Below are positions 1 through 64,000 of a stretch of 64,000 nt of DNA, one piece after another. The notes below the pieces were generated by a model. It was not told where the DNA came from and ran no database searches. It saw nothing but the letters and a program-made list of their open reading frames with translations. Where the stretch lies: the IMG/VR virus record IMGVR_UViG_3300038679_000051, positions 224,001 through 288,000 of that record; one strand, written 5' to 3'. This stretch comes from a virus. Its lineage: Duplodnaviria > Caudoviricetes. The translations under genes were made by a program, and so were the position numbers. How positions within the stretch are numbered: position 1 is the stretch's first letter; each line of letters starts with the position of its first letter.

Positions 1-91
1 CGTTAGGGAATCAAGAGAGGAGTAGGTCGCCAAGTTTAGCTGGACTTGGGGTAGATGCCAATCAATGGCATAATAAGGTGTGAGGTGAATC

Positions 92-616
92 ATGGCACTA
101 ATGATACAACATGATCGAGATTTGGCTGGAACGGTTTCTCTAAATTTTACGCCTGGAGGAACACCAAAATTTCAATTTCCGCCGATATGTACTGCAGATT
201 CGAAAAACACCGATTGGATGGAAATTGACAGTTGGTCAAATGAACGTACATCGATTAATAAGGGTGCGAATGGTCGTAAGTTAGGAATTGAGGCGACATA
301 TATCATAGATGGTGATTGGACAGCCAATACAATCATTGAGCAAATTAGAACGATCAAAGCATTTTGTTATTTGGGACCACAAATTAGAGCCAGATATGTG
401 ACAGTCAATTTCTATGAAATTTCTGGCGGAGCTGGAACTTATAGAATGACTGAAGCTAATGTAAAATATGAAGGGCCAATTATTGGGAAAGGAAATGATG
501 CATTGCCGATGATATCGCGTATCACAATGGAACTCACATTTTATTCTCAATTACAAGGTAAACAGCAGATTGCTGGCCTGGTACAAGATGCAGCGTCAAA
601 TAGGAAATGGTATTAA
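92..616 (+). CDS. tail-tube-like baseplate/tube initiator protein
   Basis: FQFPP motif like the FQFNP motif of contractile-system tube initiators; directly upstream of gp53- and gp5-like genes. Confidence 0.5.
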   Translation: MALMIQHDRDLAGTVSLNFTPGGTPKFQFPPICTADSKNTDWMEIDSWSNERTSINKGANGRKLGIEATYIIDGDWTANTIIEQIRTIKAFCYLGPQIRARYVTVNFYEISGGAGTYRMTEANVKYEGPIIGKGNDALPMISRITMELTFYSQLQGKQQIAGLVQDAASNRKWY

Positions 617-628
617 TGGAGAAACATC

Positions 629-940
629 ATGCCGATCAATCAGATTAGAAATGCCAGGTTCAATGAATCCATGCCGATCATTTTCGATGGTAAAGAATCA
701 TTTGGGATGTGGAAGAAACCGAAATTCTTAGATGGTCGTCCATTTGAAGAGACCGTTGAATATGTCGTAGATAACACGAAAGCCGGACGCCCTGACCTGA
801 TTTCCGATGAGATTTATGGCACGCCACAATTATATTGGGTTGTCATATCAGCAATGCGGCCGATGGTTACGACTAATTGGCCCAATGCCGGTGACGTGCT
901 GAAGCTTCCATCGAGTTCCGAGGTGTATGCTCAGTTGTAA
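629..940 (+). CDS. baseplate wedge protein, T4 gp53-like (LysM-like)
   Basis: RPDLISDEIYGTPQLYWVV...GDVLKLPS matches gp53 pattern; baseplate context. Confidence 0.8.
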   Translation: MPINQIRNARFNESMPIIFDGKESFGMWKKPKFLDGRPFEETVEYVVDNTKAGRPDLISDEIYGTPQLYWVVISAMRPMVTTNWPNAGDVLKLPSSSEVYAQL

Positions 941-954
941 GGATACATAATGAC

Positions 955-3225
955 ATGAGTGGATCTCCAAGAACGCCGGGGCAACTCGGTAGCGACAATC
1001 TTGCACAAGTTTGGCGTCGATATTATGACGCCAGAACTGCTGATTCATGGCATCGTTTTAACGGTTGGTTCAGGGCGGCTGTGGTTGAGACGAATGACCC
1101 GTTGCAAATGCATCGTGTCAGATTTAAGTGTCCAGAATTACATGACCATGATTTGAAGCCAGAGGAATGTCCATGGGCAGTTCCAGCGCCGTGGATGGGT
1201 TGTTCGGGTGCACAATTCTGGGCGCACCCAATGATTGACGATATTGTCTGGGTATATTGGGAGAAAAACAATCCAGTCGCTCCCATTTGGGTCGGTTTTG
1301 CTACGCCGACGCGCAGAAAATTTTATGCGCTTGAGTCAGTCTATACGAAATCACCGCTTTCAGTAAACAAAGATGGTGATCCAGCCGACAAACCGAACGA
1401 TTATTTGGAGGAATATTTATCCAAGGATTATAGGCCATATTCATTGGGTTGGAAGGATAGATATGGCACGTTCTCGTATTCACATTCAATAGGTTATTTT
1501 CCAGATGAGCACAAGGATAAGCCAGCACCAGTTGGATATGATGCGATACAAAAGGGTGAATTTGAACCGAAAGGTCAAGCACCGAAAGTCAATGATCCAG
1601 ATGTGAAATTACATGCGTTGTGTACTAAATATGGCATCTATAGTTTATCTGTTGATACCGGATATCATTGGCAGAAGAAAGACGGTGATGATTATGGTGA
1701 ATTCGAAGGAAAATTTGATAAAGATCGTGAATTCGACATCAAACGTTTTAAATATTTGCGCAAGCATTTTAATGAGCAAAAAGAGAAGGATCGTGATCAA
1801 CGAAGATATGAAGTTAGAACCAGATATGGACATAAATTCGAAATGCGCGACGTTGGATGGGCGCAGAAAAAGCCAATAGAAAGCAAGAGCAGACCAAAAG
1901 AATATGATGAAGAGAAATATCTATCTAAAGAAGAAGAGCGCGATGAGACATGGATAAAATTGCGCTCCAAGAACGGCCATTTGTTTCAGATGTATGACAA
2001 GGGCGTGAATTATAAAAAAGATGAATTTATCAAGAGATTGATTAAAGAGGAAATAGGTGGTGAGCCGGATGAAGAAGATGGTTATTGGAAGGAGAAGGAA
2101 GACGCCCGTTGGGTCAGATTGATGACTAGGTGGGGTCTGAAGTTCGTCCTCGACGATCGTGGCGTCCATTATACTGAAGCAGAAAAACACGTCAAACCCA
2201 GAGCAAACGGCATATTGTTGAAAGGACGTAGGAAAGTCTGTGAGAAGGATGACGGCAAAGATGGTCTCGGATTTGGCATAGAATTCTGTGAAAAGAAACA
2301 ATTGAATAAATTGTCGATGTATACGCCGAAGAGCAAAATATTAGAGTTGAATGACAAAAAAGATTATATTATGTTGTGCACGGACACGGAATCACCATTA
2401 TCTGAATCATGGAAGGGATTGGAACAACATGAGTTTGCATTGAACATGGCTATGACGTTCGAACCAGAAAAGAATACACATCATCTTAAACTCGATTATA
2501 TGAATGAATACGTTAGATTGAAAACTAGGGCTGGTAATGGCAAAGGCGCAAAAGGAGAGACCGGCTGTGATGAACCATGTGTCAAACTCAAAGCTCTAAA
2601 TCAAGGCATAGAAATGCGCGATGGTGAGAAATTATGTGGTACTGGGCAGACATGGACCGAAATCAATGACGCCGATGATAGAGGTCTGTGGTTCTCGCAC
2701 GACAATGAATTTTCGGTCTGGAGGGCCAGACTCAAAGATTTTGAAGGCAAACCGGCAAGAGACATGCACATTGGCATGTCCGATAAAGGGAAATTTATAA
2801 TCATTTGGAACAATGAAGAGGGAGGTAAGGTACAAATATGGTGTGCGCAAGACGTTGAAATTAAATCTGACAGACATATAAAATTAGACGCCAAAGATAG
2901 CGTTTATATCAAAGCTGGAAAGAAATTCTGTGTAGAGGCTGGGGGCGCACATCTTTTGCTTGCCCCGAACGTGCTTGGTACGGATGTCGATTTTAATGCA
3001 CCGCGATCAAATGCCATTCATACTGGATGTGCACCTGGTGGCGATGCTGGTCCGAAATCACCAGTTTCTTGCGTACCACCAAGCGTTGCACCTAGATTCA
3101 TAAGTCCAGTGGCACCATCTGATAGAGCGGAAGTGAAGAACGAGCCGTTTGACAAGGAAAAAGAAGAAGTACTTGAAAAACCGGATGATGACGATGCCGG
3201 TGAGAAAGGAAAACCAGGTGAATAA
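955..3225 (+). CDS. baseplate central spike/hub, gp5/VgrG-like
   Basis: N-terminal OB-fold signature (AVVETNDPLQMHRVRFKCP...PWA...PMIDDIVWVYWE) followed by repeated beta-rich modules. Confidence 0.8.
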   Translation: MSGSPRTPGQLGSDNLAQVWRRYYDARTADSWHRFNGWFRAAVVETNDPLQMHRVRFKCPELHDHDLKPEECPWAVPAPWMGCSGAQFWAHPMIDDIVWVYWEKNNPVAPIWVGFATPTRRKFYALESVYTKSPLSVNKDGDPADKPNDYLEEYLSKDYRPYSLGWKDRYGTFSYSHSIGYFPDEHKDKPAPVGYDAIQKGEFEPKGQAPKVNDPDVKLHALCTKYGIYSLSVDTGYHWQKKDGDDYGEFEGKFDKDREFDIKRFKYLRKHFNEQKEKDRDQRRYEVRTRYGHKFEMRDVGWAQKKPIESKSRPKEYDEEKYLSKEEERDETWIKLRSKNGHLFQMYDKGVNYKKDEFIKRLIKEEIGGEPDEEDGYWKEKEDARWVRLMTRWGLKFVLDDRGVHYTEAEKHVKPRANGILLKGRRKVCEKDDGKDGLGFGIEFCEKKQLNKLSMYTPKSKILELNDKKDYIMLCTDTESPLSESWKGLEQHEFALNMAMTFEPEKNTHHLKLDYMNEYVRLKTRAGNGKGAKGETGCDEPCVKLKALNQGIEMRDGEKLCGTGQTWTEINDADDRGLWFSHDNEFSVWRARLKDFEGKPARDMHIGMSDKGKFIIIWNNEEGGKVQIWCAQDVEIKSDRHIKLDAKDSVYIKAGKKFCVEAGGAHLLLAPNVLGTDVDFNAPRSNAIHTGCAPGGDAGPKSPVSCVPPSVAPRFISPVAPSDRAEVKNEPFDKEKEEVLEKPDDDDAGEKGKPGE

Positions 3226-3358
3226 GCCGATAAAAAGAGAACCGATTAAGAAAATCCCCGCCGTCGTTAAGAAAAAAGGGGTCAATTCTATGATGCCAGG
3301 GAAAAATCATGGATATGGGAGAAGCACTCTAAAAGTAATTAAAGGTTAAAAATAAGGT

Positions 3359-4063
3359 ATGATCATTAGTTTTCCGACTGCATTGTATAAAAACGTCATT
3401 CCTGGTCCTGGTGGCAGTGGGAATGTCACTTGGTTGATTTCTAGTACGGATCCACCACGGTCGGTCGAATCATTCCAGCAAATACCCCCAGCTGAATCAA
3501 TTCGTAGAAGAGATCCGCCGACGTTTACCGATAGACAACGTAGAGACGCCATGGGTGATGCCGTATTTTCGTTATCGCAGGGATCACAAAGCATCGTTGG
3601 CACTGCTGTAAAGCAATTCGAAATAGGTCAAATTCTCGAATTCGAAGATGAAACGTTACCGGAAACGACCATCACGCCATTACCAGCCATGGTTGACATA
3701 CAGCAGAACACTAATTTGTTGGATTTGTCTGCATTGGGACTTACTGATAGTGAGATAGATAGAGTGACGCAGGAATCTGAAAAAGTTAAGAAACAGATTG
3801 AAGATGAGATTGTTTCTCTCAAACGGAACGTCGATGATATGTCGATATCGATAAATGAAAACCAAAAACGAATCAATGAAGCAGATAAAACGTTGGATGC
3901 TGCAACCGTCATTAATGATGAAGCCATTGTCAATAAAATGAATCTCAAAATATCTGAATTGACCGAACAGAGAATAATATTGGTGGAGGAATTGAATGCA
4001 TATAATGAACGGATCGGCGTGAAGTATGATCAATTACTCAAAGTAATACAATTAGTAAGATAA
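3359..4063 (+). CDS. hypothetical protein with C-terminal coiled coil
   Basis: 234-aa ORF between gp5- and gp25-like genes; heptad-like acidic/basic C-terminal half. Confidence 0.6.
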   Translation: MIISFPTALYKNVIPGPGGSGNVTWLISSTDPPRSVESFQQIPPAESIRRRDPPTFTDRQRRDAMGDAVFSLSQGSQSIVGTAVKQFEIGQILEFEDETLPETTITPLPAMVDIQQNTNLLDLSALGLTDSEIDRVTQESEKVKKQIEDEIVSLKRNVDDMSISINENQKRINEADKTLDAATVINDEAIVNKMNLKISELTEQRIILVEELNAYNERIGVKYDQLLKVIQLVR

Positions 4064-4090
4064 TCCAAAAATAAGGGAGAGGGATCATTT

Positions 4091-4480
4091 ATGGCTGTTG
4101 TTAAGAACTCAATATATCGTGGTTGGAATGCCCCATTCGTAGGTGGCAATCAAGGATTAATGTCTTTGCAATCGGACGAACGTTTAATCAAAAATGACAT
4201 ATTGCAATTATTGTTGACGTCACCGGGCGAGAGAGTTATGATGCCGAATTTCGGCACTCCAATTAGGACAGCACCGTTCGAACAATTAGATCAAGTGACG
4301 ACGGATGAATTAGAAAGGGCGATCAGACGGTCATTAGATGCGTATGAAAAAAGAGTGATCGTCGATGACGTGCTGTTGTCTAGAATAGATGAACATAATC
4401 TTCTAGACATAAAAATTTTTGTGAGATTGAGGACTGACATTGAGAAGAAATTACTGATTGAAGCAAAGGTGAAAATCTAA
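4091..4480 (+). CDS. baseplate wedge protein, gp25/GPW-like
   Basis: IKNDILQLLLTSPGERVMMPNFG...YEKRV motif. Confidence 0.9.
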   Translation: MAVVKNSIYRGWNAPFVGGNQGLMSLQSDERLIKNDILQLLLTSPGERVMMPNFGTPIRTAPFEQLDQVTTDELERAIRRSLDAYEKRVIVDDVLLSRIDEHNLLDIKIFVRLRTDIEKKLLIEAKVKI

Positions 4481-6063
4481 TGGAACAAGAATCACATTTC
4501 ATTCTTCCTAATTCTCCAGAGGAGTTTGGCGTATTGCTCCCACTCCCCGAATTGAGGAGAATAGATTTTTCGGCTCTAGAATTTACGACGTTACAACGTG
4601 CATTGATCGAATACATGAAATCATATTATCCTACTTTTAATGATTTCACGCCGCAAAATGGTGTAATGATGCTAATAGACTTAATAGCGTATGTTGGTTC
4701 AGTTTTATCATTGCGTTCCGACATTCTTGCGGATGAATCATTTTTGCCTACTGCCCAAACGATCGACGCCGTCATCAATCATTTGGAATTAATTGGACAG
4801 AAAATGAATCGTCCGACTCCAGCCGTAGTTGATTTAGAATGTTCAATCTCAGAGGCTGCACAGAGCGAGATTAGAATACCTTCTGGTATTGTGTTCAATC
4901 TCCGTGGGGCTGATGGTGCGCCATTGACGTATGAATTATATAGAGCACCTGGTGATTTTACCAATCCAATAACGATACCGCCCGGCAAACGTGGCGTCAT
5001 TGGGTTTGCTATCGAGGGTCTATTCGCCACTCCAGTGATTGCAACGTCGGCTGGTGGTCCATCACAGACGATCGACCTAATCAGCAAAAACATTTTAGAT
5101 GATCCAATCTTTGTAGACATAACTTCAGGAAACACAATCAAACGATGGCGTCGGGTGAATTTCATTGAAACGGCTGATGCTACGGATGAAGTATATGAAG
5201 TTAAATTTTTTGAGGACAAGGCTACAGTCGTTTTTGGCGATGATGTACATGGTAAAGCACCATTGGCGGGTCAGATTTTTGAGATTAGATATAGAATTGG
5301 TGGTGGCATTAGAGGCAGAATTGGTGCTGGTTTGATTAGAGAGAGCAGACCAATTTCTCCCCAACCGCCGTTTACGGCGGCGGTTGACGTGACGTTTAGA
5401 AATCTTAATGCTTCGTCTGGTGGGGTTGATGGAGAGTCAATAGAAGATGCAAAACGTAGGGCACCAAGAGAATATGCAACGCATGGCAATGCAGTATCTG
5501 ATTCTGATTATGCACATATCTGTTCGCAATTTAGTCATCCAGTATTTGGATCAGTCTTAAAAGCGGTAGCAACCATCAGGACGTCGTTAAATGCTAATTT
5601 AGTAGAGGCATATGTGCTTGCTCAAGGACCAGGCAATGTTCCAGTTGCACCGTCTGCTGGATTAAAGAAAGGTCTAATTACATATCTTGAAGAAAGAAAC
5701 GTTCTGACAGATGAAGTGCGGGTGATGGATGGAGCCATTAAACCAGTTGATGTTCAGGCCAATGTGGTGATGGCTGCTAATGCTGACGCTGGCACGGTCA
5801 AAGAACAGGTCAATGCGGTGATCGACAATTTCTTCAGCATTAACAATTTTGATATGGGACAGGGTCTTTATTATAGTCAATTGTTGGCAGCAATGCAACA
5901 AGTCGATGGAGTTCAATTCGTGGACATGTTTAAACCATCAGATGACATATTGCCGACAAAGAAGATTGCCGACCCAATAAATCAAGGGGTTGGATTCAAT
6001 GAATTGATTACGATTGGAAATAAGAAGATCAGGTTCTATTTTGAGAAAGGCAGATACAATTGA
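4480..6063 (+). CDS. baseplate wedge protein, gp6/baseplate J-like
   Basis: IDFSALEFTTLQRAL...LIDLIAYVG...DESFLPTA; VFGDDVHGKAP; GGVDGESIEDAKRRAP..NAVSDSDY. Confidence 0.9.
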   Translation: MEQESHFILPNSPEEFGVLLPLPELRRIDFSALEFTTLQRALIEYMKSYYPTFNDFTPQNGVMMLIDLIAYVGSVLSLRSDILADESFLPTAQTIDAVINHLELIGQKMNRPTPAVVDLECSISEAAQSEIRIPSGIVFNLRGADGAPLTYELYRAPGDFTNPITIPPGKRGVIGFAIEGLFATPVIATSAGGPSQTIDLISKNILDDPIFVDITSGNTIKRWRRVNFIETADATDEVYEVKFFEDKATVVFGDDVHGKAPLAGQIFEIRYRIGGGIRGRIGAGLIRESRPISPQPPFTAAVDVTFRNLNASSGGVDGESIEDAKRRAPREYATHGNAVSDSDYAHICSQFSHPVFGSVLKAVATIRTSLNANLVEAYVLAQGPGNVPVAPSAGLKKGLITYLEERNVLTDEVRVMDGAIKPVDVQANVVMAANADAGTVKEQVNAVIDNFFSINNFDMGQGLYYSQLLAAMQQVDGVQFVDMFKPSDDILPTKKIADPINQGVGFNELITIGNKKIRFYFEKGRYN

Positions 6064-6096
6064 CGATTGTGGACGATGTGATATATTGAATACGGG

Positions 6097-6606
6097 GTGC
6101 GCATGAAATCAATACACATCGTAGTAAGATTAACTATGAGATTGACGAAAGAAAATGTCGCTCTGATTAGACGCAGAGCAACGGATGGTTTTGTGTTGGA
6201 ACCAGATCATATATATGAGGAAAAGTGGACGCGATGCGTAAATGATTTAGTCGAAAATTTAAGGCGGCGGAATGAAATTGAAAAAGCAACGATGTTAATT
6301 CAACAACAACAAAAGATGAGTGAACATAGAAAGAAAGTTCTTGATTGCAAGATTTTAGACATGCCAGGAGACGCGGATGCATTGGTCATCACAGATGGCA
6401 TAAACGTCGGTCGTTTTTCCTTCAAAGAAGGCACTAGGATTGCGAATGCCTGGGTTGATTCGGCTGATCATGACGTTTATGTGGTTAGGAGGATGCTTGA
6501 AGTCTTGTGTAAATCATTCATGATCGATTCTGCGATGATTGAAGGTTCTGGTCGATATAAAAAATGGATAGAAAATGAAAGCAATTCGTTCCCTGCGGTA
6601 AGTTAA
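6097..6606 (+). CDS. hypothetical protein
   Basis: 169-aa ORF in operon orientation; no motif recognised. Confidence 0.6.
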   Translation: MRMKSIHIVVRLTMRLTKENVALIRRRATDGFVLEPDHIYEEKWTRCVNDLVENLRRRNEIEKATMLIQQQQKMSEHRKKVLDCKILDMPGDADALVITDGINVGRFSFKEGTRIANAWVDSADHDVYVVRRMLEVLCKSFMIDSAMIEGSGRYKKWIENESNSFPAVS

Positions 6607-6827
6607 CGACCAATTAGAAAATCATTTATTATCCTTTCAGTTTTGTCGTTTACTTCATCTTTATCAATCTCGAACTTCGTGGATATGTGTTCGACGATTG
6701 AATTCGCAAATTCGTCGATTGTCATCGATTCAGGCAATTCATATTCATTGTCCCTAGTCGATGCGACGTAGAAAAAGATGGCCTCGGCCAGAGCTTTTAG
6801 ATCGGGTTTCTGTAAGTCGGTCGCCAT
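6603..6827 (-). CDS. small acidic hypothetical protein
   Basis: 74-aa ORF with GGAGG RBS upstream on minus strand. Confidence 0.65.
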   Translation of the reverse strand: MATDLQKPDLKALAEAIFFYVASTRDNEYELPESMTIDEFANSIVEHISTKFEIDKDEVNDKTERIINDFLIGR

Positions 6828-6912
6828 GGTATTTCCTCCTCACATTGTGCACTCCTCTACTTTTATTTTACACTAAAATGTAATTTTTGTCAAGTTTGTT
6901 AAACATATTTAG

Positions 6913-7758
6913 TTATGATTTGAGGCTTTTCGCTAACTCATCAATTTTAGTCATCAAATTTTTTATATCAATCTTTTGGTATGTCTTCGGTATGTCTTCC
7001 GATTTCTTGATCAATTCTTCGACGCTCAGTTTTCCCTCCTCGTATTGTTTTATCATTTTCATTGGTTCCTGGAGAGAGAATAATTTGTTTTCAGTCAATT
7101 TATATATGAAATTGAATTGTTCCCAGTCATGCCATATAATTGCGTCATTGTTGATCGTACCGCCTATTCGCGTTTTTATTTCTTTTAGAATTTGTGCATC
7201 CACATCACTAAGTGCAATAATCGGTCCATTGGACATTATCATAGTCATGCCTTTTGTTTCTAATAAACCGAAGAAATAACCAATGAATGCATCGTCATTA
7301 AAGCGTTTTTTAACAAATGATTGCTTGTCATTTAATTTTCGCATCTCTTTGGCATACATATCAAGATTCTTGATCTTGGTGATCAATGATTGTTCACGAT
7401 AATCAATCATCAACTTCGCATGACGTTGTTTTATTTGCAAAAATGGCAGAATTTTGATCATCAGGAAATAACCATTCAGTATGCCAAGTCTCCAGAAGAT
7501 TTGTTTCTTGTTATCATTTTCAAGGAATTCACCAACGCCGGTCATGGTGCGTAATGCTACTATGAAATTGGCATTCCTAGAACAGACTCTAATCATCCAA
7601 TGCAGATGATCATTTTCCGTAGTGCAAGTAAACGATGCGGCTGAATCGACTACTCCAGCAATAAATCCCATTTCAAGATCATTTAAGTCAAGGCATTTAT
7701 CTTTATGTCTTGCTAATAAGGCTCTTCTGGATTTATTCATGCCATGTCTCCTGTTCAT
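6913..7758 (-). CDS. double-motif LAGLIDADG homing endonuclease-like protein
   Basis: two degenerate LAGLIDADG helices (GFIAGVVDSAASF; GYFFGLLETKG); L.KILPFLQIKQRHAKLMIDY signature. Confidence 0.75.
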   Translation of the reverse strand: MNRRHGMNKSRRALLARHKDKCLDLNDLEMGFIAGVVDSAASFTCTTENDHLHWMIRVCSRNANFIVALRTMTGVGEFLENDNKKQIFWRLGILNGYFLMIKILPFLQIKQRHAKLMIDYREQSLITKIKNLDMYAKEMRKLNDKQSFVKKRFNDDAFIGYFFGLLETKGMTMIMSNGPIIALSDVDAQILKEIKTRIGGTINNDAIIWHDWEQFNFIYKLTENKLFSLQEPMKMIKQYEEGKLSVEELIKKSEDIPKTYQKIDIKNLMTKIDELAKSLKS

Positions 7759-7861
7759 ATTCTATGTTCATATTTGACAGAAAATATATCATTAATGGAA
7801 ATTTATGTTAGTAGAGGGAAGTTTGGTTGAAAGAGAACCCTAGAGAAAAGGAGAAATAACC

Positions 7862-8266
7862 ATGCCAGCTGAACAACCAGCCAATGCAACAATCGAAATC
7901 TTTCGAAACGTTAGAACGTATCGACAAGATTTCCGCCATGAGAGTCTGAAAGTGCTCGGCCCGAAATTGGGTCGTTCACCAGTCATGTCGACGCCTGGTC
8001 GTGAATACTTGGCCGCACAAACGACTGATGGCGTTGTGAGCGATGCCTTCCGGTACGGCCATCCGGTTGTCACGTTCCCGCGTGCTTTTGTCAGTTTGGG
8101 CGATGTCCTCACCAACGTTGCCAACGTGCAGGTTGTTCGGTTGGTTGGTGGACGCGACTTCTTCGTCACTGGTACTGCTGGCAATAACACTGCTGATCTT
8201 CATGCAAGCGTTCGTGCTCGCGACAAAGTGGCGAATCCGGACAATACGATTAATCCAATCGCTTAA
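7862..8266 (+). CDS. hypothetical, probable virion protein
   Basis: strong AGGAG RBS, many TTC/AAC codons as in the sheath gene, followed by a long hairpin. Confidence 0.6.
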   Translation: MPAEQPANATIEIFRNVRTYRQDFRHESLKVLGPKLGRSPVMSTPGREYLAAQTTDGVVSDAFRYGHPVVTFPRAFVSLGDVLTNVANVQVVRLVGGRDFFVTGTAGNNTADLHASVRARDKVANPDNTINPIA

Positions 8267-8287
8267 TTTGCGATTCGGTTAAAATTA

Positions 8288-8326
8288 GGCGATGGGTTAC
8301 TTAGAAATCCTAAGTAACCCATCGCC
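8288..8326. terminator. perfect 17-bp inverted repeat (terminator or RNA-stabilising hairpin)
   Basis: GGCGATGGGTTACTTAG-aaatc-CTAAGTAACCCATCGCC; no U-tract. Confidence 0.6.
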
Positions 8327-8342
8327 GTATCTGGAGACATCC

Positions 8343-8630
8343 ATGCAATTAAAACAATTACATGAAAACCAATCAATCACCCTTAATCGCGAGGGCACCG
8401 AGAATACGTTCACCGTAGGGCAAAAAGTTCGACTCGTGAGTGAATTGGGCGATGGGCTTGCCGACGAAATCAAACCAGGTGAAATTGGAACGATATTGTT
8501 TATTCGTGGACCAATTAATGGAAGATATTCATTGAGAATAATGTGGAATAAGGAAATATTGTCATATAAAGGAAATTTAATGCGTCCGGTTAGTCAATTA
8601 GAAACAGATAGAGTGGAACCAGTTATTTAA
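8343..8630 (+). CDS. hypothetical protein (SH3-like beta barrel possible)
   Basis: GGAG RBS before ATG 8343; begins MQLKQLHE; F.VGQKVRL..GEIGTI pattern. Confidence 0.55.
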   Translation: MQLKQLHENQSITLNREGTENTFTVGQKVRLVSELGDGLADEIKPGEIGTILFIRGPINGRYSLRIMWNKEILSYKGNLMRPVSQLETDRVEPVI

Positions 8631-8931
8631 CTTCGTCTATGGCAGCGAGTAAGTTTGTTCGAATGGTTCTTACGTTCTCGTCGACCATATTTAATTTCTT
8701 ATGTGGTAACTTCTTTACGTAACAAGTCCAAAGATAAATTATGTCATCTTTGACGAATTTCTTTAAATCGCGTCGTCTCTCTGCATAAGTGAAAATACCG
8801 AATTTCTTATTCTTGATTAGGTACATACCGGTATCTCTATCCCGCCTTATTTTAAGGGACAATGGGTCTTTAAAGCGAAGAATCAGACCTTTACGAGAAA
8901 TGCGTTTAATGACAATGTGGGTGTCCATCAA
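8623..8931 (-). CDS. hypothetical protein
   Basis: 102-aa basic ORF; no function recognised. Confidence 0.55.
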   Translation of the reverse strand: MMDTHIVIKRISRKGLILRFKDPLSLKIRRDRDTGMYLIKNKKFGIFTYAERRRDLKKFVKDDIIYLWTCYVKKLPHKKLNMVDENVRTIRTNLLAAIDEVK

Positions 8932-8989
8932 GATCCTCGTATCGGGATTGTTCGTAAAACATTTTATCTAATTTTCTATTCACTGTCAA

Positions 8990-9733
8990 TTATGCTATGT
9001 GGCACATCAAAGGCTCACCCCACAATATAGCCTTTTGTCTGACCTTCTCCTTCTCATCGTAACCTTCGGTTACTAGAGAAGCACCATCTAGTGTTATGGA
9101 TGATCCATCTGGTGCAGGAAATGATGCAAATTTTCTGCGAGCATGTCCCAACATTATTTTGGTTTCAGCGACCATCATGTCCATTGCGAGTTGTCTTGCG
9201 ATGGGTGACTGAAATTCAGTCACCCTAGGCATATATTCGACGATGACTGGGAATGTGCTCTTAGGATTAGGATGTAATCTAATCTTGTTATGACTAACGA
9301 AGTCCCAGCGACCTTCAGTTCCAAGGACGCGTTGGGACCATTTTCTATAATGTTGAAGCAGATGATAATCGACAAGCATGTTCTGGATTCCGCTAATGTT
9401 CCCGATATTGAACAAGAATGATTCGGCACCAAACACGTTGTCAATTCTGGTGGTTACTGGATCCCAACTTACCTTGACGACCCAATATGCGTCCTCCGGT
9501 ATGTCATATTCTATTACTGTCGGTTTAGTGAAAAAATATGCGATTTTCGATTCGAGTGGGAAATATTGACAAATGAAATCCATTGCAGTACGTATTGATT
9601 CCTCCCATTGCGATTCAGTGACTTCAACGGCGACGGATGGTCCACCTAGTTGATTTATGGCATGTAATTTTAATGGATCTGTGTCCTGTTTGCGGAATAC
9701 GGATGGCATTTGGGTTGGTCCGAGAATGGCCAT
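8990..9733 (-). CDS. neck protein, T4 gp13-like
   Basis: LGGPSVAVEVTESQWEESI...; C-terminal LGHARRKF...GSSITLDGASLVTEG matches gp13 pattern. Confidence 0.8.
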   Translation of the reverse strand: MAILGPTQMPSVFRKQDTDPLKLHAINQLGGPSVAVEVTESQWEESIRTAMDFICQYFPLESKIAYFFTKPTVIEYDIPEDAYWVVKVSWDPVTTRIDNVFGAESFLFNIGNISGIQNMLVDYHLLQHYRKWSQRVLGTEGRWDFVSHNKIRLHPNPKSTFPVIVEYMPRVTEFQSPIARQLAMDMMVAETKIMLGHARRKFASFPAPDGSSITLDGASLVTEGYDEKEKVRQKAILWGEPLMCHIA

Positions 9734-9954
9734 TTGACGCAGCCTCCTTTAATGATAGATTTGAGGGCGCAAGTATTTAAGAAGATGACATCGTTCAAGA
9801 GGGGGACAGATGAGTTTATTTCTCGTAATGCTCATTATTGCTTATGGGTTTGATGTGTCATTTCCAATATGGCTATATTTTATTGTCTTGCTCGCGGATG
9901 TCGGGACAGACGGATATGGTGGATGGAGAAAAACTAAAGAGGGGGAAGAATGAC

Positions 9955-10803
9955 ATGTTAATCATACATCACAATGATCTTGATGGAAAATGTGCGGCAG
10001 CAATTGCATACCAAAAAGAAAAGGATCAACAGAAGAACATCCGTTTCTATGAAACGGATTATAAGATGCCACCACCGACTATAAAACCAAATGAGATAGT
10101 TTATATTGTGGATTTTAGTTATGACCCAACAAACATGAGTAAAATAACGAATAAGTCCAATAATGTTGTGTGGTGTGATCATCATAAAACTGCAAAGTCA
10201 TATGGCTATGACTTTGACGGTTTCCGTGATTTCTCGGAAAAGGGATTGGCCGGATGTGAATGTACATGGAAACATTGTTTTCCAGATAAGGACATTCCCC
10301 GTGCCGTGCGGGTATTGGGTAGTTATGATAGTTGGCGATTCAATGATGAGGATGAAGAAGAGACAAAGGCATTTTATGAAGGATTAAAATTACAGGACGT
10401 AGAACCAGACGGTGATTTTTGGCAGAAGTTGTTCAATGATGAGAAAATTTATGATGATATTTTGACTGATGGGAAGATTGCCATTAAATATCGGGATGCA
10501 TACTTGCGTGATTTATATAAAAACAATGCATATGAAGTAACGTTTGATGGTATCTCATGTTTGGCACTTAACGTACAAGGTTTTGGTAGTGCGGCATTTG
10601 GTGAAGATCTTGCAGATTACGATGCGTGCATTGCATATATATATGATGGCAATGAATATGCTGTGAGTTTATACTCTGAGAACGTAGACGTGGGTGAAAT
10701 GTGCAAGAAGCATGGTGGTGGGGGGCATAAGGGCGCTGCGGGATTTACTTGCAAGAAATTACCATGGCAAAATGAAGTTAGCGCAATTGCACAGGACATG
10801 TGA
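9955..10803 (+). CDS. DHH/DHHA1 phosphoesterase (NrnB-like)
   Basis: HHNDLDG, IVDFS, CDHH, D.W.F and GGGGHKGAAGF motifs; start at MLIIHH. Confidence 0.9.
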   Translation: MLIIHHNDLDGKCAAAIAYQKEKDQQKNIRFYETDYKMPPPTIKPNEIVYIVDFSYDPTNMSKITNKSNNVVWCDHHKTAKSYGYDFDGFRDFSEKGLAGCECTWKHCFPDKDIPRAVRVLGSYDSWRFNDEDEEETKAFYEGLKLQDVEPDGDFWQKLFNDEKIYDDILTDGKIAIKYRDAYLRDLYKNNAYEVTFDGISCLALNVQGFGSAAFGEDLADYDACIAYIYDGNEYAVSLYSENVDVGEMCKKHGGGGHKGAAGFTCKKLPWQNEVSAIAQDM

Positions 10804-10815
10804 ACCGAGGAAAAA

Positions 10816-11295
10816 ATGCACGAAGATAAATTGCACTATAAATGCGTGGTAGGAGAACCATGTGAGAAATGTGCGGAATTTTTAAAAATGCATGACATTG
10901 TATATTGGAACGCAACAGGAAGTGAAATATTGATACACGAAACGATCGATGAAGCAATCGAGGCGTTTGTAGATGATTTAGACGACATTGAAATTGAATT
11001 TTTTGGAGTTATGACGGTCGATGGGTATCAGCGGATGGATCATATTGGGGTGGTTTCACCTGAAGAAGTGCTTGATAGAACGATAGATTTGCTCGACGAA
11101 ACTTATGGCAATCCAGATGGAGCGACGGAATTGACGGATGCCATGCGGGATGCAGCAAGGAAATTTATAGACGTGATTGAGAAGGAATATAAGCCTTGGG
11201 CATGTGAACAAGTCTGTAAGGTTGACGTGAATGTATGTGAATGGAGAAAAGACCATCATGGCAAACATAATATAGAGAAGGAAGGTCCTAATTAA
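10816..11295 (+). CDS. acidic hypothetical protein
   Basis: 159-aa ORF with GAGG RBS. Confidence 0.6.
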   Translation: MHEDKLHYKCVVGEPCEKCAEFLKMHDIVYWNATGSEILIHETIDEAIEAFVDDLDDIEIEFFGVMTVDGYQRMDHIGVVSPEEVLDRTIDLLDETYGNPDGATELTDAMRDAARKFIDVIEKEYKPWACEQVCKVDVNVCEWRKDHHGKHNIEKEGPN

Positions 11296-11306
11296 GGAGA
11301 ATTATC

Positions 11307-11750
11307 ATGATTGAAAACACTAATGTTTGGTCGCTTTCTGTAGTGGCAACTGGGACGTCTAGTGGTCGTGTATGGAATCGCGGTTTTTGTGTGATGAAAG
11401 ATTTTGATGCGTCACCAAGATTCGTCGATCCGGTCACGTTTGAAGAACGCGATTACAGATTCGTAGATAGTAATCGTGCTGATTTCAGTGGTTTTAAGGT
11501 CATAGCATCGTTCCGGACGTTTCTGGCTGCATTAGGTTATGCCCCTGGTGCGTATAGGGACGTCGACATCAATGATCTGTCGTTCAGATTTAATGCAACC
11601 ACTACGAATGGTGGTACGATCAATGTGATTGGAACGAGTGATGCGATGACGCCGTTGTTTGAGAGCAACAATCAGGTCGTTGCGTTAGCAGATTTGCATT
11701 CCGATTATCATTTCAATGCATTGTTCACGCAAATTGCCAATTGGCTATAA
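11307..11750 (+). CDS. hypothetical, possible virion protein
   Basis: AGGAG RBS; beta-rich, low-Lys composition. Confidence 0.6.
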   Translation: MIENTNVWSLSVVATGTSSGRVWNRGFCVMKDFDASPRFVDPVTFEERDYRFVDSNRADFSGFKVIASFRTFLAALGYAPGAYRDVDINDLSFRFNATTTNGGTINVIGTSDAMTPLFESNNQVVALADLHSDYHFNALFTQIANWL

Positions 11751-11759
11751 GGAGACGTC

Positions 11760-12008
11760 ATGGCGACGATCAATACGGCAACGCTAATCCTGGTGCCAGT
11801 AGATGCTATTGGTAACGTAGTCAACAAAAATACGGCTACGATTGGCCAAATGGCTACTACCTCGTCTGAAATTAGGGTAAATCCAGACACCGATTTACCA
11901 AATACAATCGGATATCCAACGATAGCTGAATATTTAAATAGAGAGGCTGCTGATGGGATGTTGTTAGCGCATCTTGACCAAACATATGTCATTACGCAAA
12001 AGACATAA
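11760..12008 (+). CDS. small hypothetical, possible virion protein
   Basis: AGGAG RBS; Thr/Ala-rich 82 aa. Confidence 0.6.
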   Translation: MATINTATLILVPVDAIGNVVNKNTATIGQMATTSSEIRVNPDTDLPNTIGYPTIAEYLNREAADGMLLAHLDQTYVITQKT

Positions 12009-12023
12009 TTTACAAAATGAAGG

Positions 12024-12548
12024 GTGAGAATAAACGATTGCATGAAAATCGAAGAAAAAATTCGATTGAAATTATTAAAGGTCGCTTGTGAATCACAGCA
12101 ACCATCTGAAGGCGTATGGTATCTAATCTATTTAAAACCGAATTGGATCATTCGTGCTTATAAGGACATAGATTATCCAAACGTTGATCATGTCAAAGTG
12201 TGGAGTAGAGACGTTTCCCATATCGTTGCTGAGCATTATAAAACGTCGCAGAAGGAAATTGAAATGCATCCATATGCATTTCCACGTGGTAGAGTAGTAA
12301 ATATAAATCCCTCCAGAAAGGGTGTTCCAACTAGAGCCGAAATGTATGGTGATAAATGGGCTATGTATTTTGGCGATGATCTACCTGGCGGTGCCGCGAA
12401 GTGGAAGGCTAAGATCTTAAATGAGTTCGACCTTTCATGGACGATTGGTCGGATTGAATGGAGATATGATGATCATGAGATTCGACAGGATGAGGACGTA
12501 CGTTCTTTGTCCGTCGCGATTGGCGTAGATCTATACCGAGTGCGATAG
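12024..12548 (+). CDS. hypothetical, H...PRGR paralog family member
   Basis: HVKVW...AFPRGRV...FGDDLP shared with ORFs at 55765, 56993, 58003. Confidence 0.65.
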   Translation: MRINDCMKIEEKIRLKLLKVACESQQPSEGVWYLIYLKPNWIIRAYKDIDYPNVDHVKVWSRDVSHIVAEHYKTSQKEIEMHPYAFPRGRVVNINPSRKGVPTRAEMYGDKWAMYFGDDLPGGAAKWKAKILNEFDLSWTIGRIEWRYDDHEIRQDEDVRSLSVAIGVDLYRVR

Positions 12549-12640
12549 ACAATCTATTTCTTAATTTCCTGTCGAGGATGCGCAATCTATCCGGTCTCAT
12601 ATTTCCTCCGCAAACATATTTTTGGTAAGGAGGATTACAA

Positions 12641-13123
12641 ATGCCACATCCTAGTTATGCACCGGTTGCACCATATTGGACTATGGTGCAGTTCAAAGTC
12701 TTTGCCAATCTAGTCCCATTAGAGGGCAAACGATGGGAGACTATTCGCGACATGGAACGTGTCGCGAATGAGGTAGAAGCAGCGATAATTGCTGGACTAC
12801 CGACGATTAACATTGCGACGCCGATTGCTTTTACGCCGCAATTTGGAAGTAAAACAGCCAGGATCACCATCGTGGGCACGGTACGTGAAGATGATCCATT
12901 GCGTGCAGATAGAACGAATGCCACGTTTGATCATGATAATGCGATCATGTCTGGTCAGATTGGTGGTCCAAACATGGCACGAACGGATCCTCTTGTAGAT
13001 GCTGCCGTCAAAAGGTTGAAATCATTATTGGAAGGTTCATCGTCTCATTTATTGAATCACATTTATCGCATCGAATATGCCGGTTGCGTTTATGGAGAAG
13101 GTGGACGCCATTTCCCACTGTAA
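12641..13123 (+). CDS. hypothetical, possible virion protein
   Basis: AGGAGG RBS, CAAACATA motif upstream. Confidence 0.65.
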   Translation: MPHPSYAPVAPYWTMVQFKVFANLVPLEGKRWETIRDMERVANEVEAAIIAGLPTINIATPIAFTPQFGSKTARITIVGTVREDDPLRADRTNATFDHDNAIMSGQIGGPNMARTDPLVDAAVKRLKSLLEGSSSHLLNHIYRIEYAGCVYGEGGRHFPL

Positions 13124-13925
13124 TGGAGAACTAACATCGTTCCGGCACCATTGAAGTCTAAAGCAAAATGCTTTTGACTAGAAAGCAAGGGCAAAATGGA
13201 AGGCGTAGACGACGTCAAAAAGAGAATAACTGATATGTTTGCGGGTTTGGCGGGAGGGGCCAAAGAAGCCGGTCTTAATAAGGCCATGGAATACGCCAAG
13301 AGAATAATGAGTGGCGAACCAAAGGAAAAAGTTCTTGAAGGTATCGGTCCGGTGTTTCGTAAGAGCGTCGACCAGGCCATCAATCAATTAACTGCTGCTC
13401 AAAAATCACAACCGCAGGCTAAAGCGCAACCACAAAAATTAACTTCTCAACAAATTTTTGATTGGGCAAAAGGGGGCGATAAACGGTTGCAGATTGCCGT
13501 CGCTAGGATTGTTTCCGGTGATGATCGGAATCAGATCAAGACGTTACATAATGCGATCGCTGGCGATGAACAGTCGAGAAAATGGTTGACTGATTATGTA
13601 AGTGCGATGGGTGAAAGTCCTCAAAAATCAGCCATACCAATTCGTAAGGAAGGTTTGACATTCGCTGAACGAATTAGACTGGTGCTCGAAGAATTAGAAT
13701 AAAATTGCATCAAAATCTGATCGTAAACATAATGAAATTATCATTGCTTTTCGAAACCCCGGATGTTGAACCATTTGGGTCGTTCACATGTCTTGACAAC
13801 GAATATCCATATTGGGGTAATCCACGCGGTAGAGATAACAATGGAATATGACAAGGGTAAATTTAATCGATATGCCAAATTGGGAATGCATGCGACGGAT
13901 CCTCTTGTGGATGCTGCCGTCAAAA
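12983..13925 (+). repeat. 31-bp direct repeat pair (12983-13013 and 13895-13925)
   Basis: ACGGATCCTCTTGT(A/G)GATGCTGCCGTCAAAA, 30/31 identical, both reading [10 protein letters not shown]. Confidence 0.85.
13196..13702 (+). CDS. hypothetical helical protein
   Basis: 168-aa Ala/Lys/Gln-rich ORF. Confidence 0.6.
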   Translation: MEGVDDVKKRITDMFAGLAGGAKEAGLNKAMEYAKRIMSGEPKEKVLEGIGPVFRKSVDQAINQLTAAQKSQPQAKAQPQKLTSQQIFDWAKGGDKRLQIAVARIVSGDDRNQIKTLHNAIAGDEQSRKWLTDYVSAMGESPQKSAIPIRKEGLTFAERIRLVLEELE

Positions 13926-13939
13926 AGATAAATAGAATT

Positions 13940-14962
13940 ATGAACCTCACAAAAACGGCTTTCCTCACTGGTATTACTGGTCAAGATGGCGCATATTTAG
14001 CAGAATTTCTATTAGCGAAGGGATATTGTGTCCATGGTCTGATCCGACGTACCAGTAGTTTCTCTACGGGACGTATTGACCATCTTTATCATGATCCACG
14101 ATTGAAATTACATCATGGTGATTTATCTGATGGCAATAGTTTGGCGAGTTTATTGCATGAAATTCGACCACAGGAAATTTATAATTTAGGTGCACAGTCA
14201 CATGTAGCTGTTTCTTTTCAAAATCCAGTTTATTCGGCCGATGTGGACGGGTTGGGCGTTTTGCGTCTGCTGGAGGCGATTCGTGCACTGAATTTTCCTG
14301 TCCGTTTTTATCAAGCTTCATCTAGTGAAATGTTTGGTTCTACGCCACCTCCACAGAATGAAAATACGCCGTTTCATCCGCGCAGCCCATATGCCTGTGC
14401 TAAAGTGTACGGTTATTGGCAGACCATCAATTATCGGGAGGCATATTCTCTATTTGCTTGTAACGGAATTTTGTTTAATCATGAGTCGCCGCGTCGCGGT
14501 GAAACGTTCGTCACGCGCAAAATCACTCGTGCAGCTTCTCGCATTAAATTAGGATTACAAGAGAAATTGTTTTTGGGTAATTTGGATGCTAGGCGTGATT
14601 GGGGCTTTGCTGGAGATTATGTTGAGGCAATGTGGTTGATGTTACAGCAAGATAAACCCGACGACTATGTCGTTGCTACGGGCGAAACATATTCGGTTCG
14701 GGAATTTCTTGATGAGGTCTTCGGGCAATTGCAATTGGATTGGCGTCGTTTCGTTGAACAAGATGCCCGATATATGCGTCCTAGCGAAGTAGACAATTTA
14801 TGTGGTGATGCGACCAAAGCACGCACGCAGTTGGAGTGGACGCCAAAAATAACTTTTAAAGCTTTAGCAAAAATGATGTTGGATGCTGACATGCAGTTGG
14901 CACAGAAAGAAAAAATCATAAGTTTGAGTGGAGAAACAAATGAAGTTAAATATGTTACATAG
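13940..14962 (+). CDS. gmd: GDP-mannose 4,6-dehydratase
   Basis: [17 protein letters not shown]-type Rossmann start, [47 protein letters not shown]; start may lie upstream (13886). Confidence 0.97.
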
Positions 14963-15644
14963 AAAACCAAAAATGTTACGCCTATTTCATGGTGTGTCAG
15001 GAGACAGTCAAGAAGATGTTGTGGGAAGGACTAAATATCTTGCTTTCAATGGATTTGATGAAAGGGGCGCATATTTTACGCAGAGCATTGGAATAGCTTT
15101 GTCATATAATCGTATGAAGGATTTCTCAAATTTAAAAATGCTTAATGGTGTAATTGAAACAATAATTAATGATTTACAACAGTGCTCAATTGATGGGGAC
15201 GCAATTTCTACGCATCTTGCGTATACACCAAACCATAAGGACGTTACATGGAGAGAATATTTTGATGAACATTGGCCCAACACAAATGATGAATTGAGAA
15301 TGAAGTTTGCTTTGCTTTCTTTCTTGCATACACAATGGGCGGAAAATGATGAAGATCCTATGGGCGATGAGAAATATATTGAGATTTTTGGTGACATCAA
15401 CCCATATGATGCTGCTCAAAAAGTTGCTGATGAATTGACGAAATATAGTGGATGCATCATTGGTGATCAAGATACGTCAAGAGGCAACGTTAAAATAAAT
15501 AGACGAATCCATCCGAATGAAATAATTGGCGCATATTTGTTTGACTGTGATGATAATTGGATGTGTGTTTGCGTTAAAGTTATAAAGGGCCATAACATCA
15601 AAGTTGGTGATAAATTTAAGATGGTGGGTAGGACGGTCTCGTAA
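14940..15644 (+). CDS. putative ADP-ribosyltransferase-fold protein
   Basis: LFHGVS...[14 protein letters not shown] and late [12 protein letters not shown] resemble H-Y type ART strands; no catalytic Glu identified with certainty. Confidence 0.4.
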
Positions 15645-15675
15645 TTGGACGTCACTTTCCGCCGCGTCATTGCGA

Positions 15676-17010
15676 TCAATATTTATAAATAAATCGCAAT
15701 TTTTCTTTTCCCATAACTTTCTCATATTTTATTGAATTTGCGTATTCTTGTTCTTTCATGCCCATTTTAACAGCATGGTCCCACAATGTCTTCTTATGTA
15801 TTACATACCCATCTTTACCGACATACCAATAATCGGGTTTGACAGTTCCGTCTAATTGCCAATTTGAAGCTTTATAAATCGTTCCTGTATGATTGTGTGA
15901 TGTATCTGCGAATGTGATTAAATATTTTAAAGCTGGAAGTTCTGCTTCTATCATTTTCATGCATCTTGATATGAACCATGTAGCAAAATTCTTTTTTTGA
16001 TAGGCTGGATGAATGCAGAATCTTGATAATTCGCGTATTTCTGCCGTTTTTATACCAAGTTTATCAGCGGATTCTTTTCTAGTGATTGTAGAAAAAGCGC
16101 ATACGGCAATTAGATCATTACCTAATTTAACTCCATATCTAATGGAATTCTTACCAATCCTACCAAAGTAGTGATATTTTGCGACAAATTTCCTAGCTTC
16201 ATCATCAGTAATGTGAATGATTTCGACGTCGTCAAATGAGAAATCAATTGGGTTCCAGCCTGATCCAGTCCAATATTTAATCAAATCGACGATCCTGTCC
16301 TTGCAATGAAATTCATGCTCCCAAATGTGTTTTAATTTTAGATGTGGGAAATAACGTTCAAGATATGTGGCTTTTGCTTGATCATTTATCTTCGCCTTAT
16401 CCTTTTTGTGCCAATACTCGCCTTGGCATTCTATGATGAGGTTGTGATCTGGTAAGATGCAATCATAAGTCCAGAACCCAATGATTTTTTCAATTTCATA
16501 TTTAATCTTCAAATCATCTAAAATTGAATATAAAATCAATTGTATTGATGATGGCTTTCCTAATTGGTCATTTGCTAAATATGCCATCTTTTCTTTTACA
16601 GTATCATATTTCCCGATCATCTTTTTCACATATGATTGATCTTGCCATAGTTCTTTCATTCGTCGTTGTATTTTGTTCGATCTCAATAATGATGCTTCTC
16701 TAAAAGATCTCCCTTTAATGTTATATTGTTTAAAAGACTTGTTAATCGTTGCGATGGATACTCCGGCTTTTTTGGCTAATTCAGGTTTTGACATCCTTTT
16801 GTCATAATAATTAATTTTAAACCATTCTTCGGTTAAGAAATCAGGTAATCTTGGTTTGATTGGAATGCCAAATTTTTTTAATCTTCTATAAAGAAATTGA
16901 TCGTTGACGTTAAACTTTTTGACTATTTCTGAATATGGTGTCGTAGCATATAACTTTTCAAGACCTTCTTTCGTGTCAAATTCTGGTCCCATTATTTTGA
17001 AAAATTTCAT
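15676..17010 (-). CDS. HTH repeats + Vsr/DUF559-like endonuclease + Mom-like GNAT DNA-modification domain fusion
   Basis: TYDCILPDHNLIIECQGEYWH...DQAK nuclease motif; KYHY...ELSRFCIHP...WFISR...LITFAD..H.GTIYKASNW Mom-family motifs. Confidence 0.8.
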   Translation of the reverse strand: MKFFKIMGPEFDTKEGLEKLYATTPYSEIVKKFNVNDQFLYRRLKKFGIPIKPRLPDFLTEEWFKINYYDKRMSKPELAKKAGVSIATINKSFKQYNIKGRSFREASLLRSNKIQRRMKELWQDQSYVKKMIGKYDTVKEKMAYLANDQLGKPSSIQLILYSILDDLKIKYEIEKIIGFWTYDCILPDHNLIIECQGEYWHKKDKAKINDQAKATYLERYFPHLKLKHIWEHEFHCKDRIVDLIKYWTGSGWNPIDFSFDDVEIIHITDDEARKFVAKYHYFGRIGKNSIRYGVKLGNDLIAVCAFSTITRKESADKLGIKTAEIRELSRFCIHPAYQKKNFATWFISRCMKMIEAELPALKYLITFADTSHNHTGTIYKASNWQLDGTVKPDYWYVGKDGYVIHKKTLWDHAVKMGMKEQEYANSIKYEKVMGKEKLRFIYKY

Positions 17011-17087
17011 GTGATCTCCTATTTGATGCCTAAATAAACTAAATACTTCATTTACTTCACTGACATTATATTTTAGTCAAATTTTTT

Positions 17088-17510
17088 ATGGAGGTGGTAA
17101 CAATGGAAGACACTCAAATAGAAATAGCATTAAAAATTGAAATCAGAGAGGGTGGGACCATATTAATCCCGGGATGTGAGCCAATTTCGGAGTTAACTAG
17201 TCCATTGTTTGCACAACGATTAGATTGTAGTGCCAGTGAGATATCGGCAAAACAGGCGATGAAATTGATTCCGGGATCTTACATTTACGTCAATCCATTC
17301 TCACCCAGTAAGAGATTTCTGGTTCTACCAAGTGGCCCACCACCATATGGTAATGATTGTCCGAGAAGAAGATGTGACGATTGGTATTCATATCTGCGTG
17401 AGACGGTTACGCCGACGCCTGATGAGACGCCGCTTCAATGTAATTCGGCGGCATTCGATTTTTCATGGTGTAAAGACATAGACAAAGAAGCAGCGGCAAT
17501 GGCAAAATAA
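17088..17510 (+). CDS. hypothetical protein
   Basis: 140-aa ORF; no motif recognised. Confidence 0.5.
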   Translation: MEVVTMEDTQIEIALKIEIREGGTILIPGCEPISELTSPLFAQRLDCSASEISAKQAMKLIPGSYIYVNPFSPSKRFLVLPSGPPPYGNDCPRRRCDDWYSYLRETVTPTPDETPLQCNSAAFDFSWCKDIDKEAAAMAK

Positions 17511-17547
17511 TTATGAGCATTATGGTCACAAAAATAATTGGGAGACG

Positions 17548-18144
17548 ATGATGCAACCAAATCCGCAACACACGCCATTAAATAAGACGGCAATAGACCG
17601 TCAAACTGATTTTCGCAATGACACCGAAAAGGAGAGCAGTCCTCTATCGGTATACCAAGACAATGCTGATGGCGGCATTGCTGAAAACATTGCAGAAGAA
17701 TTCATAAACATTTCCGGTGCGTGGGTCATTATCAAGGTACGTACAAACCACGATGGATATGATGATGTTTGGGATGAGGACGTAGATCCGACATATAAGA
17801 ATGGTTTCAAAACTAAGGCATACTTCAAGACGGAACCATTACAGACGGAATTGACTAAGTGGGGTGTCGACGTTCCAAATAAAACGACCATTACGTTTCC
17901 GCGTGCGAAGATTTATCACCAATTCGGGAATAGAATGTTGCGGGCTGGCGATCTCATAGACGTGCCATATGGTGCGATCATCAACGTGCCGAAACAATTG
18001 GTAGATACGTCGGCTTTACATTTGGTTCAATATCGAGTATTGAACACCTACGAGACTGGGAATTTCAAATATCGATGGTTGTATTTGAATTGTGATGCTG
18101 AGGTAATAACTGGCGACATGACTGTACGCAAAGATACTTTCTAA
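17548..18144 (+). CDS. neck/head-completion protein, T4 gp14-like
   Basis: EEFINISG...DDVWDED...KAYF...LTKWG...AGDLI pattern. Confidence 0.7.
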   Translation: MMQPNPQHTPLNKTAIDRQTDFRNDTEKESSPLSVYQDNADGGIAENIAEEFINISGAWVIIKVRTNHDGYDDVWDEDVDPTYKNGFKTKAYFKTEPLQTELTKWGVDVPNKTTITFPRAKIYHQFGNRMLRAGDLIDVPYGAIINVPKQLVDTSALHLVQYRVLNTYETGNFKYRWLYLNCDAEVITGDMTVRKDTF

Positions 18145-18344
18145 GTATTTAAACAGATGGAGAGTGATATGCCATATCAGCGTTGAAGAAGAAATGGCGT
18201 GATCCAATTTATAGACATAAAATTTCGTCTATTAAACATGATTCAGACCGTACGTAAGGACAATTTCTAAACATGTAATTAATATCATCATTTAAATATA
18301 AAATATGATTCATTTTAATGGCTCATTTTTAAAGGAGAAATACG

Positions 18345-18908
18345 ATGAGAATAAATTCGATGGTTGGTCGATTTGCTGGCACAATTACGTTCACTGATGG
18401 GACCATTGAAGTCTTTCACACACAAGGTGAATGGGACGTCAACGGCATAAGTCGGGCCTGGAGTATTGATGAAAACGAATCTAAAGAAGCATTGAAACAA
18501 GTAAATTGGCATTTAAATCCGAATTATCCACCAGATGGACCACAATATCCATATAAAACTGGGGTTGATTTATTTAACATTATGAATGGTTTGTTTCCAT
18601 TTGCTGGATGTGTTTGGGCCAATACACATCCAGCTGCGCAAAAAATTATTTCTGACATGACTTCTCGTTTGGATTTGACATTGGCGCGTGACGACAATAA
18701 AACTTATCAAGTTGCTGCCGTCATATATAAATTTCCGAACGTCATTTTGGAAGGGTTGCCTTTTGCGACGCATCCACCACAATCATTGGTGTCGGTGTCA
18801 TCGGTTGCTGATAGAAGTTCCATGACGGATGCCACCAATCTTGCTGCTGTTAAAGTATTGATTCGTACTGCTTTTAACGTCATCATGGAGACCGTTACGG
18901 TTTCATAA
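18345..18908 (+). CDS. hypothetical, possible virion protein
   Basis: AAGGAG RBS, TAAATATA upstream. Confidence 0.6.
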   Translation: MRINSMVGRFAGTITFTDGTIEVFHTQGEWDVNGISRAWSIDENESKEALKQVNWHLNPNYPPDGPQYPYKTGVDLFNIMNGLFPFAGCVWANTHPAAQKIISDMTSRLDLTLARDDNKTYQVAAVIYKFPNVILEGLPFATHPPQSLVSVSSVADRSSMTDATNLAAVKVLIRTAFNVIMETVTVS

Positions 18909-20462
18909 TTTTGCTAAATATCCTTCTGGGTGACCAGACAAATCTTTGATTCCACCATTTTCAACGATTGATTTGAATTGTTCACGGAACACGAAGTATA
19001 GACGAATGACGCCGGATGGTTGTTCTTTCCAATCTTCAATTTTTAACACATCATCTGCTAATTCCTGTGTGATTTTCGCGCCAGCACCAACCGATACTGT
19101 TTGCATCACTGAGACGTCGTTGCCGACTGCCTCGCCGTCATATGACATCGTATATACATCACAGACACTGATGTTGCGAGCACCAATAGGCCCTGTGCAT
19201 CCTGTCGTATATACATCACAGACACTGATGTTGCGAGCACCAATAGGCCCTGTGCATCCTGTTGGACCCGATGGACCCGATGGACCAAAAAACGAACGTT
19301 CGATGTTGTTCTGTCTACGTGTCTTTGGTTCGAAGAAAGCAAAACCAAATGCTGGAACAGTGTTGTGTTTACTAATGATGAGAGAGGCTATGTCCTTCTG
19401 TTCGTCTTTAGTGAAGAAGAATTGTCGCACCACACCGTTTGGCAATCTAAAACCATCAAGCCATAAATTGTCTGGATGAGCAACATATGATTTTGATGGC
19501 CATTTGTGACCACATTCCTCACACAATCTACCCTCTTTGAATTTCGTCTTATGGACTGGACATTCATTTTTATATTGTTCCAATTCTAGTTTTTCAAATT
19601 TTTGGCCGGTAATTGGATTCATGCCCTTGATACTGGGGAGAACGGCGACGTTTAGGGCATCATTCTCAGTCCAATCAAACCATAAACCAAAATCAGGATC
19701 GACTGGACAGACATAACAACCTTCACCGCGCATCCATTCTTGTGGACAACCTGGCAGAGCGTCAACTGGAAACACTGGGACTGGTGCTCCTGGTGGTAAA
19801 GCATTGCTTTCATTGTCGGTCAACAATGGTGCTCGCATCAACCTAGCCGTGAAATTGCCGACTTTCATCTTTCTGACATAACCGGATTTGGCTATAGGAA
19901 CGGCGTAATTAATGCCGTTTCTTTCACGAATGCGCGTGATCTGGTCGTTGATCATTTGTACGCTGTTGGCATAATTGTTGGTATCCACGCCGTAGATCAT
20001 ACCAAACCCCAATTTAGAGGCCATTTGCATTGCTCGTTGTCTAGTCGTAGTATTTGCAGCAATCATATATAGAAATTCCCAACCGATGACTTCCTTCTCC
20101 CCCATCAATTTTGCCAATTCATCGGACGTGATTTTGCTCTCGTTTTCCTCACCGTCAGTGAATGCGGCAATAATTATGTGGTCGGCTTTGCTCTTCTCAA
20201 CATGTCTAACGGCGTACGCTACGGCATCCAGCAACGCCGTGCCGCCGTTAGCTTGAAACGTTTGTAAACGTTCCATTTTCGACAAATTCACCCCATCAAT
20301 GACGATTTCTGATTTGTTGCTAAACGTTATGACGTTTACGGTGCAGTCATCGTTGATCTTACGTTGTTCTTCAATCAATTTGTTGATCGAAGCGATTGCC
20401 GTTTCCATTAGACATTGCATCGATCCACTACGATCAATTATCAACGTTAATTCTGTGGACAT
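18903..20462 (-). CDS. vWA domain protein fused to an uncharacterised C-terminal domain
   Basis: MIDAS motif IIDRSGSM, GGTALLDA, FTDGEEN; C-terminal LPPG..P.FP...LW.D...WLDG...VRQF domain. Confidence 0.8.
   Translation of the reverse strand: MSTELTLIIDRSGSMQCLMETAIASINKLIEEQRKINDDCTVNVITFSNKSEIVIDGVNLSKMERLQTFQANGGTALLDAVAYAVRHVEKSKADHIIIAAFTDGEENESKITSDELAKLMGEKEVIGWEFLYMIAANTTTRQRAMQMASKLGFGMIYGVDTNNYANSVQMINDQITRIRERNGINYAVPIAKSGYVRKMKVGNFTARLMRAPLLTDNESNALPPGAPVPVFPVDALPGCPQEWMRGEGCYVCPVDPDFGLWFDWTENDALNVAVLPSIKGMNPITGQKFEKLELEQYKNECPVHKTKFKEGRLCEECGHKWPSKSYVAHPDNLWLDGFRLPNGVVRQFFFTKDEQKDIASLIISKHNTVPAFGFAFFEPKTRRQNNIERSFFGPSGPSGPTGCTGPIGARNISVCDVYTTGCTGPIGARNISVCDVYTMSYDGEAVGNDVSVMQTVSVGAGAKITQELADDVLKIEDWKEQPSGVIRLYFVFREQFKSIVENGGIKDLSGHPEGYLAKL
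19148..19261. repeat. perfect 57-bp tandem duplication (19 codons)
   Basis: TCGTATATACATCACAGACACTGATGTTGCGAGCACCAATAGGCCCTGTGCATCCTG x2, in frame in the vWA gene. Confidence 0.95.
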
Positions 20463-20471
20463 GTCGTTTCT

Positions 20472-20539
20472 CCTTTATCCTTTATCCCTTTGTCCTTTAT
20501 CCCTTTGTCCCTTTGTCCCTTTGTCCTTCCTCCCTTTAT
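20472..20539 (-). repeat. array of about nine 7-8 bp Shine-Dalgarno-like units
   Basis: minus strand A(C/T)AAAGG(G) units fill the whole intergenic gap upstream of the vWA gene. Confidence 0.85.
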
Positions 20540-20988
20540 AACAAATCCTCACCCTCACCGTCTGAACCAATCGAGCCGCAAGAACCGGTCGCCCCCGTCG
20601 GGCCGGTTGGACCTTGTGCGCCAGTATAACACATTGTATTGGTTTGGAAGTTGCTGCGCCAATGCCATTCATCGAAGAAAATCTTCCTAGAATCATCATA
20701 GGAAAGTTCGACTGTGGTATCGGTAGTGAGAATGAATAAATCTATAAGTTTATGATATTCACCAACATACAAAATTGGGACAGGAAGATTAATGTTGTGC
20801 GAAACCTTCTTGAACTTCTTTGCCAACGTTAATTTTCGTTTCAATACTTCGACCAACAGTTTGTTGTATTTCTTCAACGCTATCTTATAATTCTTGATGT
20901 GGGCTTCCCTGTGTTTCTTCAACGCCTTAAGAATTGCTTGTGTTTCGAACTTTAGATTCATTTCCATGTGGTTTCTCCTTTTTATCAT
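20536..20988 (-). CDS. hypothetical protein with short Gly-X-Y C-terminal tail
   Basis: likely start 20967 (AGGAG RBS); ends YTGAQGPTGPTGATGSCGSIGSDGEG. Confidence 0.65.
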   Translation of the reverse strand: MIKRRNHMEMNLKFETQAILKALKKHREAHIKNYKIALKKYNKLLVEVLKRKLTLAKKFKKVSHNINLPVPILYVGEYHKLIDLFILTTDTTVELSYDDSRKIFFDEWHWRSNFQTNTMCYTGAQGPTGPTGATGSCGSIGSDGEGEDLL

Positions 20989-21151
20989 TGTATCTAACTG
21001 CGTAACCGGCCTCGCCTTCTATGCGATGCCCGGTTCTTGCCGCATGTCGAGATGCGTTTCTCGGTCCATGTTCATGATCTTGGGTACTCCACTTGCAGTC
21101 CTGGCATTCTGCAAGGAAGCGTACCAGAAATTGTCTATGTCTGCGTTTCAT
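20927..21151 (-). CDS. small Cys/His-containing hypothetical protein
   Basis: ATGA overlap with upstream gene; CxxC plus HAARTGH. Confidence 0.5.
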   Translation of the reverse strand: MKRRHRQFLVRFLAECQDCKWSTQDHEHGPRNASRHAARTGHRIEGEAGYAVRYNDKKEKPHGNESKVRNTSNS

Positions 21152-22002
21152 GCGTTCCAATCACGATGCTGGAAGAATGGATCAGCTTTACTGTTCGGCG
21201 TAGAAGATAATTTCCGACGCAATTTCGGTAATCTATCATCTTCTTTAAGCGTTTTAAAGGCTAGATCATTCGATGGTATTCTGATTCGTTCAATACCTTT
21301 CTTGATTAGATCATGAATCCCGACTGCATCTAATTTTGTACCGTTGTTGATGGCTACTCGGACGTAGATGCGATCTTCTTCCGGAAGAATGCTCCAGTCG
21401 TTTAAACACTTTTCACACCAACCATTGACTAAGGCGATGTCTGAATGGATTGGGCATTCTTCAATCCAAATCATTGGGAATTCACCGACGCGACACAATC
21501 GATAGACATGACCTTCGACGTTCATAATGCTTGGTGTGTTACGACGTCGTGCGACGTGCAACATTCTTATGCTGGCATTTACGTTTACCATATCGCCATC
21601 AAATGCAATGAATGGTCTGTCGTTTGATCGTCGTCGTAATTCTGATGCAATTTCCGACGAACAATCAGGGCCATATGCCTCAATTAATTCGTTGTCCTTC
21701 CATTGTGAGACCGGGCGCAGAGTAGACATCACATCGATGATTAGGTTTGATTCTTCTGATTTCTCCACGCCTTTCAGAATTGCCCATCCAGCACAAAATC
21801 TGGCAATTTTTACACCGTGTTTATCGACAAAGATCGCTCTGGCATCACCCTCTTTGGTGGTTCCTGCTTTGAGCATCCGATCATCATCAATGCCGAGTTC
21901 ATTAAGATATGACAAAACATCGGAAACCGACAGTTTCATTGTGTCGGCTGCTTTTGTGATCTCTTGTTCTTTGAAGGGGGTAGACGGGACATGATTACTC
22001 AT
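21148..22002 (-). CDS. hypothetical protein with possible Zn ribbon
   Basis: AGGAG-like RBS; CPIH...WCEKC. Confidence 0.7.
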   Translation of the reverse strand: MSNHVPSTPFKEQEITKAADTMKLSVSDVLSYLNELGIDDDRMLKAGTTKEGDARAIFVDKHGVKIARFCAGWAILKGVEKSEESNLIIDVMSTLRPVSQWKDNELIEAYGPDCSSEIASELRRRSNDRPFIAFDGDMVNVNASIRMLHVARRRNTPSIMNVEGHVYRLCRVGEFPMIWIEECPIHSDIALVNGWCEKCLNDWSILPEEDRIYVRVAINNGTKLDAVGIHDLIKKGIERIRIPSNDLAFKTLKEDDRLPKLRRKLSSTPNSKADPFFQHRDWNA

Positions 22003-22073
22003 CTTATTTCTCCTCTCGCTCGCAAACGCCTCATGACTCTGGACTAATCAGCACATCGCCTTTCGTCCGCTCC

Positions 22074-22081
22074 TATAAATA
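22074..22081 (+). promoter_or_regulatory. T4-type late promoter TATAAATA
   Basis: exact TATAAATA in the intergenic gap upstream of the operon leading to the gp15-like gene. Confidence 0.45.
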
Positions 22082-22137
22082 CATACGCATGTCAGGATTA
22101 ATGAAAATTCTGTTGAAAAATAAATTAGGGAGGACAT

Positions 22138-22479
22138 ATGTTTACGCTTAAATTTAATGTCTTAAACATGAAAGAGGTACAACAAAAGATGTTGAAAGCC
22201 GTTGAAGGACACATCTCGAACATGTCACCAATAATTGCGCAAATGGCGCGAGAAGAGATGGAGAAATTATCGAAATTTCCAATGTCAGTGAAGATGAATG
22301 GGAATGCAGCACAAATAAGTCCGATTACCAAGAATGAAAAGGAGTCGGAGGAAGCTGTCGATGAGGCTACCAAGGGGGCCAGTCCGCAATTTATGACGCA
22401 ATTTAAATTTAAAAATAAATCCTGGGTGACGCGAAGTCTCAAGATGAAAATGAAGGATGTCAAACATGGGAATTTATAA
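22138..22479 (+). CDS. hypothetical protein
   Basis: GGAGG RBS; 113 aa. Confidence 0.6.
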   Translation: MFTLKFNVLNMKEVQQKMLKAVEGHISNMSPIIAQMAREEMEKLSKFPMSVKMNGNAAQISPITKNEKESEEAVDEATKGASPQFMTQFKFKNKSWVTRSLKMKMKDVKHGNL

Positions 22480-23341
22480 TTTTGAATCAGTCAAACACGT
22501 AACCACACAAATGCCGAAGGCACAGTATGGTTACGTTGAACCAGATCCAATTATCCCGACTGCACCACCACAATTTCCTAGTATGGCTAAGAAAGTGAAC
22601 GTAGTTGGTGACCCCATAAATTCAGCACATTATGAAGATGTCATGCCGGTATATGAACCGGCATATCATTATCTCGACGAGGGAATGAAACGATATTTCA
22701 GTGAAATTAGGATACCGACTAGAGATTCCTATCGTAAAATGTCAGTGAAGATTGCTGGTGGAGATAAGTCAATATTGATATGGAAGAAAGAGTTCGAGAA
22801 TGAACACAGCCGCGTTTCACTGCCCGTAATGTCGATCAATCGAACCGGCGAACAATTCAATCCAATGAAATTCTCACCGCCATATATGCCGATCTCCAGA
22901 AAATTCGCGACGACGGACAAGACTAGATTGCAATTATGCTATCGTCCTACGCCGTCTTTGGTATCATATCAGATGACCATTTGGGCTGAACACAAACGTG
23001 ACGCCGAATATGCGCTATACGACATAAGGACTAGGTTTAATCCATTGGCAGAATTCGTGGCAGATGACAAACAGGCAATTGGTAACGTCATTTTGAAATA
23101 TGATGGCATGGTGGATTCTTCAGACAAGGAAGCTGCTGCCGCTGTAAGAGCCAACGTCCGATATGACATTAATCTGACAGCTGAGGCTTGGTTGTCGTTA
23201 CCCATAAGATTAATGCCATCGGTGCTCGGTCGAGTGACACAATTGGCTGAATTCAGTGGTGAGATCTTCGGCACATTATTTGGTAATAGTTTTCATGATT
23301 ATAAAGAAGCATTATTAGATGATGCTACGGCCACTCTATAA
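22457..23341 (+). CDS. tail terminator / sheath stabiliser, T4 gp15-like
   Basis: VSLPVMSINRTG...PTPSLVSYQMTIWAE...D....RFNP pattern; upstream of sheath. Confidence 0.7.
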   Translation: MSNMGIYNFESVKHVTTQMPKAQYGYVEPDPIIPTAPPQFPSMAKKVNVVGDPINSAHYEDVMPVYEPAYHYLDEGMKRYFSEIRIPTRDSYRKMSVKIAGGDKSILIWKKEFENEHSRVSLPVMSINRTGEQFNPMKFSPPYMPISRKFATTDKTRLQLCYRPTPSLVSYQMTIWAEHKRDAEYALYDIRTRFNPLAEFVADDKQAIGNVILKYDGMVDSSDKEAAAAVRANVRYDINLTAEAWLSLPIRLMPSVLGRVTQLAEFSGEIFGTLFGNSFHDYKEALLDDATATL

Positions 23342-23391
23342 TTGTCCATGTATTTAATTTTGGGTATTTCTAAAAAGAAAAGGAGGATGTA

Positions 23392-23682
23392 ATGGCTACA
23401 CGTCCGATGACACAGAGAGAGATCAAGAAGCAACTGGATGCACAGAAGAAGCTGGATTTCGTAGTAGTATACAATTGTTCAAACCAATTAATAAATTTGC
23501 AAATCGAAAGACAATCTAAGCCGGGTCACAAGAAGCTTGATTTCTTTCATGCGCAACAGAACGTGCAATTATATCCAAAGAAGACCGTGAAACTGCCAAA
23601 ATCAATAACGATGACCGAACAACTCAAAAACCTTCAAGCTAAGGGATTTCTGAAGATATTGGGCCAATCATCAGAAGAATGA
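23392..23682 (+). CDS. small hypothetical, paralog of 61305..61550
   Basis: VYNCSNQ...YPKKTV...EQLKNLQAKG aligns with IRNVSNG...KPQTNV...EQILNLRRKN. Confidence 0.65.
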   Translation: MATRPMTQREIKKQLDAQKKLDFVVVYNCSNQLINLQIERQSKPGHKKLDFFHAQQNVQLYPKKTVKLPKSITMTEQLKNLQAKGFLKILGQSSEE

Positions 23683-23849
23683 ATATGAATATGGAAATGA
23701 AATGCATGATTTGCGGCATGCGAATCAGTGCTGCAAAAGAACAAGAATTGCTCAAAAGAGCACAAAAACAAAAATGGGTCAAATCAGAGGACGGATGGCG
23801 TTGCCCAGCATGTTATCGTATGTCTGAACGACATAAGAAACGAACATGA
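23679..23849 (+). CDS. small Zn-finger-like protein (56 aa, below ORF track cut-off)
   Basis: ATGA overlap; MNMNMEMKCMICG...GWRCPACY. Confidence 0.55.
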   Translation: MNMNMEMKCMICGMRISAAKEQELLKRAQKQKWVKSEDGWRCPACYRMSERHKKRT

Positions 23850-23913
23850 CCACTGCGCTGCACTGCAATGCGCGGCCAAGCTAACCTTTGTAGTTTTGCA
23901 GGTAGGAGATACA

Positions 23914-24183
23914 ATGGCTGATCCGCTTGAACCGACGTGTGAGGCGTGTGGCGTCCCCTATGTTGAGCACCTTGGGTTGATAGGCACCTGTAACAGGTTA
24001 CAGAGAGCGCTGAAGTTGCTGGAGGAGGTCTGCAGTTGGCATAGGGACCAAGACAGCCAGGACTACAACGAATGCGATAAGGAACCGTGTCAGTTTTGCG
24101 TGTGGGTGTCCGAGTTACGGGCGGGAAACGATAACGTAAAACAGGGGTTAACGTGCCTAAGGCGAAAGCGTCATACAAACTAA
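23914..24183 (+). CDS. Cys-rich hypothetical protein
   Basis: AGGAG RBS before ATG 23914; CEAC...CDKEPCQFC. Confidence 0.55.
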   Translation: MADPLEPTCEACGVPYVEHLGLIGTCNRLQRALKLLEEVCSWHRDQDSQDYNECDKEPCQFCVWVSELRAGNDNVKQGLTCLRRKRHTN

Positions 24184-24277
24184 GCGGCTTTATGTGCAGC
24201 GCCGATTTTCATTTTGGGGTCAGGTCCAGGAAGCGCGGTCAGGTGTACGGCAGCCTAGAAAGAAGCAATATTGATTG

Positions 24278-24308
24278 ATCCACAGGTGGATTGAACCACC
24301 AGGTGGTT
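24278..24308. repeat. tandem short palindromes ATCCAC-ag-GTGGAT and AACCACC-a-GGTGGTT
   Basis: read directly; sit at the 5' breakpoint of the truncated Mom-like gene. Confidence 0.6.
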
Positions 24309-24639
24309 TCAAAGGAAATGTCAACTTTCCTCATGGTTTCTATCACGTGTGACTAAAATGTTATGGAATGATAAACCATTAATCAAGAAAATCATTACGT
24401 TTGCTGATACGACATATGGTCATGAAGGCACAATTTATAAGGCAGCAAATTGGACGTTGATCGGACAAGTGAAGCCCGATTATTGGTATGTTGATGAACA
24501 TGGTAATCGATTCCACAAGAAAACAATATGGGATCATGCCTCAAAAATGAGTCAAAACGAAGAAGAATATGCCAATTTATATGGATTAAATAAAATTGTT
24601 GGTGGTATGAAACATAGATATGTTATTGATCGACCGTAG
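24307..24639 (+). pseudogene. 5'-truncated Mom-like GNAT fragment
   Basis: FQRKCQLSSWFLSR...IITFADTTYGHEGTIYKAANW...VKPDYWYV...HKKTIW homologous to C-termini of 15676 and 31648; frame closed by TGA at 24292-24294. Confidence 0.75.
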
Positions 24640-24736
24640 TTTATATACTTAATGAAATTACACCAGATGCAAATCTAAAGCAAAATTACATTGAAGCAGT
24701 TGTTGAGCTGAAACCACAGAAAAGGAGAACACAAAA

Positions 24737-27610
24737 ATGCCAGTTTACCTCTCTCCGGGCGTATTTCCACGTGAAATCGATCTGAGCGTAATCCCGACTG
24801 CAGTTGGTCCGTTACGCCCAGCGTTTATTGGGACCGCAAAGAAAGGTCCAATGAATGCTCCAACATATGTGACTACGTCACAACAATTTATTGATACGTT
24901 CGGGACGCCATTCCCAGAATCGTTCATGGGGTATGCCGTCTTGGCCTACATGGAAGAGGGTAATCAGGCATACATCCTTCGTGCTGGCGTGGAATGTGAA
25001 GAAGGCCAGGTAGAAGAATTGGCCGACATTTGCATAGATACGAGCGGTGCCAATGGACATGGTTGGGGTCGAATACCAGTATTTACTGGCATTGATTATG
25101 GTAAAATTCGTCTGCGCAGCGTTTCAACTACTGAACCATTGGCATTCCACAGCGCGGCCATAACTGACATTTATTTTAGTGATATGGATGTAACGGTTCC
25201 TACTGCAGCGACTTTGTCATTTGTCGGCGGTGGTTTGTCGGATGCATATGCTGGCGCAATCGATGATTCTTATTTGCTTTTGATCACATCCGCACCAACG
25301 ACTGGTGCGATGATAGCCGGTGCAACATATGAAGTCATACGCAACAGCGATGGCGTGATCATTGCATCTGGCATGTTGTCTGAATCGGTCGTTGGGCAAT
25401 CAGATCCAATTACGTTAGTTGATGGCATGATTTGCAGCATAATCGTTACGTCTGGTGAATTGGACGTACAAGACAGCTTTTCTTTTAATGCCCGACCCGA
25501 CAATAGAAGTTTTGGATTTGCGGTTGATCTCTCACAATCACCGACGGTCAACATCCACAGTTTTAATGATGGCGAATCATTCACTGATGCCGATACGTTC
25601 GTCACTCGTTTCAATGCCATAATCGGCGGTTCTGAGGATTATAAAGCCGTTCATGAAGATGAAATCATTTACATTCGTTCTGACGTTGCGGGTGTCAACA
25701 TTCAAATGCAACATTCTGAAGCTTGGGCTTTGGAAGTTGGTCGCAGTTTGTATGCTTATGACATCCCACGATCATTCTTGATTTCTACTGATGCTGGTCC
25801 ATTCAACATCACTGCCAACAACAACCGAATCAAAATGACGGTAGTGGATGGCGAGCCGGTTCAAGCCACTACGGATTTAGAATTCTCAATCCCAATTGGT
25901 TTGAATTTGACGACCGCACAAGTAGCAGCTGGAATTCAGCCAGGCGGCATCAAGAATGGTTCAAGATTTTTCAATGCATACCCATTGGAAATATCAACTG
26001 GCGTCTATTACGTGGTGATTGAGACGGCAGTAGATCATTGTTATGGGGTATTGAAATTGCAAGCCAATCTGAGCAACGTTCGGACGTTGCGATTTGCTGA
26101 AGAATTGGAAATTCAATATCCATACTATCGGAATTTCCGGACTTATGGTGATAGTCGAGCCATGTTGCCGACGACTGGCGTCATTACGCCATCCGTGCCG
26201 CTCTCATGTGAAATCGACCCATTGTCCGATGATTGTGCACTTGATAGTGCATATTTTGCAGGCATTGTCGGCTGGTTTGTGGCGAAATCCCCCGGCACCT
26301 GGATCGACAGCTATACTCTTGATTTGACGCAGCGACTGACCGGAACCACCAGTGGTGGTTCCGTACAACAAGCTGGACATTTTGACATAACATTGCGTGA
26401 TTTGTCTGGCGTGACCGTTGATCGCGTTGAAGACGTTACATTTGATCCGCGTGATTCACGTTTCGTCGGAAACGTCATCAATGCAGGGTCTACGCTCGGC
26501 GGATTCAATGGCAATGCCTTCATCCAATGGGAATCTCGTCCGTCATTTTTGGCAAACGATCCGCTCGATCCAACGACGTTCGTGGTGCGCGTACCAAGCC
26601 CAGTCAATCGTGGTGCGTTCATTGATGCGGCCAATGGCATACCGACCGATCCAGCTTATTCTAGTGAATTGGATCGCGTGTTCATCGGCAATCCAGCCAA
26701 GGAAAGCGGCATTTATGCCTTCCAGAACCCAGAAGTATTCGACATCAATCTGTTGTTGGTGCCTGGTGCGTCATCTGGTGCGGTCATTGGTCAGATGTTG
26801 CAATTCTGTGAAGCACGTGGTGATGTGCTTTCGATCATTGATCCGCCTTTCGGATTGCGCCCACAACAGGTCGTCGATTGGCACAACGGCATGTTGTTCG
26901 CTGATCTACAGAACAGCATTAATAGTTCGTATGGTGCATTGTATTGGTCCTGGTTGCGGATCTTTGATCAATACAACGGCGGGGACATTTACATACCACC
27001 TAGCGGCCACGTCAGTTCAGTCTTCGCTCGTACGGCTCGTGTAGCGGAACAATGGTTTGCACCCGCTGGTCTTAATCGCGGTCATTTGCTCACGCCGACG
27101 GCAGTTGAATTCAATCCGACGATGGGTGAACGCGATTTGCTCTACGGTTCAGGAAACGCCGTCAACCCAATCGTCAATTTCGTGCAAGACGGCATCACGA
27201 TTTGGGGTCAACGGACGCTTCAACGCCGTCAGAGTGCGTTGGATCGCGTAAACGTCCGAATGTTGTTGATTTACATCAAGAAGAATTTGTCGAGAGCGTT
27301 ACGACAGTTCATCTTTGAGCCGAACGATAGAATTCTCTGGGCACAAGTCCGATCGGTCGTCAATCCATTCTTGGCCGACATTCAGGCACGGCGTGGTTTG
27401 CAAGCGTTCAAAGTGGTGTGCGACGAGACCAACAATACGCCTGAACGGATCGATCGCAATGAGTTGTGGATATCAGTCTTCCTCAAACCCACAAGAGCGG
27501 TGGAATTTATCGTGCTCAACCTTGTCATTCTCAGAACCGAGGCGAGCTTTTCGAGTGAAGAAGTCCTCCAAGCAGGCGGTGTAGTAACGCAACAACCAGC
27601 GTCTGTATAA
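24737..27610 (+). CDS. tail sheath protein, gp18-like
   Basis: YLSPGVFPREID, FIGTAKKGP, YGALYWSW, WFAPAGLNRG, VNPI...GITIWGQRTL..RVNVRML, FIFEPND. Confidence 0.97.
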   Translation: MPVYLSPGVFPREIDLSVIPTAVGPLRPAFIGTAKKGPMNAPTYVTTSQQFIDTFGTPFPESFMGYAVLAYMEEGNQAYILRAGVECEEGQVEELADICIDTSGANGHGWGRIPVFTGIDYGKIRLRSVSTTEPLAFHSAAITDIYFSDMDVTVPTAATLSFVGGGLSDAYAGAIDDSYLLLITSAPTTGAMIAGATYEVIRNSDGVIIASGMLSESVVGQSDPITLVDGMICSIIVTSGELDVQDSFSFNARPDNRSFGFAVDLSQSPTVNIHSFNDGESFTDADTFVTRFNAIIGGSEDYKAVHEDEIIYIRSDVAGVNIQMQHSEAWALEVGRSLYAYDIPRSFLISTDAGPFNITANNNRIKMTVVDGEPVQATTDLEFSIPIGLNLTTAQVAAGIQPGGIKNGSRFFNAYPLEISTGVYYVVIETAVDHCYGVLKLQANLSNVRTLRFAEELEIQYPYYRNFRTYGDSRAMLPTTGVITPSVPLSCEIDPLSDDCALDSAYFAGIVGWFVAKSPGTWIDSYTLDLTQRLTGTTSGGSVQQAGHFDITLRDLSGVTVDRVEDVTFDPRDSRFVGNVINAGSTLGGFNGNAFIQWESRPSFLANDPLDPTTFVVRVPSPVNRGAFIDAANGIPTDPAYSSELDRVFIGNPAKESGIYAFQNPEVFDINLLLVPGASSGAVIGQMLQFCEARGDVLSIIDPPFGLRPQQVVDWHNGMLFADLQNSINSSYGALYWSWLRIFDQYNGGDIYIPPSGHVSSVFARTARVAEQWFAPAGLNRGHLLTPTAVEFNPTMGERDLLYGSGNAVNPIVNFVQDGITIWGQRTLQRRQSALDRVNVRMLLIYIKKNLSRALRQFIFEPNDRILWAQVRSVVNPFLADIQARRGLQAFKVVCDETNNTPERIDRNELWISVFLKPTRAVEFIVLNLVILRTEASFSSEEVLQAGGVVTQQPASV

Positions 27611-27621
27611 CATATTTTTAG

Positions 27622-27664
27622 GATAAAGAAAAGGGGAGGCGATAAACCTCCCTTTTTCTTTATC
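27622..27664. terminator. rho-independent (likely bidirectional) terminator after sheath
   Basis: GATAAAGAAAAGGGGAGG-cgataaa-CCTCCCTTTTTCTTTATC, 18-bp stem with A/T tracts. Confidence 0.85.
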
Positions 27665-27700
27665 GGAATTATTGCAAAGCATACATAACAGGAGATTGGT

Positions 27701-28141
27701 ATGAAATTGAAGATGCTTTACGAAAATCTAAAGAAAGAGTATGATAAAGATAAACACGAAAATTTAGAGGCCATTGCAGAAATAGCAGGTGCATATATCA
27801 TTAAAAAAGACCGAGACGAATTTTATTCAAATAATCCGAGAGCATGGATGACTGATGATCCAAATTTAAAAGACGAGCGTGGTAATATCATAGCAAAATG
27901 GTATTTGGTGGATTTGGGTGAATCTGGTCCAAGACCAGAACCAGAGGCATGGTGGGCACACGAGAAATATCGATTGGGCGATCCACACAGGAAAAATGAC
28001 TTCTACATCAAATCATTGCAAGTTAATCCCCCTGATCCAATATATGACCGGGGACTTGGCGGATTTCAATTTTATCCTAAAGATTTCTGGAAACAAGAAG
28101 GAATAAAATTTGGATTTGGGAACGATACAATCAGTTTCTAA
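27701..28141 (+). CDS. hypothetical protein
   Basis: AGGAG RBS; begins MKLKMLYE. Confidence 0.65.
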   Translation: MKLKMLYENLKKEYDKDKHENLEAIAEIAGAYIIKKDRDEFYSNNPRAWMTDDPNLKDERGNIIAKWYLVDLGESGPRPEPEAWWAHEKYRLGDPHRKNDFYIKSLQVNPPDPIYDRGLGGFQFYPKDFWKQEGIKFGFGNDTISF

Positions 28142-28215
28142 GAGACGGCACATCCAACCACACAACCACATAAACAACAAAACATTTACGAGCTTGTGTG
28201 AGGTATTTAAATGAT

Positions 28216-28291
28216 GCGTGTGAAGCATAGTGATCGATGCGCCTGACTACCAGTTGGGAGAGGGGAGTGTAATTCTCGCCCACACGCTCCA
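28216..28291 (+). tRNA. atypical tRNA-Gly (anticodon ACC)
   Basis: acceptor GCGTGTG/CACACGC, U73, encoded CCA, D-stem GCAT/ATGC, anticodon arm CCTGA-CTACCAG-TTGGG; T-loop TGTAATT, bulged T-stem, A8 and no D-loop GG are non-canonical. Confidence 0.75.
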
Positions 28292-28299
28292 AAACGTCA

Positions 28300-28485
28300 T
28301 TTTGTGCAGCCTACTTGGTACGGAAGACCAAGTAAAAGCGCGGATAACAATTCCTAAGGGCGAAACAGTGAACAGTGCAGGCCCGCGACGAAGGAAAGTC
28401 GGCAACTAAACCCCTTCACCCGGTGGGCAGGAACATTTACCGTAAGTCAAACCATTGCGGACTTGTTGAAACCGGGTAAATTTTT
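28300..28485 (+). ncRNA. candidate structured RNA / leader of unknown class
   Basis: hairpins TACTTGGT/ACCAAGTA, GGGC/GCCC, CGAC/GTCG, AAGTC/GACTT and alternative pairings of 28471-28481. Confidence 0.3.
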
Positions 28486-28500
28486 AAATAGGGGTGCAAA

Positions 28501-28776
28501 ATGCCATTATTTGTCGATTTAGAAGGTGTGATGGGCGGAGAATTAGAGGGACCGCTTGTGGGCACAGTCCAACAGGCAATGACGTCTTTAAAGACATCTC
28601 GGATTGTCAGTGGGGCTGGCGATAATGGGGCATGGCACGTTTATGTTCGAGACGATGACAAGTATGTTTGTTGTTTTTATCGTCACTTTACAAAAATAAA
28701 CGAAATGACTTTTACATCAAAAACTCAAGTGAGAATGTGGTTGCGGGAATGGTTGCCGAGAATACAGCACCAATAA
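28501..28776 (+). CDS. hypothetical protein
   Basis: 91-aa ORF with AGGGG RBS. Confidence 0.55.
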   Translation: MPLFVDLEGVMGGELEGPLVGTVQQAMTSLKTSRIVSGAGDNGAWHVYVRDDDKYVCCFYRHFTKINEMTFTSKTQVRMWLREWLPRIQHQ

Positions 28777-28795
28777 CTTGGTGGGGAGGGCACAA

Positions 28796-29014
28796 ATGTT
28801 CAGCATAAGAGAGAAGAGAGAAATTTCGGATGCCGTGCAAAAGATTCTGCGAGCAACAAATCATCCGGAATTGCCATCGGGTGAGATTCAGTTTCATTTA
28901 CATGTAGTTGGTGCAGAATCATGGTCATGGGCGGACATTCTCAATAATGGGGCGGTGGTAACGCCTGGACGCAATCCATGGAATGAATCGCAAGATAAGG
29001 AAGCAGTGATATGA
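28796..29014 (+). CDS. small hypothetical phage protein
   Basis: MFSIREKREISDAVQKILRATNHPELP...AESWSWADI; GGAGG RBS. Confidence 0.65.
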   Translation: MFSIREKREISDAVQKILRATNHPELPSGEIQFHLHVVGAESWSWADILNNGAVVTPGRNPWNESQDKEAVI

Positions 29015-29472
29015 TATCAGTTTCTATTAAGAACATGCTGGATACCAAAAATGTCACAAATCTTGTTGGGAACATTATAAAAAATACGATATTTAGCATG
29101 GGCGTTGATACGAACAGCAGTCCTATATCCGGTCAATTCAAAGACGTGCAGAGAAATTTATTGGTGGACATTGATAAGGATGATCTTGACAATTTAATGT
29201 CATTAGCCGTCAGACAATATAGCGAGACTGAAGGTGAGATTATGGAAAAATTCCTGCGATTCGACCGAAACGTTGCTGCTGTAAAAGGATATATACCAAG
29301 ACAAAAAGTCATTGAATCTTTTTGTGTATTGCTGATATATAATCGCATCAGAGAAGAAATCTGCTCGGCGGTAATGTCGAATACGATCCATGATGTGCAT
29401 GTTCCAATTGAATTACCAAGATCAGCAGAATGTGTACAATTCAATCTTGTGCTAGCTGAAACAGGCAATTGA
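29011..29472 (+). CDS. hypothetical protein
   Basis: ATGA overlap; 153 aa. Confidence 0.55.
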   Translation: MISVSIKNMLDTKNVTNLVGNIIKNTIFSMGVDTNSSPISGQFKDVQRNLLVDIDKDDLDNLMSLAVRQYSETEGEIMEKFLRFDRNVAAVKGYIPRQKVIESFCVLLIYNRIREEICSAVMSNTIHDVHVPIELPRSAECVQFNLVLAETGN

Positions 29473-29502
29473 CTAGAAATGATGTGATGATAAAAAAGAG
29501 AC

Positions 29503-29757
29503 ATGAGATACCGCGTCGATTTCAGCAGATTGGCTAGGACGGAAGATGAAGTCATGAAACATAAATTAGTCAGGGAATTCGTAGATGCATTATTCCAAAC
29601 GTATAATCTGAATCGTAAGGAACATCTTCCAGATGGACATATATTGGATGAAATATTCATCGAAGAGGATCGTGATCTATCGGGGATGGACATAATGAAC
29701 GAGCATGTGATTCCGGCATATCCTGAGGCGAAATTGCAATCATGGGATAAATGGTAA
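29503..29757 (+). CDS. hypothetical protein
   Basis: 84-aa ORF in operon. Confidence 0.55.
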   Translation: MRYRVDFSRLARTEDEVMKHKLVREFVDALFQTYNLNRKEHLPDGHILDEIFIEEDRDLSGMDIMNEHVIPAYPEAKLQSWDKW

Positions 29758-30116
29758 TGATCAAGATGATAGTTGCTGGCAGCAGGGCGTTCGTTGATTA
29801 TGGATTTCTTAAAAAACAATTAGATGAATTCCTTTCATGTTTGTCAGATTCAGACGTTACAATAATATCTGGAATGGCTAAGGGTGCGGACATACTTGCT
29901 GTTAGATATGCCGAGGAACATCATTTACCAATCATCAAAATGCCCGCTGATTGGATTAAACATGGCAGAAGTGCAGGATATAATAGAAATTTAGAAATGG
30001 CCAAAATTGCCACACATTTAGTGGCGTTTTGGAACGGCAAATCACGGGGCACGAAGCATATGATCGACATTGCCGTTTTAAAGGGGTTGACGACTAAAGT
30101 AATCATCGTACCCTGA
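29751..30116 (+). CDS. SLOG-superfamily protein (DUF2493/YspA-like)
   Basis: IVAGSR, IISGMAKGAD, PADW..HGRSAGYNRN, VAFWNGKSRGT..MI. Confidence 0.9.
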   Translation: MVMIKMIVAGSRAFVDYGFLKKQLDEFLSCLSDSDVTIISGMAKGADILAVRYAEEHHLPIIKMPADWIKHGRSAGYNRNLEMAKIATHLVAFWNGKSRGTKHMIDIAVLKGLTTKVIIVP

Positions 30117-30196
30117 TGTATGACGATGCGTGAAGCATAGGGATGTATTTAATGCTGGGGTGGGTATGCCTACGCTTCATTTGAAGAAAGGAGGAG

Positions 30197-30448
30197 ATGA
30201 TGAATGCTGTTGATGAAATACAGAAAAGAATAATTCTGACGAAAATTAGAAAGATGCTTGATGAAAAATTGAAGTTAGAAATAACTGAGATGACTGAGAC
30301 AAAGAAGATAGAACAGCAGATAAACCAAGCTGTAACGTTTTTTAGTGAGAAATATCCGCAAGTTGAATTTAAGGTTCAGACCGACACTGTCGATGGGAAA
30401 CTGCAATATACGATAGATATATGGTTAGAAACTGAGACGATCGATTAA
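30197..30448 (+). CDS. hypothetical protein
   Basis: GGAGGAG RBS; 83 aa. Confidence 0.6.
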   Translation: MMNAVDEIQKRIILTKIRKMLDEKLKLEITEMTETKKIEQQINQAVTFFSEKYPQVEFKVQTDTVDGKLQYTIDIWLETETID

Positions 30449-30990
30449 CGCACCCTGATGTGTTTTTTCAAACCTTCAGCAGTTGCGCCAGGCGTCAAGA
30501 CTAAGCTGATCGGCATCGTCCACCAATTTCCAACTTCTTCTACAGTGATGGTTTCGTCGGCCAATTCATCTTCATCGACGTCAGCTAATTCTTCATTTAA
30601 GAAATCAACAATGTTGCTCAATTCATTGTCGGTAAATTTCGTCATCTGAAAATTATGATCTTGCACTCGTATCCATCCCATATGATCCATCGCGTAATCA
30701 CGTGGGTCCGACCCGTCTTTCAACCATTCTATGGCTTCCTCATTTGCATCATTTTGACGCAACCATGCGATGGCCTCATCAGACAACGGTGTCATTATTT
30801 CCATTTGTGGTGCCGATGCATCCTCAAAAGCGCTGATACCTAAGGCCGCTTCAAATGCCGCCATAGCATGATTATAATCACCTATGTCGCCGTCGGCAAA
30901 CGTTGCCATGCCACTGTCGTCAATCCACCATTCGCCCCTCAACGACGATTCATTGAGAATGATTGGTTTGTATAATCTAGTGATCTTCAT
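30445..30990 (-). CDS. acidic hypothetical protein
   Basis: 181 aa; begins MKITRLYKPIILNES. Confidence 0.65.
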   Translation of the reverse strand: MKITRLYKPIILNESSLRGEWWIDDSGMATFADGDIGDYNHAMAAFEAALGISAFEDASAPQMEIMTPLSDEAIAWLRQNDANEEAIEWLKDGSDPRDYAMDHMGWIRVQDHNFQMTKFTDNELSNIVDFLNEELADVDEDELADETITVEEVGNWWTMPISLVLTPGATAEGLKKHIRVR

Positions 30991-31076
30991 ATGGTATTTT
31001 TTGTTCGTATTTTAATGATTTTTCGTCATTACAATTTCCGTCAAAGATATTACAGACCAGAATGGAGGATTTAAAC

Positions 31077-31601
31077 ATGCCAGGATTCACGATTCAGGGT
31101 GGTGAAAACGATGGTGGCCAAATAGTCAGCAATACGGTTGAAACCCGTAGAAATCACCGTTGGCGATGGACGTCAATGGGTAATGCCGTCCAGCCGGACG
31201 TTCTGATTTTGTTGCAGAAATGTCAGCGTCCGAAATTTACTAACGCTGAACCCGAATTGCATCACAATCAAGAAGTAGCCTATTTCATCGGCAAACAAAC
31301 ATGGGATCCGATTGAGATGGCATTCTACGATGCCGAACAACAACCAGATTGTTCAAGAGAAATCTGGAAATGGTTGAAGATTGGTAATTTACTCGATCAA
31401 GCAAACGTCAGCATACCGAAAACGTATAAGAAACGTGGACAGTTGGATATGGTGGATGGTAAAGGCAGCGAAACCGAAACGTGGTTCGTCCATGGTGCAT
31501 GGCCGAAAGAAGTCAGTTATTCTGAGAACGATTATACGAATACTGAAATTGCACTAATCACGGTAAGTCTGCGCTATGATCGTGCAGAAAAAACGAAATA
31601 A
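31077..31601 (+). CDS. tail tube protein, gp19-like
   Basis: RNHRWRW...CQRPK...VAYFIGKQTWDPIEMAFYD...WFVHGAWP...ITVSLRYD; GGAGG RBS. Confidence 0.9.
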   Translation: MPGFTIQGGENDGGQIVSNTVETRRNHRWRWTSMGNAVQPDVLILLQKCQRPKFTNAEPELHHNQEVAYFIGKQTWDPIEMAFYDAEQQPDCSREIWKWLKIGNLLDQANVSIPKTYKKRGQLDMVDGKGSETETWFVHGAWPKEVSYSENDYTNTEIALITVSLRYDRAEKTK

Positions 31602-31647
31602 TAATTCGTTTAATTAAATTCAGAAACATTCAACGTATTTTAATCAA

Positions 31648-33435
31648 ATGATCGATTGGAATAAAACTAAACAAAAATTTGGATTGACTGAATCTATCGT
31701 AACCAGTAAATCACTGGTCGTAGTAGTATGTGATGAATGTAAATCAGAACGAGTCATAAAATATGTTGGACATAAAACCATCATCAAAGCCCATGGTAAT
31801 TCATTGTGTTCGTCGTGTCGTAGTAAAAGCATAAGAGTGATTCACGCTGAGGCATTTACTAAATCAGATGTGAAACGAGCGGAGACGTTGTCTAGAACAT
31901 ATAAAAAGAAATGGCAGGATAAGAAATATAGGAAGACACAACATGAAATAAGGAATAATGATTATCGTTCTAAGATCAGTAATGCATCTAAACAATGTTG
32001 GCAAAATGATGATTATAGACATAAAGTTGTCCATGGAATTAATGAGAAATGGAATGATCAAGAATACCACCAAAAATTTATTGAAATAATGAACAGCGAT
32101 GAAGTAAAAAAGAAATTGATGGACAATTGGAAGAATCATAAATATCGTGATAAAGTTCTTGCTATATGGGATGATGAGGATGTTGTGAAAGAATTTGCAA
32201 AACGGATGAGTTTACATAGCAAACGAATGTGGTCCGATCCAGAATTGAGATCGAAGATGATTGCTTCACTGAAGAAGCGATGGGAGAGTCTAGAATTAAG
32301 AGAACATGCTTCAAACGTCAATAAAGAGATCTTTTCCACGCCAGAGATGAGAATAAAATTATCGAAGAATGCACAAGATAAGGCAGCTGATCCAGAATGG
32401 CATAAGAACGTATCGGATGGCGTGAAGAGAGCATTTGCCTCAGATCCAGATATGAAACAAAAAATGTCTAGTCGATCAAAGAAATTATGGCAGAATGAGG
32501 ATTATAGAGAGAAGATGGCTGTCGTACAAGCAAATCACCCAGTCATAAGTTCATTGGCACGTAAGTTTTATGCAATGTTGACGCAAATGAATATAAAATA
32601 TGTTGAGGAAGGTCCCGAAACAAAATTTGGTCCATGGACGTTTGATTGTCTAATACCGAAGCAAGGTAATATGCAAAAACATTTATTGGTTGAAGTTCAT
32701 GGTGAATATCCACATTCAAGAGAGGATACGAAAATAAGAGATGCAGCAAAGGCGACATATGCGAATAGATATTTGCTTGATTATGAATTAAAAGTCGTGT
32801 GGGAGCAATGGTTTCTATTTAGAAATAAAGTAGAGGATATGGTTAGAGAATGGATTGGGATTAAAGAGAATACGACGTTGGTTGATTTCTCACTGAATGA
32901 CGTTAAAACTATAGAATCATCTTACAAGGAATGTCTTGATTTTCTTTCTCGACATCATTATCTTTATACTTGTCCACGAGGATCAACATATTATAAGGCA
33001 GTCATTAACGATGAGATTGTGGCAGTTTGTTTATATAGTCCATTAATAAGACAAAACATTGGCATTAAAAATTGTCTTGAATTATCGCGTTTCTGCGTCC
33101 ATCCATCATACCAAAAGAAAAATTTTGCCTCTTGGTTAATTTCGAGGACTAATAGGTTATTGAAGATGGATAAACCGGAGACGGAAACAATAATAACATA
33201 TGCAGATTCTACAGTCGGTCACGTTGGTACGATTTATAAGGCGGCTAATTTTAAATTAGATCATATAGTTGAGCCTGATTATTGGTATGTTGATAAAGAC
33301 GGTTATGTCGTACATAAACGGACATTATATGCTCGTGCCTGTAAAATGAGTCAGAAGGAACGTGATTATGCAGAGAACCATGGTTATAAAAAAGTCTGGG
33401 GTGGTGAAAAACGACGTTATTCAATTAATTTGTGA
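31648..33435 (+). CDS. Zn finger + helical repeats + Vsr/DUF559-like endonuclease + Mom-like GNAT fusion
   Basis: CDEC..CSSC; repeated W.D..YR.K units; TFDCLIP...VEVHGEYPH...DAAK; RHHY...ELSRFCVHP...IITYAD..GHVGTIYKAANF. Confidence 0.8.
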   Translation: MIDWNKTKQKFGLTESIVTSKSLVVVVCDECKSERVIKYVGHKTIIKAHGNSLCSSCRSKSIRVIHAEAFTKSDVKRAETLSRTYKKKWQDKKYRKTQHEIRNNDYRSKISNASKQCWQNDDYRHKVVHGINEKWNDQEYHQKFIEIMNSDEVKKKLMDNWKNHKYRDKVLAIWDDEDVVKEFAKRMSLHSKRMWSDPELRSKMIASLKKRWESLELREHASNVNKEIFSTPEMRIKLSKNAQDKAADPEWHKNVSDGVKRAFASDPDMKQKMSSRSKKLWQNEDYREKMAVVQANHPVISSLARKFYAMLTQMNIKYVEEGPETKFGPWTFDCLIPKQGNMQKHLLVEVHGEYPHSREDTKIRDAAKATYANRYLLDYELKVVWEQWFLFRNKVEDMVREWIGIKENTTLVDFSLNDVKTIESSYKECLDFLSRHHYLYTCPRGSTYYKAVINDEIVAVCLYSPLIRQNIGIKNCLELSRFCVHPSYQKKNFASWLISRTNRLLKMDKPETETIITYADSTVGHVGTIYKAANFKLDHIVEPDYWYVDKDGYVVHKRTLYARACKMSQKERDYAENHGYKKVWGGEKRRYSINL

Positions 33436-33749
33436 ATGTATTGCTTATCTACCCGATTATAAAGCTTGAACCATCCAACAATAGAAGACATTTTCGCATC
33501 ATGCCCAAAAAGGAAACGCGTTATTTGATTCAATTCGCGTGCCACGAACCATTCCTGATCGAGTGGCCTTTTAATACTGGTTTTGGCATCCCATGGTATA
33601 TTTATTGTCACTTCCCATGACCAAGGTTTTCCTTCTGCGTCGTCTGATAATGCACGCAATCCTTCCGACCCTAGTGATCCTTCCGATCCTAGTGATCCAC
33701 GTGATCCGAATTGTTCTTGTTCATTCATTCCTTTGATTCTTTGATCCAT
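33417..33749 (-). CDS. hypothetical protein with GS(L/E/R) repeats
   Basis: GSRGSLGSEGSLGSEG from short DNA repeats at about 33661-33708. Confidence 0.5.
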   Translation of the reverse strand: MDQRIKGMNEQEQFGSRGSLGSEGSLGSEGLRALSDDAEGKPWSWEVTINIPWDAKTSIKRPLDQEWFVARELNQITRFLFGHDAKMSSIVGWFKLYNRVDKQYIHKLIE

Positions 33750-34429
33750 TTTTCTAATTCATTACACACCATGCTTACACCACCTGAACATTCGTGTACT
33801 TTGCTGTTACGGTTTTTGGCTATGTTTTTTATGGCATTATAAGTCGAATGATCAATGAAACTAGTGAGAATGAATATTTCGCCCCATGGAAACGGTGATG
33901 GTATGCCACTTTTATTACCTGAATCATAAAATTTCAGATCGATGTCTGGAAATCGTTGTTTGATTTCGTTTTCTTGATTGTTTTTGACGCCGAAGATGAT
34001 TGCTTTCAGCCTCTTCGTGGCGTATGCTTCTGGGATTTTTTCGCCTAATTTCCCTGCGGCATTAAACATCATTCTAGTGCAGGCTGTCATCATGTCGATG
34101 TTAGTCATTAAACGGCGGACGAATGCGACGGCCAGTTGTTCTATAGTCATTTCTGCTAATAAATCATCTGTGGTCTTTTGTGGCGGCAATTCTTGTTTTA
34201 TGACGCGGAAACCGTCTTCTAATTCTTTGACATGTTCCTGCCAGCGCTCGACCAACCAACCGATTTGCGAGACGGCAGTTACCTTGCGACGACGGTCTGC
34301 CGGTATTTGTTGTTGTGCGCGTTCGAGCTGTGAATTTAACGTTTCATGTGGATTCTTTTTGTGCATGTTAATGACGATAGATGCGAGTTTGTCTTTTTCT
34401 TCGTCTGACCAAAAGATGCGATCTTTCAT
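33725..34429 (-). CDS. hypothetical protein
   Basis: 234 aa; GAAGAGGG RBS-like upstream. Confidence 0.65.
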   Translation of the reverse strand: MKDRIFWSDEEKDKLASIVINMHKKNPHETLNSQLERAQQQIPADRRRKVTAVSQIGWLVERWQEHVKELEDGFRVIKQELPPQKTTDDLLAEMTIEQLAVAFVRRLMTNIDMMTACTRMMFNAAGKLGEKIPEAYATKRLKAIIFGVKNNQENEIKQRFPDIDLKFYDSGNKSGIPSPFPWGEIFILTSFIDHSTYNAIKNIAKNRNSKVHECSGGVSMVCNELEKWIKESKE

Positions 34430-34538
34430 TTTTCACCCCTCTTCTCACGGTTTCTGCTGCATTTTTATTGTGGTGGATTCTTTCGTAAATGATTTTGTGA
34501 TGACATTCTCTGTAAATATAATTTTGGAGAAAACAAAC

Positions 34539-35054
34539 ATGCCGGGTTTTATGATAGAAGGTAAAGGTCAAGGTCCATCAAATGAATTGGGTGGATCAGA
34601 CGTCCATCGCATCCATAGGTGGTCGTTCGAATGGACGGGTCTTGGTAAAGAGGTTCAGGATTATGCTCTAAATTGCACTAGGCCGACGTTAGATATAGAC
34701 ACAGTGACGATCCATCAACGACAAAATGAGGCATATTTGCCTGGTAAACATAGATGGGCACCAATTAGGTTGACGTTATATGTGATGCAGAAGGATACGC
34801 TACAGAAATTGAAGCAATTGCGTGACAAAACAGTTACTACAAATGAAGGAATGAATAATTATGCAATGGAGAGAAATTCCGTATCACAAATGACTTTGCA
34901 GGCATTAAATGGTGAAGGACAGGTTATATATAAATGGATACTCGAAGGATGTTGGATATCTAAAATTGAACATCCTACGTTTAATTATGATAACAGTGAT
35001 CTGGCGACCGTCGAAGTGATGGTGGCATATGATTACGCAAAGGAAGAAGAATAG
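34539..35054 (+). CDS. tail-tube-like protein (gp19/gp54-like paralog)
   Basis: MPGF start, RIHRWSF, CTRPTL, YLPGKHRWAPI, WILEGCW, VAYD. Confidence 0.85.
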   Translation: MPGFMIEGKGQGPSNELGGSDVHRIHRWSFEWTGLGKEVQDYALNCTRPTLDIDTVTIHQRQNEAYLPGKHRWAPIRLTLYVMQKDTLQKLKQLRDKTVTTNEGMNNYAMERNSVSQMTLQALNGEGQVIYKWILEGCWISKIEHPTFNYDNSDLATVEVMVAYDYAKEEE

Positions 35055-35066
35055 GGGGACTTAGGG

Positions 35067-35549
35067 ATGCCAGGATTTTATGTTGAAAAGGCGAGAAGTG
35101 ATGTAGAGAAAACGTTCCTGCAGCATTTCTGGTACGCGGAACAAATTGGTCCATTGAACGTCCAAGGATTGTTGCTACAAGATGTCGGTTTGCCCAACTT
35201 TGAAACTGCGCCACATGAACAGAATGGTGCATCATTAACGTATAAGTTCGCAAATTTCATTAAATATTCTGACGCTACCATTACGTTCTATGATACGTTG
35301 GGCTTGTTCAAAGATTTAGAAGAATGGCGGAAGAAAATATGGGAACCAAACACCGGATTGCAGCCAAAGAAATCTTATGCTAAGGATACCGTCATAGTGC
35401 AAACTGATGGGGCTGGCAACGAAAAACAGAAATACAAATTAGTCAATACATGGCCGTCTAAAATAGATTCTGGACAACTTACATACACCAAAAGTGAGGC
35501 AAAGGTAGTAACTCTCACTCTGGTGTGTGATTATATGACGGTCGAATGA
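35067..35549 (+). CDS. tail-tube-like protein (third paralog)
   Basis: MPGF start, VGLPNF, YKFA..IKYSDATITFYD, YKLVNTWP, LVCDY. Confidence 0.8.
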   Translation: MPGFYVEKARSDVEKTFLQHFWYAEQIGPLNVQGLLLQDVGLPNFETAPHEQNGASLTYKFANFIKYSDATITFYDTLGLFKDLEEWRKKIWEPNTGLQPKKSYAKDTVIVQTDGAGNEKQKYKLVNTWPSKIDSGQLTYTKSEAKVVTLTLVCDYMTVE

Positions 35550-35588
35550 TAATTTCATAAGTAAATATTATCAAAGGAGATCGATCAC

Positions 35589-36581
35589 ATGACCGACAAA
35601 AAAGAAGATAACGTGGCTGACAAGAAGGATAACGTCCATAATGCCGAATCATTTGAATTTGATAAGGTCATTAAGAAAGTAGACGCTACTAATTTAACGT
35701 CCGACAAGTTATTCGAAGAAATATTGAAGTCGGATGATACGTTGCCATGGTGCAATGCTTATCTCCCGTCTCGTGGAATGTTCTATAGTCCAGATAGTCC
35801 TGTGCCGACACCACTCATTCCGGATGGTTTAGTACAAATTCGTCCGATGGGTTTGGATATTGAAAAATTGACGTCGACGCCGAGATATCAGGGTAAATTC
35901 GTAGAATTAATGATCGAAAAATGTGTCAGGTTTCCAGACGGTTTTAACCAAGCTGATTTGTTGGTCGGTGATCGTCTGTTTTTGTTATTCTACATTCGTG
36001 GCATAACCTATGGCAATAAATATCAGTTTGCGCTCAAATGTCCCGGTTGCGACAAAACTGGCATACATGATTATGATTTAAATGAATTGGCAAGAACGAT
36101 TAAGTCGGCAGATCCCGACATCGTTAGTGAACCATTTAAAATCAAATTGCCATATTTGTCTGAGAAATATGGTAAAGACGTTATGGTGAAGGCTAGATTC
36201 ATGCGTGGTCGCGATCAGAACGTCATGTCGCAACGAGCATCCTTCAAAAAGAAGGTAATGACGATTAAACCAAAATTGGCGTCAGACAAACCAAATGACG
36301 AGCAAGTTGACGTGACTGATGAGAGCGTCATTGAAAAGTTCTGTTTGTTGATTACGGAAGTGTTGGGCGTTTCTGATCCATATAAGATCAAGCAATTCGT
36401 AGAGAGCAAACTTCATTCATTAGACGCAGCGGCAATTAACGTTTATCTTGAGGAAAAATGCCCCAGCATGAGTGCGGAAATTCGCGTGACGTGTGGCAAT
36501 TGTGGTCAGGAAGTTGATACTACGCTGCCAATAACCGCTAGATTTTTTCGACCGCAGGTCCCCGGAGGAGATGGAGCATGA
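35589..36581 (+). CDS. baseplate hub assembly / tail chaperone, gp26-like
   Basis: LPSRGMFY, IRPM..D.EK, LLVGDRLFLLFYIRG, CPGC and CGNC Zn motifs, FFRP end. Confidence 0.75.
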   Translation: MTDKKEDNVADKKDNVHNAESFEFDKVIKKVDATNLTSDKLFEEILKSDDTLPWCNAYLPSRGMFYSPDSPVPTPLIPDGLVQIRPMGLDIEKLTSTPRYQGKFVELMIEKCVRFPDGFNQADLLVGDRLFLLFYIRGITYGNKYQFALKCPGCDKTGIHDYDLNELARTIKSADPDIVSEPFKIKLPYLSEKYGKDVMVKARFMRGRDQNVMSQRASFKKKVMTIKPKLASDKPNDEQVDVTDESVIEKFCLLITEVLGVSDPYKIKQFVESKLHSLDAAAINVYLEEKCPSMSAEIRVTCGNCGQEVDTTLPITARFFRPQVPGGDGA

Positions 36582-36744
36582 GTGGGAAAGTCTAATGGAG
36601 CAGACGTTTCTGCTCATATATTATGGACATATGAATTTATCTGATATAAGGAAATTGACGGCTGAAGAACGCATATGGTATATCAAAAGAATAGACAAGG
36701 AGAAACAAGCCGAAGCTAATGCATATAAAGGAAACAAAAAATGA
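36571..36744 (+). CDS. baseplate hub assembly catalyst, gp51-like (57 aa, below track cut-off)
   Basis: MEHEWESLMEQTFLLIYYGHMNLSDIRKLTAEERIWYIKRI; GGAGGAG RBS; follows gp26-like gene. Confidence 0.65.
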   Translation: MEHEWESLMEQTFLLIYYGHMNLSDIRKLTAEERIWYIKRIDKEKQAEANAYKGNKK

Positions 36745-37844
36745 GGATAGGCGTTTATGCTATATGTAAGAACGAAGCGTCATTGATTAAAAGGTGTGTA
36801 GACTCAATAAATGAGGCAGATGACATTACGTTTCTAGATACTGGATCAACCGACGACACAAAAGAGAAATTAAAAGAATGTGGTGTGAACGTTTATGATG
36901 AATTGGCGACGTTTGGAGAACAACCACCTAATCGGATTCCGAGCATTAAATGGCGATATGACGTCGCTCGAAACAGAGCACTACAAATGGTCCCCAAAGA
37001 CATTGACGTGTGTCTAAGCTTAGATGTCGACGAGATATGTGCCCCTGGTTGGCGTAAGGCAATAGAGGAATGTTGGAAACCAGGCACCACCAGGCTTAGA
37101 TATAAATATGTGTGGAGCCATTCGCAGGATGGCTCCCCAGATGTAATGTTTATGTCAGAGAAAATCCATTCCAGATATGATTATGTTTGGTGCCATCCGG
37201 TACATGAGGTGCTACATTATGTTGGACCCGCAGAAGAGAAATTTGCACAATGTGCATGTCGGATCGATCATTGGCCGGTTAAGAAAGATTATAGATCTAA
37301 CTATCTGCCATTAATGGAATTGGGTGTCATGGAACGTCCAGATGACGTCAGATTGGCACATTATTTAGGTAGAGAATATTATTTTCATAAGAAATATGAT
37401 GAGGCAATAATTGAATTAAAGCGGCATTTATCATTACCTAATGCATGGTGGGAGGCAGAACGAGCATCATCGATGAGATACATTGCTCTGTGTCACAAAG
37501 CTAGAAACGAACGGCACGAGGAATGTCGATGGTTGATGAGAGCATGCGCAGAAGCACCAAATGAAAGAGATTCATGGGCTGCATTGTCAAATCATTATAC
37601 TATACACAAAAATTGGTCTGGGGGTTATTTCGCCGCTCTTCAGGCATTAAGCATCAAAGAACGTCCAATGCATTACATAACCAGTGCTCTCGTGTGGGGG
37701 ATGTTTGTACATGACTTGGCTGGGACTAATGCTTATTATTTGGATCTAAAAGCGGAATCCAAAAAACATTATGAAGATGCATTAAATTTCGATCCAAACA
37801 ACGAACGACTGAAGAATAATCTGAGAATAATCGGCAAAATATAA
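36741..37844 (+). CDS. GT2 glycosyltransferase with C-terminal TPR-like helices
   Basis: YAICKNE, FLDTGSTDDT, ARNRAL, LDVDE, HPVHE, YLGREY. Confidence 0.9.
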   Translation: MRIGVYAICKNEASLIKRCVDSINEADDITFLDTGSTDDTKEKLKECGVNVYDELATFGEQPPNRIPSIKWRYDVARNRALQMVPKDIDVCLSLDVDEICAPGWRKAIEECWKPGTTRLRYKYVWSHSQDGSPDVMFMSEKIHSRYDYVWCHPVHEVLHYVGPAEEKFAQCACRIDHWPVKKDYRSNYLPLMELGVMERPDDVRLAHYLGREYYFHKKYDEAIIELKRHLSLPNAWWEAERASSMRYIALCHKARNERHEECRWLMRACAEAPNERDSWAALSNHYTIHKNWSGGYFAALQALSIKERPMHYITSALVWGMFVHDLAGTNAYYLDLKAESKKHYEDALNFDPNNERLKNNLRIIGKI

Positions 37845-37882
37845 AATATAGCGGAGATTTTCTTTGCTAATGAGGACATGTC

Positions 37883-40213
37883 ATGGCCATTAAATTCTAT
37901 TGTGTAGATGATTCATTACCAAAGAGAAATAGAAGGGGCAATGTCGTATTATTGTCTGACGAGGCAGTGGCTGCGATCATATGTGAATTGTGTGGTGGCA
38001 CTGGTGGCGGTGGCGGGTCGCAGGGACCACAGGGAACGCAGGGCATTAATGGCGTACAAGGTGAAACTGGCTCCCAAGGTCCACAGGGTTCCGGTGCTGG
38101 TTCACAAGGTCCACAGGGCATTCAAGGCCCACAAGGTTTTGGTACACAGGGCGTAAGCGGACCACAAGGTGATCAGGGCATCCAAGGCCCACAAGGTTCT
38201 GGCACACAGGGCGTAAGCGGATCACAAGGCGATGATGGTGCTCAGGGCATTCAGGGTCCACAAGGCTCAGGCGAGGGTGGCACAGGACCACAGGGTCCAC
38301 AAGGCGTTCAAGGCCCACAAGCAGTGGCAAGCGCTGGTGATTCTTGTGGCGTTTATCATTCTAAATCAGTGAACATACCAAACAATGCAGTTACGTATGT
38401 TGACTGGGATTCAGAAGACCATGATGCCAATGACATGCATGATTTGGTCAATCCATCTAGGATAACAATTAAGCATGATGGGTTGTATCATATAATCAAT
38501 AGGATCAAGTTTGATGCAGATGCTAATGGTTTTAGATATGCTGAGATTATATTAAATCGTACGACCGTATTAGCTCGTACAGAAGATATAAATCCATCGG
38601 ACATAGAAGGCACTTATTTAGAAGTGGATTCTGGCGTCATATCATTGTCGCTAGATGATTATGTTGAAGTCAGGGTTTATCAAAGTTCTGGCGGTGCATT
38701 GGGTGTTATGAGTGGCAATGTCGTTGATGGTTATTTCTCGGTGACGGAAATGTTGGGTGTTGGACCACAAGGATCGCAGGGTAGTGGTACTCAAGGCCCG
38801 CAGGGCGTTCAGGGTCCGCAGGGCGTTCAGGGTCCGCAGGGCGTTCAGGGTCCACAAAATACGATAGATCCAGGCGATTCTTGTGGCGTTTATCGTTCAG
38901 CATTAATAAGCACATTGCATAATACGATCACATATGTTGATTGGGATTCAGAAGATCATGATACCAATGACATGCATGATTTGGTCAATCCATCTAGGAT
39001 CACAATTAAACGTGATGGATTATATCACATAACTAATAGAATTAAATTCGCACCAAACACGAATGGTTTTAGATATGCTGAGATTATATTAAATCGTACG
39101 ACCGTATTAGCTCGCACGGAAGACATAAATCCATCGGACATAGAAGATTCTTATTTAGAAGTTGATTCTGGCGTCATATCATTGTCGCTAGATGATTATG
39201 TTGAAGTCAGGATTTATCAAAGTTCTGGCGGTGCATTGGATGCCGCAGGGAGTAATGTCGTTGATGGTTATTTCTCGGTGACGGAAATGTTGGGTGTCGG
39301 ACCACAAGGCCCACAGTGTTCAGGTGGTGGTGTGACTGGTCCACAAGGACCACAGGGTCCAGCCGGTGTCCAATCCACATACACAAATGCCAACCCATCC
39401 GTCATTGAGGTTGGTGGGATTGATGTCGGTACGACATTTTCTAACACCACTTTCGAAGATTTTATGGACATGTTACTTTACCCAGAATTATTCCCTACTC
39501 TAACTGCACCATCTTCTACTTTTACTTCAACAATTACTGGTTATAGAGAAATTGGTGAGGTGATTGCGACCATAACGCTTGCTTCAACATTTAACCGTGG
39601 TAGCATCAATCCCCAATATGAAAGCACTAGTCCCTATCGGAGTGGTGAGGCTAATTCTCATCAGTATCAATATAATAGTGCTGATATCAAAACCAATTTA
39701 GATACGTCTTTGAACATTATTAATCATTTGGTTGTGTCGGGTGCTCAAACATGGCGTGGACGTGTGTCGTATGATGCGGGCGTCCAGCCAAAGGGCAGTA
39801 AGGGGACGAATTATAATTCACCATTAAGTGCAGGTTCGACTTCTTATATAAATCGCATTATCACGGGTGTCTATCCCTATTTTGCGACAACTAGTTTAAT
39901 CACTGTGCTAACGAAACAGACATTGGCTGCCATGAATAGTTCATATGTACAGACTGATATGGTTGCTGAATCTGGTTCAGATAAACAGACGGTTGAATTT
40001 CCGGACGCTTGGAGTGCAATAACTGGCATTCAATTTTATAATACTGTTAGTAGTACCTGGGAATGGATCAATGGTAGTAAAGCTAATAGTCTGATTACTT
40101 TTACAGTAACTGCAACCACTGAGACGATACAGGGCAATGTCATCGACTATCAAAAATTTACTCATAATGGTAGTTTGATTGGTGCTCGACAATTGAGATG
40201 GTACACTACTTAA
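37883..40213 (+). CDS. collagen-like tail fibre/appendage protein with duplicated globular domain
   Basis: GPQ/GXQ triplets flanking two ~145-aa near-identical domains (C1q/TNF-like beta sandwich pattern). Confidence 0.85.
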
Positions 40214-40223
40214 GGGACTATAA

Positions 40224-42821
40224 ATGGGTCGAGAAAAGGGACTTGCAAGTTTTTCTTCTAATTTCGAGGGCCAAATGGCCGCTCCGATTGATGCGCGTAT
40301 GTTAGTAGAGACTAAGGCTGATCTTATTGTGGCTGCTACTTGGCTCGCGAATGATGGTGGTACTTATGCTTATGCTGGTATGATTGTAAGTGTGCATGGC
40401 GATACAACACCCGAAAACAATGGAGTGTATAGATTAAAAGCTCTTCCAGTTACTACTGAATCTAATTGGGAACTTCTGGGTGGGGGCAGTAGCGGTCCAC
40501 AGGGTCCACAAGGCATACAGGGGCCGCAAGGCTCAGGATATGGCAGTAGCGGTCCACAGGGTCCACAAGGCATACAGGGGCCGCAAGGCTCAGGATATGG
40601 CAGTAGCGGTCCACAGGGTCCACAAGGTGCTACTGGTGACCAAGGCGTTGCTGGTAGTCAGGGTAGTGTAGGTCCACAGGGTGGTGATGGCAGTCAGGGT
40701 TCAATTGGTGATCAAGGTGTTGCTGGTGCTCAAGGTCCACAGGGCGAAATAGGTTTTGCGGTAGGGAATTTGGCTTATTTTAGATTCGACAATGAAGTTA
40801 CCGATACTGGTATGGCTAGTGAAGGTGGGGCGTTTCGTTTTAATAATGCAAACACAACCCTTGTAACCAAAATATGGATCAATAATACAGATGCCTTCAC
40901 GACTGACGTTTCTGCGTGGTTGGCAACATGGGCTGAATCCACAAGCACAATCAAAGGTTATGTGAACATTAGAGGGAGTGCTTCCAATTTCTATATTTAT
41001 TCTGTGACTGGTGTTACCACCAAGGTGGGGTATTATGAGATTGACGTAATCCATATTGCCGATCAGGGCGGTGGACCACCAGTTGATGGTGTAGAATATC
41101 CCATATCTTTTAGCAGAACCGGGGACATAGGCATCCAAGGTGCTACTGGTCCTCAAGGTCCTGTAGGTGTTCAAGGTACTGCTGGTGCCCAAGGCGTTGT
41201 TGGTGCCCAGGGTGCTACTGGTGCACAAGGTCCTGTAGGCAGCCAAGGTGCTGCTGGTGCCCAAGGCGTTGCTGGTGCCCAGGGTGCTACTGGTGCACAA
41301 GGTAGCACTGGCATAGATGGTACTACTGGTCCCCAAGGTCCTGTAGGCAGCCAAGGTAGTACTGGTAGTCAGGGTGTTGCGGGTGCACAGGGCGTTGCTG
41401 GTGCTCAGGGCGTTGCTGGTGTTCAAGGTACTGCTGGTGCACAGGGTAGCACTGGCATAGATGGTACTACTGGTCCCCAAGGTCCTGTAGGCAGCCAAGG
41501 TGCTGCTGGTGCCCAAGGCGTTGCTGGTGCTCAAGGTTCTACTGGTGCCCAAGGTGTTTCCGGTGCTCAGGGTATAAATGGTGTCACTGGCCCACAAGGT
41601 CCACAGGGCGATCAAGGCCCGCAAAACGTTATTGGTGCTACTGGCCCACAAGGACCACAAGGCACTGGCACGCAGGGTCCACAAGGTGATGATGGTGCCC
41701 AAGGATCACAAGGCATAAATGGTGTTACTGGTCCACAAGGTCCACAAGGTGAGAAGGGTGATCCCGCTGGAACACCTGATTCATGTAAAACAATATTAGA
41801 ATCCGATTATCCATTAGCGAATGATGATGCAATTGCAATACCGTTTACTGACGAGGATCATGATACCGATTCGATGCATAGCAATATTGTCAATCCAAGT
41901 AGGATTACCATCAAAACGTCTGGTTATTACCATGTTCGTGGTGTACTTAAATTTGCGACGAATGCAATTGGCATACGATATGCTTATATCAGTAAAGATG
42001 GAATTAAATTGGCAGATGAAGTCAGAGATCTGAGTCCGTCTGGTTCTTATGTTTCTTATGTAGAGGTCGACCTAGGCGTAATTTCTCTTTCGACCAATGA
42101 ATATATCCAGATACATGGTTATCAAAACAGTGGCGATCCCTTAGGTGTTTTGATGGATGGTAGTTTTCTGTCTGTAACGAGTGCATCTGGTGCTAATGGT
42201 GATCAGGGACCAACTGGTCCGATAGGACCACAAGGTGTCATTGGTAGTCAAGGCGATGATGGTACACAGGGACCACAAGGCACTGGTACGCAGGGTCCAC
42301 AGGGCGATCAAGGCCCGCAAAACGTTATTGGTGCTACTGGCCCACAAGGACCACAAGGCACTGGTACGCAGGGTCCACAGGGTGATCAAGGCCCACAAAA
42401 TGTTATCGGTCCGCAAGGTTCACAGGGTCCACAGGGTGATCAGGGCATTGGTGCTACTGGCCCACAGGGACCGCAGGGTCCGATTTGTGCATCAGTACAA
42501 GCACAATCGACCACACCATTAAATCTTACGGCCGCCGATAGTGGCAAAATAATTACAAATGAAGGCATGACTGAATTATTAGTAGTAAATCTACCTACAG
42601 CGGAGGCAGATTTAATGTTCACATTCATAGTACAAGATTCAGACGGAATAAAGATAGTGGCCGGCGTAGACGATAGTACAAGGCTTGGTACAACCGTCAG
42701 TAAATTAGCCGGATATATTCAGAACGCTGTGATTGGATCAATAGTCCGATTGGTGTGTATAAATAATACTGAATGGTTCGCCGAGTATTGGGTAGGTACT
42801 TGGATAGTGGAGATTTCATAA
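40224..42821 (+). CDS. collagen-like tail fibre protein
   Basis: long GXY tracts (GAQ, GPQ, GST); third copy of the globular domain near 41780-42190; beta-sandwich C-terminus. Confidence 0.85.
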
Positions 42822-43558
42822 TGGCTACAGTTGGCTCTCCCGGCATCGGTGTAATTCTTCCGGGGATGGTTATATCATTCGCTGGTGCATCTGTACCAGA
42901 GGGGTGGTTGGATTGTGATGCTACCGCCGTCAGTCGAACCACATATGGTAATCTATTCGCAGCCGTTGGTACTGCTTATGGTGGCGGTGACGGTGGCACA
43001 ACTTTTAATCTTCCTGATTTTCGTGGTCGTTCTATTTTAGGCGAGGGTACTGGTTCCGGTCTCACTGCGAGGGCAAGGGGCGATAAGGCTGGCGTCCAAT
43101 CAGTTTCCATAAGCGCAAATAATTTGCCGCAGCATACGCACGCGGGTGGCGGAAATGTGGGAGCCGAATCCAGCCATGCGCATGGGGCCGGAACCTATGC
43201 AATATCAACGAACAGCAATGCGCACACCCATTCGGGATCGACTGACTGGCAATCTCACGACCACACCCATTACTACTATAATCAATGGTCTGGAAGTGGT
43301 GCGAGTGGTAATAGTTGGGGTGGCTCTTATATAGGCCAAACGAACACGACATCCGGCGTGACGTCAAATCATTATCATCCATTCACAACGGGCAACAACT
43401 CTTCTGGTGCGAACCACGATCACACGCTGAGCGGTTCGACTGCTGCTGGATCATCTCATGCGCATTCAGACCCGACAACGGGCAACAATACCACCACGGC
43501 CTCGAATGTGGATACGATAAGTCCGTTTGGCGTAGCCAAATACATCATCAAAACGTAA
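42821..43558 (+). CDS. tail collar domain fibre protein
   Basis: GMVISFAG..PEGWL.CD..VSRTTY..LF..GT.YG.GDG.TTFNLPDFRGR; HxH repeats. Confidence 0.9.
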   Translation: MATVGSPGIGVILPGMVISFAGASVPEGWLDCDATAVSRTTYGNLFAAVGTAYGGGDGGTTFNLPDFRGRSILGEGTGSGLTARARGDKAGVQSVSISANNLPQHTHAGGGNVGAESSHAHGAGTYAISTNSNAHTHSGSTDWQSHDHTHYYYNQWSGSGASGNSWGGSYIGQTNTTSGVTSNHYHPFTTGNNSSGANHDHTLSGSTAAGSSHAHSDPTTGNNTTTASNVDTISPFGVAKYIIKT

Positions 43559-43574
43559 TGATCAGGAGCATGAA

Positions 43575-44492
43575 ATGGCTCACGTAATTGATATTTTCGG
43601 TACAGGCGCACCAGATGCGGCGTCAGCGGCTGGTAAGAACATGCTTAAAGCCGCTGACGTAGCAGCACAACAATCAATTATTATTCCTTCTGGTATTGTG
43701 TTACCATTTGCGGGAGCAAGCGTACCAGAAGGGTTTTTAGATTGTAATGCCGCCGCCGTCAGTCGGACTACCTATGCAAATCTATTTACGGCGGTAGGCA
43801 CTGCCTATGGTGGTGGTGACGGTGGCACAACTTTTAATCTTCCTGATTTTCGTGGTCGCTCTATTTTAGGCGAGGGTACTGGTTCCGGGCTAGCTGCGAG
43901 AGCAAGGGGCGATAAGAGTGGCGCAGAGGCGATCACTTTAGCTGCAACTGCATTACCACAACACACACATGCGGGTGGTGGTAACGTTGGTGCTGAGGCT
44001 TCCCATAGTCATGCCGTTGGATCGTACGCTAATGGCGCTGAGGCGAGTCATACTCATGCCACCGGATCATACGCTGCTGCGACTAATAGTAACACTCACA
44101 CTCACACTATGAGTTTTAATTCAGGTGATATTGCCGGTTCTAATCATAGACACAACATCAAGCTTGAAATGATAGGAGGAAGCGGATCGACTAGGAATGT
44201 TGTTAGTACAGGCGGCACTGAAACTGGTGATGTGACCTCAGTCGAGAATGCCAATCATTATCATGCTGTCAGTGGTACTTCGGCGAACAACTCTGCTGGT
44301 GCAAATCATGATCATTCTATGAGCGGTTCGTCCGCTGCTGGTTCCAGTCACAATCACACTATAAGCGGTTCGTCCGCTGCCGGGTCATCACACACACATT
44401 CAGACCCGACAACGGGCAATAATGCAGCCCCATCAACAACCGTACCGACCTTGAGTCCGTTTGGCGTAGCCAAATACATCATTAAAACATAG
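43575..44492 (+). CDS. tail collar domain fibre protein (paralog)
   Basis: same collar motif and YIIKT end; more HxH repeats. Confidence 0.9.
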   Translation: MAHVIDIFGTGAPDAASAAGKNMLKAADVAAQQSIIIPSGIVLPFAGASVPEGFLDCNAAAVSRTTYANLFTAVGTAYGGGDGGTTFNLPDFRGRSILGEGTGSGLAARARGDKSGAEAITLAATALPQHTHAGGGNVGAEASHSHAVGSYANGAEASHTHATGSYAAATNSNTHTHTMSFNSGDIAGSNHRHNIKLEMIGGSGSTRNVVSTGGTETGDVTSVENANHYHAVSGTSANNSAGANHDHSMSGSSAAGSSHNHTISGSSAAGSSHTHSDPTTGNNAAPSTTVPTLSPFGVAKYIIKT

Positions 44493-44521
44493 GGTTCAGC
44501 GAACCATAAGGAGAAACAAAG

Positions 44522-45049
44522 ATGAGCTTTCCGGATGCATTAGACTTAGCTACAGCCTTAGAGTCTGGCAAAGCAACCAAGGAACAAGTTAATCTTGCGG
44601 CTGAACGGTTGCGGCAATTTTTTCAGCTAGCGAAAACGCAGGAAGCAAACGTGGAATCATTTAGAACGGCACGTGATACTGCCGTCTCAAATCTTGCTGA
44701 GCGTGAGGTGGTACTTGGTGAGATGATCCATACGGCTGCGAATACAATCAACCAAAAAGAACAAGAATTAATTGAAAAGACAAATCGATTATCCAACAAA
44801 GATGTTGAAATTCAGACCTTAACGCAATTGATGGCGGATAAGACGGCTGAATTATCCACGAAAGAATCTATGATAATCGTTAAGGAATCAGAATTAACCG
44901 TCGTTTCGCAAGAACTGACAGCGCTTAAAGCCAAGCCAGAAGTGATAAAAGTTTTAGATGAAGAAAAGGCGAAGCGAATAATAATGTTGAAAGCAGAATT
45001 GGCAGAATTAGAACCAAAAGAAGAACCAATTGGAGAAATAGAGAAATAA
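44522..45049 (+). CDS. coiled-coil hypothetical protein
   Basis: AGGAG RBS; heptad pattern. Confidence 0.65.
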   Translation: MSFPDALDLATALESGKATKEQVNLAAERLRQFFQLAKTQEANVESFRTARDTAVSNLAEREVVLGEMIHTAANTINQKEQELIEKTNRLSNKDVEIQTLTQLMADKTAELSTKESMIIVKESELTVVSQELTALKAKPEVIKVLDEEKAKRIIMLKAELAELEPKEEPIGEIEK

Positions 45050-45054
45050 AAATT

Positions 45055-45240
45055 CTAGAAATCTTTGGTCTTTTCTTTTGCTTTTTTGGCGCTTGTTTTT
45101 ACCGTTTTACATATTGGGCATGTCCATTCATCATAATCGTTTGGGTTGCGGGCATGTGTTGTCGTTTTCATGCATTTAGAACAATAATGATTCATTTTGG
45201 TCAACATCGGCAATGCCTCATATAACATTTGCAGTTTCAT
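45055..45240 (-). CDS. small Zn-ribbon protein
   Basis: CSKC...CPIC; begins MKLQMLYE. Confidence 0.6.
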   Translation of the reverse strand: MKLQMLYEALPMLTKMNHYCSKCMKTTTHARNPNDYDEWTCPICKTVKTSAKKAKEKTKDF

Positions 45241-45313
45241 GTATGGTTTCTCCTTGAAGACATTTTGGCTTTACCGTTGTGCATCCAGTAATATTTTTGT
45301 CGTAAATATTAAT

Positions 45314-46288
45314 ATGGAGAGAGAAACGTTACAACCGATTGATAAGTTTAACCATTGTGCGTCAATTATTGAATTCTATGACGGCGTATTGATTGCTTAT
45401 TATGCCGGTTCGAGGGAATGTAATGACGACCAACGAATAATCCTGACGTACAAGAACGTACATCAACCAAAAAAGAGATGGAAATGGTCTGATGCAATCA
45501 GTTTTGAAATTGGGACAGGGAATCCCATTTTGTTTAAACATGATAATGCAATCTACGTTGCTTATGCCAAATTTGAACGAGACTTTCCACAACGCGTGAA
45601 AAAATGGGCTTATTGTTCATTGTGGTGTCGTAAAATATCATTGAGCACGCAATTGGTCGTGGGTGATCCAATGCCCATGTTCAAACACCCGCAGATTGGT
45701 TTTCTGTTTAGGATTGCGCCGTTCTACCACGATGGTAGAACGTTTTTACCGATATATAGGGAAGAGAATTGTTATAGTGCCGTATATGAATGGTTAGGAG
45801 ACAAATTAAAGCTAATCGGGCGGATTGGTTATGGTTGTAATTCGACCATGCAACCGTCATTATGGTATGATGGCACGGCATTTCACGCATTGTGCAGGAA
45901 TTATCGTCCCAGCGTATATGGACCATACGCATGGCATTCAACGTCACCAAATCTGATAGATTGGTCACATCCTGAATTGGAAAAGACGTTAGACAACAAT
46001 AACAATTCAATCGCCGTCATAAATGATGATAAGAAGGATCCATTGGTCATTTGGAACGTAGGGATGGATAGACGAGATCTCCGTTTAGGTAGGCTCAATG
46101 GGCACATGCGTGGCATAAGTTATGTGACGCTCAATTCTGACGATGGGTTGAGATATGGGTCTTATCCAAATTATTGCTTTGATAAATTCAATGGTCTTCA
46201 TATGGTATGGACCGATATGATTGACGACAATTTATCGATCAGTTATATGTCATTGAATGAAAAGGAATATCGGCAATTAAGAAAATGA
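45314..46288 (+). CDS. sialidase-like / BNR beta-propeller protein
   Basis: NHCASIIEF.DGVLIAYYAGSRE, GNPILF, LFRIAP, LPIYRE, QPSL, YGSYP pattern of BNR_2-type sialidases. Confidence 0.75.
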   Translation: MERETLQPIDKFNHCASIIEFYDGVLIAYYAGSRECNDDQRIILTYKNVHQPKKRWKWSDAISFEIGTGNPILFKHDNAIYVAYAKFERDFPQRVKKWAYCSLWCRKISLSTQLVVGDPMPMFKHPQIGFLFRIAPFYHDGRTFLPIYREENCYSAVYEWLGDKLKLIGRIGYGCNSTMQPSLWYDGTAFHALCRNYRPSVYGPYAWHSTSPNLIDWSHPELEKTLDNNNNSIAVINDDKKDPLVIWNVGMDRRDLRLGRLNGHMRGISYVTLNSDDGLRYGSYPNYCFDKFNGLHMVWTDMIDDNLSISYMSLNEKEYRQLRK

Positions 46289-46542
46289 GGAGGGGGAAAA
46301 TGCGCTTTAAACTTAAGGGCGTTGATAAGGTCTTTATTTCATGGACGACAACCACTTGGAATGGGGTCCAATATTACGAAGGTGTTGTAACTTGGCATAA
46401 GAAAATGCCTAAATCAGGCAAGAAAGAAGCGTTTGCTCTTTGTATGGGCAAACAAGTAATTACCGAAAAAGAACATTACATTGTTGAAAAGGACATAACG
46501 ACACTTGCTTCTAAACCCTACTGGGAAAACCAAGGTAATTAG
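46285..46542 (+). CDS. hypothetical protein
   Basis: 85-aa ORF; probable start 46300. Confidence 0.5.
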   Translation: MRRGKMRFKLKGVDKVFISWTTTTWNGVQYYEGVVTWHKKMPKSGKKEAFALCMGKQVITEKEHYIVEKDITTLASKPYWENQGN

Positions 46543-46544
46543 TT

Positions 46545-47690
46545 TTATTTTTCCGGTTCGATATCTGCCAATCTTGCATATTCTGCATCGTCATATTTCT
46601 CGCCTCTTGACATTAGATTATGTTTCAATTGTTCTGGCGTCCTAGATAACCACTCAAATTCAAATGAGGTATATCCAAATGGTCTTAACGTGCTTTCCAA
46701 TAATTCGCGCCATCGTTTGTATCTAAAATGATATCCTTCCACTATTATGTCCTTTGATAGATTTAACGATAGGCAAGCATTTTGTAATATGAAACGCTCC
46801 AATGATTGCGTCAACAAATCATTGATTCTAGTTTGTTCATAATCTTTCAAACATTGATCGTCTTGGTTCAACGTACGCATCGTTTCACGTAATACGCCAT
46901 CTAAAGACAAGGCATTGGTCGATCTAGTATGGGTCGTATAGGTTTTGCCAGATCCAGGGGGGCCTGAAATTATGGTTACTTGTTTCTCACTATCGCGGCG
47001 TTTTTTGCATACGAATAAATATCGTACGCCGTTCTTACCACCTTCATGTAATCCTTTGGGCAGTTGTGGTGGCGGCATGCGACAATGGATCATGGCATGG
47101 TCGAAATGTCGTCGTAACGTTTGTAAGCAGTAAGCCAGTGACGGTATGTTATTGTTGAATCCTTCTCTATAAGTCATCAATTCGGCGGTCAATGGGTTGC
47201 AAATTATTTCGAGATAATAATTTGCACTATCAATTTTGGCTAGGCGTTCAATGGCTTTATCAAATTTAACGTCTGCATCATTCACGCGACCTTGTATTAA
47301 ATGATGTAATACTGCCAAACAAAACGTGATGTCGAATGCGTCCTTCTCATAGGGCTGTGTCGTCCAGAAATCAGATTGCATTATTAAGTGGTTTCTATGT
47401 TTCACATAATTTTGTAGTAAAAATCTGGTGGCCAATACTGCATTGATGTCACGGTCTATGCCGACAATCGAACTTGCCCCAAGCTGGGCGGCTCTACAGA
47501 GAAAATATCCGCTCGAACAACCAATATCTAGAACCCTCTTATTTCTGACGGACAATTCCGACCACGGCAATTCACGGTCGCGCAAAAGCGTGTCGGAATG
47601 ACCCCTAATGATTGTTGAACCTATTTTGAACGTATGGTAATGGAACCCCGGCGTTTTCTTAATGTGTTCAATGATTTGTTGTTCGTCCAT
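46545..47690 (-). CDS. class I SAM methyltransferase fused to P-loop kinase-like domain
   Basis: RVLDIGCSSGYF, FDITFCLAVLHH; Walker A ISGPPGSGKT, IIVEG. Confidence 0.8.
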   Translation of the reverse strand: MDEQQIIEHIKKTPGFHYHTFKIGSTIIRGHSDTLLRDRELPWSELSVRNKRVLDIGCSSGYFLCRAAQLGASSIVGIDRDINAVLATRFLLQNYVKHRNHLIMQSDFWTTQPYEKDAFDITFCLAVLHHLIQGRVNDADVKFDKAIERLAKIDSANYYLEIICNPLTAELMTYREGFNNNIPSLAYCLQTLRRHFDHAMIHCRMPPPQLPKGLHEGGKNGVRYLFVCKKRRDSEKQVTIISGPPGSGKTYTTHTRSTNALSLDGVLRETMRTLNQDDQCLKDYEQTRINDLLTQSLERFILQNACLSLNLSKDIIVEGYHFRYKRWRELLESTLRPFGYTSFEFEWLSRTPEQLKHNLMSRGEKYDDAEYARLADIEPEK

Positions 47691-47712
47691 TTTCTATCTC
47701 CTTTTCATTATA

Positions 47713-47720
47713 TATTTATA
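47713..47720 (-). promoter_or_regulatory. T4-type late promoter TATAAATA
   Basis: exact TATAAATA on minus strand 23 nt upstream of the 47690 start. Confidence 0.45.
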
Positions 47721-49155
47721 GAGCATTTTTCACCTTGGCTATTTCACTTCCAAATTTCCAATCATGTCTAATGACGTTTTCTTTTGTTCGGATTATTTTT
47801 AATGATTCAGTTTCGTTCATCAACACTCTATCAATCGTTCCACCATAACTTTCGTTTTTTCTTGTACGTTTAATTCTTGGATCGCAATTTCGTATCAACC
47901 AGTCTATTGATCGACAATTTATTATATAAGCATAAGTTCCCGCCTGTCCATTGATTTTCTGCCAATAATCACTCACATTACATTTAACGATAGTTGGTAA
48001 TTTCGGATGATGATATAAGTATGCTATGTCGAAATCATCGGGTAGATTTTTAACATATTTATAAAAGATGTCGATGGAGTCACAACTGACATCATCTTCC
48101 AAGATCAAAACGTTTCCACCGTATCTTTTTGCTCGTTTAAAACATTCCAATTGTGCTAGTGCACAAGCAAAACTGTTGCGTTTTATGCCATCAGAGGCGT
48201 TTACGTTATGTGATTCGCCGCCAGATCCTTTATAAAACCATGACGGTACTTCGTCATTCCATATGATACCGGGCACTCTCTCAGATATAGAATTAAGCCC
48301 TAATTGTAGGAGTAGACGTTCGACGTTTAATTTCCTGTCGTGAGAACCATCTATATTTATATAAAAGACACGATTAATTTTGTATGGATAGATTTCAATC
48401 AATGAATGTGTCTGACTATAAAAATCAGACAGAGAATGTATTGGCTGAGTAATGACGACTTTATGTTCTACTTGACGACGACTTAGACTTGCATAATGTT
48501 TGTGTGGCAATTGTCTACTCAATGCGAGTTTATAACCAGATCCAATCAATTGTTTGCTCATATCGATATCGCAATGCAAATGTTTCCTACATTTTGTCCA
48601 ATTGATTGATTTTAATGCGGCAGTTCGAAATAATGTTGCCGAATATGTTGCCCAATATACTAACCAAACAATCTTATCATTAATCACTAGTTTTCTTTCT
48701 GATTCTACGTTTTTGATCGTCGGTGACGTCGCCTTTCCGTATTCGTCGACGGCAAACAATTCGAGACTTGCAACGTTATTTGGCAATAATTTCATCAATT
48801 TTTCGGCTTCCAGCCTATTGAATAATACAGTGTCTTGCTCACATATCCAAACGAATTCGTCGTTGATCACATTAATCGTTTTTTCCAACAATAAATTCAT
48901 TCTCGGTGGTTTACCCTCCGATAATTCGACAATTTCACCCATTGTCCTTAGCCATTCCTTATCTTCTATTGGTGCTGCATCTACAGCATATATGAAGTTT
49001 ATGTCTCTATTACAATCATATGTCTCTTTGATGCATTTCTTAATCAATCGCCTATTTTCTGGCCAATCTTTCCTAATATAAATCGTCTTGATCATTGTAA
49101 TGGTTCTTCGTTTTGGTCTAAACCCGCTCAAGATTGGCGCAAATTTATGCATCAT
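47716..49155 (-). CDS. two-domain glycosyltransferase: GT-A-like N-domain + GT25-like C-domain
   Basis: C-domain FYINID...RK...ERV...AC.LAQ...VLILEDD...GTYAYII...ID; N-domain shared with 52402. Confidence 0.75.
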   Translation of the reverse strand: MMHKFAPILSGFRPKRRTITMIKTIYIRKDWPENRRLIKKCIKETYDCNRDINFIYAVDAAPIEDKEWLRTMGEIVELSEGKPPRMNLLLEKTINVINDEFVWICEQDTVLFNRLEAEKLMKLLPNNVASLELFAVDEYGKATSPTIKNVESERKLVINDKIVWLVYWATYSATLFRTAALKSINWTKCRKHLHCDIDMSKQLIGSGYKLALSRQLPHKHYASLSRRQVEHKVVITQPIHSLSDFYSQTHSLIEIYPYKINRVFYINIDGSHDRKLNVERLLLQLGLNSISERVPGIIWNDEVPSWFYKGSGGESHNVNASDGIKRNSFACALAQLECFKRAKRYGGNVLILEDDVSCDSIDIFYKYVKNLPDDFDIAYLYHHPKLPTIVKCNVSDYWQKINGQAGTYAYIINCRSIDWLIRNCDPRIKRTRKNESYGGTIDRVLMNETESLKIIRTKENVIRHDWKFGSEIAKVKNAL

Positions 49156-49985
49156 TTACCTTTCGTGAAGGGAATGATTTGTGGGCCGATTTTATAAAAA
49201 ATATCTTCTATGCCGAATCTGCCTTTTAATATATCATAATATTTATATATGTCGCGCCTATATTTAGAATAATCATTTTCAGTCTCATGTTTGTGGTCGA
49301 TGATTACGTTATTCGTAAATGCAACTTTAACGTTTCCTCTTTCTTTTAAATTTAGAAATATATCAATATGCGATACGGTTTTCAGTTCTGGCATCCAACC
49401 TACATTGCGCATTAATTGCGTTTTAGCTATGAAAAAATTCATAATTATGTCATAATATTTAATACCGTTTATTTCAGCCACAGGGACATCTTTGTTGAGG
49501 ATCAACATACCATTGTCGTATTCTGCCTGTATGTTATAGGAATGACCTATGACGAAACCACCTACTACATCCATCTTTTCGGTCGTAATTAACTTATAGA
49601 AATTTTCCAATACGGTTTCATCTATAAATATGAAATCATCATCACATAATATGAAATATGGTGTCTCTACTTTGCTCAATAAGAAATTTCTACCCGCACC
49701 CGCACCGACATAAAATGGGAGTTTCCAATATTTGATCGCATGACCAAAACCGTGATCATTGAATTCTTCGACTGTCATTCGATGTAATTCAGAATCATCT
49801 GCTATGAGTATGTGCATGTCCAAATAACGTTTTCTGACGGATTTTATAAGTCGTGCCAAACAAGTTGGTCGTTTGAATGTTTTGATTATTAGCGTTACTT
49901 CTTCGTTGAATTTAGTCATGCATTCAAGTTTCGGCATGATCAATTTATCAACTTCCCTTTTAGGGAATTTATGAGCCATTTTCAT
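49152..49985 (-). CDS. GT2 glycosyltransferase
   Basis: IIKTFKRP.CL, ILIADDS, GAGRNFLL..VETPYFILCDDDF, NFFIA. Confidence 0.85.
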   Translation of the reverse strand: MKMAHKFPKREVDKLIMPKLECMTKFNEEVTLIIKTFKRPTCLARLIKSVRKRYLDMHILIADDSELHRMTVEEFNDHGFGHAIKYWKLPFYVGAGAGRNFLLSKVETPYFILCDDDFIFIDETVLENFYKLITTEKMDVVGGFVIGHSYNIQAEYDNGMLILNKDVPVAEINGIKYYDIIMNFFIAKTQLMRNVGWMPELKTVSHIDIFLNLKERGNVKVAFTNNVIIDHKHETENDYSKYRRDIYKYYDILKGRFGIEDIFYKIGPQIIPFTKGK

Positions 49986-50032
49986 TCTCCTAATTATCTA
50001 CATTTGATTCTAATAAGCGGGCGTGGCGTTGA

Positions 50033-50422
50033 TTAATGAGGTAAAGAAGTGGTTGTGATGTCTTTAGGCAACAAGACGGAACGCACGGTTTCCCAATTTA
50101 TTAAAGGACGTTTGTGCATTGCGTATTGAATCAATGGGGCACCAAAAGCAGCGTCATCGATATACAGATGTGCATAGGCTTTTGGGCTGGTGGTCCAATT
50201 TTGTTCTGGATTGCGTTGGATTCCAAACAATGGGATGTTCCGTTGTCGATACCATTTTATGGCATCTTGGAGTTGTTCACCATCCCGCATGGTCCAGAGG
50301 ATTATTTTGTGTCCTTGTGCGACTAAATCACGCAACGTGTCAACCGCACCAGGCGCATCTGAACCGACATCTGGGAAACGGTGATCTACGACGGTCCCAT
50401 CGAAATCGACCGCGATGATCAT
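50033..50422 (-). CDS. HAD-superfamily hydrolase (BT0820-like)
   Basis: IAVDFDGTV, ILWTMR, KAYAHLYIDD. Confidence 0.9.
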   Translation of the reverse strand: MIIAVDFDGTVVDHRFPDVGSDAPGAVDTLRDLVAQGHKIILWTMRDGEQLQDAIKWYRQRNIPLFGIQRNPEQNWTTSPKAYAHLYIDDAAFGAPLIQYAMHKRPLINWETVRSVLLPKDITTTSLPH

Positions 50423-50631
50423 GATCTAGTCCATCTTTCGAACTTTGGGCATGAATGGTTGTAGTGGACGTTATGGTTATAATTGTTTCCAGATGCATCC
50501 TTGTTTGAACAACGACCTTGACTGCTTTCTGCGATCACCTCACCTGAACACATGTGTGATCGATCTTCTCGTTTGCCGCTCCAGTAAATGCAACACGCAC
50601 AATGCTTGCCTGTAACGCTGCTGACGCTCAT
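50419..50631 (-). CDS. small Cys-rich protein
   Basis: CACCIYW...C...C...C; GGAGGG RBS upstream. Confidence 0.55.
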   Translation of the reverse strand: MSVSSVTGKHCACCIYWSGKREDRSHMCSGEVIAESSQGRCSNKDASGNNYNHNVHYNHSCPKFERWTRS

Positions 50632-51041
50632 GTTCTTTCCCTCCCTTTTTATCGTTTCATGAGACGATGATTGCGATTCACCTTAAATGCTACCTATCCA
50701 CCAGCATTGATGCCCATCTTATGCAAAAAATCTGTGTCAGATTGCTTAAACATGCGTTCCTCCCAACGTTCATTAACGTTATGAGGGCAATCCGTCAATT
50801 CTTTTTTTGAATCTTCATATGTTTGTCCTGATAAATAATTAAGAGGGGATTAAGAATGAAATCAGATACGTGGAATTAATCAAACGCAATAACCTTGATC
50901 TAAAATAGATTGAAGACAACGTATTGCCGTTGTTGGCTGACAACATGAGTAAAAGATGGGCGGTAGAGTTCCGTAAGATGGCACTTAAAGACGAAATCAA
51001 TGAGGACGACGAAAACATGATCCTGAGGAGCATGACGTAAC

Positions 51042-51755
51042 ATGCTTTACGCCGCCGGTCGGAAAATACCTAAACGGTTGTTGGAACGACCGGAAACGAA
51101 GTCACTCATATTGTCCAACAGTATGATACCGAGATTTAAAAAATCAACACGAATGCGGGATGCAATATTTGTATGGATACCAAAGTGTGCTGGGACTAGC
51201 ATTTATAGGTCATTAGGATTCACTAAACTTAAGCGACATAGACAATTCACCAAATTCAATAATTCAGGTCGCGTTACATTTGATCATGTCTCATTGTTGA
51301 CATTACTCGAAAACAATTATGTGTCGAGACAATATTATAATAGGGCATTTAAATTTTGTTTTGTCAGGAATCCATGGGATAGAATAATTTCATTGTACCA
51401 TTATCTGTGGCGTTACCACAAAACTGATTTTAAAAATTTTTGCTATCTCATAGATAAAGGCATAGATGACATTGGATTATATAATTCTAAAGGTTTTAGC
51501 CAGGCTAATCCGCAATACAAATGGATTTATGATGAAAACATGAAGTGTATAGTTGATTTTATTGGTCGTCATGAGATGTTGCAACACGATTTCGACACCA
51601 TATGCAATAAGTTGAACATGCCATCTATTGAGTTATTAAGAGCAAATAGATCAAGACATAGGAAACCTTACCCAGATTATTATGACGATGAGACGAAAGA
51701 GATTGTGCGTAAGATCTATAAAAAGGACATTGAATTATTTGGATACGAATTCTAA
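51042..51755 (+). CDS. sulfotransferase family 2 protein
   Basis: FVWIPKCAGTSI (PAPS 5'-PSB), FVRNPWDRIISLY (3'-PB), PQ..W, DFIGRHE. Confidence 0.9.
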   Translation: MLYAAGRKIPKRLLERPETKSLILSNSMIPRFKKSTRMRDAIFVWIPKCAGTSIYRSLGFTKLKRHRQFTKFNNSGRVTFDHVSLLTLLENNYVSRQYYNRAFKFCFVRNPWDRIISLYHYLWRYHKTDFKNFCYLIDKGIDDIGLYNSKGFSQANPQYKWIYDENMKCIVDFIGRHEMLQHDFDTICNKLNMPSIELLRANRSRHRKPYPDYYDDETKEIVRKIYKKDIELFGYEF

Positions 51756-52414
51756 TGAACAATAAGATACCTAAACGATTGTTGGAACGACCGGAAACGA
51801 AGTCACTCATATTATCCAACAGTATGATACCGAGATTCAAAATCAAGATCAAAGAACCAAAACGTTCTAGGAGCGTTCGCGATCGTCATGTTGGTGGTTT
51901 TCATACGCACGGTGATCCGTCAACGTGGTATCCGGACATGTGGCAATGGTTTGTAAAGACACACAACATCAAAAACGTATTGGACGTTGGTTGTGGTGCC
52001 GGTTATGCGGCTGGATATTTTGCACATCTTGGTTGTAATGTAACGGCAATTGACGGTTCGAAAAAAGCGTTGAATTATAAAGTGTTCAACATTAAGATAC
52101 ACGATCTGGTTTATGGTCCATTCTTACAGAAAGACGTTGATTTAGTTTGGTGTTGTGAAGTGGTAGAACACATTAGAGAAGAGTATCTTGGGCATTTATT
52201 GGATACGATTTGTCAGGGCAAATGGTTGTTGATGACGCATGCCAGACCAGGCCAACCAGGGACGCATCACGTCAATTGTCAGCACGATGGTTACTGGATT
52301 GGAAAAATAGAAGAGAGGGGATGCAAATACGACGACGCCATTACGTCGTCGTGTAGAGACATGGCTGGTGGTTTCTTCAAAGAAAGCGGATTGGTGTTTA
52401 AATGCTTACAATAG
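51755..52414 (+). CDS. class I SAM methyltransferase
   Basis: VLDVGCGAGY, DLVWCCEVVEHI, ARPGQPGTHHVN. Confidence 0.9.
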   Translation: MNNKIPKRLLERPETKSLILSNSMIPRFKIKIKEPKRSRSVRDRHVGGFHTHGDPSTWYPDMWQWFVKTHNIKNVLDVGCGAGYAAGYFAHLGCNVTAIDGSKKALNYKVFNIKIHDLVYGPFLQKDVDLVWCCEVVEHIREEYLGHLLDTICQGKWLLMTHARPGQPGTHHVNCQHDGYWIGKIEERGCKYDDAITSSCRDMAGGFFKESGLVFKCLQ

Positions 52415-53766
52415 CTGGTAGGAATCCACACAAGAAACTGATAATCCCTAAAAGAGAGATCAAACCGATCATCAAACAAGCATCGCAAGAAATCGAATTA
52501 AAACAAATACCAAGCGTGGTTGAGAAAAAGACAATTGCGATGATTAAATGTGTCTTTATTAGAGAAGATTGGCCGGAAAATAGGCGATTGATTAAGAAAT
52601 GTATCAAGGAGACATATGAACAGAATAGAGACGTTAGAATAATATTTGCCGTAGATGCAGCACCAGTAGAGGACAAAGAATGGTTGAAAACGATGGGTGA
52701 GGTAATAGAATTATCAGAGGGTAAACCACCGAGGATGAATTTATTGTTGGAAAAAGCAATCAATATGGTTGATGATGAATATGTCTGGACATGTGAGCAA
52801 GATGTTATTATTAGTAAAAGCGAGAGATTGAAAGCAGAAGAATTAGTCAGAAAATTACGTGATGATGTTTATGCATTAGAGATAAGATCTGTTGATGAGA
52901 ATGGGTGGCCGACTTATCCATTTAAAAGAAGAAGAACCATTGAGAATGAAAAAATTGGTGGTTATGTTGTATGGTTAGATAGCAAGCATACTACGTTTTC
53001 TAGTGTGATATGGAAGACTAAATTTATGAAATTGATCGACTGGAAAGGATGTAGAACGCATTTATATTGTGATGTTGATGTAAGTTTGCAATTGCGACAA
53101 AGAGAATATAAGAATGCATTATGTGGCGACATCAAGTATGTTCATTATCCAAGTTTAAGTCGTAGACGATTTGATCACAATGAATTGATGCAAATCGGCA
53201 TAAAATATGGAACTGATAAGGCAATTGGTCATAATTATATAAAATATTATTATGAACTGTTTAAACATAAACGAAATGACGTCAAAAGGGTGGTTGAAAT
53301 TGGTGTTCATAAAGGTGCGTCATTGAGAATGTGGCAAGAATATTTTCCAAATGCACAAATTTATGGCTTTGATATCAAAGATTATGGTGATTATTTTAAT
53401 AAAACCGAAAAGAGAATCAAGACATATGTCGTTGATCAAACTGATTCAAAACGACTAAATGAGATTATGACAGAGATAGGAGAAGTTGATATAATTATAG
53501 ATGATGGTTCGCATATTGACACTCACCAATTGATCAGTCTTAATGCATTATATAAATGGGTTAAACCTTTTGGATGTTATATAATCGAAGATATCAATCC
53601 AAAAGGTTATAATTATGGTGATAGATCAGAAAAGTTTATTGCATCATTTAATGATGATTTGATAGATAAAGATGTTGTATTAACGTTAAAACATAATAAA
53701 ATTGAAGTTCATAATAATGAACCTGGTACATGCATGATAGCAATTTTCCATGTGCTCGTGAGGTGA
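52402..53766 (+). CDS. GT-A-like N-domain fused to sugar O-methyltransferase-like domain
   Basis: C-domain KYGTDK..HNY..YY, VVEIGV..GASLRMW.EYFPNA.IYGFDI, IIIDDGSH, YIIED. Confidence 0.8.
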   Translation: MLTIAGRNPHKKLIIPKREIKPIIKQASQEIELKQIPSVVEKKTIAMIKCVFIREDWPENRRLIKKCIKETYEQNRDVRIIFAVDAAPVEDKEWLKTMGEVIELSEGKPPRMNLLLEKAINMVDDEYVWTCEQDVIISKSERLKAEELVRKLRDDVYALEIRSVDENGWPTYPFKRRRTIENEKIGGYVVWLDSKHTTFSSVIWKTKFMKLIDWKGCRTHLYCDVDVSLQLRQREYKNALCGDIKYVHYPSLSRRRFDHNELMQIGIKYGTDKAIGHNYIKYYYELFKHKRNDVKRVVEIGVHKGASLRMWQEYFPNAQIYGFDIKDYGDYFNKTEKRIKTYVVDQTDSKRLNEIMTEIGEVDIIIDDGSHIDTHQLISLNALYKWVKPFGCYIIEDINPKGYNYGDRSEKFIASFNDDLIDKDVVLTLKHNKIEVHNNEPGTCMIAIFHVLVR

Positions 53767-53768
53767 AA

Positions 53769-54290
53769 ATGGACACGAATGTTTTGAACTTTGTAAAAAA
53801 GTTGAATCTAAACGAAAACGAAAAGGTACTAGAAGTGGGGAGTTTAAACATCAATGGTACAGTACGTTCTGTCATTAAAAATAAAAACTATATTGGCATA
53901 GATGCCGTTGCTGGAAATGGCGTTGATGTCGTCATGGATTTATTTGATATTGATATAAAGTTTGAAGTTGGTAGTTTCGACATTGTTGTTTCTTGCGAAT
54001 TACTAGAACATGTTGAGGATTGGTTTGGTGCCATACAAAAAATGTGGAAAATGTTAAGACCACAAGGACAGTTGGTTTTAACTACCCGTCGCCCTGGTTT
54101 TGGTTATCATGCTTATCCGAATGACTTTTGGCGGTTTACTACCTCTGATTTAAAAAAAGCATTTAAAAAGCAATATTGTCTAATTGAGGATCTTGATAAT
54201 TTTGGGATTGGTTGTTTGGTAATCAAGACAACAGAATCAATTGATAATAATAAATTTTCAATTGATTCTTTCATAAAACCATATCCCTAA
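53769..54290 (+). CDS. class I SAM methyltransferase
   Basis: VLEVGSLNING, YIGID, FDIVVSCELLEHV, YHAYPNDFWRF. Confidence 0.9.
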   Translation: MDTNVLNFVKKLNLNENEKVLEVGSLNINGTVRSVIKNKNYIGIDAVAGNGVDVVMDLFDIDIKFEVGSFDIVVSCELLEHVEDWFGAIQKMWKMLRPQGQLVLTTRRPGFGYHAYPNDFWRFTTSDLKKAFKKQYCLIEDLDNFGIGCLVIKTTESIDNNKFSIDSFIKPYP

Positions 54291-55061
54291 TTCAACATTG
54301 TCCGATGTGATGGCTTTACCGATAAATTTGTTCGTTGTCTGATCTAATTGCATATTTCCATGCTTATAACCATTTTTCCAAGTGACTGTAAAAGATGTTT
54401 TGTCTATGCTAAGTATTCCGACATACCCATTTGAGTGTGAGACATTCATCGATTTGTTGATTGTGACTATTCCATCATTGCATTTCCACTTACCAATTAT
54501 TTTAGTTATATCAATTTCATTTTTCTTAACATTTTCCACTTTTTTAGTGGTGGTTTCTTTCCCCGGATTGATTACGATCCTGCTTTCCAGTTCCAATAAT
54601 TTCTTATAACCGTCTTGATCTTTGTGTCTGATTTCTTCTGCCACTCGTTTCAGTTCTTTCTTTGCTTCTTCTACCGTCTCGATTGCTCGCTTCATTGTGC
54701 CGTCCACTTTGTCGGCTTTGGCGATGATGTTTGCACATTTCTCCAGCATTATGACCTCTTCGCGGGTCGTGGATAGGCGTCGGTTTTTGTGGAGGGATTC
54801 TTGTGCCGCTTTTGCGTCGTCTAGGGCACCCACGTAATCTTGTTCATCCAGTCTGATTTGGGCACGGATTGTCAATGCTTCGGGGTCGTCCCCCTTCACT
54901 TTGATGGCGGCTTCGAGTAGTGCTTTAGCCGGTTCGAGTTGTTTCAGTTCGATCATCCTCTTGGCGGCGTCAACGGACGTCCGACAGATTTGCTCCGGCG
55001 TCTCACCAGCAAAACAACCAAAACAAGCAATTACCAATAGCATTGCAACCATTTTCATCAT
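54258..55061 (-). CDS. putative secreted TPR-like protein
   Basis: hydrophobic N-terminus (MMKMVAMLLVIACFGCFA) then TPR-like helices and coiled coil. Confidence 0.6.
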   Translation of the reverse strand: MMKMVAMLLVIACFGCFAGETPEQICRTSVDAAKRMIELKQLEPAKALLEAAIKVKGDDPEALTIRAQIRLDEQDYVGALDDAKAAQESLHKNRRLSTTREEVIMLEKCANIIAKADKVDGTMKRAIETVEEAKKELKRVAEEIRHKDQDGYKKLLELESRIVINPGKETTTKKVENVKKNEIDITKIIGKWKCNDGIVTINKSMNVSHSNGYVGILSIDKTSFTVTWKNGYKHGNMQLDQTTNKFIGKAITSDNVELGIWFYERIN

Positions 55062-55309
55062 CGTTTTGTTCTCCTAAAAAGGGGGTCCAAACATTAACGC
55101 CTCGTTCACCGTATTTTTTTAACACGACGGTAACGACCGTCAAGAATTTCAATACCGTCATTGTCTTGGTATCATCGAGTTTTTCTGTGATTGACCGGTT
55201 TATCAAACATACAATGAACACAATCGTGTTTAGATAAATTAGACAAAGGAGAGGGGCATGAATCCAAGGAAAAATTGGTAAGACGTTTATAAATCCAATC
55301 GAAGAAGAA

Positions 55310-55699
55310 TTAATGTGATGGTTTGTGGTCAGTTTTTTCGTCTGGCATTTCACATGCATCCAGGAGTAAATGAACTACTCTCATGACTTCTGGGTTTGGT
55401 TCTGATTGTGACATACGTCGTTTGTGCCATGTCCAAATAATGTCTCCCTTAAAAACGCTGAACCAAACATAAAAGTTTGTTATTCCTCTACCTGGCTGTA
55501 ATGTGAACCAATATTTAAACCAAACGATTGGTCCTTTAAAGAATGATGGTCTAAAGATTCCATTTTGTTCGAACCATGCTTTACTTTCTGCTTTCTTAAT
55601 CTTCCTATGTTTCCACCATTTAATAGGTTCAACCAGCAACGCTGGTTCATCTGATAGACAATGATGTTTAACGGCCTCTCTGATCTCGTCGTTGGTCAT
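55310..55699 (-). CDS. Trp-rich hypothetical protein
   Basis: AGGAG RBS; 129 aa. Confidence 0.6.
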   Translation of the reverse strand: MTNDEIREAVKHHCLSDEPALLVEPIKWWKHRKIKKAESKAWFEQNGIFRPSFFKGPIVWFKYWFTLQPGRGITNFYVWFSVFKGDIIWTWHKRRMSQSEPNPEVMRVVHLLLDACEMPDEKTDHKPSH

Positions 55700-55764
55700 T
55701 TTGCATTCTCCTCTGGTTTTCTATATTCTTTTGGATTGAGCCGTCAATTATCCATTATAATGTT

Positions 55765-56373
55765 TTAATGTCGAATATTTAGAAAGGCGTCTGCTTCAAT
55801 CCGTTGGTTTTTATCCGACAACCAATGATTTTTGGCTCTAACGTCATCGGTCACTACGTTTAATTGTGATGCCAATTTTTCTTTGGTCCATCCTGACGGT
55901 AGATCACCGCCAAAACCTATTGCCCATTTTTGTGGGCCGACGTTCAACACTCTACCACGTGGATAAGCCATCCATAATTTCTTAAAATCGTCAGTTGCCG
56001 TCTTTTTAAATGAGTTGGCGACGATGTCGGCAGCAGCGTTGCGCCATAACGTTGCATGTGAGTTACATTTGAAATATTCTTCTTCAAAGAATATCACCCG
56101 CCAGTCATGTTTATCCGGCACAATCCAGAACAATGCTTCTACTGCTCTAGCTTCCATGATCGTCGCCAAATACGTCATCCTTATGCCGCGTCTGGCGCGT
56201 TCATTCGACGTCGGTATGTCGTCATATAATTCTTTCAATTCAGTTGGAAGTAATTTTGGGTCAATGTCGTCATATAACGTGTCGATTTTGGTCGTTTCAG
56301 TGATTTTTACCTTATTTGGATCAATGCTGCCATTCTCATTTAAGACGTCATCATATAATGATTCCAATTTCAT
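55765..56373 (-). CDS. H...PRGR paralog family member
   Basis: HATLW...AYPRGRV...FGGDLP; start MKLESLYD after GAGG RBS. Confidence 0.7.
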   Translation of the reverse strand: MKLESLYDDVLNENGSIDPNKVKITETTKIDTLYDDIDPKLLPTELKELYDDIPTSNERARRGIRMTYLATIMEARAVEALFWIVPDKHDWRVIFFEEEYFKCNSHATLWRNAAADIVANSFKKTATDDFKKLWMAYPRGRVLNVGPQKWAIGFGGDLPSGWTKEKLASQLNVVTDDVRAKNHWLSDKNQRIEADAFLNIRH

Positions 56374-56388
56374 GTTTCCTCTGTTCAC

Positions 56389-56970
56389 CTAATCAGTTAG
56401 GTCTTTGGATGGGCTTGATATAATCTCGTCATATAATTGTAATTGTTTTGGCGCAAGACGATATTTTGATAAATCTAATGCACCAACGCTTTTAAAGATA
56501 CGTTCAATACCGGCTAGGTCACTCCTCCTAGCTGAAATCAACTTCATTGCCGTTAATCCTGCCGCTGATGCTACGGGAATGCCGTTTTCTGTTGTTGCCT
56601 CGGCAAAAACTTGTGTGACGACATGCTCAGGGATTTTAATGAATGCGGCAGTCAACACTTCGACTTCGACGTTTGTAATGCGATGCTCAAATGAATGTCT
56701 TCGGTGATGTTTAAACGTCTTTAATGTGTCGTGCATCAGATCTATCGCCGATTCATTCATAACTAGAACGTCTATGTCTTGGGTTCCGGTCGGTATGGCT
56801 CGATGTCCGACTGCTAGCCCACCGACGAGGACCCATGGCGTTGACGTGCCTATTTCATTGGCGAAATCTTGCAATGTTCGTTTGAGAACGTTGGCACCAT
56901 CTTCGGTGAGCGATCTTACCGTATCGGCAATTCCAAGTGATTCATATAATGTGCGCATTCTCATGGTCAT
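56389..56970 (-). CDS. nucleotidyltransferase (pol-beta superfamily, minimal type)
   Basis: VLVGGLAV...GTQDIDVLV, VEVL, L.AMKL...R..DLA.I. Confidence 0.8.
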   Translation of the reverse strand: MTMRMRTLYESLGIADTVRSLTEDGANVLKRTLQDFANEIGTSTPWVLVGGLAVGHRAIPTGTQDIDVLVMNESAIDLMHDTLKTFKHHRRHSFEHRITNVEVEVLTAAFIKIPEHVVTQVFAEATTENGIPVASAAGLTAMKLISARRSDLAGIERIFKSVGALDLSKYRLAPKQLQLYDEIISSPSKDLTD

Positions 56971-56992
56971 ATTCCCCTTAAGTTAAACACAT

Positions 56993-57487
56993 TTATTGAT
57001 ACGTAATTGGTCCGATGATTTGTTGGATTTGTTCTTTGTCTGATTCACTCATTTTTTCGTGATCGACCACTTCAATTTTGACTTTATTTTCCAACGCCAA
57101 TCTCGTGAGATCGAATCTGCCGATGATTTTCTTTAATTCCGATTCTTTAGACAACGACGATGGGAAATCATCACCGTGATAAATGGTGAAATTTCCCGTT
57201 GGTCGTCCTAGCGCCAAGTCTTTTACGTCAATGCGTCCACGAGGCATGCCATAGGCGACGTCTTTGAGTCTTTCCGTCTGGTCGTCGTCCAATCCATGAT
57301 GCTTCGCTACGTCTTCCGCCAATACGGCATTCCACACTTCATAATGTGACCAATTCTTGTCCTCCGTCAACGGCATGGTCCACAATTTCCAGTGTGGTTT
57401 GAGCCACAAATAATACCAAATGCCGATTTTGGGCGTAGAATCTTCCTTGATTCCAAACGTCCGTTCAAGTTTTTCATGTAGGTTCAT
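56993..57487 (-). CDS. H...PRGR paralog family member
   Basis: HYEVW...GMPRGRI...HGDDFP. Confidence 0.7.
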   Translation of the reverse strand: MNLHEKLERTFGIKEDSTPKIGIWYYLWLKPHWKLWTMPLTEDKNWSHYEVWNAVLAEDVAKHHGLDDDQTERLKDVAYGMPRGRIDVKDLALGRPTGNFTIYHGDDFPSSLSKESELKKIIGRFDLTRLALENKVKIEVVDHEKMSESDKEQIQQIIGPITYQ

Positions 57488-57490
57488 CGT

Positions 57491-58003
57491 TCACCATCCT
57501 TGAGCGACGTCGAATGCCAGAGCAAGATGTTCATCGTCATTGGCACCGAAGATTTTGGTGACATCCTCAATTAAGCCGTTCTTCAACAGGTTTTCTATGG
57601 CGATCTTGACGAATTCTCGCTTACGCAACAATTCATTTACATCTTCCCAGAAGATTACGTCACCGTCCAGTTTCCTTTTAACGATTCCACGGACGACGTA
57701 ATCATCCGTGGGTTTGGGGTCGTCAATAGATTTAGACAAACCGGCGGCATACAAAAGTGCACTATGGCTTATAGAACCTAAATTGATCGGCTCGTCAGTC
57801 TTAATCATGGTGGCGTCAAGATAGATGCCCTTTTTGGTTACGCCGAAGGCGACGTCGTTAACGTCGTGGTGGTCGGACGGTATGAATGCTTCGGACAGAA
57901 TGTTTCTAGAACGTCGTAATTTTTTGACGTTTACATATGATTCATAACACTTTTCCGGATTTCTGGCTATCAGACACCCATTGAGCATCCGTGAAATCTT
58001 CAT
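57491..58003 (-). CDS. hypothetical protein
   Basis: 170 aa; SHSALL...VVRGIV weakly echoes the PRGR family. Confidence 0.6.
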   Translation of the reverse strand: MKISRMLNGCLIARNPEKCYESYVNVKKLRRSRNILSEAFIPSDHHDVNDVAFGVTKKGIYLDATMIKTDEPINLGSISHSALLYAAGLSKSIDDPKPTDDYVVRGIVKRKLDGDVIFWEDVNELLRKREFVKIAIENLLKNGLIEDVTKIFGANDDEHLALAFDVAQGW

Positions 58004-58623
58004 TAGATTCCTAAAAAATCATCAGCAATTTTGCGGCTTTGTGTGTTAGCCGTCCAATGACTGCCGTATTCAAACGATGAGTTCGCTGTACCGACGCCGA
58101 GACTCGACATCAATTTTGTTTCATTCCAACCCGCTGGATAGTCTTTACCAAATCCTATCCACCACTTGTTGAATTCATTGGGAATGCTAACCAACCTACC
58201 TCTTGGGTAAGCATTATATAATTCCAGAAATTCATCCGTCGGTTCTTTCCCAAATGACGTTGCGACTAGCCTTCCGGCATGCGCCCTCCACAGTGCCTTA
58301 TGTTCCTGATACAAGGAGAAATGATTTCTGGAGAAGAATATCGTCCGCCAGGCACCTTTCCCATCCGGCACGACCCAAAACAATCCATCGGTCGCTTTTT
58401 CCTCAAAGAGGACGGCGTACGTTCTGCGGAACGATTGCTGGTCTTCAGTCTTCATCTTATCGTGTAAACGCTTAAGTTCTTCTGGCAACAATGATGGATG
58501 TACGTCATATGTGTCTTCTAATGTAGAACCTTTGACGCCATCGACATGTGGTGCACCCAATTTCGTCGGATCAACGTGTCCATTCTCGTCGAGGAATTTG
58601 TCATACAATGAGTCGAGTTTCAT
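58003..58623 (-). CDS. H...PRGR paralog family member
   Basis: HKALW...AYPRGRL...FGKDYP; closest to 55765; begins MKLDSLYD. Confidence 0.7.
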   Translation of the reverse strand: MKLDSLYDKFLDENGHVDPTKLGAPHVDGVKGSTLEDTYDVHPSLLPEELKRLHDKMKTEDQQSFRRTYAVLFEEKATDGLFWVVPDGKGAWRTIFFSRNHFSLYQEHKALWRAHAGRLVATSFGKEPTDEFLELYNAYPRGRLVSIPNEFNKWWIGFGKDYPAGWNETKLMSSLGVGTANSSFEYGSHWTANTQSRKIADDFLGI

Positions 58624-58677
58624 GGGCTTGTCTCCTTTTCTGTTTTAGTTTATGTTTGTGAAATGACTTGTCAATTA

Positions 58678-59040
58678 TCAAATCATTGGGCCAGTTTGCA
58701 CGTCAGTCTTATACTCTTGAATGTCAAAATATTCAAATAATGTCCCTTCACTTATTTCCCACTCCGCTGTGTTGCAATCGGGCACGTGTGCGTGTCTTGG
58801 ATATAATGGTCGTAGAACATAAACGTTTATGTCTGCGATGCCTTTTTCTGCTGGCGTAATCTTAGTCTGGTTGGTTATACCAATAAATCTATTGACTACA
58901 AACCATCGTGATCCAATTAATTCATTCCATCTAAGATATACGTTCTTCATAACTAATACTGAACCTACATCGAGATGATTTAGGTTCTCATATGTCGGTT
59001 CTTTCATTTCATAAATTGGTGTCGGTGGGCATTGGCTCAT
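58678..59040 (-). CDS. hypothetical protein
   Basis: 120-aa ORF in minus-strand operon. Confidence 0.55.
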   Translation of the reverse strand: MSQCPPTPIYEMKEPTYENLNHLDVGSVLVMKNVYLRWNELIGSRWFVVNRFIGITNQTKITPAEKGIADINVYVLRPLYPRHAHVPDCNTAEWEISEGTLFEYFDIQEYKTDVQTGPMI

Positions 59041-59042
59041 GT

Positions 59043-59459
59043 TTATATCTCATCTGCGATTTTGTCAATGTCCGTCTTGTCTCTGTCTCGTTTCCCTTCT
59101 TCGTTTTTCTCGATTTCTCTCATCCCTGTCTCATCCGTCTCTTCTGTTTCCTCTGTTTCCTCTGCTTCTGTTCCCATCTTTTCTTCTGCTTCTTTTTCGC
59201 CTTTGGCTAGAAGTTCGGTTTCATCATCTTCGTACATTCTAAGCAATTTTTGGAATTCGCCGACGTGTACTTGTTCTTCATTGGCTACATCCTTCATAAT
59301 CTTTTTGACATTCTCATCGTCGACATATTCGGCGATGGTGTCATAGATGTGTATGGCTTCCTGCTCAGCGCACAATGACAGTCTCAGGGCACTTATTAAT
59401 TCTTGTTTGGTGATTACGTCGCCCGGTTTCTTGTGTTTGAATGGGTTTACGAAATCCAT
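59043..59459 (-). CDS. ferritin-like / rubrerythrin-family di-iron protein
   Basis: AEQEAIHIY and EEQVHVGEF di-iron ligands; acidic tail. Confidence 0.85.
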   Translation of the reverse strand: MDFVNPFKHKKPGDVITKQELISALRLSLCAEQEAIHIYDTIAEYVDDENVKKIMKDVANEEQVHVGEFQKLLRMYEDDETELLAKGEKEAEEKMGTEAEETEETEETDETGMREIEKNEEGKRDRDKTDIDKIADEI

Positions 59460-59460
59460 G

Positions 59461-59880
59461 TCATTCTCCTATTTCGATGGGTTTGTGCACTGATGCGGTC
59501 ATCTTCAATGGTACATACATTCTATTGATGACGTCGTCATGTATGCGTCGCAATACGCGCAATATGTGGGACTTAGATGAATTTTCAGCGGGTGAATCTT
59601 TTATTGATTTAATTATTTTCATATATTCATTTTCTATTCTGTCATGTATGTCTTCATAATTATACTCTTCGCGTAGATTTGCGCCAATTTCACCATTCAA
59701 TTTGGTTAATATTTCTTTAACGATTGGTGCAACTTCACGATGGATTTTAGCCAGCTCTATTAATTCCTCGCCGAATCTTTTGGCTGATGCCCTATATAAT
59801 TCAAGCGACTCCCTACCTATGCTTATCGGGGCCAATCTTCTTGAAATTGCTTCATTTAGTCTTTTTTCAAAGTTAGTCAT
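59461..59880 (-). CDS. hypothetical helical protein
   Basis: 139-aa ORF in operon. Confidence 0.6.
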   Translation of the reverse strand: MTNFEKRLNEAISRRLAPISIGRESLELYRASAKRFGEELIELAKIHREVAPIVKEILTKLNGEIGANLREEYNYEDIHDRIENEYMKIIKSIKDSPAENSSKSHILRVLRRIHDDVINRMYVPLKMTASVHKPIEIGE

Positions 59881-60524
59881 ATCTTATTTTTGATGATGGT
59901 GAATTCGTCATAAATGCATTTTTGTAGACTATACAACGTATTTGGTTTGTCTTCGATTTCATCAAAATTGAAGTCAATGACCCCAGTTCCACTAGATGAT
60001 TCAATTTGGCGTGGTCTACCGTCTATGGTGTCTTGATCGATTTTCTGTTTTGGCGTTAGACCATGTTTTTTTCTAAAATCCTGTTCGACGTTGAGTCTGC
60101 GCATTTCCAACCAAATCAGTTGCAATTCATCTTCAGATATGGTCTCAAGTTCTTTCATACGTTGTCTTATTGCATCAACCCGTGCTGAATGAACGTACTT
60201 TTGTGAATCAAGCAATTCTTTGTTGATGAATTTCGACCAATGTTCGACAATCTCTTTCCCTGCCGGTGGTTTAAATTTAAACAATGACGACGTCTTTCGA
60301 AGACGAATGTCATTTCTTTCTCGCATGTGTTCAAAATTGATTATTGACCAGAGGGCGGTGACTGCAATCCTGGCTTCCGCCTCATCTACATCGCCTTTTT
60401 GCCATGATGCAATCGTTTTGGCATTGAAATCAATTAAATATTCATTTATCGGATCTAATTTATGGCACGTCCTAATTTCGGCGATCTCAGCCATTAAAAT
60501 TGGATAGTCATTCAAATCAAGCAT
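59877..60524 (-). CDS. hypothetical protein
   Basis: 215 aa; AGGAG RBS. Confidence 0.6.
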   Translation of the reverse strand: MLDLNDYPILMAEIAEIRTCHKLDPINEYLIDFNAKTIASWQKGDVDEAEARIAVTALWSIINFEHMRERNDIRLRKTSSLFKFKPPAGKEIVEHWSKFINKELLDSQKYVHSARVDAIRQRMKELETISEDELQLIWLEMRRLNVEQDFRKKHGLTPKQKIDQDTIDGRPRQIESSSGTGVIDFNFDEIEDKPNTLYSLQKCIYDEFTIIKNKI

Positions 60525-60572
60525 GAGCCAATCTCCTGCTGCGTTTTATCGATTGGCTGATGTTTGTCAATG

Positions 60573-61247
60573 TTAATTTTTGTTTTTTAGTGCGTTTCTG
60601 ATGGCATTCCCAAGCTGCATTTTAGCCAGTCCGGCGTGTCGTTTGGCGATTTCGTCAGCGTTGGTTACACCCAATTCTTTAGCCCATTTATGAATTGCCG
60701 CCAAATCCATTCCCTTTAATTTGAGAGATAATTCGTCTTGCACTTTTTTCGGTTTGACTTTCTGCAATACCTGAGGTGCTTCTTTCGAAACAATGACGTT
60801 TTCGGGCATTGGTTTAGTCTCGGTGATGATTTCCTTATTTTGAGTCACTTTCTTCTCCTTCTCTTTTTTGGCGCTGGTGATTGTGCTGACTTGGCACAAT
60901 GCAATTGCTCTCTCACGTTCAATCCTTACTTTTGTCGGTTCTTTCCCACCATCGCTCTTCCAGAGATGTTCAGCATCACGTGCCATTAACGTATATGCTA
61001 TGGCCATCTCTAAATGTTTCCTATTTGACGACAATGGCTTCCCATTTAAATACTTCTCATATAATAAGGGTAAGGCTTCCATTTTCAACAATCGCAATTC
61101 ATGGAGTACTTTCTGTATTCTGTTCATGTCGGTTATTGGCTGATCAAACACTGCAAACTTGTCCATTACTTGTGTCCTTTCAGAAATCGTATCGTTCATT
61201 CTATCTCTTTCTTTTCGTCTTTGGGTCTCTTTTGGTATCATCTTCAT
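60573..61247 (-). CDS. hypothetical protein
   Basis: 224 aa, two helical domains with Lys-rich linker. Confidence 0.6.
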   Translation of the reverse strand: MKMIPKETQRRKERDRMNDTISERTQVMDKFAVFDQPITDMNRIQKVLHELRLLKMEALPLLYEKYLNGKPLSSNRKHLEMAIAYTLMARDAEHLWKSDGGKEPTKVRIERERAIALCQVSTITSAKKEKEKKVTQNKEIITETKPMPENVIVSKEAPQVLQKVKPKKVQDELSLKLKGMDLAAIHKWAKELGVTNADEIAKRHAGLAKMQLGNAIRNALKNKN

Positions 61248-61304
61248 GTAAAAATACGTTCATCATTTGTTCCGTAAAATATATAACAAAGGAGGAACAA
61301 AATC

Positions 61305-61550
61305 ATGGCGCAATTAATCCCGACGTGGCTCATTCGTAACGTTAGTAACGGTAGTCTCACGGTGAAAGCAAATCCCGATTTGACATCACCAGTCTACCCT
61401 TCTTCGGCAAGTCTGGTAACGATCAAACCACAGACCAATGTGGAAATTGAACGAAGCCGTCTTGAAGAGGAGCAGATTCTCAATCTGCGACGAAAAAATT
61501 TAATCACGATGACGCCGCTCGTCAAATCAATCGAGTCTGGCACTGAATAA
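61305..61550 (+). CDS. small hypothetical, paralog of 23392..23682
   Basis: GGAGG RBS; shared N.S...P...V...EQ..NL pattern. Confidence 0.65.
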   Translation: MAQLIPTWLIRNVSNGSLTVKANPDLTSPVYPSSASLVTIKPQTNVEIERSRLEEEQILNLRRKNLITMTPLVKSIESGTE

Positions 61551-62740
61551 TGAACCTGTCGGACAGGCTTCATCATTTATTTGAGGTGGTTGACCCAAAC
61601 GACATCAATAATCGCATTGATGTATTGTTAAAGGCCATAGATCAATCCAAACCCAATTACATAAAGCATATCGATAGCGTAGTTGGGACAATGAATGATT
61701 ATTTGCGTGGGAAGGTCGATAGTGCGCCTGAAACCATAAAATCCATAAAATCTTCACCAGAGGCTCCGAAAGACGACCCAAAACGTAGAAAAATCAATAA
61801 GGATAAGGTTGCAGCGATTTTATTACGTACTGGTGAAGCTCCGGATATGACAACTGCGATCAGCCAAGCCGAAAAAATGAGTAATTGGACGGATGCACAA
61901 TGGGACGCATGGCATCAACAAGAATCAACATGTCGTCACGTCATTCCGTTGCTTGAAGCACGTGGATTGATTACGCTTAATGCAATCGCGATGCGTGCCC
62001 GCATTGCAGCGAATGACGTTGCAAACTCAATAAAGGCTGGCGAATTATTTCATAAACTTAAATCATTGTTGTCTGAGGGGTATTACATCGATGGTGGCAG
62101 GACGTTGTTAGAAGACATACACATTGATGATTTATATCAATCCATATCGAATTTAGATTTAGCGACGGCTTATGAAAAGTTCAAAGATGAATTGATTTAT
62201 ATGAAAAAGAAATGGTCTAACGTTGACGACATAAACGTATTGGCCGATAAATTAAGAGAAGTTCGGATGCAATCGCCAATCAACAAACGAGTGGCATACG
62301 ATCTCGTTGATAAACTCAGGAAACAATATGTGGATTTGACGTTGCATTTCAAAATAATAGAATCGTTATCTAAGAAGATCGTTAAATGGTTGAAAATCAA
62401 TAACGCGGACGCTCGTGCTACGGCATCCCAAGTAGAGGCCATTATCAATAAGATCAACAAGACCGAGAAGAAGACGGAAGAACCAGAAACGCCAGAAACG
62501 CCTGCAAAGGCAGAAACACCAGCGCCGAAGGATCGTGAAGTTGAATTGGCCAATAAACTTCGACAATTTGGCGTCAAGCAGGATCAAACATTCAGACAAT
62601 CTGCCATAAAACAGGCGATTGCAGCTGGTGCAAAAACTGATGATGAGATAATCGATAAAGCGATTGATCTATATAGAGGACACAAAATTAGGATTGACGA
62701 TCCGCACGCTGAACTCAGAAAGAAACTACGCTCATATTAA
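61550..62740 (+). CDS. helical hypothetical, possible internal head protein
   Basis: several L-x-E motifs (HLFE, PLLE, LLSE, TLLE) between domains. Confidence 0.55.
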   Translation: MNLSDRLHHLFEVVDPNDINNRIDVLLKAIDQSKPNYIKHIDSVVGTMNDYLRGKVDSAPETIKSIKSSPEAPKDDPKRRKINKDKVAAILLRTGEAPDMTTAISQAEKMSNWTDAQWDAWHQQESTCRHVIPLLEARGLITLNAIAMRARIAANDVANSIKAGELFHKLKSLLSEGYYIDGGRTLLEDIHIDDLYQSISNLDLATAYEKFKDELIYMKKKWSNVDDINVLADKLREVRMQSPINKRVAYDLVDKLRKQYVDLTLHFKIIESLSKKIVKWLKINNADARATASQVEAIINKINKTEKKTEEPETPETPAKAETPAPKDREVELANKLRQFGVKQDQTFRQSAIKQAIAAGAKTDDEIIDKAIDLYRGHKIRIDDPHAELRKKLRSY

Positions 62741-63582
62741 AAGGTTATTGATTTGACTTTGGCAACGTCCATGGCCGTGTCTATTTCACCATGTCTTTTG
62801 ACCATCCTTTTCAATTCCTTCATGAATTTTATGTAATGATAACGTTCCAGCAATTTGAAGGTTACGTTATCCGGCAACGAGTTCTTAGATCCATATTCCC
62901 GAATCTCTTCTGGCGACATGTCTCTTTCAAACGCATTGTCACGTAGGTCGCTGAGATGGTTGTATTGTGATATGAGTACTTCTACCGAATCGTTGATTTC
63001 TTTCAATTTTTCGTTTATTCTGTTTTCAAGATCGGCAATGTCTTCGTCTTTCAATCTATTGAAAATGTCATAATCGATGATGTCCCGTTTCAATTCAGCT
63101 TTAGTCAAATCAATTTTTTCAACTTCATCATGGAATCGTTGCATGTAATCATCCAAATCAATTTCGATGTCATACGGTCCTAAAATCATTTCATCGTTGC
63201 GCAAATCATATAAACCATCGGCACGAGATCGGTCATATTCACCGCGCACCACATAGAATTGCAATGGATGATCGGTCCCTATAGCTGACGTTTCCTTGTC
63301 ATGATATTCTTTTAGATAATTTTTAATTCTCTCATAGTCGACATCAGACATTTCCGGTGCCGTTTCCATTAGGATGTCTATGTCGGTGTCGTCCAACCAT
63401 TGATAACTTAATATGCTGCCTTTGACATATATGTTCCCGATTGACAATCCAGTTTCTCTGCTTATGTGGTCAATTATATCTAGAATCTGTTTACGTATCT
63501 CAGGCTTCATGACATGCATGTCATTGAATACCATTGGGTCTAGCGAACTTCTGGTTGGATCAATTATTGATTCAGTCAGCAT
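62737..63582 (-). CDS. nucleotidyltransferase (pol-beta superfamily)
   Basis: YVKGS...DTDIDIL; HPLQFYV; GLYDL. Confidence 0.8.
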   Translation of the reverse strand: MLTESIIDPTRSSLDPMVFNDMHVMKPEIRKQILDIIDHISRETGLSIGNIYVKGSILSYQWLDDTDIDILMETAPEMSDVDYERIKNYLKEYHDKETSAIGTDHPLQFYVVRGEYDRSRADGLYDLRNDEMILGPYDIEIDLDDYMQRFHDEVEKIDLTKAELKRDIIDYDIFNRLKDEDIADLENRINEKLKEINDSVEVLISQYNHLSDLRDNAFERDMSPEEIREYGSKNSLPDNVTFKLLERYHYIKFMKELKRMVKRHGEIDTAMDVAKVKSITF

Positions 63583-63662
63583 TTGTTTCTCCCATATGAT
63601 ATGTTTGTCTCACACAAAAATACGTCTACGATGGCAATGGTCTAATTTTAAGGAGAATCGCG

Positions 63663-63812
63663 ATGAAACTTGGTCGTAACGAAGTTGGAATCGTCTTGTT
63701 TGTAGCGAATGGAAAGAAAGCAATGACGATAACCGCAAAACGACCAATTAAAAATCCTAAAGTGGAGATGCAATCGCGAGAAGAGAAATTGAAGAATCTA
63801 CAAAATAAATAA
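63663..63812 (+). CDS. small basic protein (49 aa, below track cut-off)
   Basis: AGGAG RBS; MKLGRNEVG...LQNK. Confidence 0.45.
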   Translation: MKLGRNEVGIVLFVANGKKAMTITAKRPIKNPKVEMQSREEKLKNLQNK

Positions 63813-63855
63813 AGAAGTGATTTGAGTCCTCCCATTTGATGTGGTGGAAACGAAC

Positions 63856-64000
63856 ATGGATTATGTCGATCGTCTTAAGTCACTTTCACATCAAGTGGAA
63901 TCTGACGTAAGCGGTGTCACAATGGACGACGGAGTGAAAGTCACCGTTAAATGTTCATGTGGTCAGAGAAATGAAATTGGCGCAAGATCATTGATCAGAC
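63856..64000 (+). CDS. partial ORF running off the window (CxC motif)
   Basis: MDYVDRLKSL...VKCSCGQ; open to the window edge. Confidence 0.45.
   Translation, partial: MDYVDRLKSLSHQVESDVSGVTMDDGVKVTVKCSCGQRNEIGARSLIR

Follow-up and report, generated by a model that had tools for sequence, protein, structure and literature searches.

Why would a phage keep, among its structural genes, a tRNA-like gene whose glycine identity is intact and whose features for translation have decayed? The question is raised by a window of 64,000 nucleotides (the whole stretch of DNA analysed here), which belongs to a jumbo-phage contig of 151 kb. An earlier sequence-only reading had described three Mom-family loci and an atypical tRNA-Gly in this window, and had proposed that they form a self-contained DNA glycylation system. 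Its statement that Mom of phage Mu takes glycine from charged tRNA-Gly holds true. The enzyme moves the glycyl residue of Gly-tRNAGly onto adenine N6, and the part of the tRNA that it recognises is probably the acceptor end (Nat Commun 2026; PMC13219725). The features of the window that bear on the question are the following.

15676-17010, minus strand: Mom fusion gene, 444 aa (Pfam Mom, 100.3 bits, residues 263-442; weak HTH_28 match)
24307-24639, plus strand: Mom remnant, C-terminal half of the domain only (Pfam Mom, 59 bits)
24737-27610, plus strand: tail sheath gene, 957 aa, used as synteny anchor (Pfam Phage_sheath_1 and Phage_sheath_1C)
27611-31061, plus strand: phage-specific accessory island between sheath and tube (9 small ORFs and the tRNA-like gene)
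28216-28291, plus strand: atypical tRNA-Gly, anticodon ACC, encoded CCA, 76 nt (cloverleaf, covariation, family matches)
31062-31601, plus strand: tail tube protein, gp19 family (Pfam Phage_T4_gp19; PHROG 4542 'tail tube protein', E 2e-22)
31648-33435, plus strand: Mom fusion gene, 595 aa, immediately following the tube gene (Pfam Mom, 67.9 bits, residues 427-584)

Membership of the Mom family was defined by Pfam Mom (PF25680) at its curated cut-off of 27.1 bits, and a profile search of the kind the sequence-only reading had suggested places all three of its Mom loci above that value. Two of them are intact fusions of helix-turn-helix, homing-endonuclease-like nuclease and Mom domains, and two further intact fusions lie just beyond the window (G000 27740-28279 and 31180-31755, 104 bits each against Pfam Mom). 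In the gene at 15676-17010, N-terminal helix-turn-helix repeats are followed by the nuclease domain in the middle and the Mom GNAT domain at the C terminus; aligned with the Mu Mom structure (8bv8), it keeps H58, Y59, R111, D149 and Y159, has Thr for S124 and does not keep R151. The gene at 31648-33435 retains the equivalents of S124 (as Ser), R111, D149 and Y159. R151 is replaced by Ser or Thr in the Mom genes of the window, with an invariant His three residues further on. In the Mom tree this second gene is sister, at a weakly supported fork (SH-aLRT 84), to a clade to which L148's tRNA-adjacent Mom belongs. The locus at 24307-24639, directly upstream of the sheath gene, is a true remnant because its match spans only profile positions 85-182; at the equivalent position contig G025 has an intact 281-aa Mom gene, 60% identical. 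As for the middle domain, a family profile (A3) matches PDB 3r3p, 'mobile intron protein', over profile positions 208-300 (E 2.7e-11), and weak matches to DUF559 and MTES_1575 were also obtained. By profile comparison, the middle domain of the Mom fusions is thus homologous to the EDxHD or I-Bth0305I-type homing-endonuclease domain.

The tRNA-like gene lies between two of these loci, in a region that varies among relatives. We found 67 loci related to the tail sheath gene; in most relatives the tube homologue begins 10-100 nt after the sheath, and in L013, L014, L033, L109 and L148 the sheath-tube junction is occupied by a Mom fusion. Here it holds the accessory island, whose ORFs, when searched against Pfam and PHROGs, included a SLOG/YspA-like protein at 29751-30116; another ORF, at 30445-30990, is on the minus strand.

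The minimum-free-energy fold of 28216-28291 is a cloverleaf. Its acceptor stem is a perfect 7-bp helix (GCGUGUG/CACACGC) followed by U73 and the encoded CCA, its D arm has a 4-bp stem and a loop without GG (AGUGAUCG), its anticodon loop is CUACCAG, and its T arm has a bulged stem (GGGAG/CUC(G)CC) and the loop UGUAAUU. Nucleotides conserved for tertiary interactions are missing: A8 stands in place of U8, and both G18G19 and the T-loop U55-C56 are absent. The GlyRS identity set is nevertheless complete, with G1-C72, C2-G71, G3-C70, U73, C35 and C36; this is the set given for bacterial tRNA-Gly in PMC7826273, to which we add the pair G3-C70. The element is therefore as the sequence-only reading described it, a tRNA-Gly with intact glycine identity and degenerate translation features.

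Could such a structure be a decaying pseudogene, or a cloverleaf arisen by chance? Standard searches give this idea some ground: ARAGORN at default settings finds no tRNA at this position and at a relaxed threshold returns it among 77 matches in 151 kb, and the Rfam tRNA model RF00005 scores it at 18.3 bits, under the gathering score of 29. Against it stands a control scan of 873 kb of related phage DNA, in which 52 chance instances of a 7-bp stem with NCCA after it were found, and only 28216-28291 and its homologue in G025 (L073:6866-6941) have the D and anticodon stems in register. The two copies differ at 12 positions, 9 of them in stems, and all 9 keep pairing (100% pairing, four double compensatory changes, no broken pair); homology ends at the tRNA boundaries, the flanks being unrelated. 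There are, furthermore, homologues across phyla. We consider a pseudogene or chance cloverleaf extremely improbable, and covariation effectively refutes it. The origin of the element is also indicated by a covariance model built from it (R1, filters off) for which, among 30-odd phage tRNAs, the two canonical tRNA-Gly genes of the related phage G004 rank first (33.1 and 31.8 bits). We take 28216-28291 as real, structured and derived from tRNA-Gly.

The element is one member of a previously unnoticed tRNA-Gly family, whose genes adjoin Mom in numerous phages and mobile elements without close kinship; it matches the family members L109, L176, L285 and that of phage B2_17. We defined the family by a 1-nt bulge that follows the second pair of the T stem on its 3' strand, by C32 and G38, by a Gly acceptor and by homology; 28216-28291 has these sequence features and scores 83.3 bits with the family model R2. 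When seven distinct Mom-linked copies are aligned, pairing holds in 99.3% of cells, and covariation is seen at 17 of 21 pairs. Pairs 1-3, U73, C35, C36, C32 and G38 are invariant, while pairs 4-7 covary. The T-stem bulge occurs in 6 of the 7 copies, being common to 28216-28291, G025, L109, L176, L282 and L285, and is found also in B2_17 and Y8A. The members can be arranged as a series of decay, from near-canonical forms (Warren, L148, L176) through intermediates (L109, L285, B2_17) to forms without an elbow (G000, G025) or without a D arm (Y8A), and along this series the glycine identity of acceptor and anticodon is kept while translation features decay.

This pattern bears on the proposal that the gene is an odd but ordinary decoding tRNA-Gly, which aids translation of GGU-rich genes and travels with mobile Mom cassettes. 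GGU, the codon read by an ACC anticodon, is the commonest Gly codon in the phage (46.5% of Gly codons in the contig), so that a translational role is possible, especially for the near-canonical members; ARAGORN detects those of L148, L176 and Warren, which keep the GG and T-loop motifs in canonical form, and large tRNA sets are a feature of this jumbo-phage clade. However, the features lost stepwise while the GlyRS identity set is kept are those of a decoding tRNA (A8 for U8, no G18G19 or U55C56, a bulged T stem), the anticodon loops are 8 nt long or without U33, with C32-G38 and 33-37 complementary, and the Y8A copies have no D arm at all. In bacteria A34 is, to our knowledge, hardly ever used in Gly anticodons. 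The related complete phage G004 already has ordinary tRNA-Gly genes (GCC and UCC, without encoded CCA), and the atypical gene is therefore an extra one; B2_17 has no other annotated tRNA. Finally, amino-acid identities other than Gly were never found beside Mom. We regard a decoding function as unlikely.

The linkage to Mom is the most direct clue to what the family does. There are nine independent contexts, from four bacterial phyla and from jumbo phages, in which Gly-type tRNAs border Mom genes, so that the co-occurrence in relatives that the sequence-only reading had proposed to look for is strongly borne out. For the family members of four further jumbo-phage lineages, two Acidobacteriota elements and the cultured Salinibacter phage B2_17 the distance to Mom is 0-709 nt, and more divergent Gly-type tRNAs stand beside Mom in Psychrobacter phage Y8A and Microbacterium phage Warren. 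When 863 kb around 77 Mom fusion loci were scanned with ARAGORN only six tRNAs were detected, four Gly at 0-24 nt from a Mom stop codon and two Gln at 2.4 and 5.5 kb; the covariance model added that of L109, 32 nt from the Mom stop. Up to 1 kb from a Mom gene, the tRNAs seen are all of the Gly type. In G025 the tRNA is 709 nt downstream of a Mom fusion; G026, an Acidobacteriota genome, has a CCA-encoding tRNA-Gly(ACC) 10 nt upstream of a stand-alone Mom in an integrase-bearing island, and in G346, also from Acidobacteriota, the tRNA starts 44 nt past the end of the Pfam Mom match. In B2_17 the sole annotated tRNA comes 32 nt after Mom, in Y8A two unannotated D-arm-less copies directly follow Mom, and in Warren a tRNA-Gly is 32 nt from Mom. 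On the Mom tree, the genes with an adjacent tRNA are spread over at least three to four separate clades. This adjacency suggests that the tRNAs of the family supply glycine for DNA modification and not for protein synthesis.

Adjacency might also be expected of a tRNA-shaped cis element, a site for RNase P or RNase Z or a stabiliser regulating mom and late mRNAs, that carries no amino acid. The tRNAs do sit at the 5' or 3' ends of mom ORFs, the mom reading frame of L285 even runs through its tRNA, and no promoter or terminator belonging to 28216-28291 was found in the window. Yet the tRNAs of L176 and Warren converge on mom and are therefore not on the mom transcript, the window copy is not next to any Mom gene, and a processing signal needs neither the invariant pairs 1-3, U73, C35 and C36 nor an encoded CCA. 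We think a cis element quite unlikely. Phage tRNAs with altered loops are reported to counter tRNA-targeting defences, which makes it conceivable that the gene provides a decoy or resistant substitute for host tRNA-Gly against anticodon nucleases or GNAT toxins of the TacT type; TacT acts on Gly-tRNAGly (mentioned in PMC13219725). A substitute tRNA would, however, need intact decoding features, and the repeated, specific adjacency to Mom across phyla would stay unexplained, so we give this role very little credence.

The linkage is not universal. Most Mom fusions in relatives are without such a tRNA: none was detected with filters off in contig G003, which has six Mom domains in 140 kb, none was found within 10 kb of the Mom genes of G004, G006, G012 and G020, and such a tRNA is absent from five of eight cultured-phage groups that carry Mom-like genes. 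Because of these five groups, the tRNA is to be seen as an accessory to Mom and not a requirement, in line with the finding that every host isoacceptor can serve Mu Mom. The window copy is itself an outlier, being separated by 3.36 kb from the Mom gene downstream of it at 31648 and by 3.58 kb from the upstream remnant, with no Mom remnant found beside it, whereas all other members are at 0-709 nt. Since Mom is known to take glycine from Gly-tRNAGly, the dedicated non-translational carrier put forward in the sequence-only reading is well supported genomically by the linkage of the family to Mom. 'Self-contained' was too strong a term, because no gene for the GlyRS alpha subunit was found in the contig.

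We therefore favour, as probable, the reading of 28216-28291 as a derived tRNA-Gly of the Mom-adjoining family that acts as glycyl donor for DNA modification with its own glycine pool. The tRNA would be expressed together with the late structural genes and processed to the CCA end that it encodes, and host GlyRS would charge it by way of the identity nucleotides that it has kept (G1-C72, C2-G71, G3-C70, U73, C35, C36). The nuclease-Mom fusions would then take the glycyl group from the tRNA to N6 of adenine in phage DNA, where it would rearrange to N6-carbamoylmethyl-adenine; use of Gly-tRNAGly by these particular enzymes is proposed by analogy with the published biochemistry of Mu Mom. The lack of a canonical elbow (G18G19, U55C56) and of U8, the T-stem bulge at the EF-Tu site and the self-complementary anticodon loop would probably keep the tRNA from EF-Tu and ribosome traffic, leaving DNA modification a glycine pool of its own. 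As Mom is joined to a nuclease domain here, the DNA may be modified for protection from the nuclease of the element itself no less than from host restriction.

Several known systems can be compared. With Mu Mom (PDB 8bv8) the domains share H58, Y59, R111, S/T124, D149 and Y159 and a C-terminal alignment through the helix-turn-helix-like insertion. Here, however, Mom is the C-terminal domain of fusions of 430-600 aa with helix-turn-helix or zinc-ribbon modules and a nuclease, there are at least five paralogues per genome and R151 is replaced, whereas Mu draws on host isoacceptors, having no partner tRNA. The jumbo-phage fusions of Mom with a restriction-endonuclease fold described by Iyer et al. 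2021 (PMC7824862) have the same architecture and the same predicted logic of nuclease and protective Mom; that work, which predates the tRNA finding, assumed an acyl-CoA donor and reported no associated tRNA. In our case the nuclease matches the I-Bth0305I-type homing-endonuclease catalytic domain (3r3p), and the genes stand at variable junctions, like mobile genes. Canonical phage-encoded tRNAs, which form clusters in jumbo phages, are comparable in that 28216-28291 derives from tRNA-Gly, G004 having about 40 tRNAs including Gly GCC and UCC, but 28216-28291 lies outside a tRNA cluster, in the structural-gene region, with degenerate tertiary-interaction nucleotides and a family link to Mom. 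Of 34 G004 tRNAs examined none is followed by CCA (two end in CCA), while 28216-28291 encodes it.

A precedent comes from Staphylococcus, which the sequence-only reading had named in agreement with the literature (PMC4574755, PMC7826273): non-proteogenic tRNAGly without G18G19 and U55C56, normally charged and weakly bound by EF-Tu, are preferred by the Fem-family transferase FmhB. Like the gene described here, NP1, NP2 and NEW are extra tRNA-Gly genes that keep the GlyRS set, and they serve a non-ribosomal aminoacyl-transferase, as we propose for ours. Their lineage, reported only in staphylococci (PMC7826273), is unrelated to the present one, which is distinguished by the T-stem bulge, C32-G38, ACC or odd anticodon loops and sometimes the loss of the D arm. 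There the tRNA serves peptidoglycan; here its genes belong to phages and mobile elements, and the proposed acceptor is DNA.

An atypical tRNA-Gly of 76 nt with anticodon ACC lies at 28216-28291(+), and its anatomy is the one that a sequence-only reading of this DNA had described.

Parts of the tRNA-like element at 28216-28291(+)
Acceptor stem: GCGUGUG/CACACGC
Positions 8 and 9: A8, A9
D stem: GCAU/AUGC; D loop: AGUGAUCG
Anticodon stem: CCUGA/UUGGG; anticodon loop: CUACCAG
Variable region: AGAG
T stem: GGGAG/CUC(G)CC; T loop: UGUAAUU
3' end: U73, then CCA

Nowhere in the window does ARAGORN call a tRNA at default settings, and no Rfam model matches at its gathering threshold. The Rfam tRNA model scores the element at 18.3 bits, below the gathering score of 29, and at an 80% threshold ARAGORN returns it as one of 77 hits in 151 kb, most of them spurious, so that the single-sequence score of the element is at noise level. 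A homologue was nevertheless found by nhmmer, the only one, on an 11.3-kb contig (G025, locus L073) with another gene context, where similarity to the window is confined to the tRNA, from boundary to boundary. The two copies differ at 12 positions, 9 of them in stems, and pairing is preserved in all of these: three pairs of the acceptor stem and one of the anticodon stem have compensating changes on both sides, and one G-U has become A-U. As a control, 873 kb of DNA from related phages was scanned. A perfect 7-bp stem with NCCA behind it occurs there 52 times by chance; D and anticodon stems are also in register in two copies only, those of the window and G025. As far as sequence comparison goes, we regard the reality of the element as settled.

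A covariance model built from these two copies and applied unfiltered to the tRNA cluster of a complete 370-kb relative (G004) ranks the two canonical tRNA-Gly genes first (33.1 and 31.8 bits) and a tRNA-Arg next (26.8 bits), which indicates that the element is a tRNA-Gly derivative. The two canonical genes have G1-C2-G3 and U73 in common with it, and their D and T loops are normal. None of the 34 G004 tRNAs examined has CCA after the ARAGORN-called end; in two (Ala, Lys) the called end is UCCA, which may already contain it. The same cluster holds an ARAGORN-called tRNA with a four-base anticodon (taag; L077:975-1050). Further copies were scarce: blastn of the region and of the window tRNA against cultured phages gave no match, and when IMG/VR and JGI metagenomes were scanned for exact matches to motifs of the window copy, the G025 contig alone came back, plus, for the motif joining anticodon and T arm, the contig of locus L176. 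The two-copy model with default filters found no copy beyond two near-identical ones in 26 whole related records, a search insensitive enough to miss canonical tRNA-Gly genes too.

The window is the minus strand of positions 32427-96426 of a 151,476-bp IMG/VR virus record (completeness 41%, CheckV), and related contigs reach 370-395 kb, which makes this a jumbo phage. Three Mom loci had been proposed from the sequence, and Pfam profile search confirms them all.

Mom loci of the window
15676-17010 (-), Mom fusion, 444 aa, Pfam Mom 100.3 bits
24307-24639 (+), genuine Mom remnant, matching Pfam Mom at profile positions 85-182 only
31648-33435 (+), Mom fusion, 595 aa, Pfam Mom 67.9 bits

Another two Mom fusions lie just beyond the window edges. 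The N-terminal modules of these proteins are helix-turn-helix or zinc-ribbon, and the middle domain gives weak DUF559 and MTES_1575 matches. A profile of 48 members of the Mom-fusion family matches Mu Mom (8bv8; E 4.2e-11) and the 'mobile intron protein' of PDB 3r3p (E 2.7e-11), which we take to be the catalytic domain of homing endonuclease I-Bth0305I. Aligned with Mu Mom (8bv8 residue numbers are offset by 9), the window domains retain H58, Y59, R111, S or T at 124, D149 and Y159, whereas R151 is not retained and an invariant His stands three residues further on. Homologues of the fusions number more than 400 in the protein collection and more than 500 in IMG/VR, and they occupy varying junctions between conserved structural genes, as mobile genes do. 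Nuclease-Mom fusions 34-46% identical to those of the window were also seen on short contigs of Promethearchaeota MAGs (L254-L258), which are probably jumbo-phage contigs mis-binned in these Asgard-archaeon MAGs. Fusion of jumbo-phage Mom domains to restriction-endonuclease-fold domains was already reported by Iyer et al. 2021 (PMC7824862), so that the Mom part of the finding is not new in kind. The same authors predicted nuclease and protection in one chain (PMC7824862); if the fusions are such modules, leaving its own DNA unmodified would be costly to the phage, and the fused nuclease would add a motive for modification.

Among the structural genes of the window we also noted a 519-aa von Willebrand factor A domain protein on the opposite strand (18903-20462(-)) and, after the Mom fusion, a second, longer tail-tube paralogue of the gp19 family (33978-35054(+), 358 aa); a related Mom locus, L152, has three tandem tube-like matches.

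The sequence-only reading had listed a missing association of such tRNAs with Mom domains among the results that would refute its proposal, and Mom-adjacent tRNA-Gly genes are indeed found in relatives. In G025, which has three Mom genes in 11 kb, a Mom fusion is followed on its own strand, after 709 nt, by the tRNA. Across 77 loci centred on Mom fusions (863 kb), ARAGORN called six tRNAs, namely two tRNA-Gln, 2.4 and 5.5 kb from the Mom gene, and four tRNA-Gly, at distances of 0-24 nt from a Mom stop; one phage accounts for three of these (L148, L152, L154; anticodon UCC), and L176 has anticodon ACC. The covariance model adds L109, 32 nt past the Mom stop codon. A comparison set of sheath-centred loci (735 kb) gave zero ARAGORN tRNAs. 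The acceptor and D stems of L109 are identical to those of the window copy, and L176 has the same anticodon loop CUACCAG and bulged T stem GGGAG/CUC(G)CC, with the canonical GG still in its D loop and a T loop of UUCGA.

Gene order in L109 and L148 is sheath, Mom, tRNA-Gly, tube. The window tRNA is at the same sheath-tube junction, within a 3.45-kb phage-specific island, and a Mom fusion lies just past the tube gene (31062-31601). An ORF at 27701-28141, considered as the tube gene, has no relatives and was rejected as such; it is an island ORF. The island also encodes, at 29751-30116(+), a protein with a SLOG/YspA-like nucleotide-binding domain (Pfam YAcAr 54.5 bits; PHROG 289). The window copy is not itself adjacent to a Mom gene, and an HMM search of the window island and of G025 gave no hidden Mom remnant next to the tRNA. 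A tree of 89 Mom fusions places the genes that have a tRNA next to them in no fewer than 3-4 separate clades. Filters-off searches of all of G003, a contig with six Mom domains in 140 kb, and of the 10 kb around Mom genes in G004 and three other relatives (G006, G012, G020) gave no copy, so that the tRNA is not an obligatory partner of Mom; it is an accessory, and most Mom genes are without one.

Seven distinct Mom-linked copies align with 99.3% of cells paired and compensatory change in 17 of 21 pairs; pairs 1-3 are invariant, and U73, C35, C36, C32 and G38 are identical in all seven rows.

The association extends beyond jumbo phages. A scan of prokaryotic genomes led to an Acidobacteriota chromosome (G026) in which an integrase-bounded island has a stand-alone Mom gene (Pfam 97.6 bits) preceded, at a distance of 10 nt, by a tRNA-Gly(ACC) whose CCA is encoded. 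GG is absent from the 5-nt D loop of this tRNA, and its T stem, GGCGG/CCG(A)CC, carries the 3'-strand bulge of the window copy. Mom genes are above cut-off in 4 of 401 Acidobacteriota genomes, and in a second of these (G346) a family member starts 44 nt past the end of the Pfam Mom match. The G346 tRNA, detected by ARAGORN at a relaxed threshold only, has the A8, A9 and D stem GCAU/AUGC of the window copy, a loop CUUCCAG, a bulged T stem and UCCA. The Mom reading frame of G346 (L285:1483-2274) stays open through the whole downstream tRNA and stops just past CCA, so that excision of the tRNA would leave the mom mRNA stopless, unless the true stop is elsewhere. G203, another Acidobacteriota genome, has a 55-nt element (L286:669-723; 18 bits with the family model) with a CUCCCAG loop and an acceptor stem of the Gly type but no T arm; a Mom gene lies about 780 nt away on the other strand, and the element may be a still more reduced family member or chance. 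The D-arm pattern AAGCATAGNNNNCGATGCG has three matches in the 401 genomes, two of them chance and not tRNA-like.

Among cultured phages, blastn with the G346 tRNA led to Salinibacter phage B2_17, whose sole annotated tRNA is a clear family member, 32 nt past a Mom gene (Pfam 91.8 bits) that itself follows a ParB-like gene. Microbacterium phage Warren has, in this order, a ParB-like gene, a Mom-like gene and, across a 32-nt gap, a convergent tRNA-Gly(CCC). Psychrobacter phage vB_PmaS_Y8A (OQ059336.1) has an unannotated 165-nt gap after its ParB and Mom genes, before the gene for the terminase small subunit; it is filled by two tRNA-Gly-like elements of 68-69 nt in tandem, at about 7786-7926.

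Tandem elements of phage Y8A
L296:2156-2223, first element
L296:2228-2296, second element

Each has a Gly-type acceptor stem, U73, encoded CCA and a bulged T stem, and is without a D arm; ARAGORN misses both even at the relaxed threshold. Five other cultured-phage groups with Mom-like genes have no such tRNA.

Across the family there is strict conservation of acceptor and anticodon identity, whereas different lineages have lost U8, the elbow nucleotides, U33, the usual anticodon-loop length or even the D arm, and a T-stem bulge recurs at positions read by EF-Tu. This is the pattern expected of a tRNA that is charged and presents its 3' end, and for which function on the ribosome is dispensable. 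On this comparative evidence, the tRNA is probably a dedicated glycine donor for Mom. GGU is the commonest glycine codon of the phage (46.5%), so that the tRNA may still have some decoding role. The encoded CCA might offset poor recognition of the abnormal elbow by the CCA-adding enzyme. The system had also been called self-contained, which we could not bear out: a search for the GlyRS alpha subunit, the one subunit family searched, found none in the contig, which is 41% complete. A scan around the window tRNA gave no informative promoter or terminator signal. A groundwater metatranscriptome (run X6) contains contigs identical to the sheath gene, the tube gene and parts of the island (window 26500-31700); its assembled contigs leave 28004-28756 uncovered, which is uninformative, since small structured RNAs are usually lost from such libraries. 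Phage DNA is also present in several groundwater and coal metagenomes.

We lean, somewhat less firmly, towards a wider proposal, that Mom and a specialised tRNA-Gly form a conserved two-gene module, passing between phages and integrative elements across at least four bacterial phyla, in which the tRNA would be a dedicated glycine carrier for DNA hypermodification and not a translation factor, and would be evolving toward a minimal form of acceptor arm, Gly anticodon signature and bulged T arm, with loss of the elbow or the whole D arm. If true, this would be the first class of viral tRNA serving a DNA-modifying enzyme, and would give a new functional class for many unexplained or odd phage tRNAs. 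It would explain tRNA-shaped genes missed by standard finders, two of them unannotated in a published complete phage genome, and, as a genomic marker, would allow adenine hypermodification to be predicted for phages not in culture. The series of Mom-dedicated tRNAs would define the minimal tRNA features needed by Mom and GlyRS. The pattern generalises across phyla, and the hypothesis is directly testable in three cultured phage-host pairs.

Mom-nuclease fusions, the tRNA dependence of Mom and the non-proteogenic tRNAGly of staphylococci are already known; a search of the searchable literature gave no report of tRNA-Gly genes linked to Mom genes. That Mom takes glycine from charged tRNA-Gly, as stated in the sequence-only reading, is borne out by recent work on Mu Mom, which can use any of the three E. 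coli isoacceptors, does not use Gly-tRNAAla and probably recognises the acceptor end of the tRNA (PMC13219725). Its authors left open which part of the tRNA is recognised and how harm to translation is avoided; they raise this cost as an issue and do not mention a phage-encoded tRNA (PMC13219725). The staphylococcal parallel drawn in the same reading also holds: in non-proteogenic tRNAGly the GlyRS identity set is intact and G18G19 and U55C56 are absent; their binding to EF-Tu is weak, and the FmhB transferase prefers them (PMC7826273, PMC4574755). The division in staphylococci between proteogenic and cell-wall tRNAGly is an independent parallel to the Mom-linked tRNA-Gly.

Follow-up and report, generated by a model that had tools for sequence, protein, structure and literature searches.

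A conserved tRNA-Gly-like RNA linked to Mom genes in phages: a candidate glycyl carrier for DNA modification

What could be the role of a 76-nt cloverleaf that carries the glycine identity bases and lacks the elbow of an elongator tRNA, when it lies between the tail sheath and tail tube genes of a large myophage? This question is raised by one locus of the window, i.e. the whole stretch of 64,000 nucleotides that was analysed, which belongs to a single virus record (151,476 bp, 41% G+C, CheckV completeness 41%). The initial annotation described the element as a tRNA-Gly with a rare ACC anticodon and a non-canonical elbow, and proposed either that it decodes GGT or that it is a decoy for anticodon nucleases. 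All the sequence features that it listed (acceptor pairs, U73, CCA, C35 and C36, A8, D loop without GG, TGTAATT loop, bulged T stem) are found in the 76-nt RNA on the + strand (Table 1).

Table 1. Features of the tRNA-Gly-like RNA, of its locus and of the Mom-domain ORFs found in the window. Positions are those of the window. The elements are sorted according to their position.
Feature	Position	Strand	Evidence or description
444-aa nuclease-Mom fusion, second candidate user of the RNA	15676..17010	-	Mom-domain HMM, E 5e-70
96-aa Mom-domain fragment, a short way upstream of the tail sheath gene	24349..24639	+	Mom-domain HMM, E 6e-34
Tail sheath gene	24737-27610	+	Upstream of the RNA
146-aa orphan ORF	27701-28141	+	Upstream of the RNA
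Gap holding the RNA	28142-28500 (359 nt)		No ORF with database support
tRNA-Gly-like RNA, 76 nt, cloverleaf, U73, encoded CCA	28216..28291	+	Sequence, MFE fold, homologues, covariation
Acceptor stem, 5' strand GCGTGTG	28216..28222	+	Pairs with CACACGC, 28281-28287
A8 A9	28223-28224	+	Precede the D arm
D arm GCAT-AGTGATCG-ATGC	28225..28240	+	4-bp stem; loop without G18G19
Anticodon-like arm	28242..28258	+	5-bp stem CCTGA/TTGGG with two G-U pairs
Anticodon-arm loop CTACCAG	28247-28253	+	ACC at 28249-28251; U33 present, 7 nt
T arm GGGAG-TGTAATT-CTC-G-CC	28263..28280	+	Unpaired G at 28278; T loop TGT
Discriminator U73 (28288) and genome-encoded CCA (28289-28291)	28288..28291	+	
gp19-like tail tube gene	31062-31601	+	
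595-aa nuclease-Mom fusion, nearest full-length candidate user of the RNA	31648..33435	+	PF25680, 67.9 bits (cut-off 27.1)

The gap that holds the RNA is overlapped by two ORFs of 52-59 aa in the ORF list, neither of which is supported by databases. The RNA starts 75 nt beyond the 146-aa ORF, which is unrelated to Mom, and is followed by small ORFs, then by the tail tube gene, all on the + strand. The tail sheath protein has hundreds of relatives with ~55-62% identity, the two closest ones reaching 84% and 76%. No relatives of the 146-aa and 91-aa flanking orphan ORFs, other than identical copies, were found in IMG/VR or in the protein collection. BLAST searches of INPHARED phages with the intergenic region and with the surrounding 9 kb gave no match. 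Neither a sigma-70-like promoter nor an intrinsic terminator was found at the RNA in the search of the window. The GGTATTTAAATG motif just upstream of the RNA was considered as a putative promoter and rejected, as it is not enriched in the window (13 found, 10.5 expected). The downstream non-coding stretch of 209 nt folds no better than shuffled sequences (z -1.28) and is not conserved in relatives.

The minimum free energy fold of the RNA is the cloverleaf, in which 32:38 and 33:37 are also paired (-27.1 kcal/mol, z -1.82). The acceptor stem has seven perfect pairs, including G1-C72, C2-G71 and G3-C70; C35 and C36 are identity bases of the glycyl-tRNA synthetase (GlyRS), and the variable region is AGAG. 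All 21 pairs and every base that is invariant in the family are intact. The elongator bases U8, G18G19 and U54-U55-C56 are missing: A8, the D loop AGTGATCG and a T loop starting with TGT are found instead, and the elbow has the A18/G55 form, together with U56. A reading of the minus strand was discarded: its match to Plastid-ycf2 (24.2 bits, cut-off 65.7) is noise, and the minus-strand cloverleaf is poorer.

Standard scanners miss this RNA, as was anticipated in the initial annotation. With default settings, ARAGORN calls no tRNA, either in the window or in the whole 151-kb record; at -ps80, the most permissive setting used, the site is called among 77 mostly spurious calls in 151 kb. The Rfam tRNA model (RF00005) gives 18.3 bits, below its gathering score of 29. 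Among 20 loci with an RNA of this family or a related one linked to Mom, just 2 reach this cut-off. On scanner scores alone the site is near chance level, and its reality is settled by its homologues.

Homologues were drawn from viral and metagenome contigs. Among 80 sheath loci fetched from IMG/VR (the sheath-anchored sample), an nhmmer search with the intergenic region matched only the tRNA-like part, in three loci. A covariance model made from the window sequence alone recovers relatives in related phage loci at 59-60 bits (E ~1e-14), and also the shorter variant of locus L068 and the group formed by L049, L052 and L054. Exact-pattern scans on the conserved D arm gave 42 and 33 stretches of IMG/VR, 91 stretches of JGI metagenomes and, among 185,579 species genomes, 2 matches, both in MAGs. 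The six-sequence covariance model (R2), which includes the window sequence among its training members, gives this training member 90.2 bits. It confirms 31 of the 42 IMG/VR stretches of the first scan, all 9 stretches new to the second one, and each of the 82 loci that were fetched after scanning genomes and metagenomes (48-85 bits). Removal of duplicates and canonical tRNAs left 92 distinct sequences, of which the 91 full-length ones are the base of the family counts. One variant sequence, shared by L083 and L084, has a 32-nt insertion in the anticodon arm. The pattern scans force the D-arm motif, and two of the three also force CCA or CCAG, so that conservation is biased there. Statistics on the acceptor stem, discriminator, variable region and T arm are free of this bias, as are those on the anticodon loop for the scan made without the CC requirement.

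All four stems covary. In the model-fitted alignment (34 distinct rows), 98.5% of cells are paired, compared with 35-51% in the control with slid partners, and 17 of 21 pairs are changed on both sides (142 cells), a count reached by 0 of 500 shuffles. RNAalifold was added since a fitted alignment leans towards its own model; applied to a structure-blind MAFFT alignment of 30 diverse members, it gives the same four-armed cloverleaf with 12 compensated pairs. The initial annotation left room for a decayed pseudo-tRNA, whose homologues would show no compensatory conservation; on the sequence side, this conservation is found. To judge from its homologues, the window RNA is neither a chance fold nor a decaying pseudogene.

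The determinants of bacterial GlyRS are G1C72, C2G71, C35, C36 and U73 (PMC10464925). G1 C2 G3 is found in all 91 homologues and C70 G71 C72 in 90, and pairs 4-6 covary freely. U73 is kept in 88 homologues, and CCA is encoded in 57. All homologues have CC at 35-36 and 90 have CCA at 35-37; in the scan without the CC requirement, CC at 35-36 is kept in 33 of 33 matches and A37 in 32. The full glycine identity set is present in 87 of the 91 homologues, which bears out the tRNA-Gly type given in the initial annotation, as do the data below for the non-standard elbow. Pair 4:69 is pyrimidine:purine in 86 of 91 members (U4:A69 in the window RNA), opposite to the purine 4:pyrimidine 69 preferred by the GlyRS of L. 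plantarum (PMC10464925).

Departures from elongator tRNAs are conserved as well. The 3' strand of the T stem includes an unpaired base in 89 of 91 homologues (A in 80, G in 6), which RNAalifold renders as a 1x1 internal loop, and the last G of the variable region is kept in 90 of 91. The T loop starts with TGC in 44 members, TTC in 29 and TGT in 9, the window RNA being among the latter. The D-loop base at '18' covaries with base 55 of the T loop (the two are G and U in 26 sequences and A and G in 51, with few exceptions), which argues for an elbow that has been altered in the family rather than lost.

All five pairs of the anticodon stem covary. The loop ranges from 5 to 8 nt (7 nt in 73 homologues, 8 nt in 16, shorter in 2). 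Among the 73 seven-base loops, position 33 is U in 21 (29%), A in 25, G in 17 and C in 10, and 32:38 is pairable in 63. Position 34 is U in 50, A in 33 and C in 8 of the 91 homologues, and never G. The loop is thus free of selection for codon reading; the drift of U33, of loop length and of base 34 indicates that the rare ACC anticodon, stressed in the initial annotation, is incidental.

The initial interpretation stands for the tRNA-Gly type, the scanners and the conservation, and is not supported in its stress on ACC and GGT or in its decoy. The decisive context that it missed is the tie of the family to Mom genes, whose Mu prototype uses Gly-tRNAGly. Testable loci are defined as distinct instances with at least 450 nt upstream (n=89), found by the RNA pattern alone. 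A Mom-domain (PF25680) ORF ends at the 5' side of the RNA, on the same strand, in 80 of them. These include high-GC phages that carry stand-alone Mom genes of 190-290 aa. Among the nine exceptions, one has an upstream ORF for a DruA-family protein, and another has one for a DNA methylase. The idea that the RNA is the target of a homing endonuclease was dropped, since Mom genes that stand alone and lack a nuclease domain are followed by the RNA as well.

In relatives with a sheath gene, the order is sheath, nuclease-Mom, RNA. In every sheath locus with the RNA, an ORF of 480-590 aa follows the sheath gene, and the RNA either overlaps the stop codon of this ORF or is no more than ~30 nt away from it. 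Four of five such ORFs tested end in the Pfam Mom domain (PF25680); the fifth, that of L068, matches only the custom Mom-domain HMM, a model of six sequences that could overlook distant Mom genes. The sheath-anchored DNA (963 kb) served as a control: it has 9 matches outside the window, of which 8 adjoin Mom. Of the 80 Mom-linked loci found by the RNA pattern, 21 use the TAG at RNA positions 13-15 as the mom stop codon, and ~45 have a frame that is open through the RNA. Excision of an RNA that overlaps the stop codon may, in addition, restrict the translation of mom. As the Mom frame is open through the RNA in many relatives, some of the conservation could correspond to coding constraint.

A sample anchored on Mom genes gives a view of this linkage from the other side. 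A tRNA-Gly-like gene of GCG...CGC-U type is found within ~0.7 kb in 24 of the 80 loci (~30%). Several of these genes precede mom or are encoded on the opposite strand, often with a canonical elbow and 8-nt loops. ARAGORN makes ten calls in this sample, nine of Gly type and one of Gln type. A placement that does not depend on orientation speaks for an RNA gene acting in trans and against an element of the mom mRNA that acts purely in cis.

The record of this phage has five Mom-like ORFs according to the custom Mom-domain HMM, two of them outside the window. The window RNA stands alone, 3.6 kb downstream of the Mom fragment and 3.3 kb upstream of the 595-aa fusion. No Mom remnant was found upstream of the RNA in any frame, and the 146-aa ORF has no similarity to Mom. 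In a phmmer alignment of the 595-aa fusion with the structure of Mu Mom (8BV8), the equivalents of R111, S124, D149 and Y159 align; position 124 is Ser in the fusion and Ala in the 8BV8 crystal, and R151 aligns to Thr. The residue numbering of 8BV8 used here assumes that the chain index is the residue number minus 9.

Three known systems bear on the role of the RNA. Mu Mom moves glycine from Gly-tRNAGly to N6 of adenine in dsDNA, and the product is converted by an on-base rearrangement to N6-carbamoylmethyl-adenine (Silva et al. 2026, Nat Commun, PMC13219725; preprint 10.1101/2023.03.24.534169). It accepts all three tRNAGly isoacceptors of E. coli and rejects Gly-tRNAAla, and it discriminates the tRNA body (PMC13219725). 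mom-linked tRNA genes are not mentioned in the main texts of this paper and its preprint. The Mom-family GNAT domain is shared with the phage studied here, and the chemistry explains why a glycine carrier would be of use. Mu has no tRNA gene and relies on scavenged host isoacceptors, whereas the phage studied here has its own tRNA-Gly-like gene and a Mom fused to a nuclease-like domain.

Non-proteogenic tRNAGly of S. aureus have TGC or TGT in place of TTC in the T loop and bind EF-Tu and the ribosome poorly (Rietmeyer et al. 2021, PMC7826273). They are preferred by the GNAT-fold Fem transferases, EF-Tu sequestering the proteogenic forms, and are stated to be known only from staphylococci (PMC7826273). 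NP1-NP3 of S. aureus and S. epidermidis share with the family the TGC/TGT T loops and an altered D loop. Unlike the window RNA, they are host-encoded, have a normal T stem and U8, and feed FmhB, FemA and FemB for peptidoglycan bridges; the window RNA has A8 and the unpaired T-stem base, U33 is not conserved in its family, and its proposed user is the DNA-modifying Mom. The likeness is treated as a functional analogy and not as membership.

In ssrA islands of Dehalococcoides, a conserved 76-bp tRNA-Gly-like 'pseudo-tRNA' with anticodon DCC is embedded in a mom homologue; no function was proposed for it (McMurdie et al. 2011, PMC3146451). Like the window RNA, it is a tRNA-Gly-like cloverleaf of 76 bp tied to a Mom homologue, and 'pseudo-tRNA' is a label given by a pipeline. 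It differs by its location within the first 150 bp of mom, in an integrative island of a bacterium; the window RNA is free-standing in a large myophage, and its subfamily is usually 3' of mom. The two are likened by description. Closer to the window RNA in place are the canonical tRNA-Gly(UCC) genes of L049, L052 and L054. They share the GCG...CGC-U acceptor identity, the D stem and the position after a nuclease-Mom gene, and differ by the GG of the D loop and a TTCGATT T loop; they are called by ARAGORN and reach 55.5 bits with the Rfam tRNA model.

The window RNA is probably a dedicated, non-proteogenic tRNA-Gly-like glycyl carrier for the Mom-family DNA-modifying enzymes of the phage. The family keeps the glycine identity set and the L-fold, its anticodon loop has drifted from decoding, its T stem and elbow are unusual, and it is linked to Mom, which together suggest an RNA selected for glycylation and for handing glycine to Mom. 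The T stem and the elbow are where EF-Tu and the ribosome read a tRNA. The RNA would be co-transcribed with the late structural genes of the + strand, and trimming would yield a tRNA-like species of 76 nt with the encoded CCA at its end. It would then be charged by the host glycyl-tRNA synthetase via G1-C72, C2-G71, G3-C70, U73, C35 and C36. The A18/G55-type elbow, the TGT T loop, the unpaired T-stem base, A8 and an anticodon loop closed by 32:38 would exclude it from EF-Tu and the ribosome. The two nuclease-Mom fusions of Table 1 and two others elsewhere in the record would transfer its glycine to N6 of adenine in phage DNA, and the glycyl adduct would rearrange to N6-carbamoylmethyl-adenine, so that restriction would be blocked. 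From sequence, we infer expression, processing, charging, exclusion from translation and use in trans by the Mom fusions of this phage.

A narrower version is held more tentatively, at slightly under an even chance. It assumes a free-standing, translation-orthogonal carrier that would serve several nuclease-Mom fusions in trans, with an A18-G55 elbow and an acceptor/T stack of 13 layers that could exclude EF-Tu. On this model, the T stem can be read as six layers, including a conserved G.A or G.G 1x1 loop. Some observations run against a carrier. The window RNA is not beside Mom, unlike 90% of the family, and could be the leftover of a lost cassette. Mu Mom uses all three host isoacceptors, which means that in principle Mom can do without a private carrier. 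A tRNA-Gly-like gene is near only ~30% of the sampled Mom loci, pair 4:69 has the orientation described above, and there is no assignable promoter or terminator.

The leftover deserves to be weighed in its own right. Relatives are ordered sheath, nuclease-Mom, RNA, and an unrelated orphan ORF takes the Mom position here, with the Mom fragment nearby; an ancestral cassette behind the sheath could have lost Mom and left the RNA as an undecayed remnant without function. Identical contigs of the locus, the only copies available for comparison, show no variation from which selection on the window copy could be gauged. Such a remnant is nonetheless unlikely: all pairs and family-invariant bases are intact, at least four other Mom ORFs of the record could use the RNA in trans, and the related genes of the Mom-anchored sample that lie upstream of mom or on the opposite strand are separate genes. 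It is quite unlikely that the RNA serves translation as a functional tRNA-Gly(ACC), with A34 perhaps converted to inosine by editing, and enhances the reading of GGT and GGC in late genes such as those of collagen-like fibres. The window copy does have U33, a 7-nt loop, a full cloverleaf and CCA, canonical tRNA-Gly(UCC) genes occupy the same place in L049, L052 and L054, and the initial annotation was right that GGT is prominent, as the commonest Gly codon (46% genome-wide, 48-75% in collagen-like ORFs). The drift of position 33, loop length and base 34 in the family and the mostly pairable 32:38 give decoding no support. Elongator tRNAs do not share A8, the altered elbow or the unpaired T-stem base, all of which are conserved in the family; the scores of ARAGORN and Rfam are those given above, and the tight linkage to Mom is left unexplained.

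The decoy and the purely cis-acting readings explain less than the carrier, the remnant and the decoding tRNA. The conserved acceptor end, with C35 and C36, corresponds to the parts read by GlyRS and by toxins that act on tRNA-Gly, and one toxSAS is reported in the literature to select tRNAGly through the acceptor stem. The RNA could on these grounds be a decoy or a spare against host defences, either toxins reading the acceptor stem or GNAT toxins acetylating Gly-tRNAGly. This is very unlikely, as it leaves the position 3' of Mom in 90% of the family unexplained, no defence or anti-defence gene is consistently nearby, and a spare for translation should keep decoding features; for the decoy against anticodon nucleases that was first put forward, no supporting evidence was found. 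The overlap with the mom stop codon, or with a frame that runs through, implies that excision would truncate the mom mRNA. A tRNA-like element acting in cis could be a processing site for RNase P/Z, a stabiliser of the 3' end or a switch by which the mom stop codon is removed. This is highly improbable: processing needs no conservation of C35, C36, U73 and encoded CCA, related Mom-linked tRNA-Gly-like genes are found upstream of mom and on the opposite strand, and the window RNA lies past an unrelated ORF.

In the literature searched, the physical association with mom is already on record, and no account of the RNA as a private glycyl carrier was found. The use of charged tRNA-Gly by Mom was established only recently, and was then described as scavenging of host tRNA. 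If the RNA is a glycyl carrier for Mom, it would be the first non-proteogenic tRNA from outside staphylococci, and also the first one with DNA hypermodification as its dedicated role; the concept would be extended from one bacterial genus to phages and to DNA modification. It would also explain the 'pseudo-tRNA' of 2011 and would provide a small defined substrate for studying the recognition of tRNA by Mom. The family flags a class of RNA genes that is mostly missed by ARAGORN and by the Rfam tRNA model, and suggests that many phages may bring their own glycyl donor, insulated from EF-Tu and the ribosome.

In the alignments of the RNA family (A8-A10), D-loop and T-loop positions show tertiary covariation: G18 is found with U55 in 26 sequences and A18 with G55 in 51, and U56 often accompanies A19. 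The T arm of the RNA in the window and of the family (A13) can be read in two ways: either as 5 bp from which one base bulges, or as six layers that include a conserved 1x1 loop of G.A (G.G in the window), next to a 3-nt variable region. The six-layer reading leads to an acceptor/T stack of 13 layers.

Features of the window and of fetched relative loci (L-numbers). Coordinates without a locus are those of the window. The members given for the two mom arrangements are examples.
Feature	Location	Strand	Remarks
T arm and variable region of the RNA	28259-28280	+	Two possible readings
DNA from the RNA to the following ORF	28292-28500		Non-coding, GC-rich, 209 nt
Nuclease-Mom fusion, copies or fragments	31648-33435	+	
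	15676-17010	-	
	24349-24639	+	
Four collagen-like ORFs	37883-42818 and past the window's end		
mom stop codon at RNA positions 13-15	L117, L099, L093, L111		
mom frame open through the RNA	L127, L124, L090		
Tandem RNA pair	L149:569-644 and 650-725		5 nt between copies
RNA family variant	L083:3851-3955		32-nt insertion in the anticodon arm; G discriminator; identical sequence in L084
RNA family member	L156:510-585	-	DruA-family ORF (PF14236) at 494-1633 (-) has it at the 3' end
Dual-specificity protein phosphatase gene	L013:10600-11121		PF22785, PF00782 and others; directly after the RNA
tRNA-like sequence	L042:2112-2208		96 nt; long extra arm; ARAGORN call tRNA-Ile(gat)

The second copy of the tandem pair is more diverged and its elbow looks canonical: the D loop contains GG, and the T loop reads TTCGATT. 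The variant with an enlarged anticodon arm cannot act as a decoding tRNA. The phosphatase gene is next to the RNA in a single relative. The tRNA-like sequence of L042 bears no relation to Mom. The DNA that follows the RNA in the window does not fold better than shuffled sequences (z -1.28), and relatives do not conserve it.

The record that includes the window carries five nuclease-Mom fusion genes, whole or fragmentary, and in five relatives (L011, L027, L032, L034, L043) such fusions flank the tail sheath gene on one side or both. This placement suggests that the fusion genes are mobile cassettes resembling homing endonucleases. CheckV puts the completeness of the whole 151-kb record at 41%, and a 320-kb contig carries proteins identical to its own; the phage may thus exceed 300 kb and belong to the jumbo phages. 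Its four collagen-like ORFs give 37-227 overlapping matches to runs of G-X-Y triplets, and 48-75% of the Gly codons in them are GGT, versus 46% genome-wide.

The TAG within the conserved D-arm motif GCATAG is the mom stop codon in 21 loci, and the mom frame is open across the entire RNA in about 45. Excision of the RNA would deprive the mom mRNA of its stop codon, a possible built-in limit on Mom synthesis. In L156, the DruA-family ORF takes the place of the Mom ORF beside the RNA. The location of the RNA at the 3' end of this ORF hints that DruA-like proteins may use a glycyl-RNA as well.

Follow-up and report, generated by a model that had tools for sequence, protein, structure and literature searches.

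Two predicted nuclease-Mom fusion genes with probable traces of homing endonuclease mobility in an uncultured jumbo myovirus

The window, that is the whole 64,000-nucleotide stretch of DNA that was analysed, belongs to a 151-kb IMG/VR entry of an uncultured jumbo myovirus. It carries two intact genes, hereafter ORF A and ORF B, whose products are predicted to place a nuclease and a GNAT domain of the Mom type behind an N-terminal DNA-binding region, as well as a truncated copy of the same kind of fusion. The features concerned are the following:

31648-33435, + strand: ORF A, 595 aa, intact; zinc ribbon, repeat array, predicted EDxHD nuclease and predicted Mom GNAT
31648-32526, + strand: N-terminal DNA-binding region of ORF A, residues 1-293; pI 9.7
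32527-32883, + strand: predicted EDxHD/Vsr-like nuclease domain of ORF A, approximately residues 294-412; D333, H351 (the 'x' position), H356, D365 and K368
32884-33432, + strand: predicted Mom domain of ORF A, approximately residues 413-595; H437, Y438, R481, S495, D520 and Y530, with T522 at the position of Mu R151
15676-17010, - strand: ORF B, 444 aa, intact; HTH pair, predicted EDxHD nuclease and predicted Mom
Within ORF B, approximately residues 146-255: predicted nuclease; D183, Q196, H201, D210 and K213
Within ORF B, approximately residues 256-444: predicted Mom; H280, Y281, R330, T344, D369 and Y379
24295-24639, + strand: truncated fusion copy, immediately upstream of the gene for the tail sheath
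31062-31601, + strand: tail tube paralogue 1 (T4 gp19 family; Pfam PF06841), left flank of ORF A
33417-34429, - strand: two convergent ORFs of 110 and 234 aa without known family, which together with ORF A make up one insertion relative to other phages
34524-35549, + strand: tail tube paralogues 2 and 3 (Pfam PF06841, synteny), right flank of the insertion

A DNA-level search with the 10 kb around ORF A gave zero matches among cultured phages; the phage is without a close cultured relative. PHROG and Pfam scans of the small ORFs neighbouring ORF A yielded nothing useful, and synteny mapping found the convergent 110- and 234-aa ORFs to be without a counterpart at related loci.

The N-terminal heads of ORF A and ORF B are unrelated, and what the two proteins have in common is a C-terminal two-domain module. 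ORF calls, Pfam and PHROG here bear out the initial annotation, which had described a nuclease and a Mom GNAT behind unrelated N-termini and, in ORF A, a Zn finger together with W.D..YR.K elements. The latter take the form of a zinc ribbon (C28-x2-C31 ... C54-x2-C57) and of at least nine W.D..YR.K-type repeats across residues 89-293, in which the Pfam NUMOD models have zero matches; residues 192-298 match ORFs of T-even-type phages that are annotated as Seg-like or homing endonucleases (E 1e-8). In ORF B, residues 23-47 and 70-94 each match an HTH model, both below the Pfam cut-offs, and one W.D..Y repeat adjoins the nuclease. Both ORFs are matched by PHROG 1384 (Mom-like), ORF A over nearly its full length, and, over nuclease and GNAT, by PHROG 3339 and 559, two families that bear the label of homing or HNH endonuclease (phrog_3339 positions 20-532 of 536 in ORF A; phrog_559 positions 307-590 of 607 in ORF B, E 2e-25). 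No methyltransferase family appeared in the Pfam scan of either ORF. Across the 151-kb record, five matches to the Pfam Mom family (PF25680) lie above the cut-off and four full fusion copies are present, each with a different N-terminus.

The initial annotation had called the nuclease 'Vsr/DUF559-like', and of this the likeness to Vsr stands, while the EDxHD homing endonuclease family is the more precise name. A profile built from the middle domain of 31 relatives (A2) has as its best PDB match 3r3p, the catalytic domain of I-Bth0305I, on which the EDxHD family was modelled as its prototype (E 1.5e-10), and also matches 3hrl (E 0.0021); Pfam matches among these family members are spread over MTES_1575 (27/31), DUF559 (5/31) and Vsr (4/31). 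The crystallised protein of 3r3p is a D196A/H213A mutant, and both of its alanines align to the invariant D and H of the family, as does D222 of I-Bth0305I to a further invariant D. Over 194 members, the catalytic residues are kept in 194 (D), 191 (H) and 193 (D) cases and the following K in 193, and all four are present in both ORF A and ORF B. Foldseek on the two-domain model, in which GNAT structures swamped the results, gave no fold match for the nuclease half, and it is because of the profile match to 3r3p that the domain is assigned as it is. On these sequence grounds, the nuclease is a member of the EDxHD/Vsr-like homing endonuclease family.

I-Bth0305I resembles the proteins of the window in the order of its parts, with a Vsr-like nuclease behind an N-terminal DNA-binding region whose modular make-up is putative in the window, but it is intron-encoded and ends after the nuclease, whereas the latter are free-standing and carry about 190 additional residues of Mom (PMC3239194). 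The equivalents of its catalytic D196, H213 and D222 are kept, and the N that it has at the 'x' position is common to 40 family members. Its E170, described as weakly placed (PMC3239194), is mostly Q in the family of the window.

These comparisons bear on a departure from E-x-D-G in which the initial annotation had seen something unusual. The motifs are indeed E-V-H-G in ORF A (349-352) and E-C-Q-G in ORF B (194-197), but the departure was over-read, since the flagged position, to which N208 of I-Bth0305I aligns, is the naturally variable 'x' of EDxHD (Q in 137, N in 40 and H in 17 of the 194 relatives). A degenerate nuclease was for this reason rejected as an explanation of the two motifs. 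In Vsr the same position is H64, and in I-Bth0305I it is N. The related proposal that the nuclease is inactive and only serves to target the modifier to DNA could draw on ORF A, which has A304 where I-Bth0305I has E170 and shows E-Y-P-H where the family has D-Y-W-H. The position equivalent to E170 is, however, Q in 135 members, E in 32 and A in nine including ORF A, and is therefore not a required acid in this nuclease-Mom family, and with the catalytic D, H, D and K kept in both ORFs and in 191-194 of 194 relatives we regard an inactive nuclease as very improbable; that part of the earlier proposal is disfavoured.

For the C-terminal domain, a profile search had been put forward as the check that might separate it from Mom, and the outcome points the other way. 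PF25680 is matched by ORF A with 67.9 bits (E 1.2e-18) and by ORF B with 100.3 bits (E 1.5e-28) against a cut-off of 27.1, and the profile of the C-terminal domain matches Mu Mom (8bv8) with an E of 6.5e-10. In an AlphaFold2 model of nuclease plus GNAT (pLDDT 92.6, pTM 0.71), 8bv8 is also the best PDB fold match (Foldseek E 2.2e-10), and a pair of helices (270-279 and 284-290) is inserted between the last strands, at the site of the HTH-like insertion of Mu Mom. According to a 2026 study, Mu Mom transfers glycine from a charged tRNA to the N6 of adenine; its active site consists of H58, Y59, R111, S124, D149, R151 and Y159, the HTH-like insertion and R151 are essential, and W48 is needed for dimerisation (PMC13219725). 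Among 194 members of the family of the window, the equivalents of H58, Y59, R111 and Y159 are kept in 193 each, that of S124 as S or T in 193 (T in ORF B), and that of D149 in all 194. By profile and structural model, the GNAT is thus a true Mom. The likeness to Mu Mom extends over the GNAT fold, the late helix-pair insertion and the H58/Y59/R111/S124/D149/Y159 equivalents; Mu Mom is, in contrast, a stand-alone 231-aa dimer, while the Mom of the window is fused behind a nuclease, has T or S in place of R151 and does not conserve W48.

Judged from residue conservation, both enzymes look functional, with the R151 position as the reservation. This position is T or S in nearly all of the 194 members and R in none, and since R151 is absent throughout the family, the chemistry or the substrate could differ from that of Mu Mom. 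One could go further and suppose that the Mom-like domain does not modify DNA at all, being instead a dimerisation or DNA-clamping part of the nuclease, or an enzyme that acylates tRNA or protein. The lack of an arginine that is essential in Mu Mom would agree with this, as would the lack of conservation of W48 and the N that stands in place of D149 in the Hef of FL12 and in the Hef-like protein of Campylobacter, the last of which implies that a non-catalytic role arose in related lineages. Set against this are the six of seven Mu Mom active-site residues that 193 or more of the 194 members retain, and the fact that no other part of the protein is as conserved as Mom (54% mean column identity versus 48% for the nuclease), a level which a scaffolding role can hardly account for. 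We hold a Mom domain without activity on DNA to be improbable. A two-copy homodimer prediction of the nuclease-Mom module scored 0.01 and was uninformative either way.

The REase-Mom architecture is widespread and has already been described, and ORF A and ORF B are two further members. At E <= 1e-30 the family comprises 532 representatives, the best 150 of which all span both domains, with N-termini of 0 to approximately 1000 residues. In jumbo phages, REase-Mom fusions were reported by Iyer et al. (2021; Viruses 13:63), who predicted restriction combined with self-protection and, for phage PA5oct, list five momylating enzymes (PMC7824862). As far as the parts of that article drawn on here go, the fusions have the same architecture and occur in the same kind of phage as those of the window, but the nuclease is not named as EDxHD- or Hef-type, homing is not discussed, and the treatment is without site-occupancy or residue-level analysis (PMC7824862). 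The first of the two mechanisms offered in the initial annotation, a nuclease that would cut unmodified rival DNA and a GNAT that would protect self, had accordingly been published before as a prediction for these jumbo-phage fusions.

A second group of relatives consists of Hef and Hef-like proteins (those of U5 and RaK2, Hef60 of Campylobacter phage NCTC12673; PHROG 559/3339), which have the same build of variable head, Vsr-like nuclease and C-terminal GNAT-like domain. The nuclease plus GNAT module of Campylobacter Hef60 is present in 416 phage records, where it is mostly annotated as a Hef-like homing endonuclease, and genes of this type also often adjoin tail sheath, tail tube or other virion genes. 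Their C-terminal domain is diverged: that of RaK2 reaches 23.3 bits, below the Pfam Mom cut-off, and that of Campylobacter Hef60 has no match, while the motif GGAS is found and D149 is changed to N in FL12 and Campylobacter. The family of the window, unlike the classical Hef-like proteins, keeps the Mom signature (68-110 bits). In an hhalign comparison, RaK2 hef and Campylobacter Hef60 both match the Mom profile of the window through their C-terminal domains, with a probability of 97%. Among the 416 phage records is that of the Hef-like gene of Tequatrovirus FL12, which is located between nrdA and nrdB, and hef of phage U5 has the same position, its product cutting nrdB (PMC2988022). A literature search found no paper linking 'Hef/EDxHD' with 'Mom'; the work on Hef/EDxHD homing endonucleases and that on the REase-Mom fusions of jumbo phages are two literatures that describe one homologous module.

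The initial annotation had further placed the genes in gaps between conserved structural genes, in the manner of free-standing homing endonucleases, and had asked about their presence or absence in related phages. To map this, the genes of the window were projected onto 67 loci around tail sheath homologues, which gave the backbone order g12641 - g17088 - g17548 - g22457 - g23392 - sheath - tube1 - (tube2) - tube3 - baseplate. The site of ORF A is empty in about 25 related contigs, which have sheath, tube1, tube3 and baseplate side by side, whereas in the window ORF A and the two convergent ORFs lie between tube1 and tube2. Likewise, about 20 related contigs have g12641 and g17088 at a spacing of 0.8-1.3 kb without a fusion gene between them. 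The site of ORF B, just upstream of g17088, is occupied in L017, and in L023 and L015 a fusion sits at another spot between g12641 and g17088. Further fusions are found directly after the sheath gene in L015, L016, L017 and L035, and directly before it in L016 and L044, the latter copy being nearly whole and the former cut by the contig end. The sites are hence variably occupied rather than invariant, the flanking genes are contiguous or close where the fusion is absent, and profile, fold and synteny together speak for the domain calls and the placement as they had been described.

The pre-sheath position is the one at which the window has its truncated copy (24295-24639). Six-frame hmmsearch of the window recovered only the last approximately 100 Mom positions at this place (HMM 425-524) and no nuclease piece; it is most closely related to the copy before the sheath gene in L044, at 60% identity. 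The ORF annotated within the truncated copy runs from 24349 to 24639. As for ORF A, its nearest homologue (47% identity) occupies the same tube1/tube3 junction in another phage, the tube gene of which is no closer to that of the window than are the tube genes of insertion-free phages. In a tree of nuclease plus Mom, copies from the same site pair with 100/99 support (winA, i.e. ORF A, with L077, winB, i.e. ORF B, with L017, and L016 with L035), and the four copies of the genome of the window do not cluster. To judge from the sequences compared, occupancy is patchy, lineages are bound to their sites and one copy has decayed, as would be expected of free-standing homing endonuclease genes; variable occupancy with same-site sister pairs can also arise by old vertical inheritance with repeated loss.

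On balance, we lean towards the view that ORF A and ORF B are free-standing homing endonucleases of the Hef/EDxHD type which carry a working Mom domain. From domain identities, active-site conservation, occupancy, lineages and the decayed copy we infer cleavage and homing as well as the chemistry and the role of the modification. The modular N-terminal array would place the Vsr-like nuclease at a cognate site near the insertion point of the gene itself, and cutting of a genome without the gene would lead to recombinational repair by which the gene is copied in. The fused Mom, by analogy to that of Mu, would transfer glycine from Gly-tRNA to the N6 of adenine in double-stranded DNA and, sharing its DNA-binding array with the nuclease, might mark adenines at and around the sites that the latter can reach. 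Such marking could make the resident genome immune to the nuclease that it encodes, and perhaps to restriction by the host as well.

Homing endonucleases are thought to spare the genome of their carrier as the insertion itself or sequence drift destroys the target. In work by Sandegren et al. from 2005, Hef of U5 reportedly cuts the DNA of its own phage in vitro, which would argue against immunity at the sequence level and is silent on modification. It should also be considered that a nuclease and a modifier present in one cell would mark a co-infecting rival as well, so that immunity based on modification needs a kinetic asymmetry. As a tentative generalisation, which we regard as rather doubtful, Hef-type homing endonucleases might be bifunctional as a rule, with Mom placing a tRNA-dependent mark on adenines of their own targets and the carrier being protected by modification and not by a change of sequence. 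The selfish nuclease would then provide the phage with anti-restriction cover and slow its own decay, as a 'homing restriction-modification' hybrid.

The same domains can also be understood as a restriction-modification conflict system, in which the Moms momylate the phage genome broadly, the nucleases degrade unmodified DNA of the host or of a superinfecting phage, several copies with different heads widen the range of sequence contexts that are covered, and mobility is incidental. This corresponds to the prediction published for the jumbo-phage fusions in the portion of Iyer et al. (2021) referred to above, with the five momylating enzymes of PA5oct as a parallel (PMC7824862), and it would be in line with the conservation of both active sites and with the four full copies and their differing N-termini. 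An unusual tRNA-Gly-like RNA at 28216-28291, the CCA end of which is encoded, would moreover fit a heavy use of glycyl carriers; ARAGORN returned zero tRNAs on the window and Rfam zero tRNA matches at 28216-28291 on the + strand. What weighs against a conflict system of this kind is that the nuclease belongs to the homing EDxHD lineage and has long, modular heads for reading a site, that every lineage keeps to a single insertion site, and that patchy occupancy together with a decayed copy resembles the life cycle of a selfish gene and not that of a needed defence. We consider it possible but unlikely, with the addition that homing and restriction-modification overlap, are non-exclusive and may be one thing seen from two sides.

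In this context, single-chain Type IIG/IIC enzymes such as MmeI and BcgI offer a comparison, as they join a nuclease and a DNA modifier that share one recognition part. Their modifier is a SAM-dependent methyltransferase and their recognition site is short, whereas the modifier of the window is a GNAT, with no methyltransferase and with heads that are long arrays; the likeness is a functional one only and does not amount to membership.

If the preferred homing reading is true, a homing nuclease with its own DNA modifier would represent a second, epigenetic route to immunity and would make the boundary that separates selfish homing genes from restriction-modification systems less sharp. The role of the Mom domain in a homing endonuclease, which may be self-immunity or anti-restriction of a general kind, merits experimental work on cultured phages, and since the chemistry of Mu Mom has been known since 2026, this role is now open to direct assay in those cultured phages that have Hef-like genes (PMC13219725). 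For the window itself, the outcome is one of annotation, namely two more proteins in a family that numbers hundreds of representatives, and the same fusion protein is also present on a 320-kb contig.

Beyond ORF A and ORF B, the two nuclease-Mom fusions of the window, the 151-kb record carries two further full-length genes that join an EDxHD/Vsr-like nuclease to a C-terminal Mom-family GNAT domain, both of which are located just outside the window:

G000:C1 29680-33255 (locus L003), ORF 1519-2907, minus strand: full-length nuclease-Mom gene
G000:C1 26240-29779 (locus L004), ORF 1492-3132, minus strand: full-length nuclease-Mom gene

One of the encoded proteins (462 aa) has a Zn ribbon and a small number of repeats, and the other (546 aa) has a long HTH array and carries N at the variable 'x' position of the EDxHD motif, as does the prototype EDxHD homing endonuclease I-Bth0305I.

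Related genes were also found in other phages:

L015 (contig of a relative) 12826-16755, plus strand: 1310-residue open frame directly after the tail sheath gene and continuous with the sheath frame
L076 (Escherichia phage FL12) 1727-3319: Hef-type homing endonuclease gene between nrdA and nrdB

The 1310-residue frame carries a very long array of W.D..YR.K-type repeats with the nuclease-Mom module as its terminus. The FL12 annotation lists the Hef-type gene solely as a hypothetical protein and splits nrdB at this locus into two CDS (3319-3996 and 4608-5087), between which small ORFs are located.

Several intervals of the window are variable or have little or no counterpart in relatives, and the following features lie within them:

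13763-14962: GDP-mannose 4,6-dehydratase gene beside ORF B
18903-20462, minus strand: gene for a vWA-domain protein
28216-28291, plus strand: tRNA-like RNA element of 76 nt with a cloverleaf fold
29751-30116: YAcAr/SLOG-family gene between tail sheath and tube1, the tail tube paralogue left of ORF A

ORF B shares the variable gap between the backbone genes g12641 and g17088 with two neighbours at 13196-15644, the dehydratase gene and an unknown ORF of 238 aa, which may represent accessory cargo adjoining a selfish gene. The interval from g17548 to g22457 (18345-22479; about 4 kb), with the vWA gene, is absent from relatives. From sheath to tube1 (27701-30990), the window contains about 3.4 kb, namely six small unknown ORFs, the YAcAr/SLOG-family gene and the tRNA-like RNA, whereas relatives have almost nothing there.

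The tRNA-like element has an encoded 3' CCA and, by cloverleaf folding, a Gly-type anticodon region (ACC). ARAGORN did not call it as a tRNA, and Rfam gave no tRNA match for it on the plus strand. A Gly-type tRNA-like RNA would be in keeping with the Gly-tRNA chemistry of Mom.

No obvious Shine-Dalgarno sequence was seen for ORF A, and the following element lies just 5' of it:

31587-31612: short A/T-rich hairpin (AAACGAA ... TTCGTTT) across the tube1 stop codons
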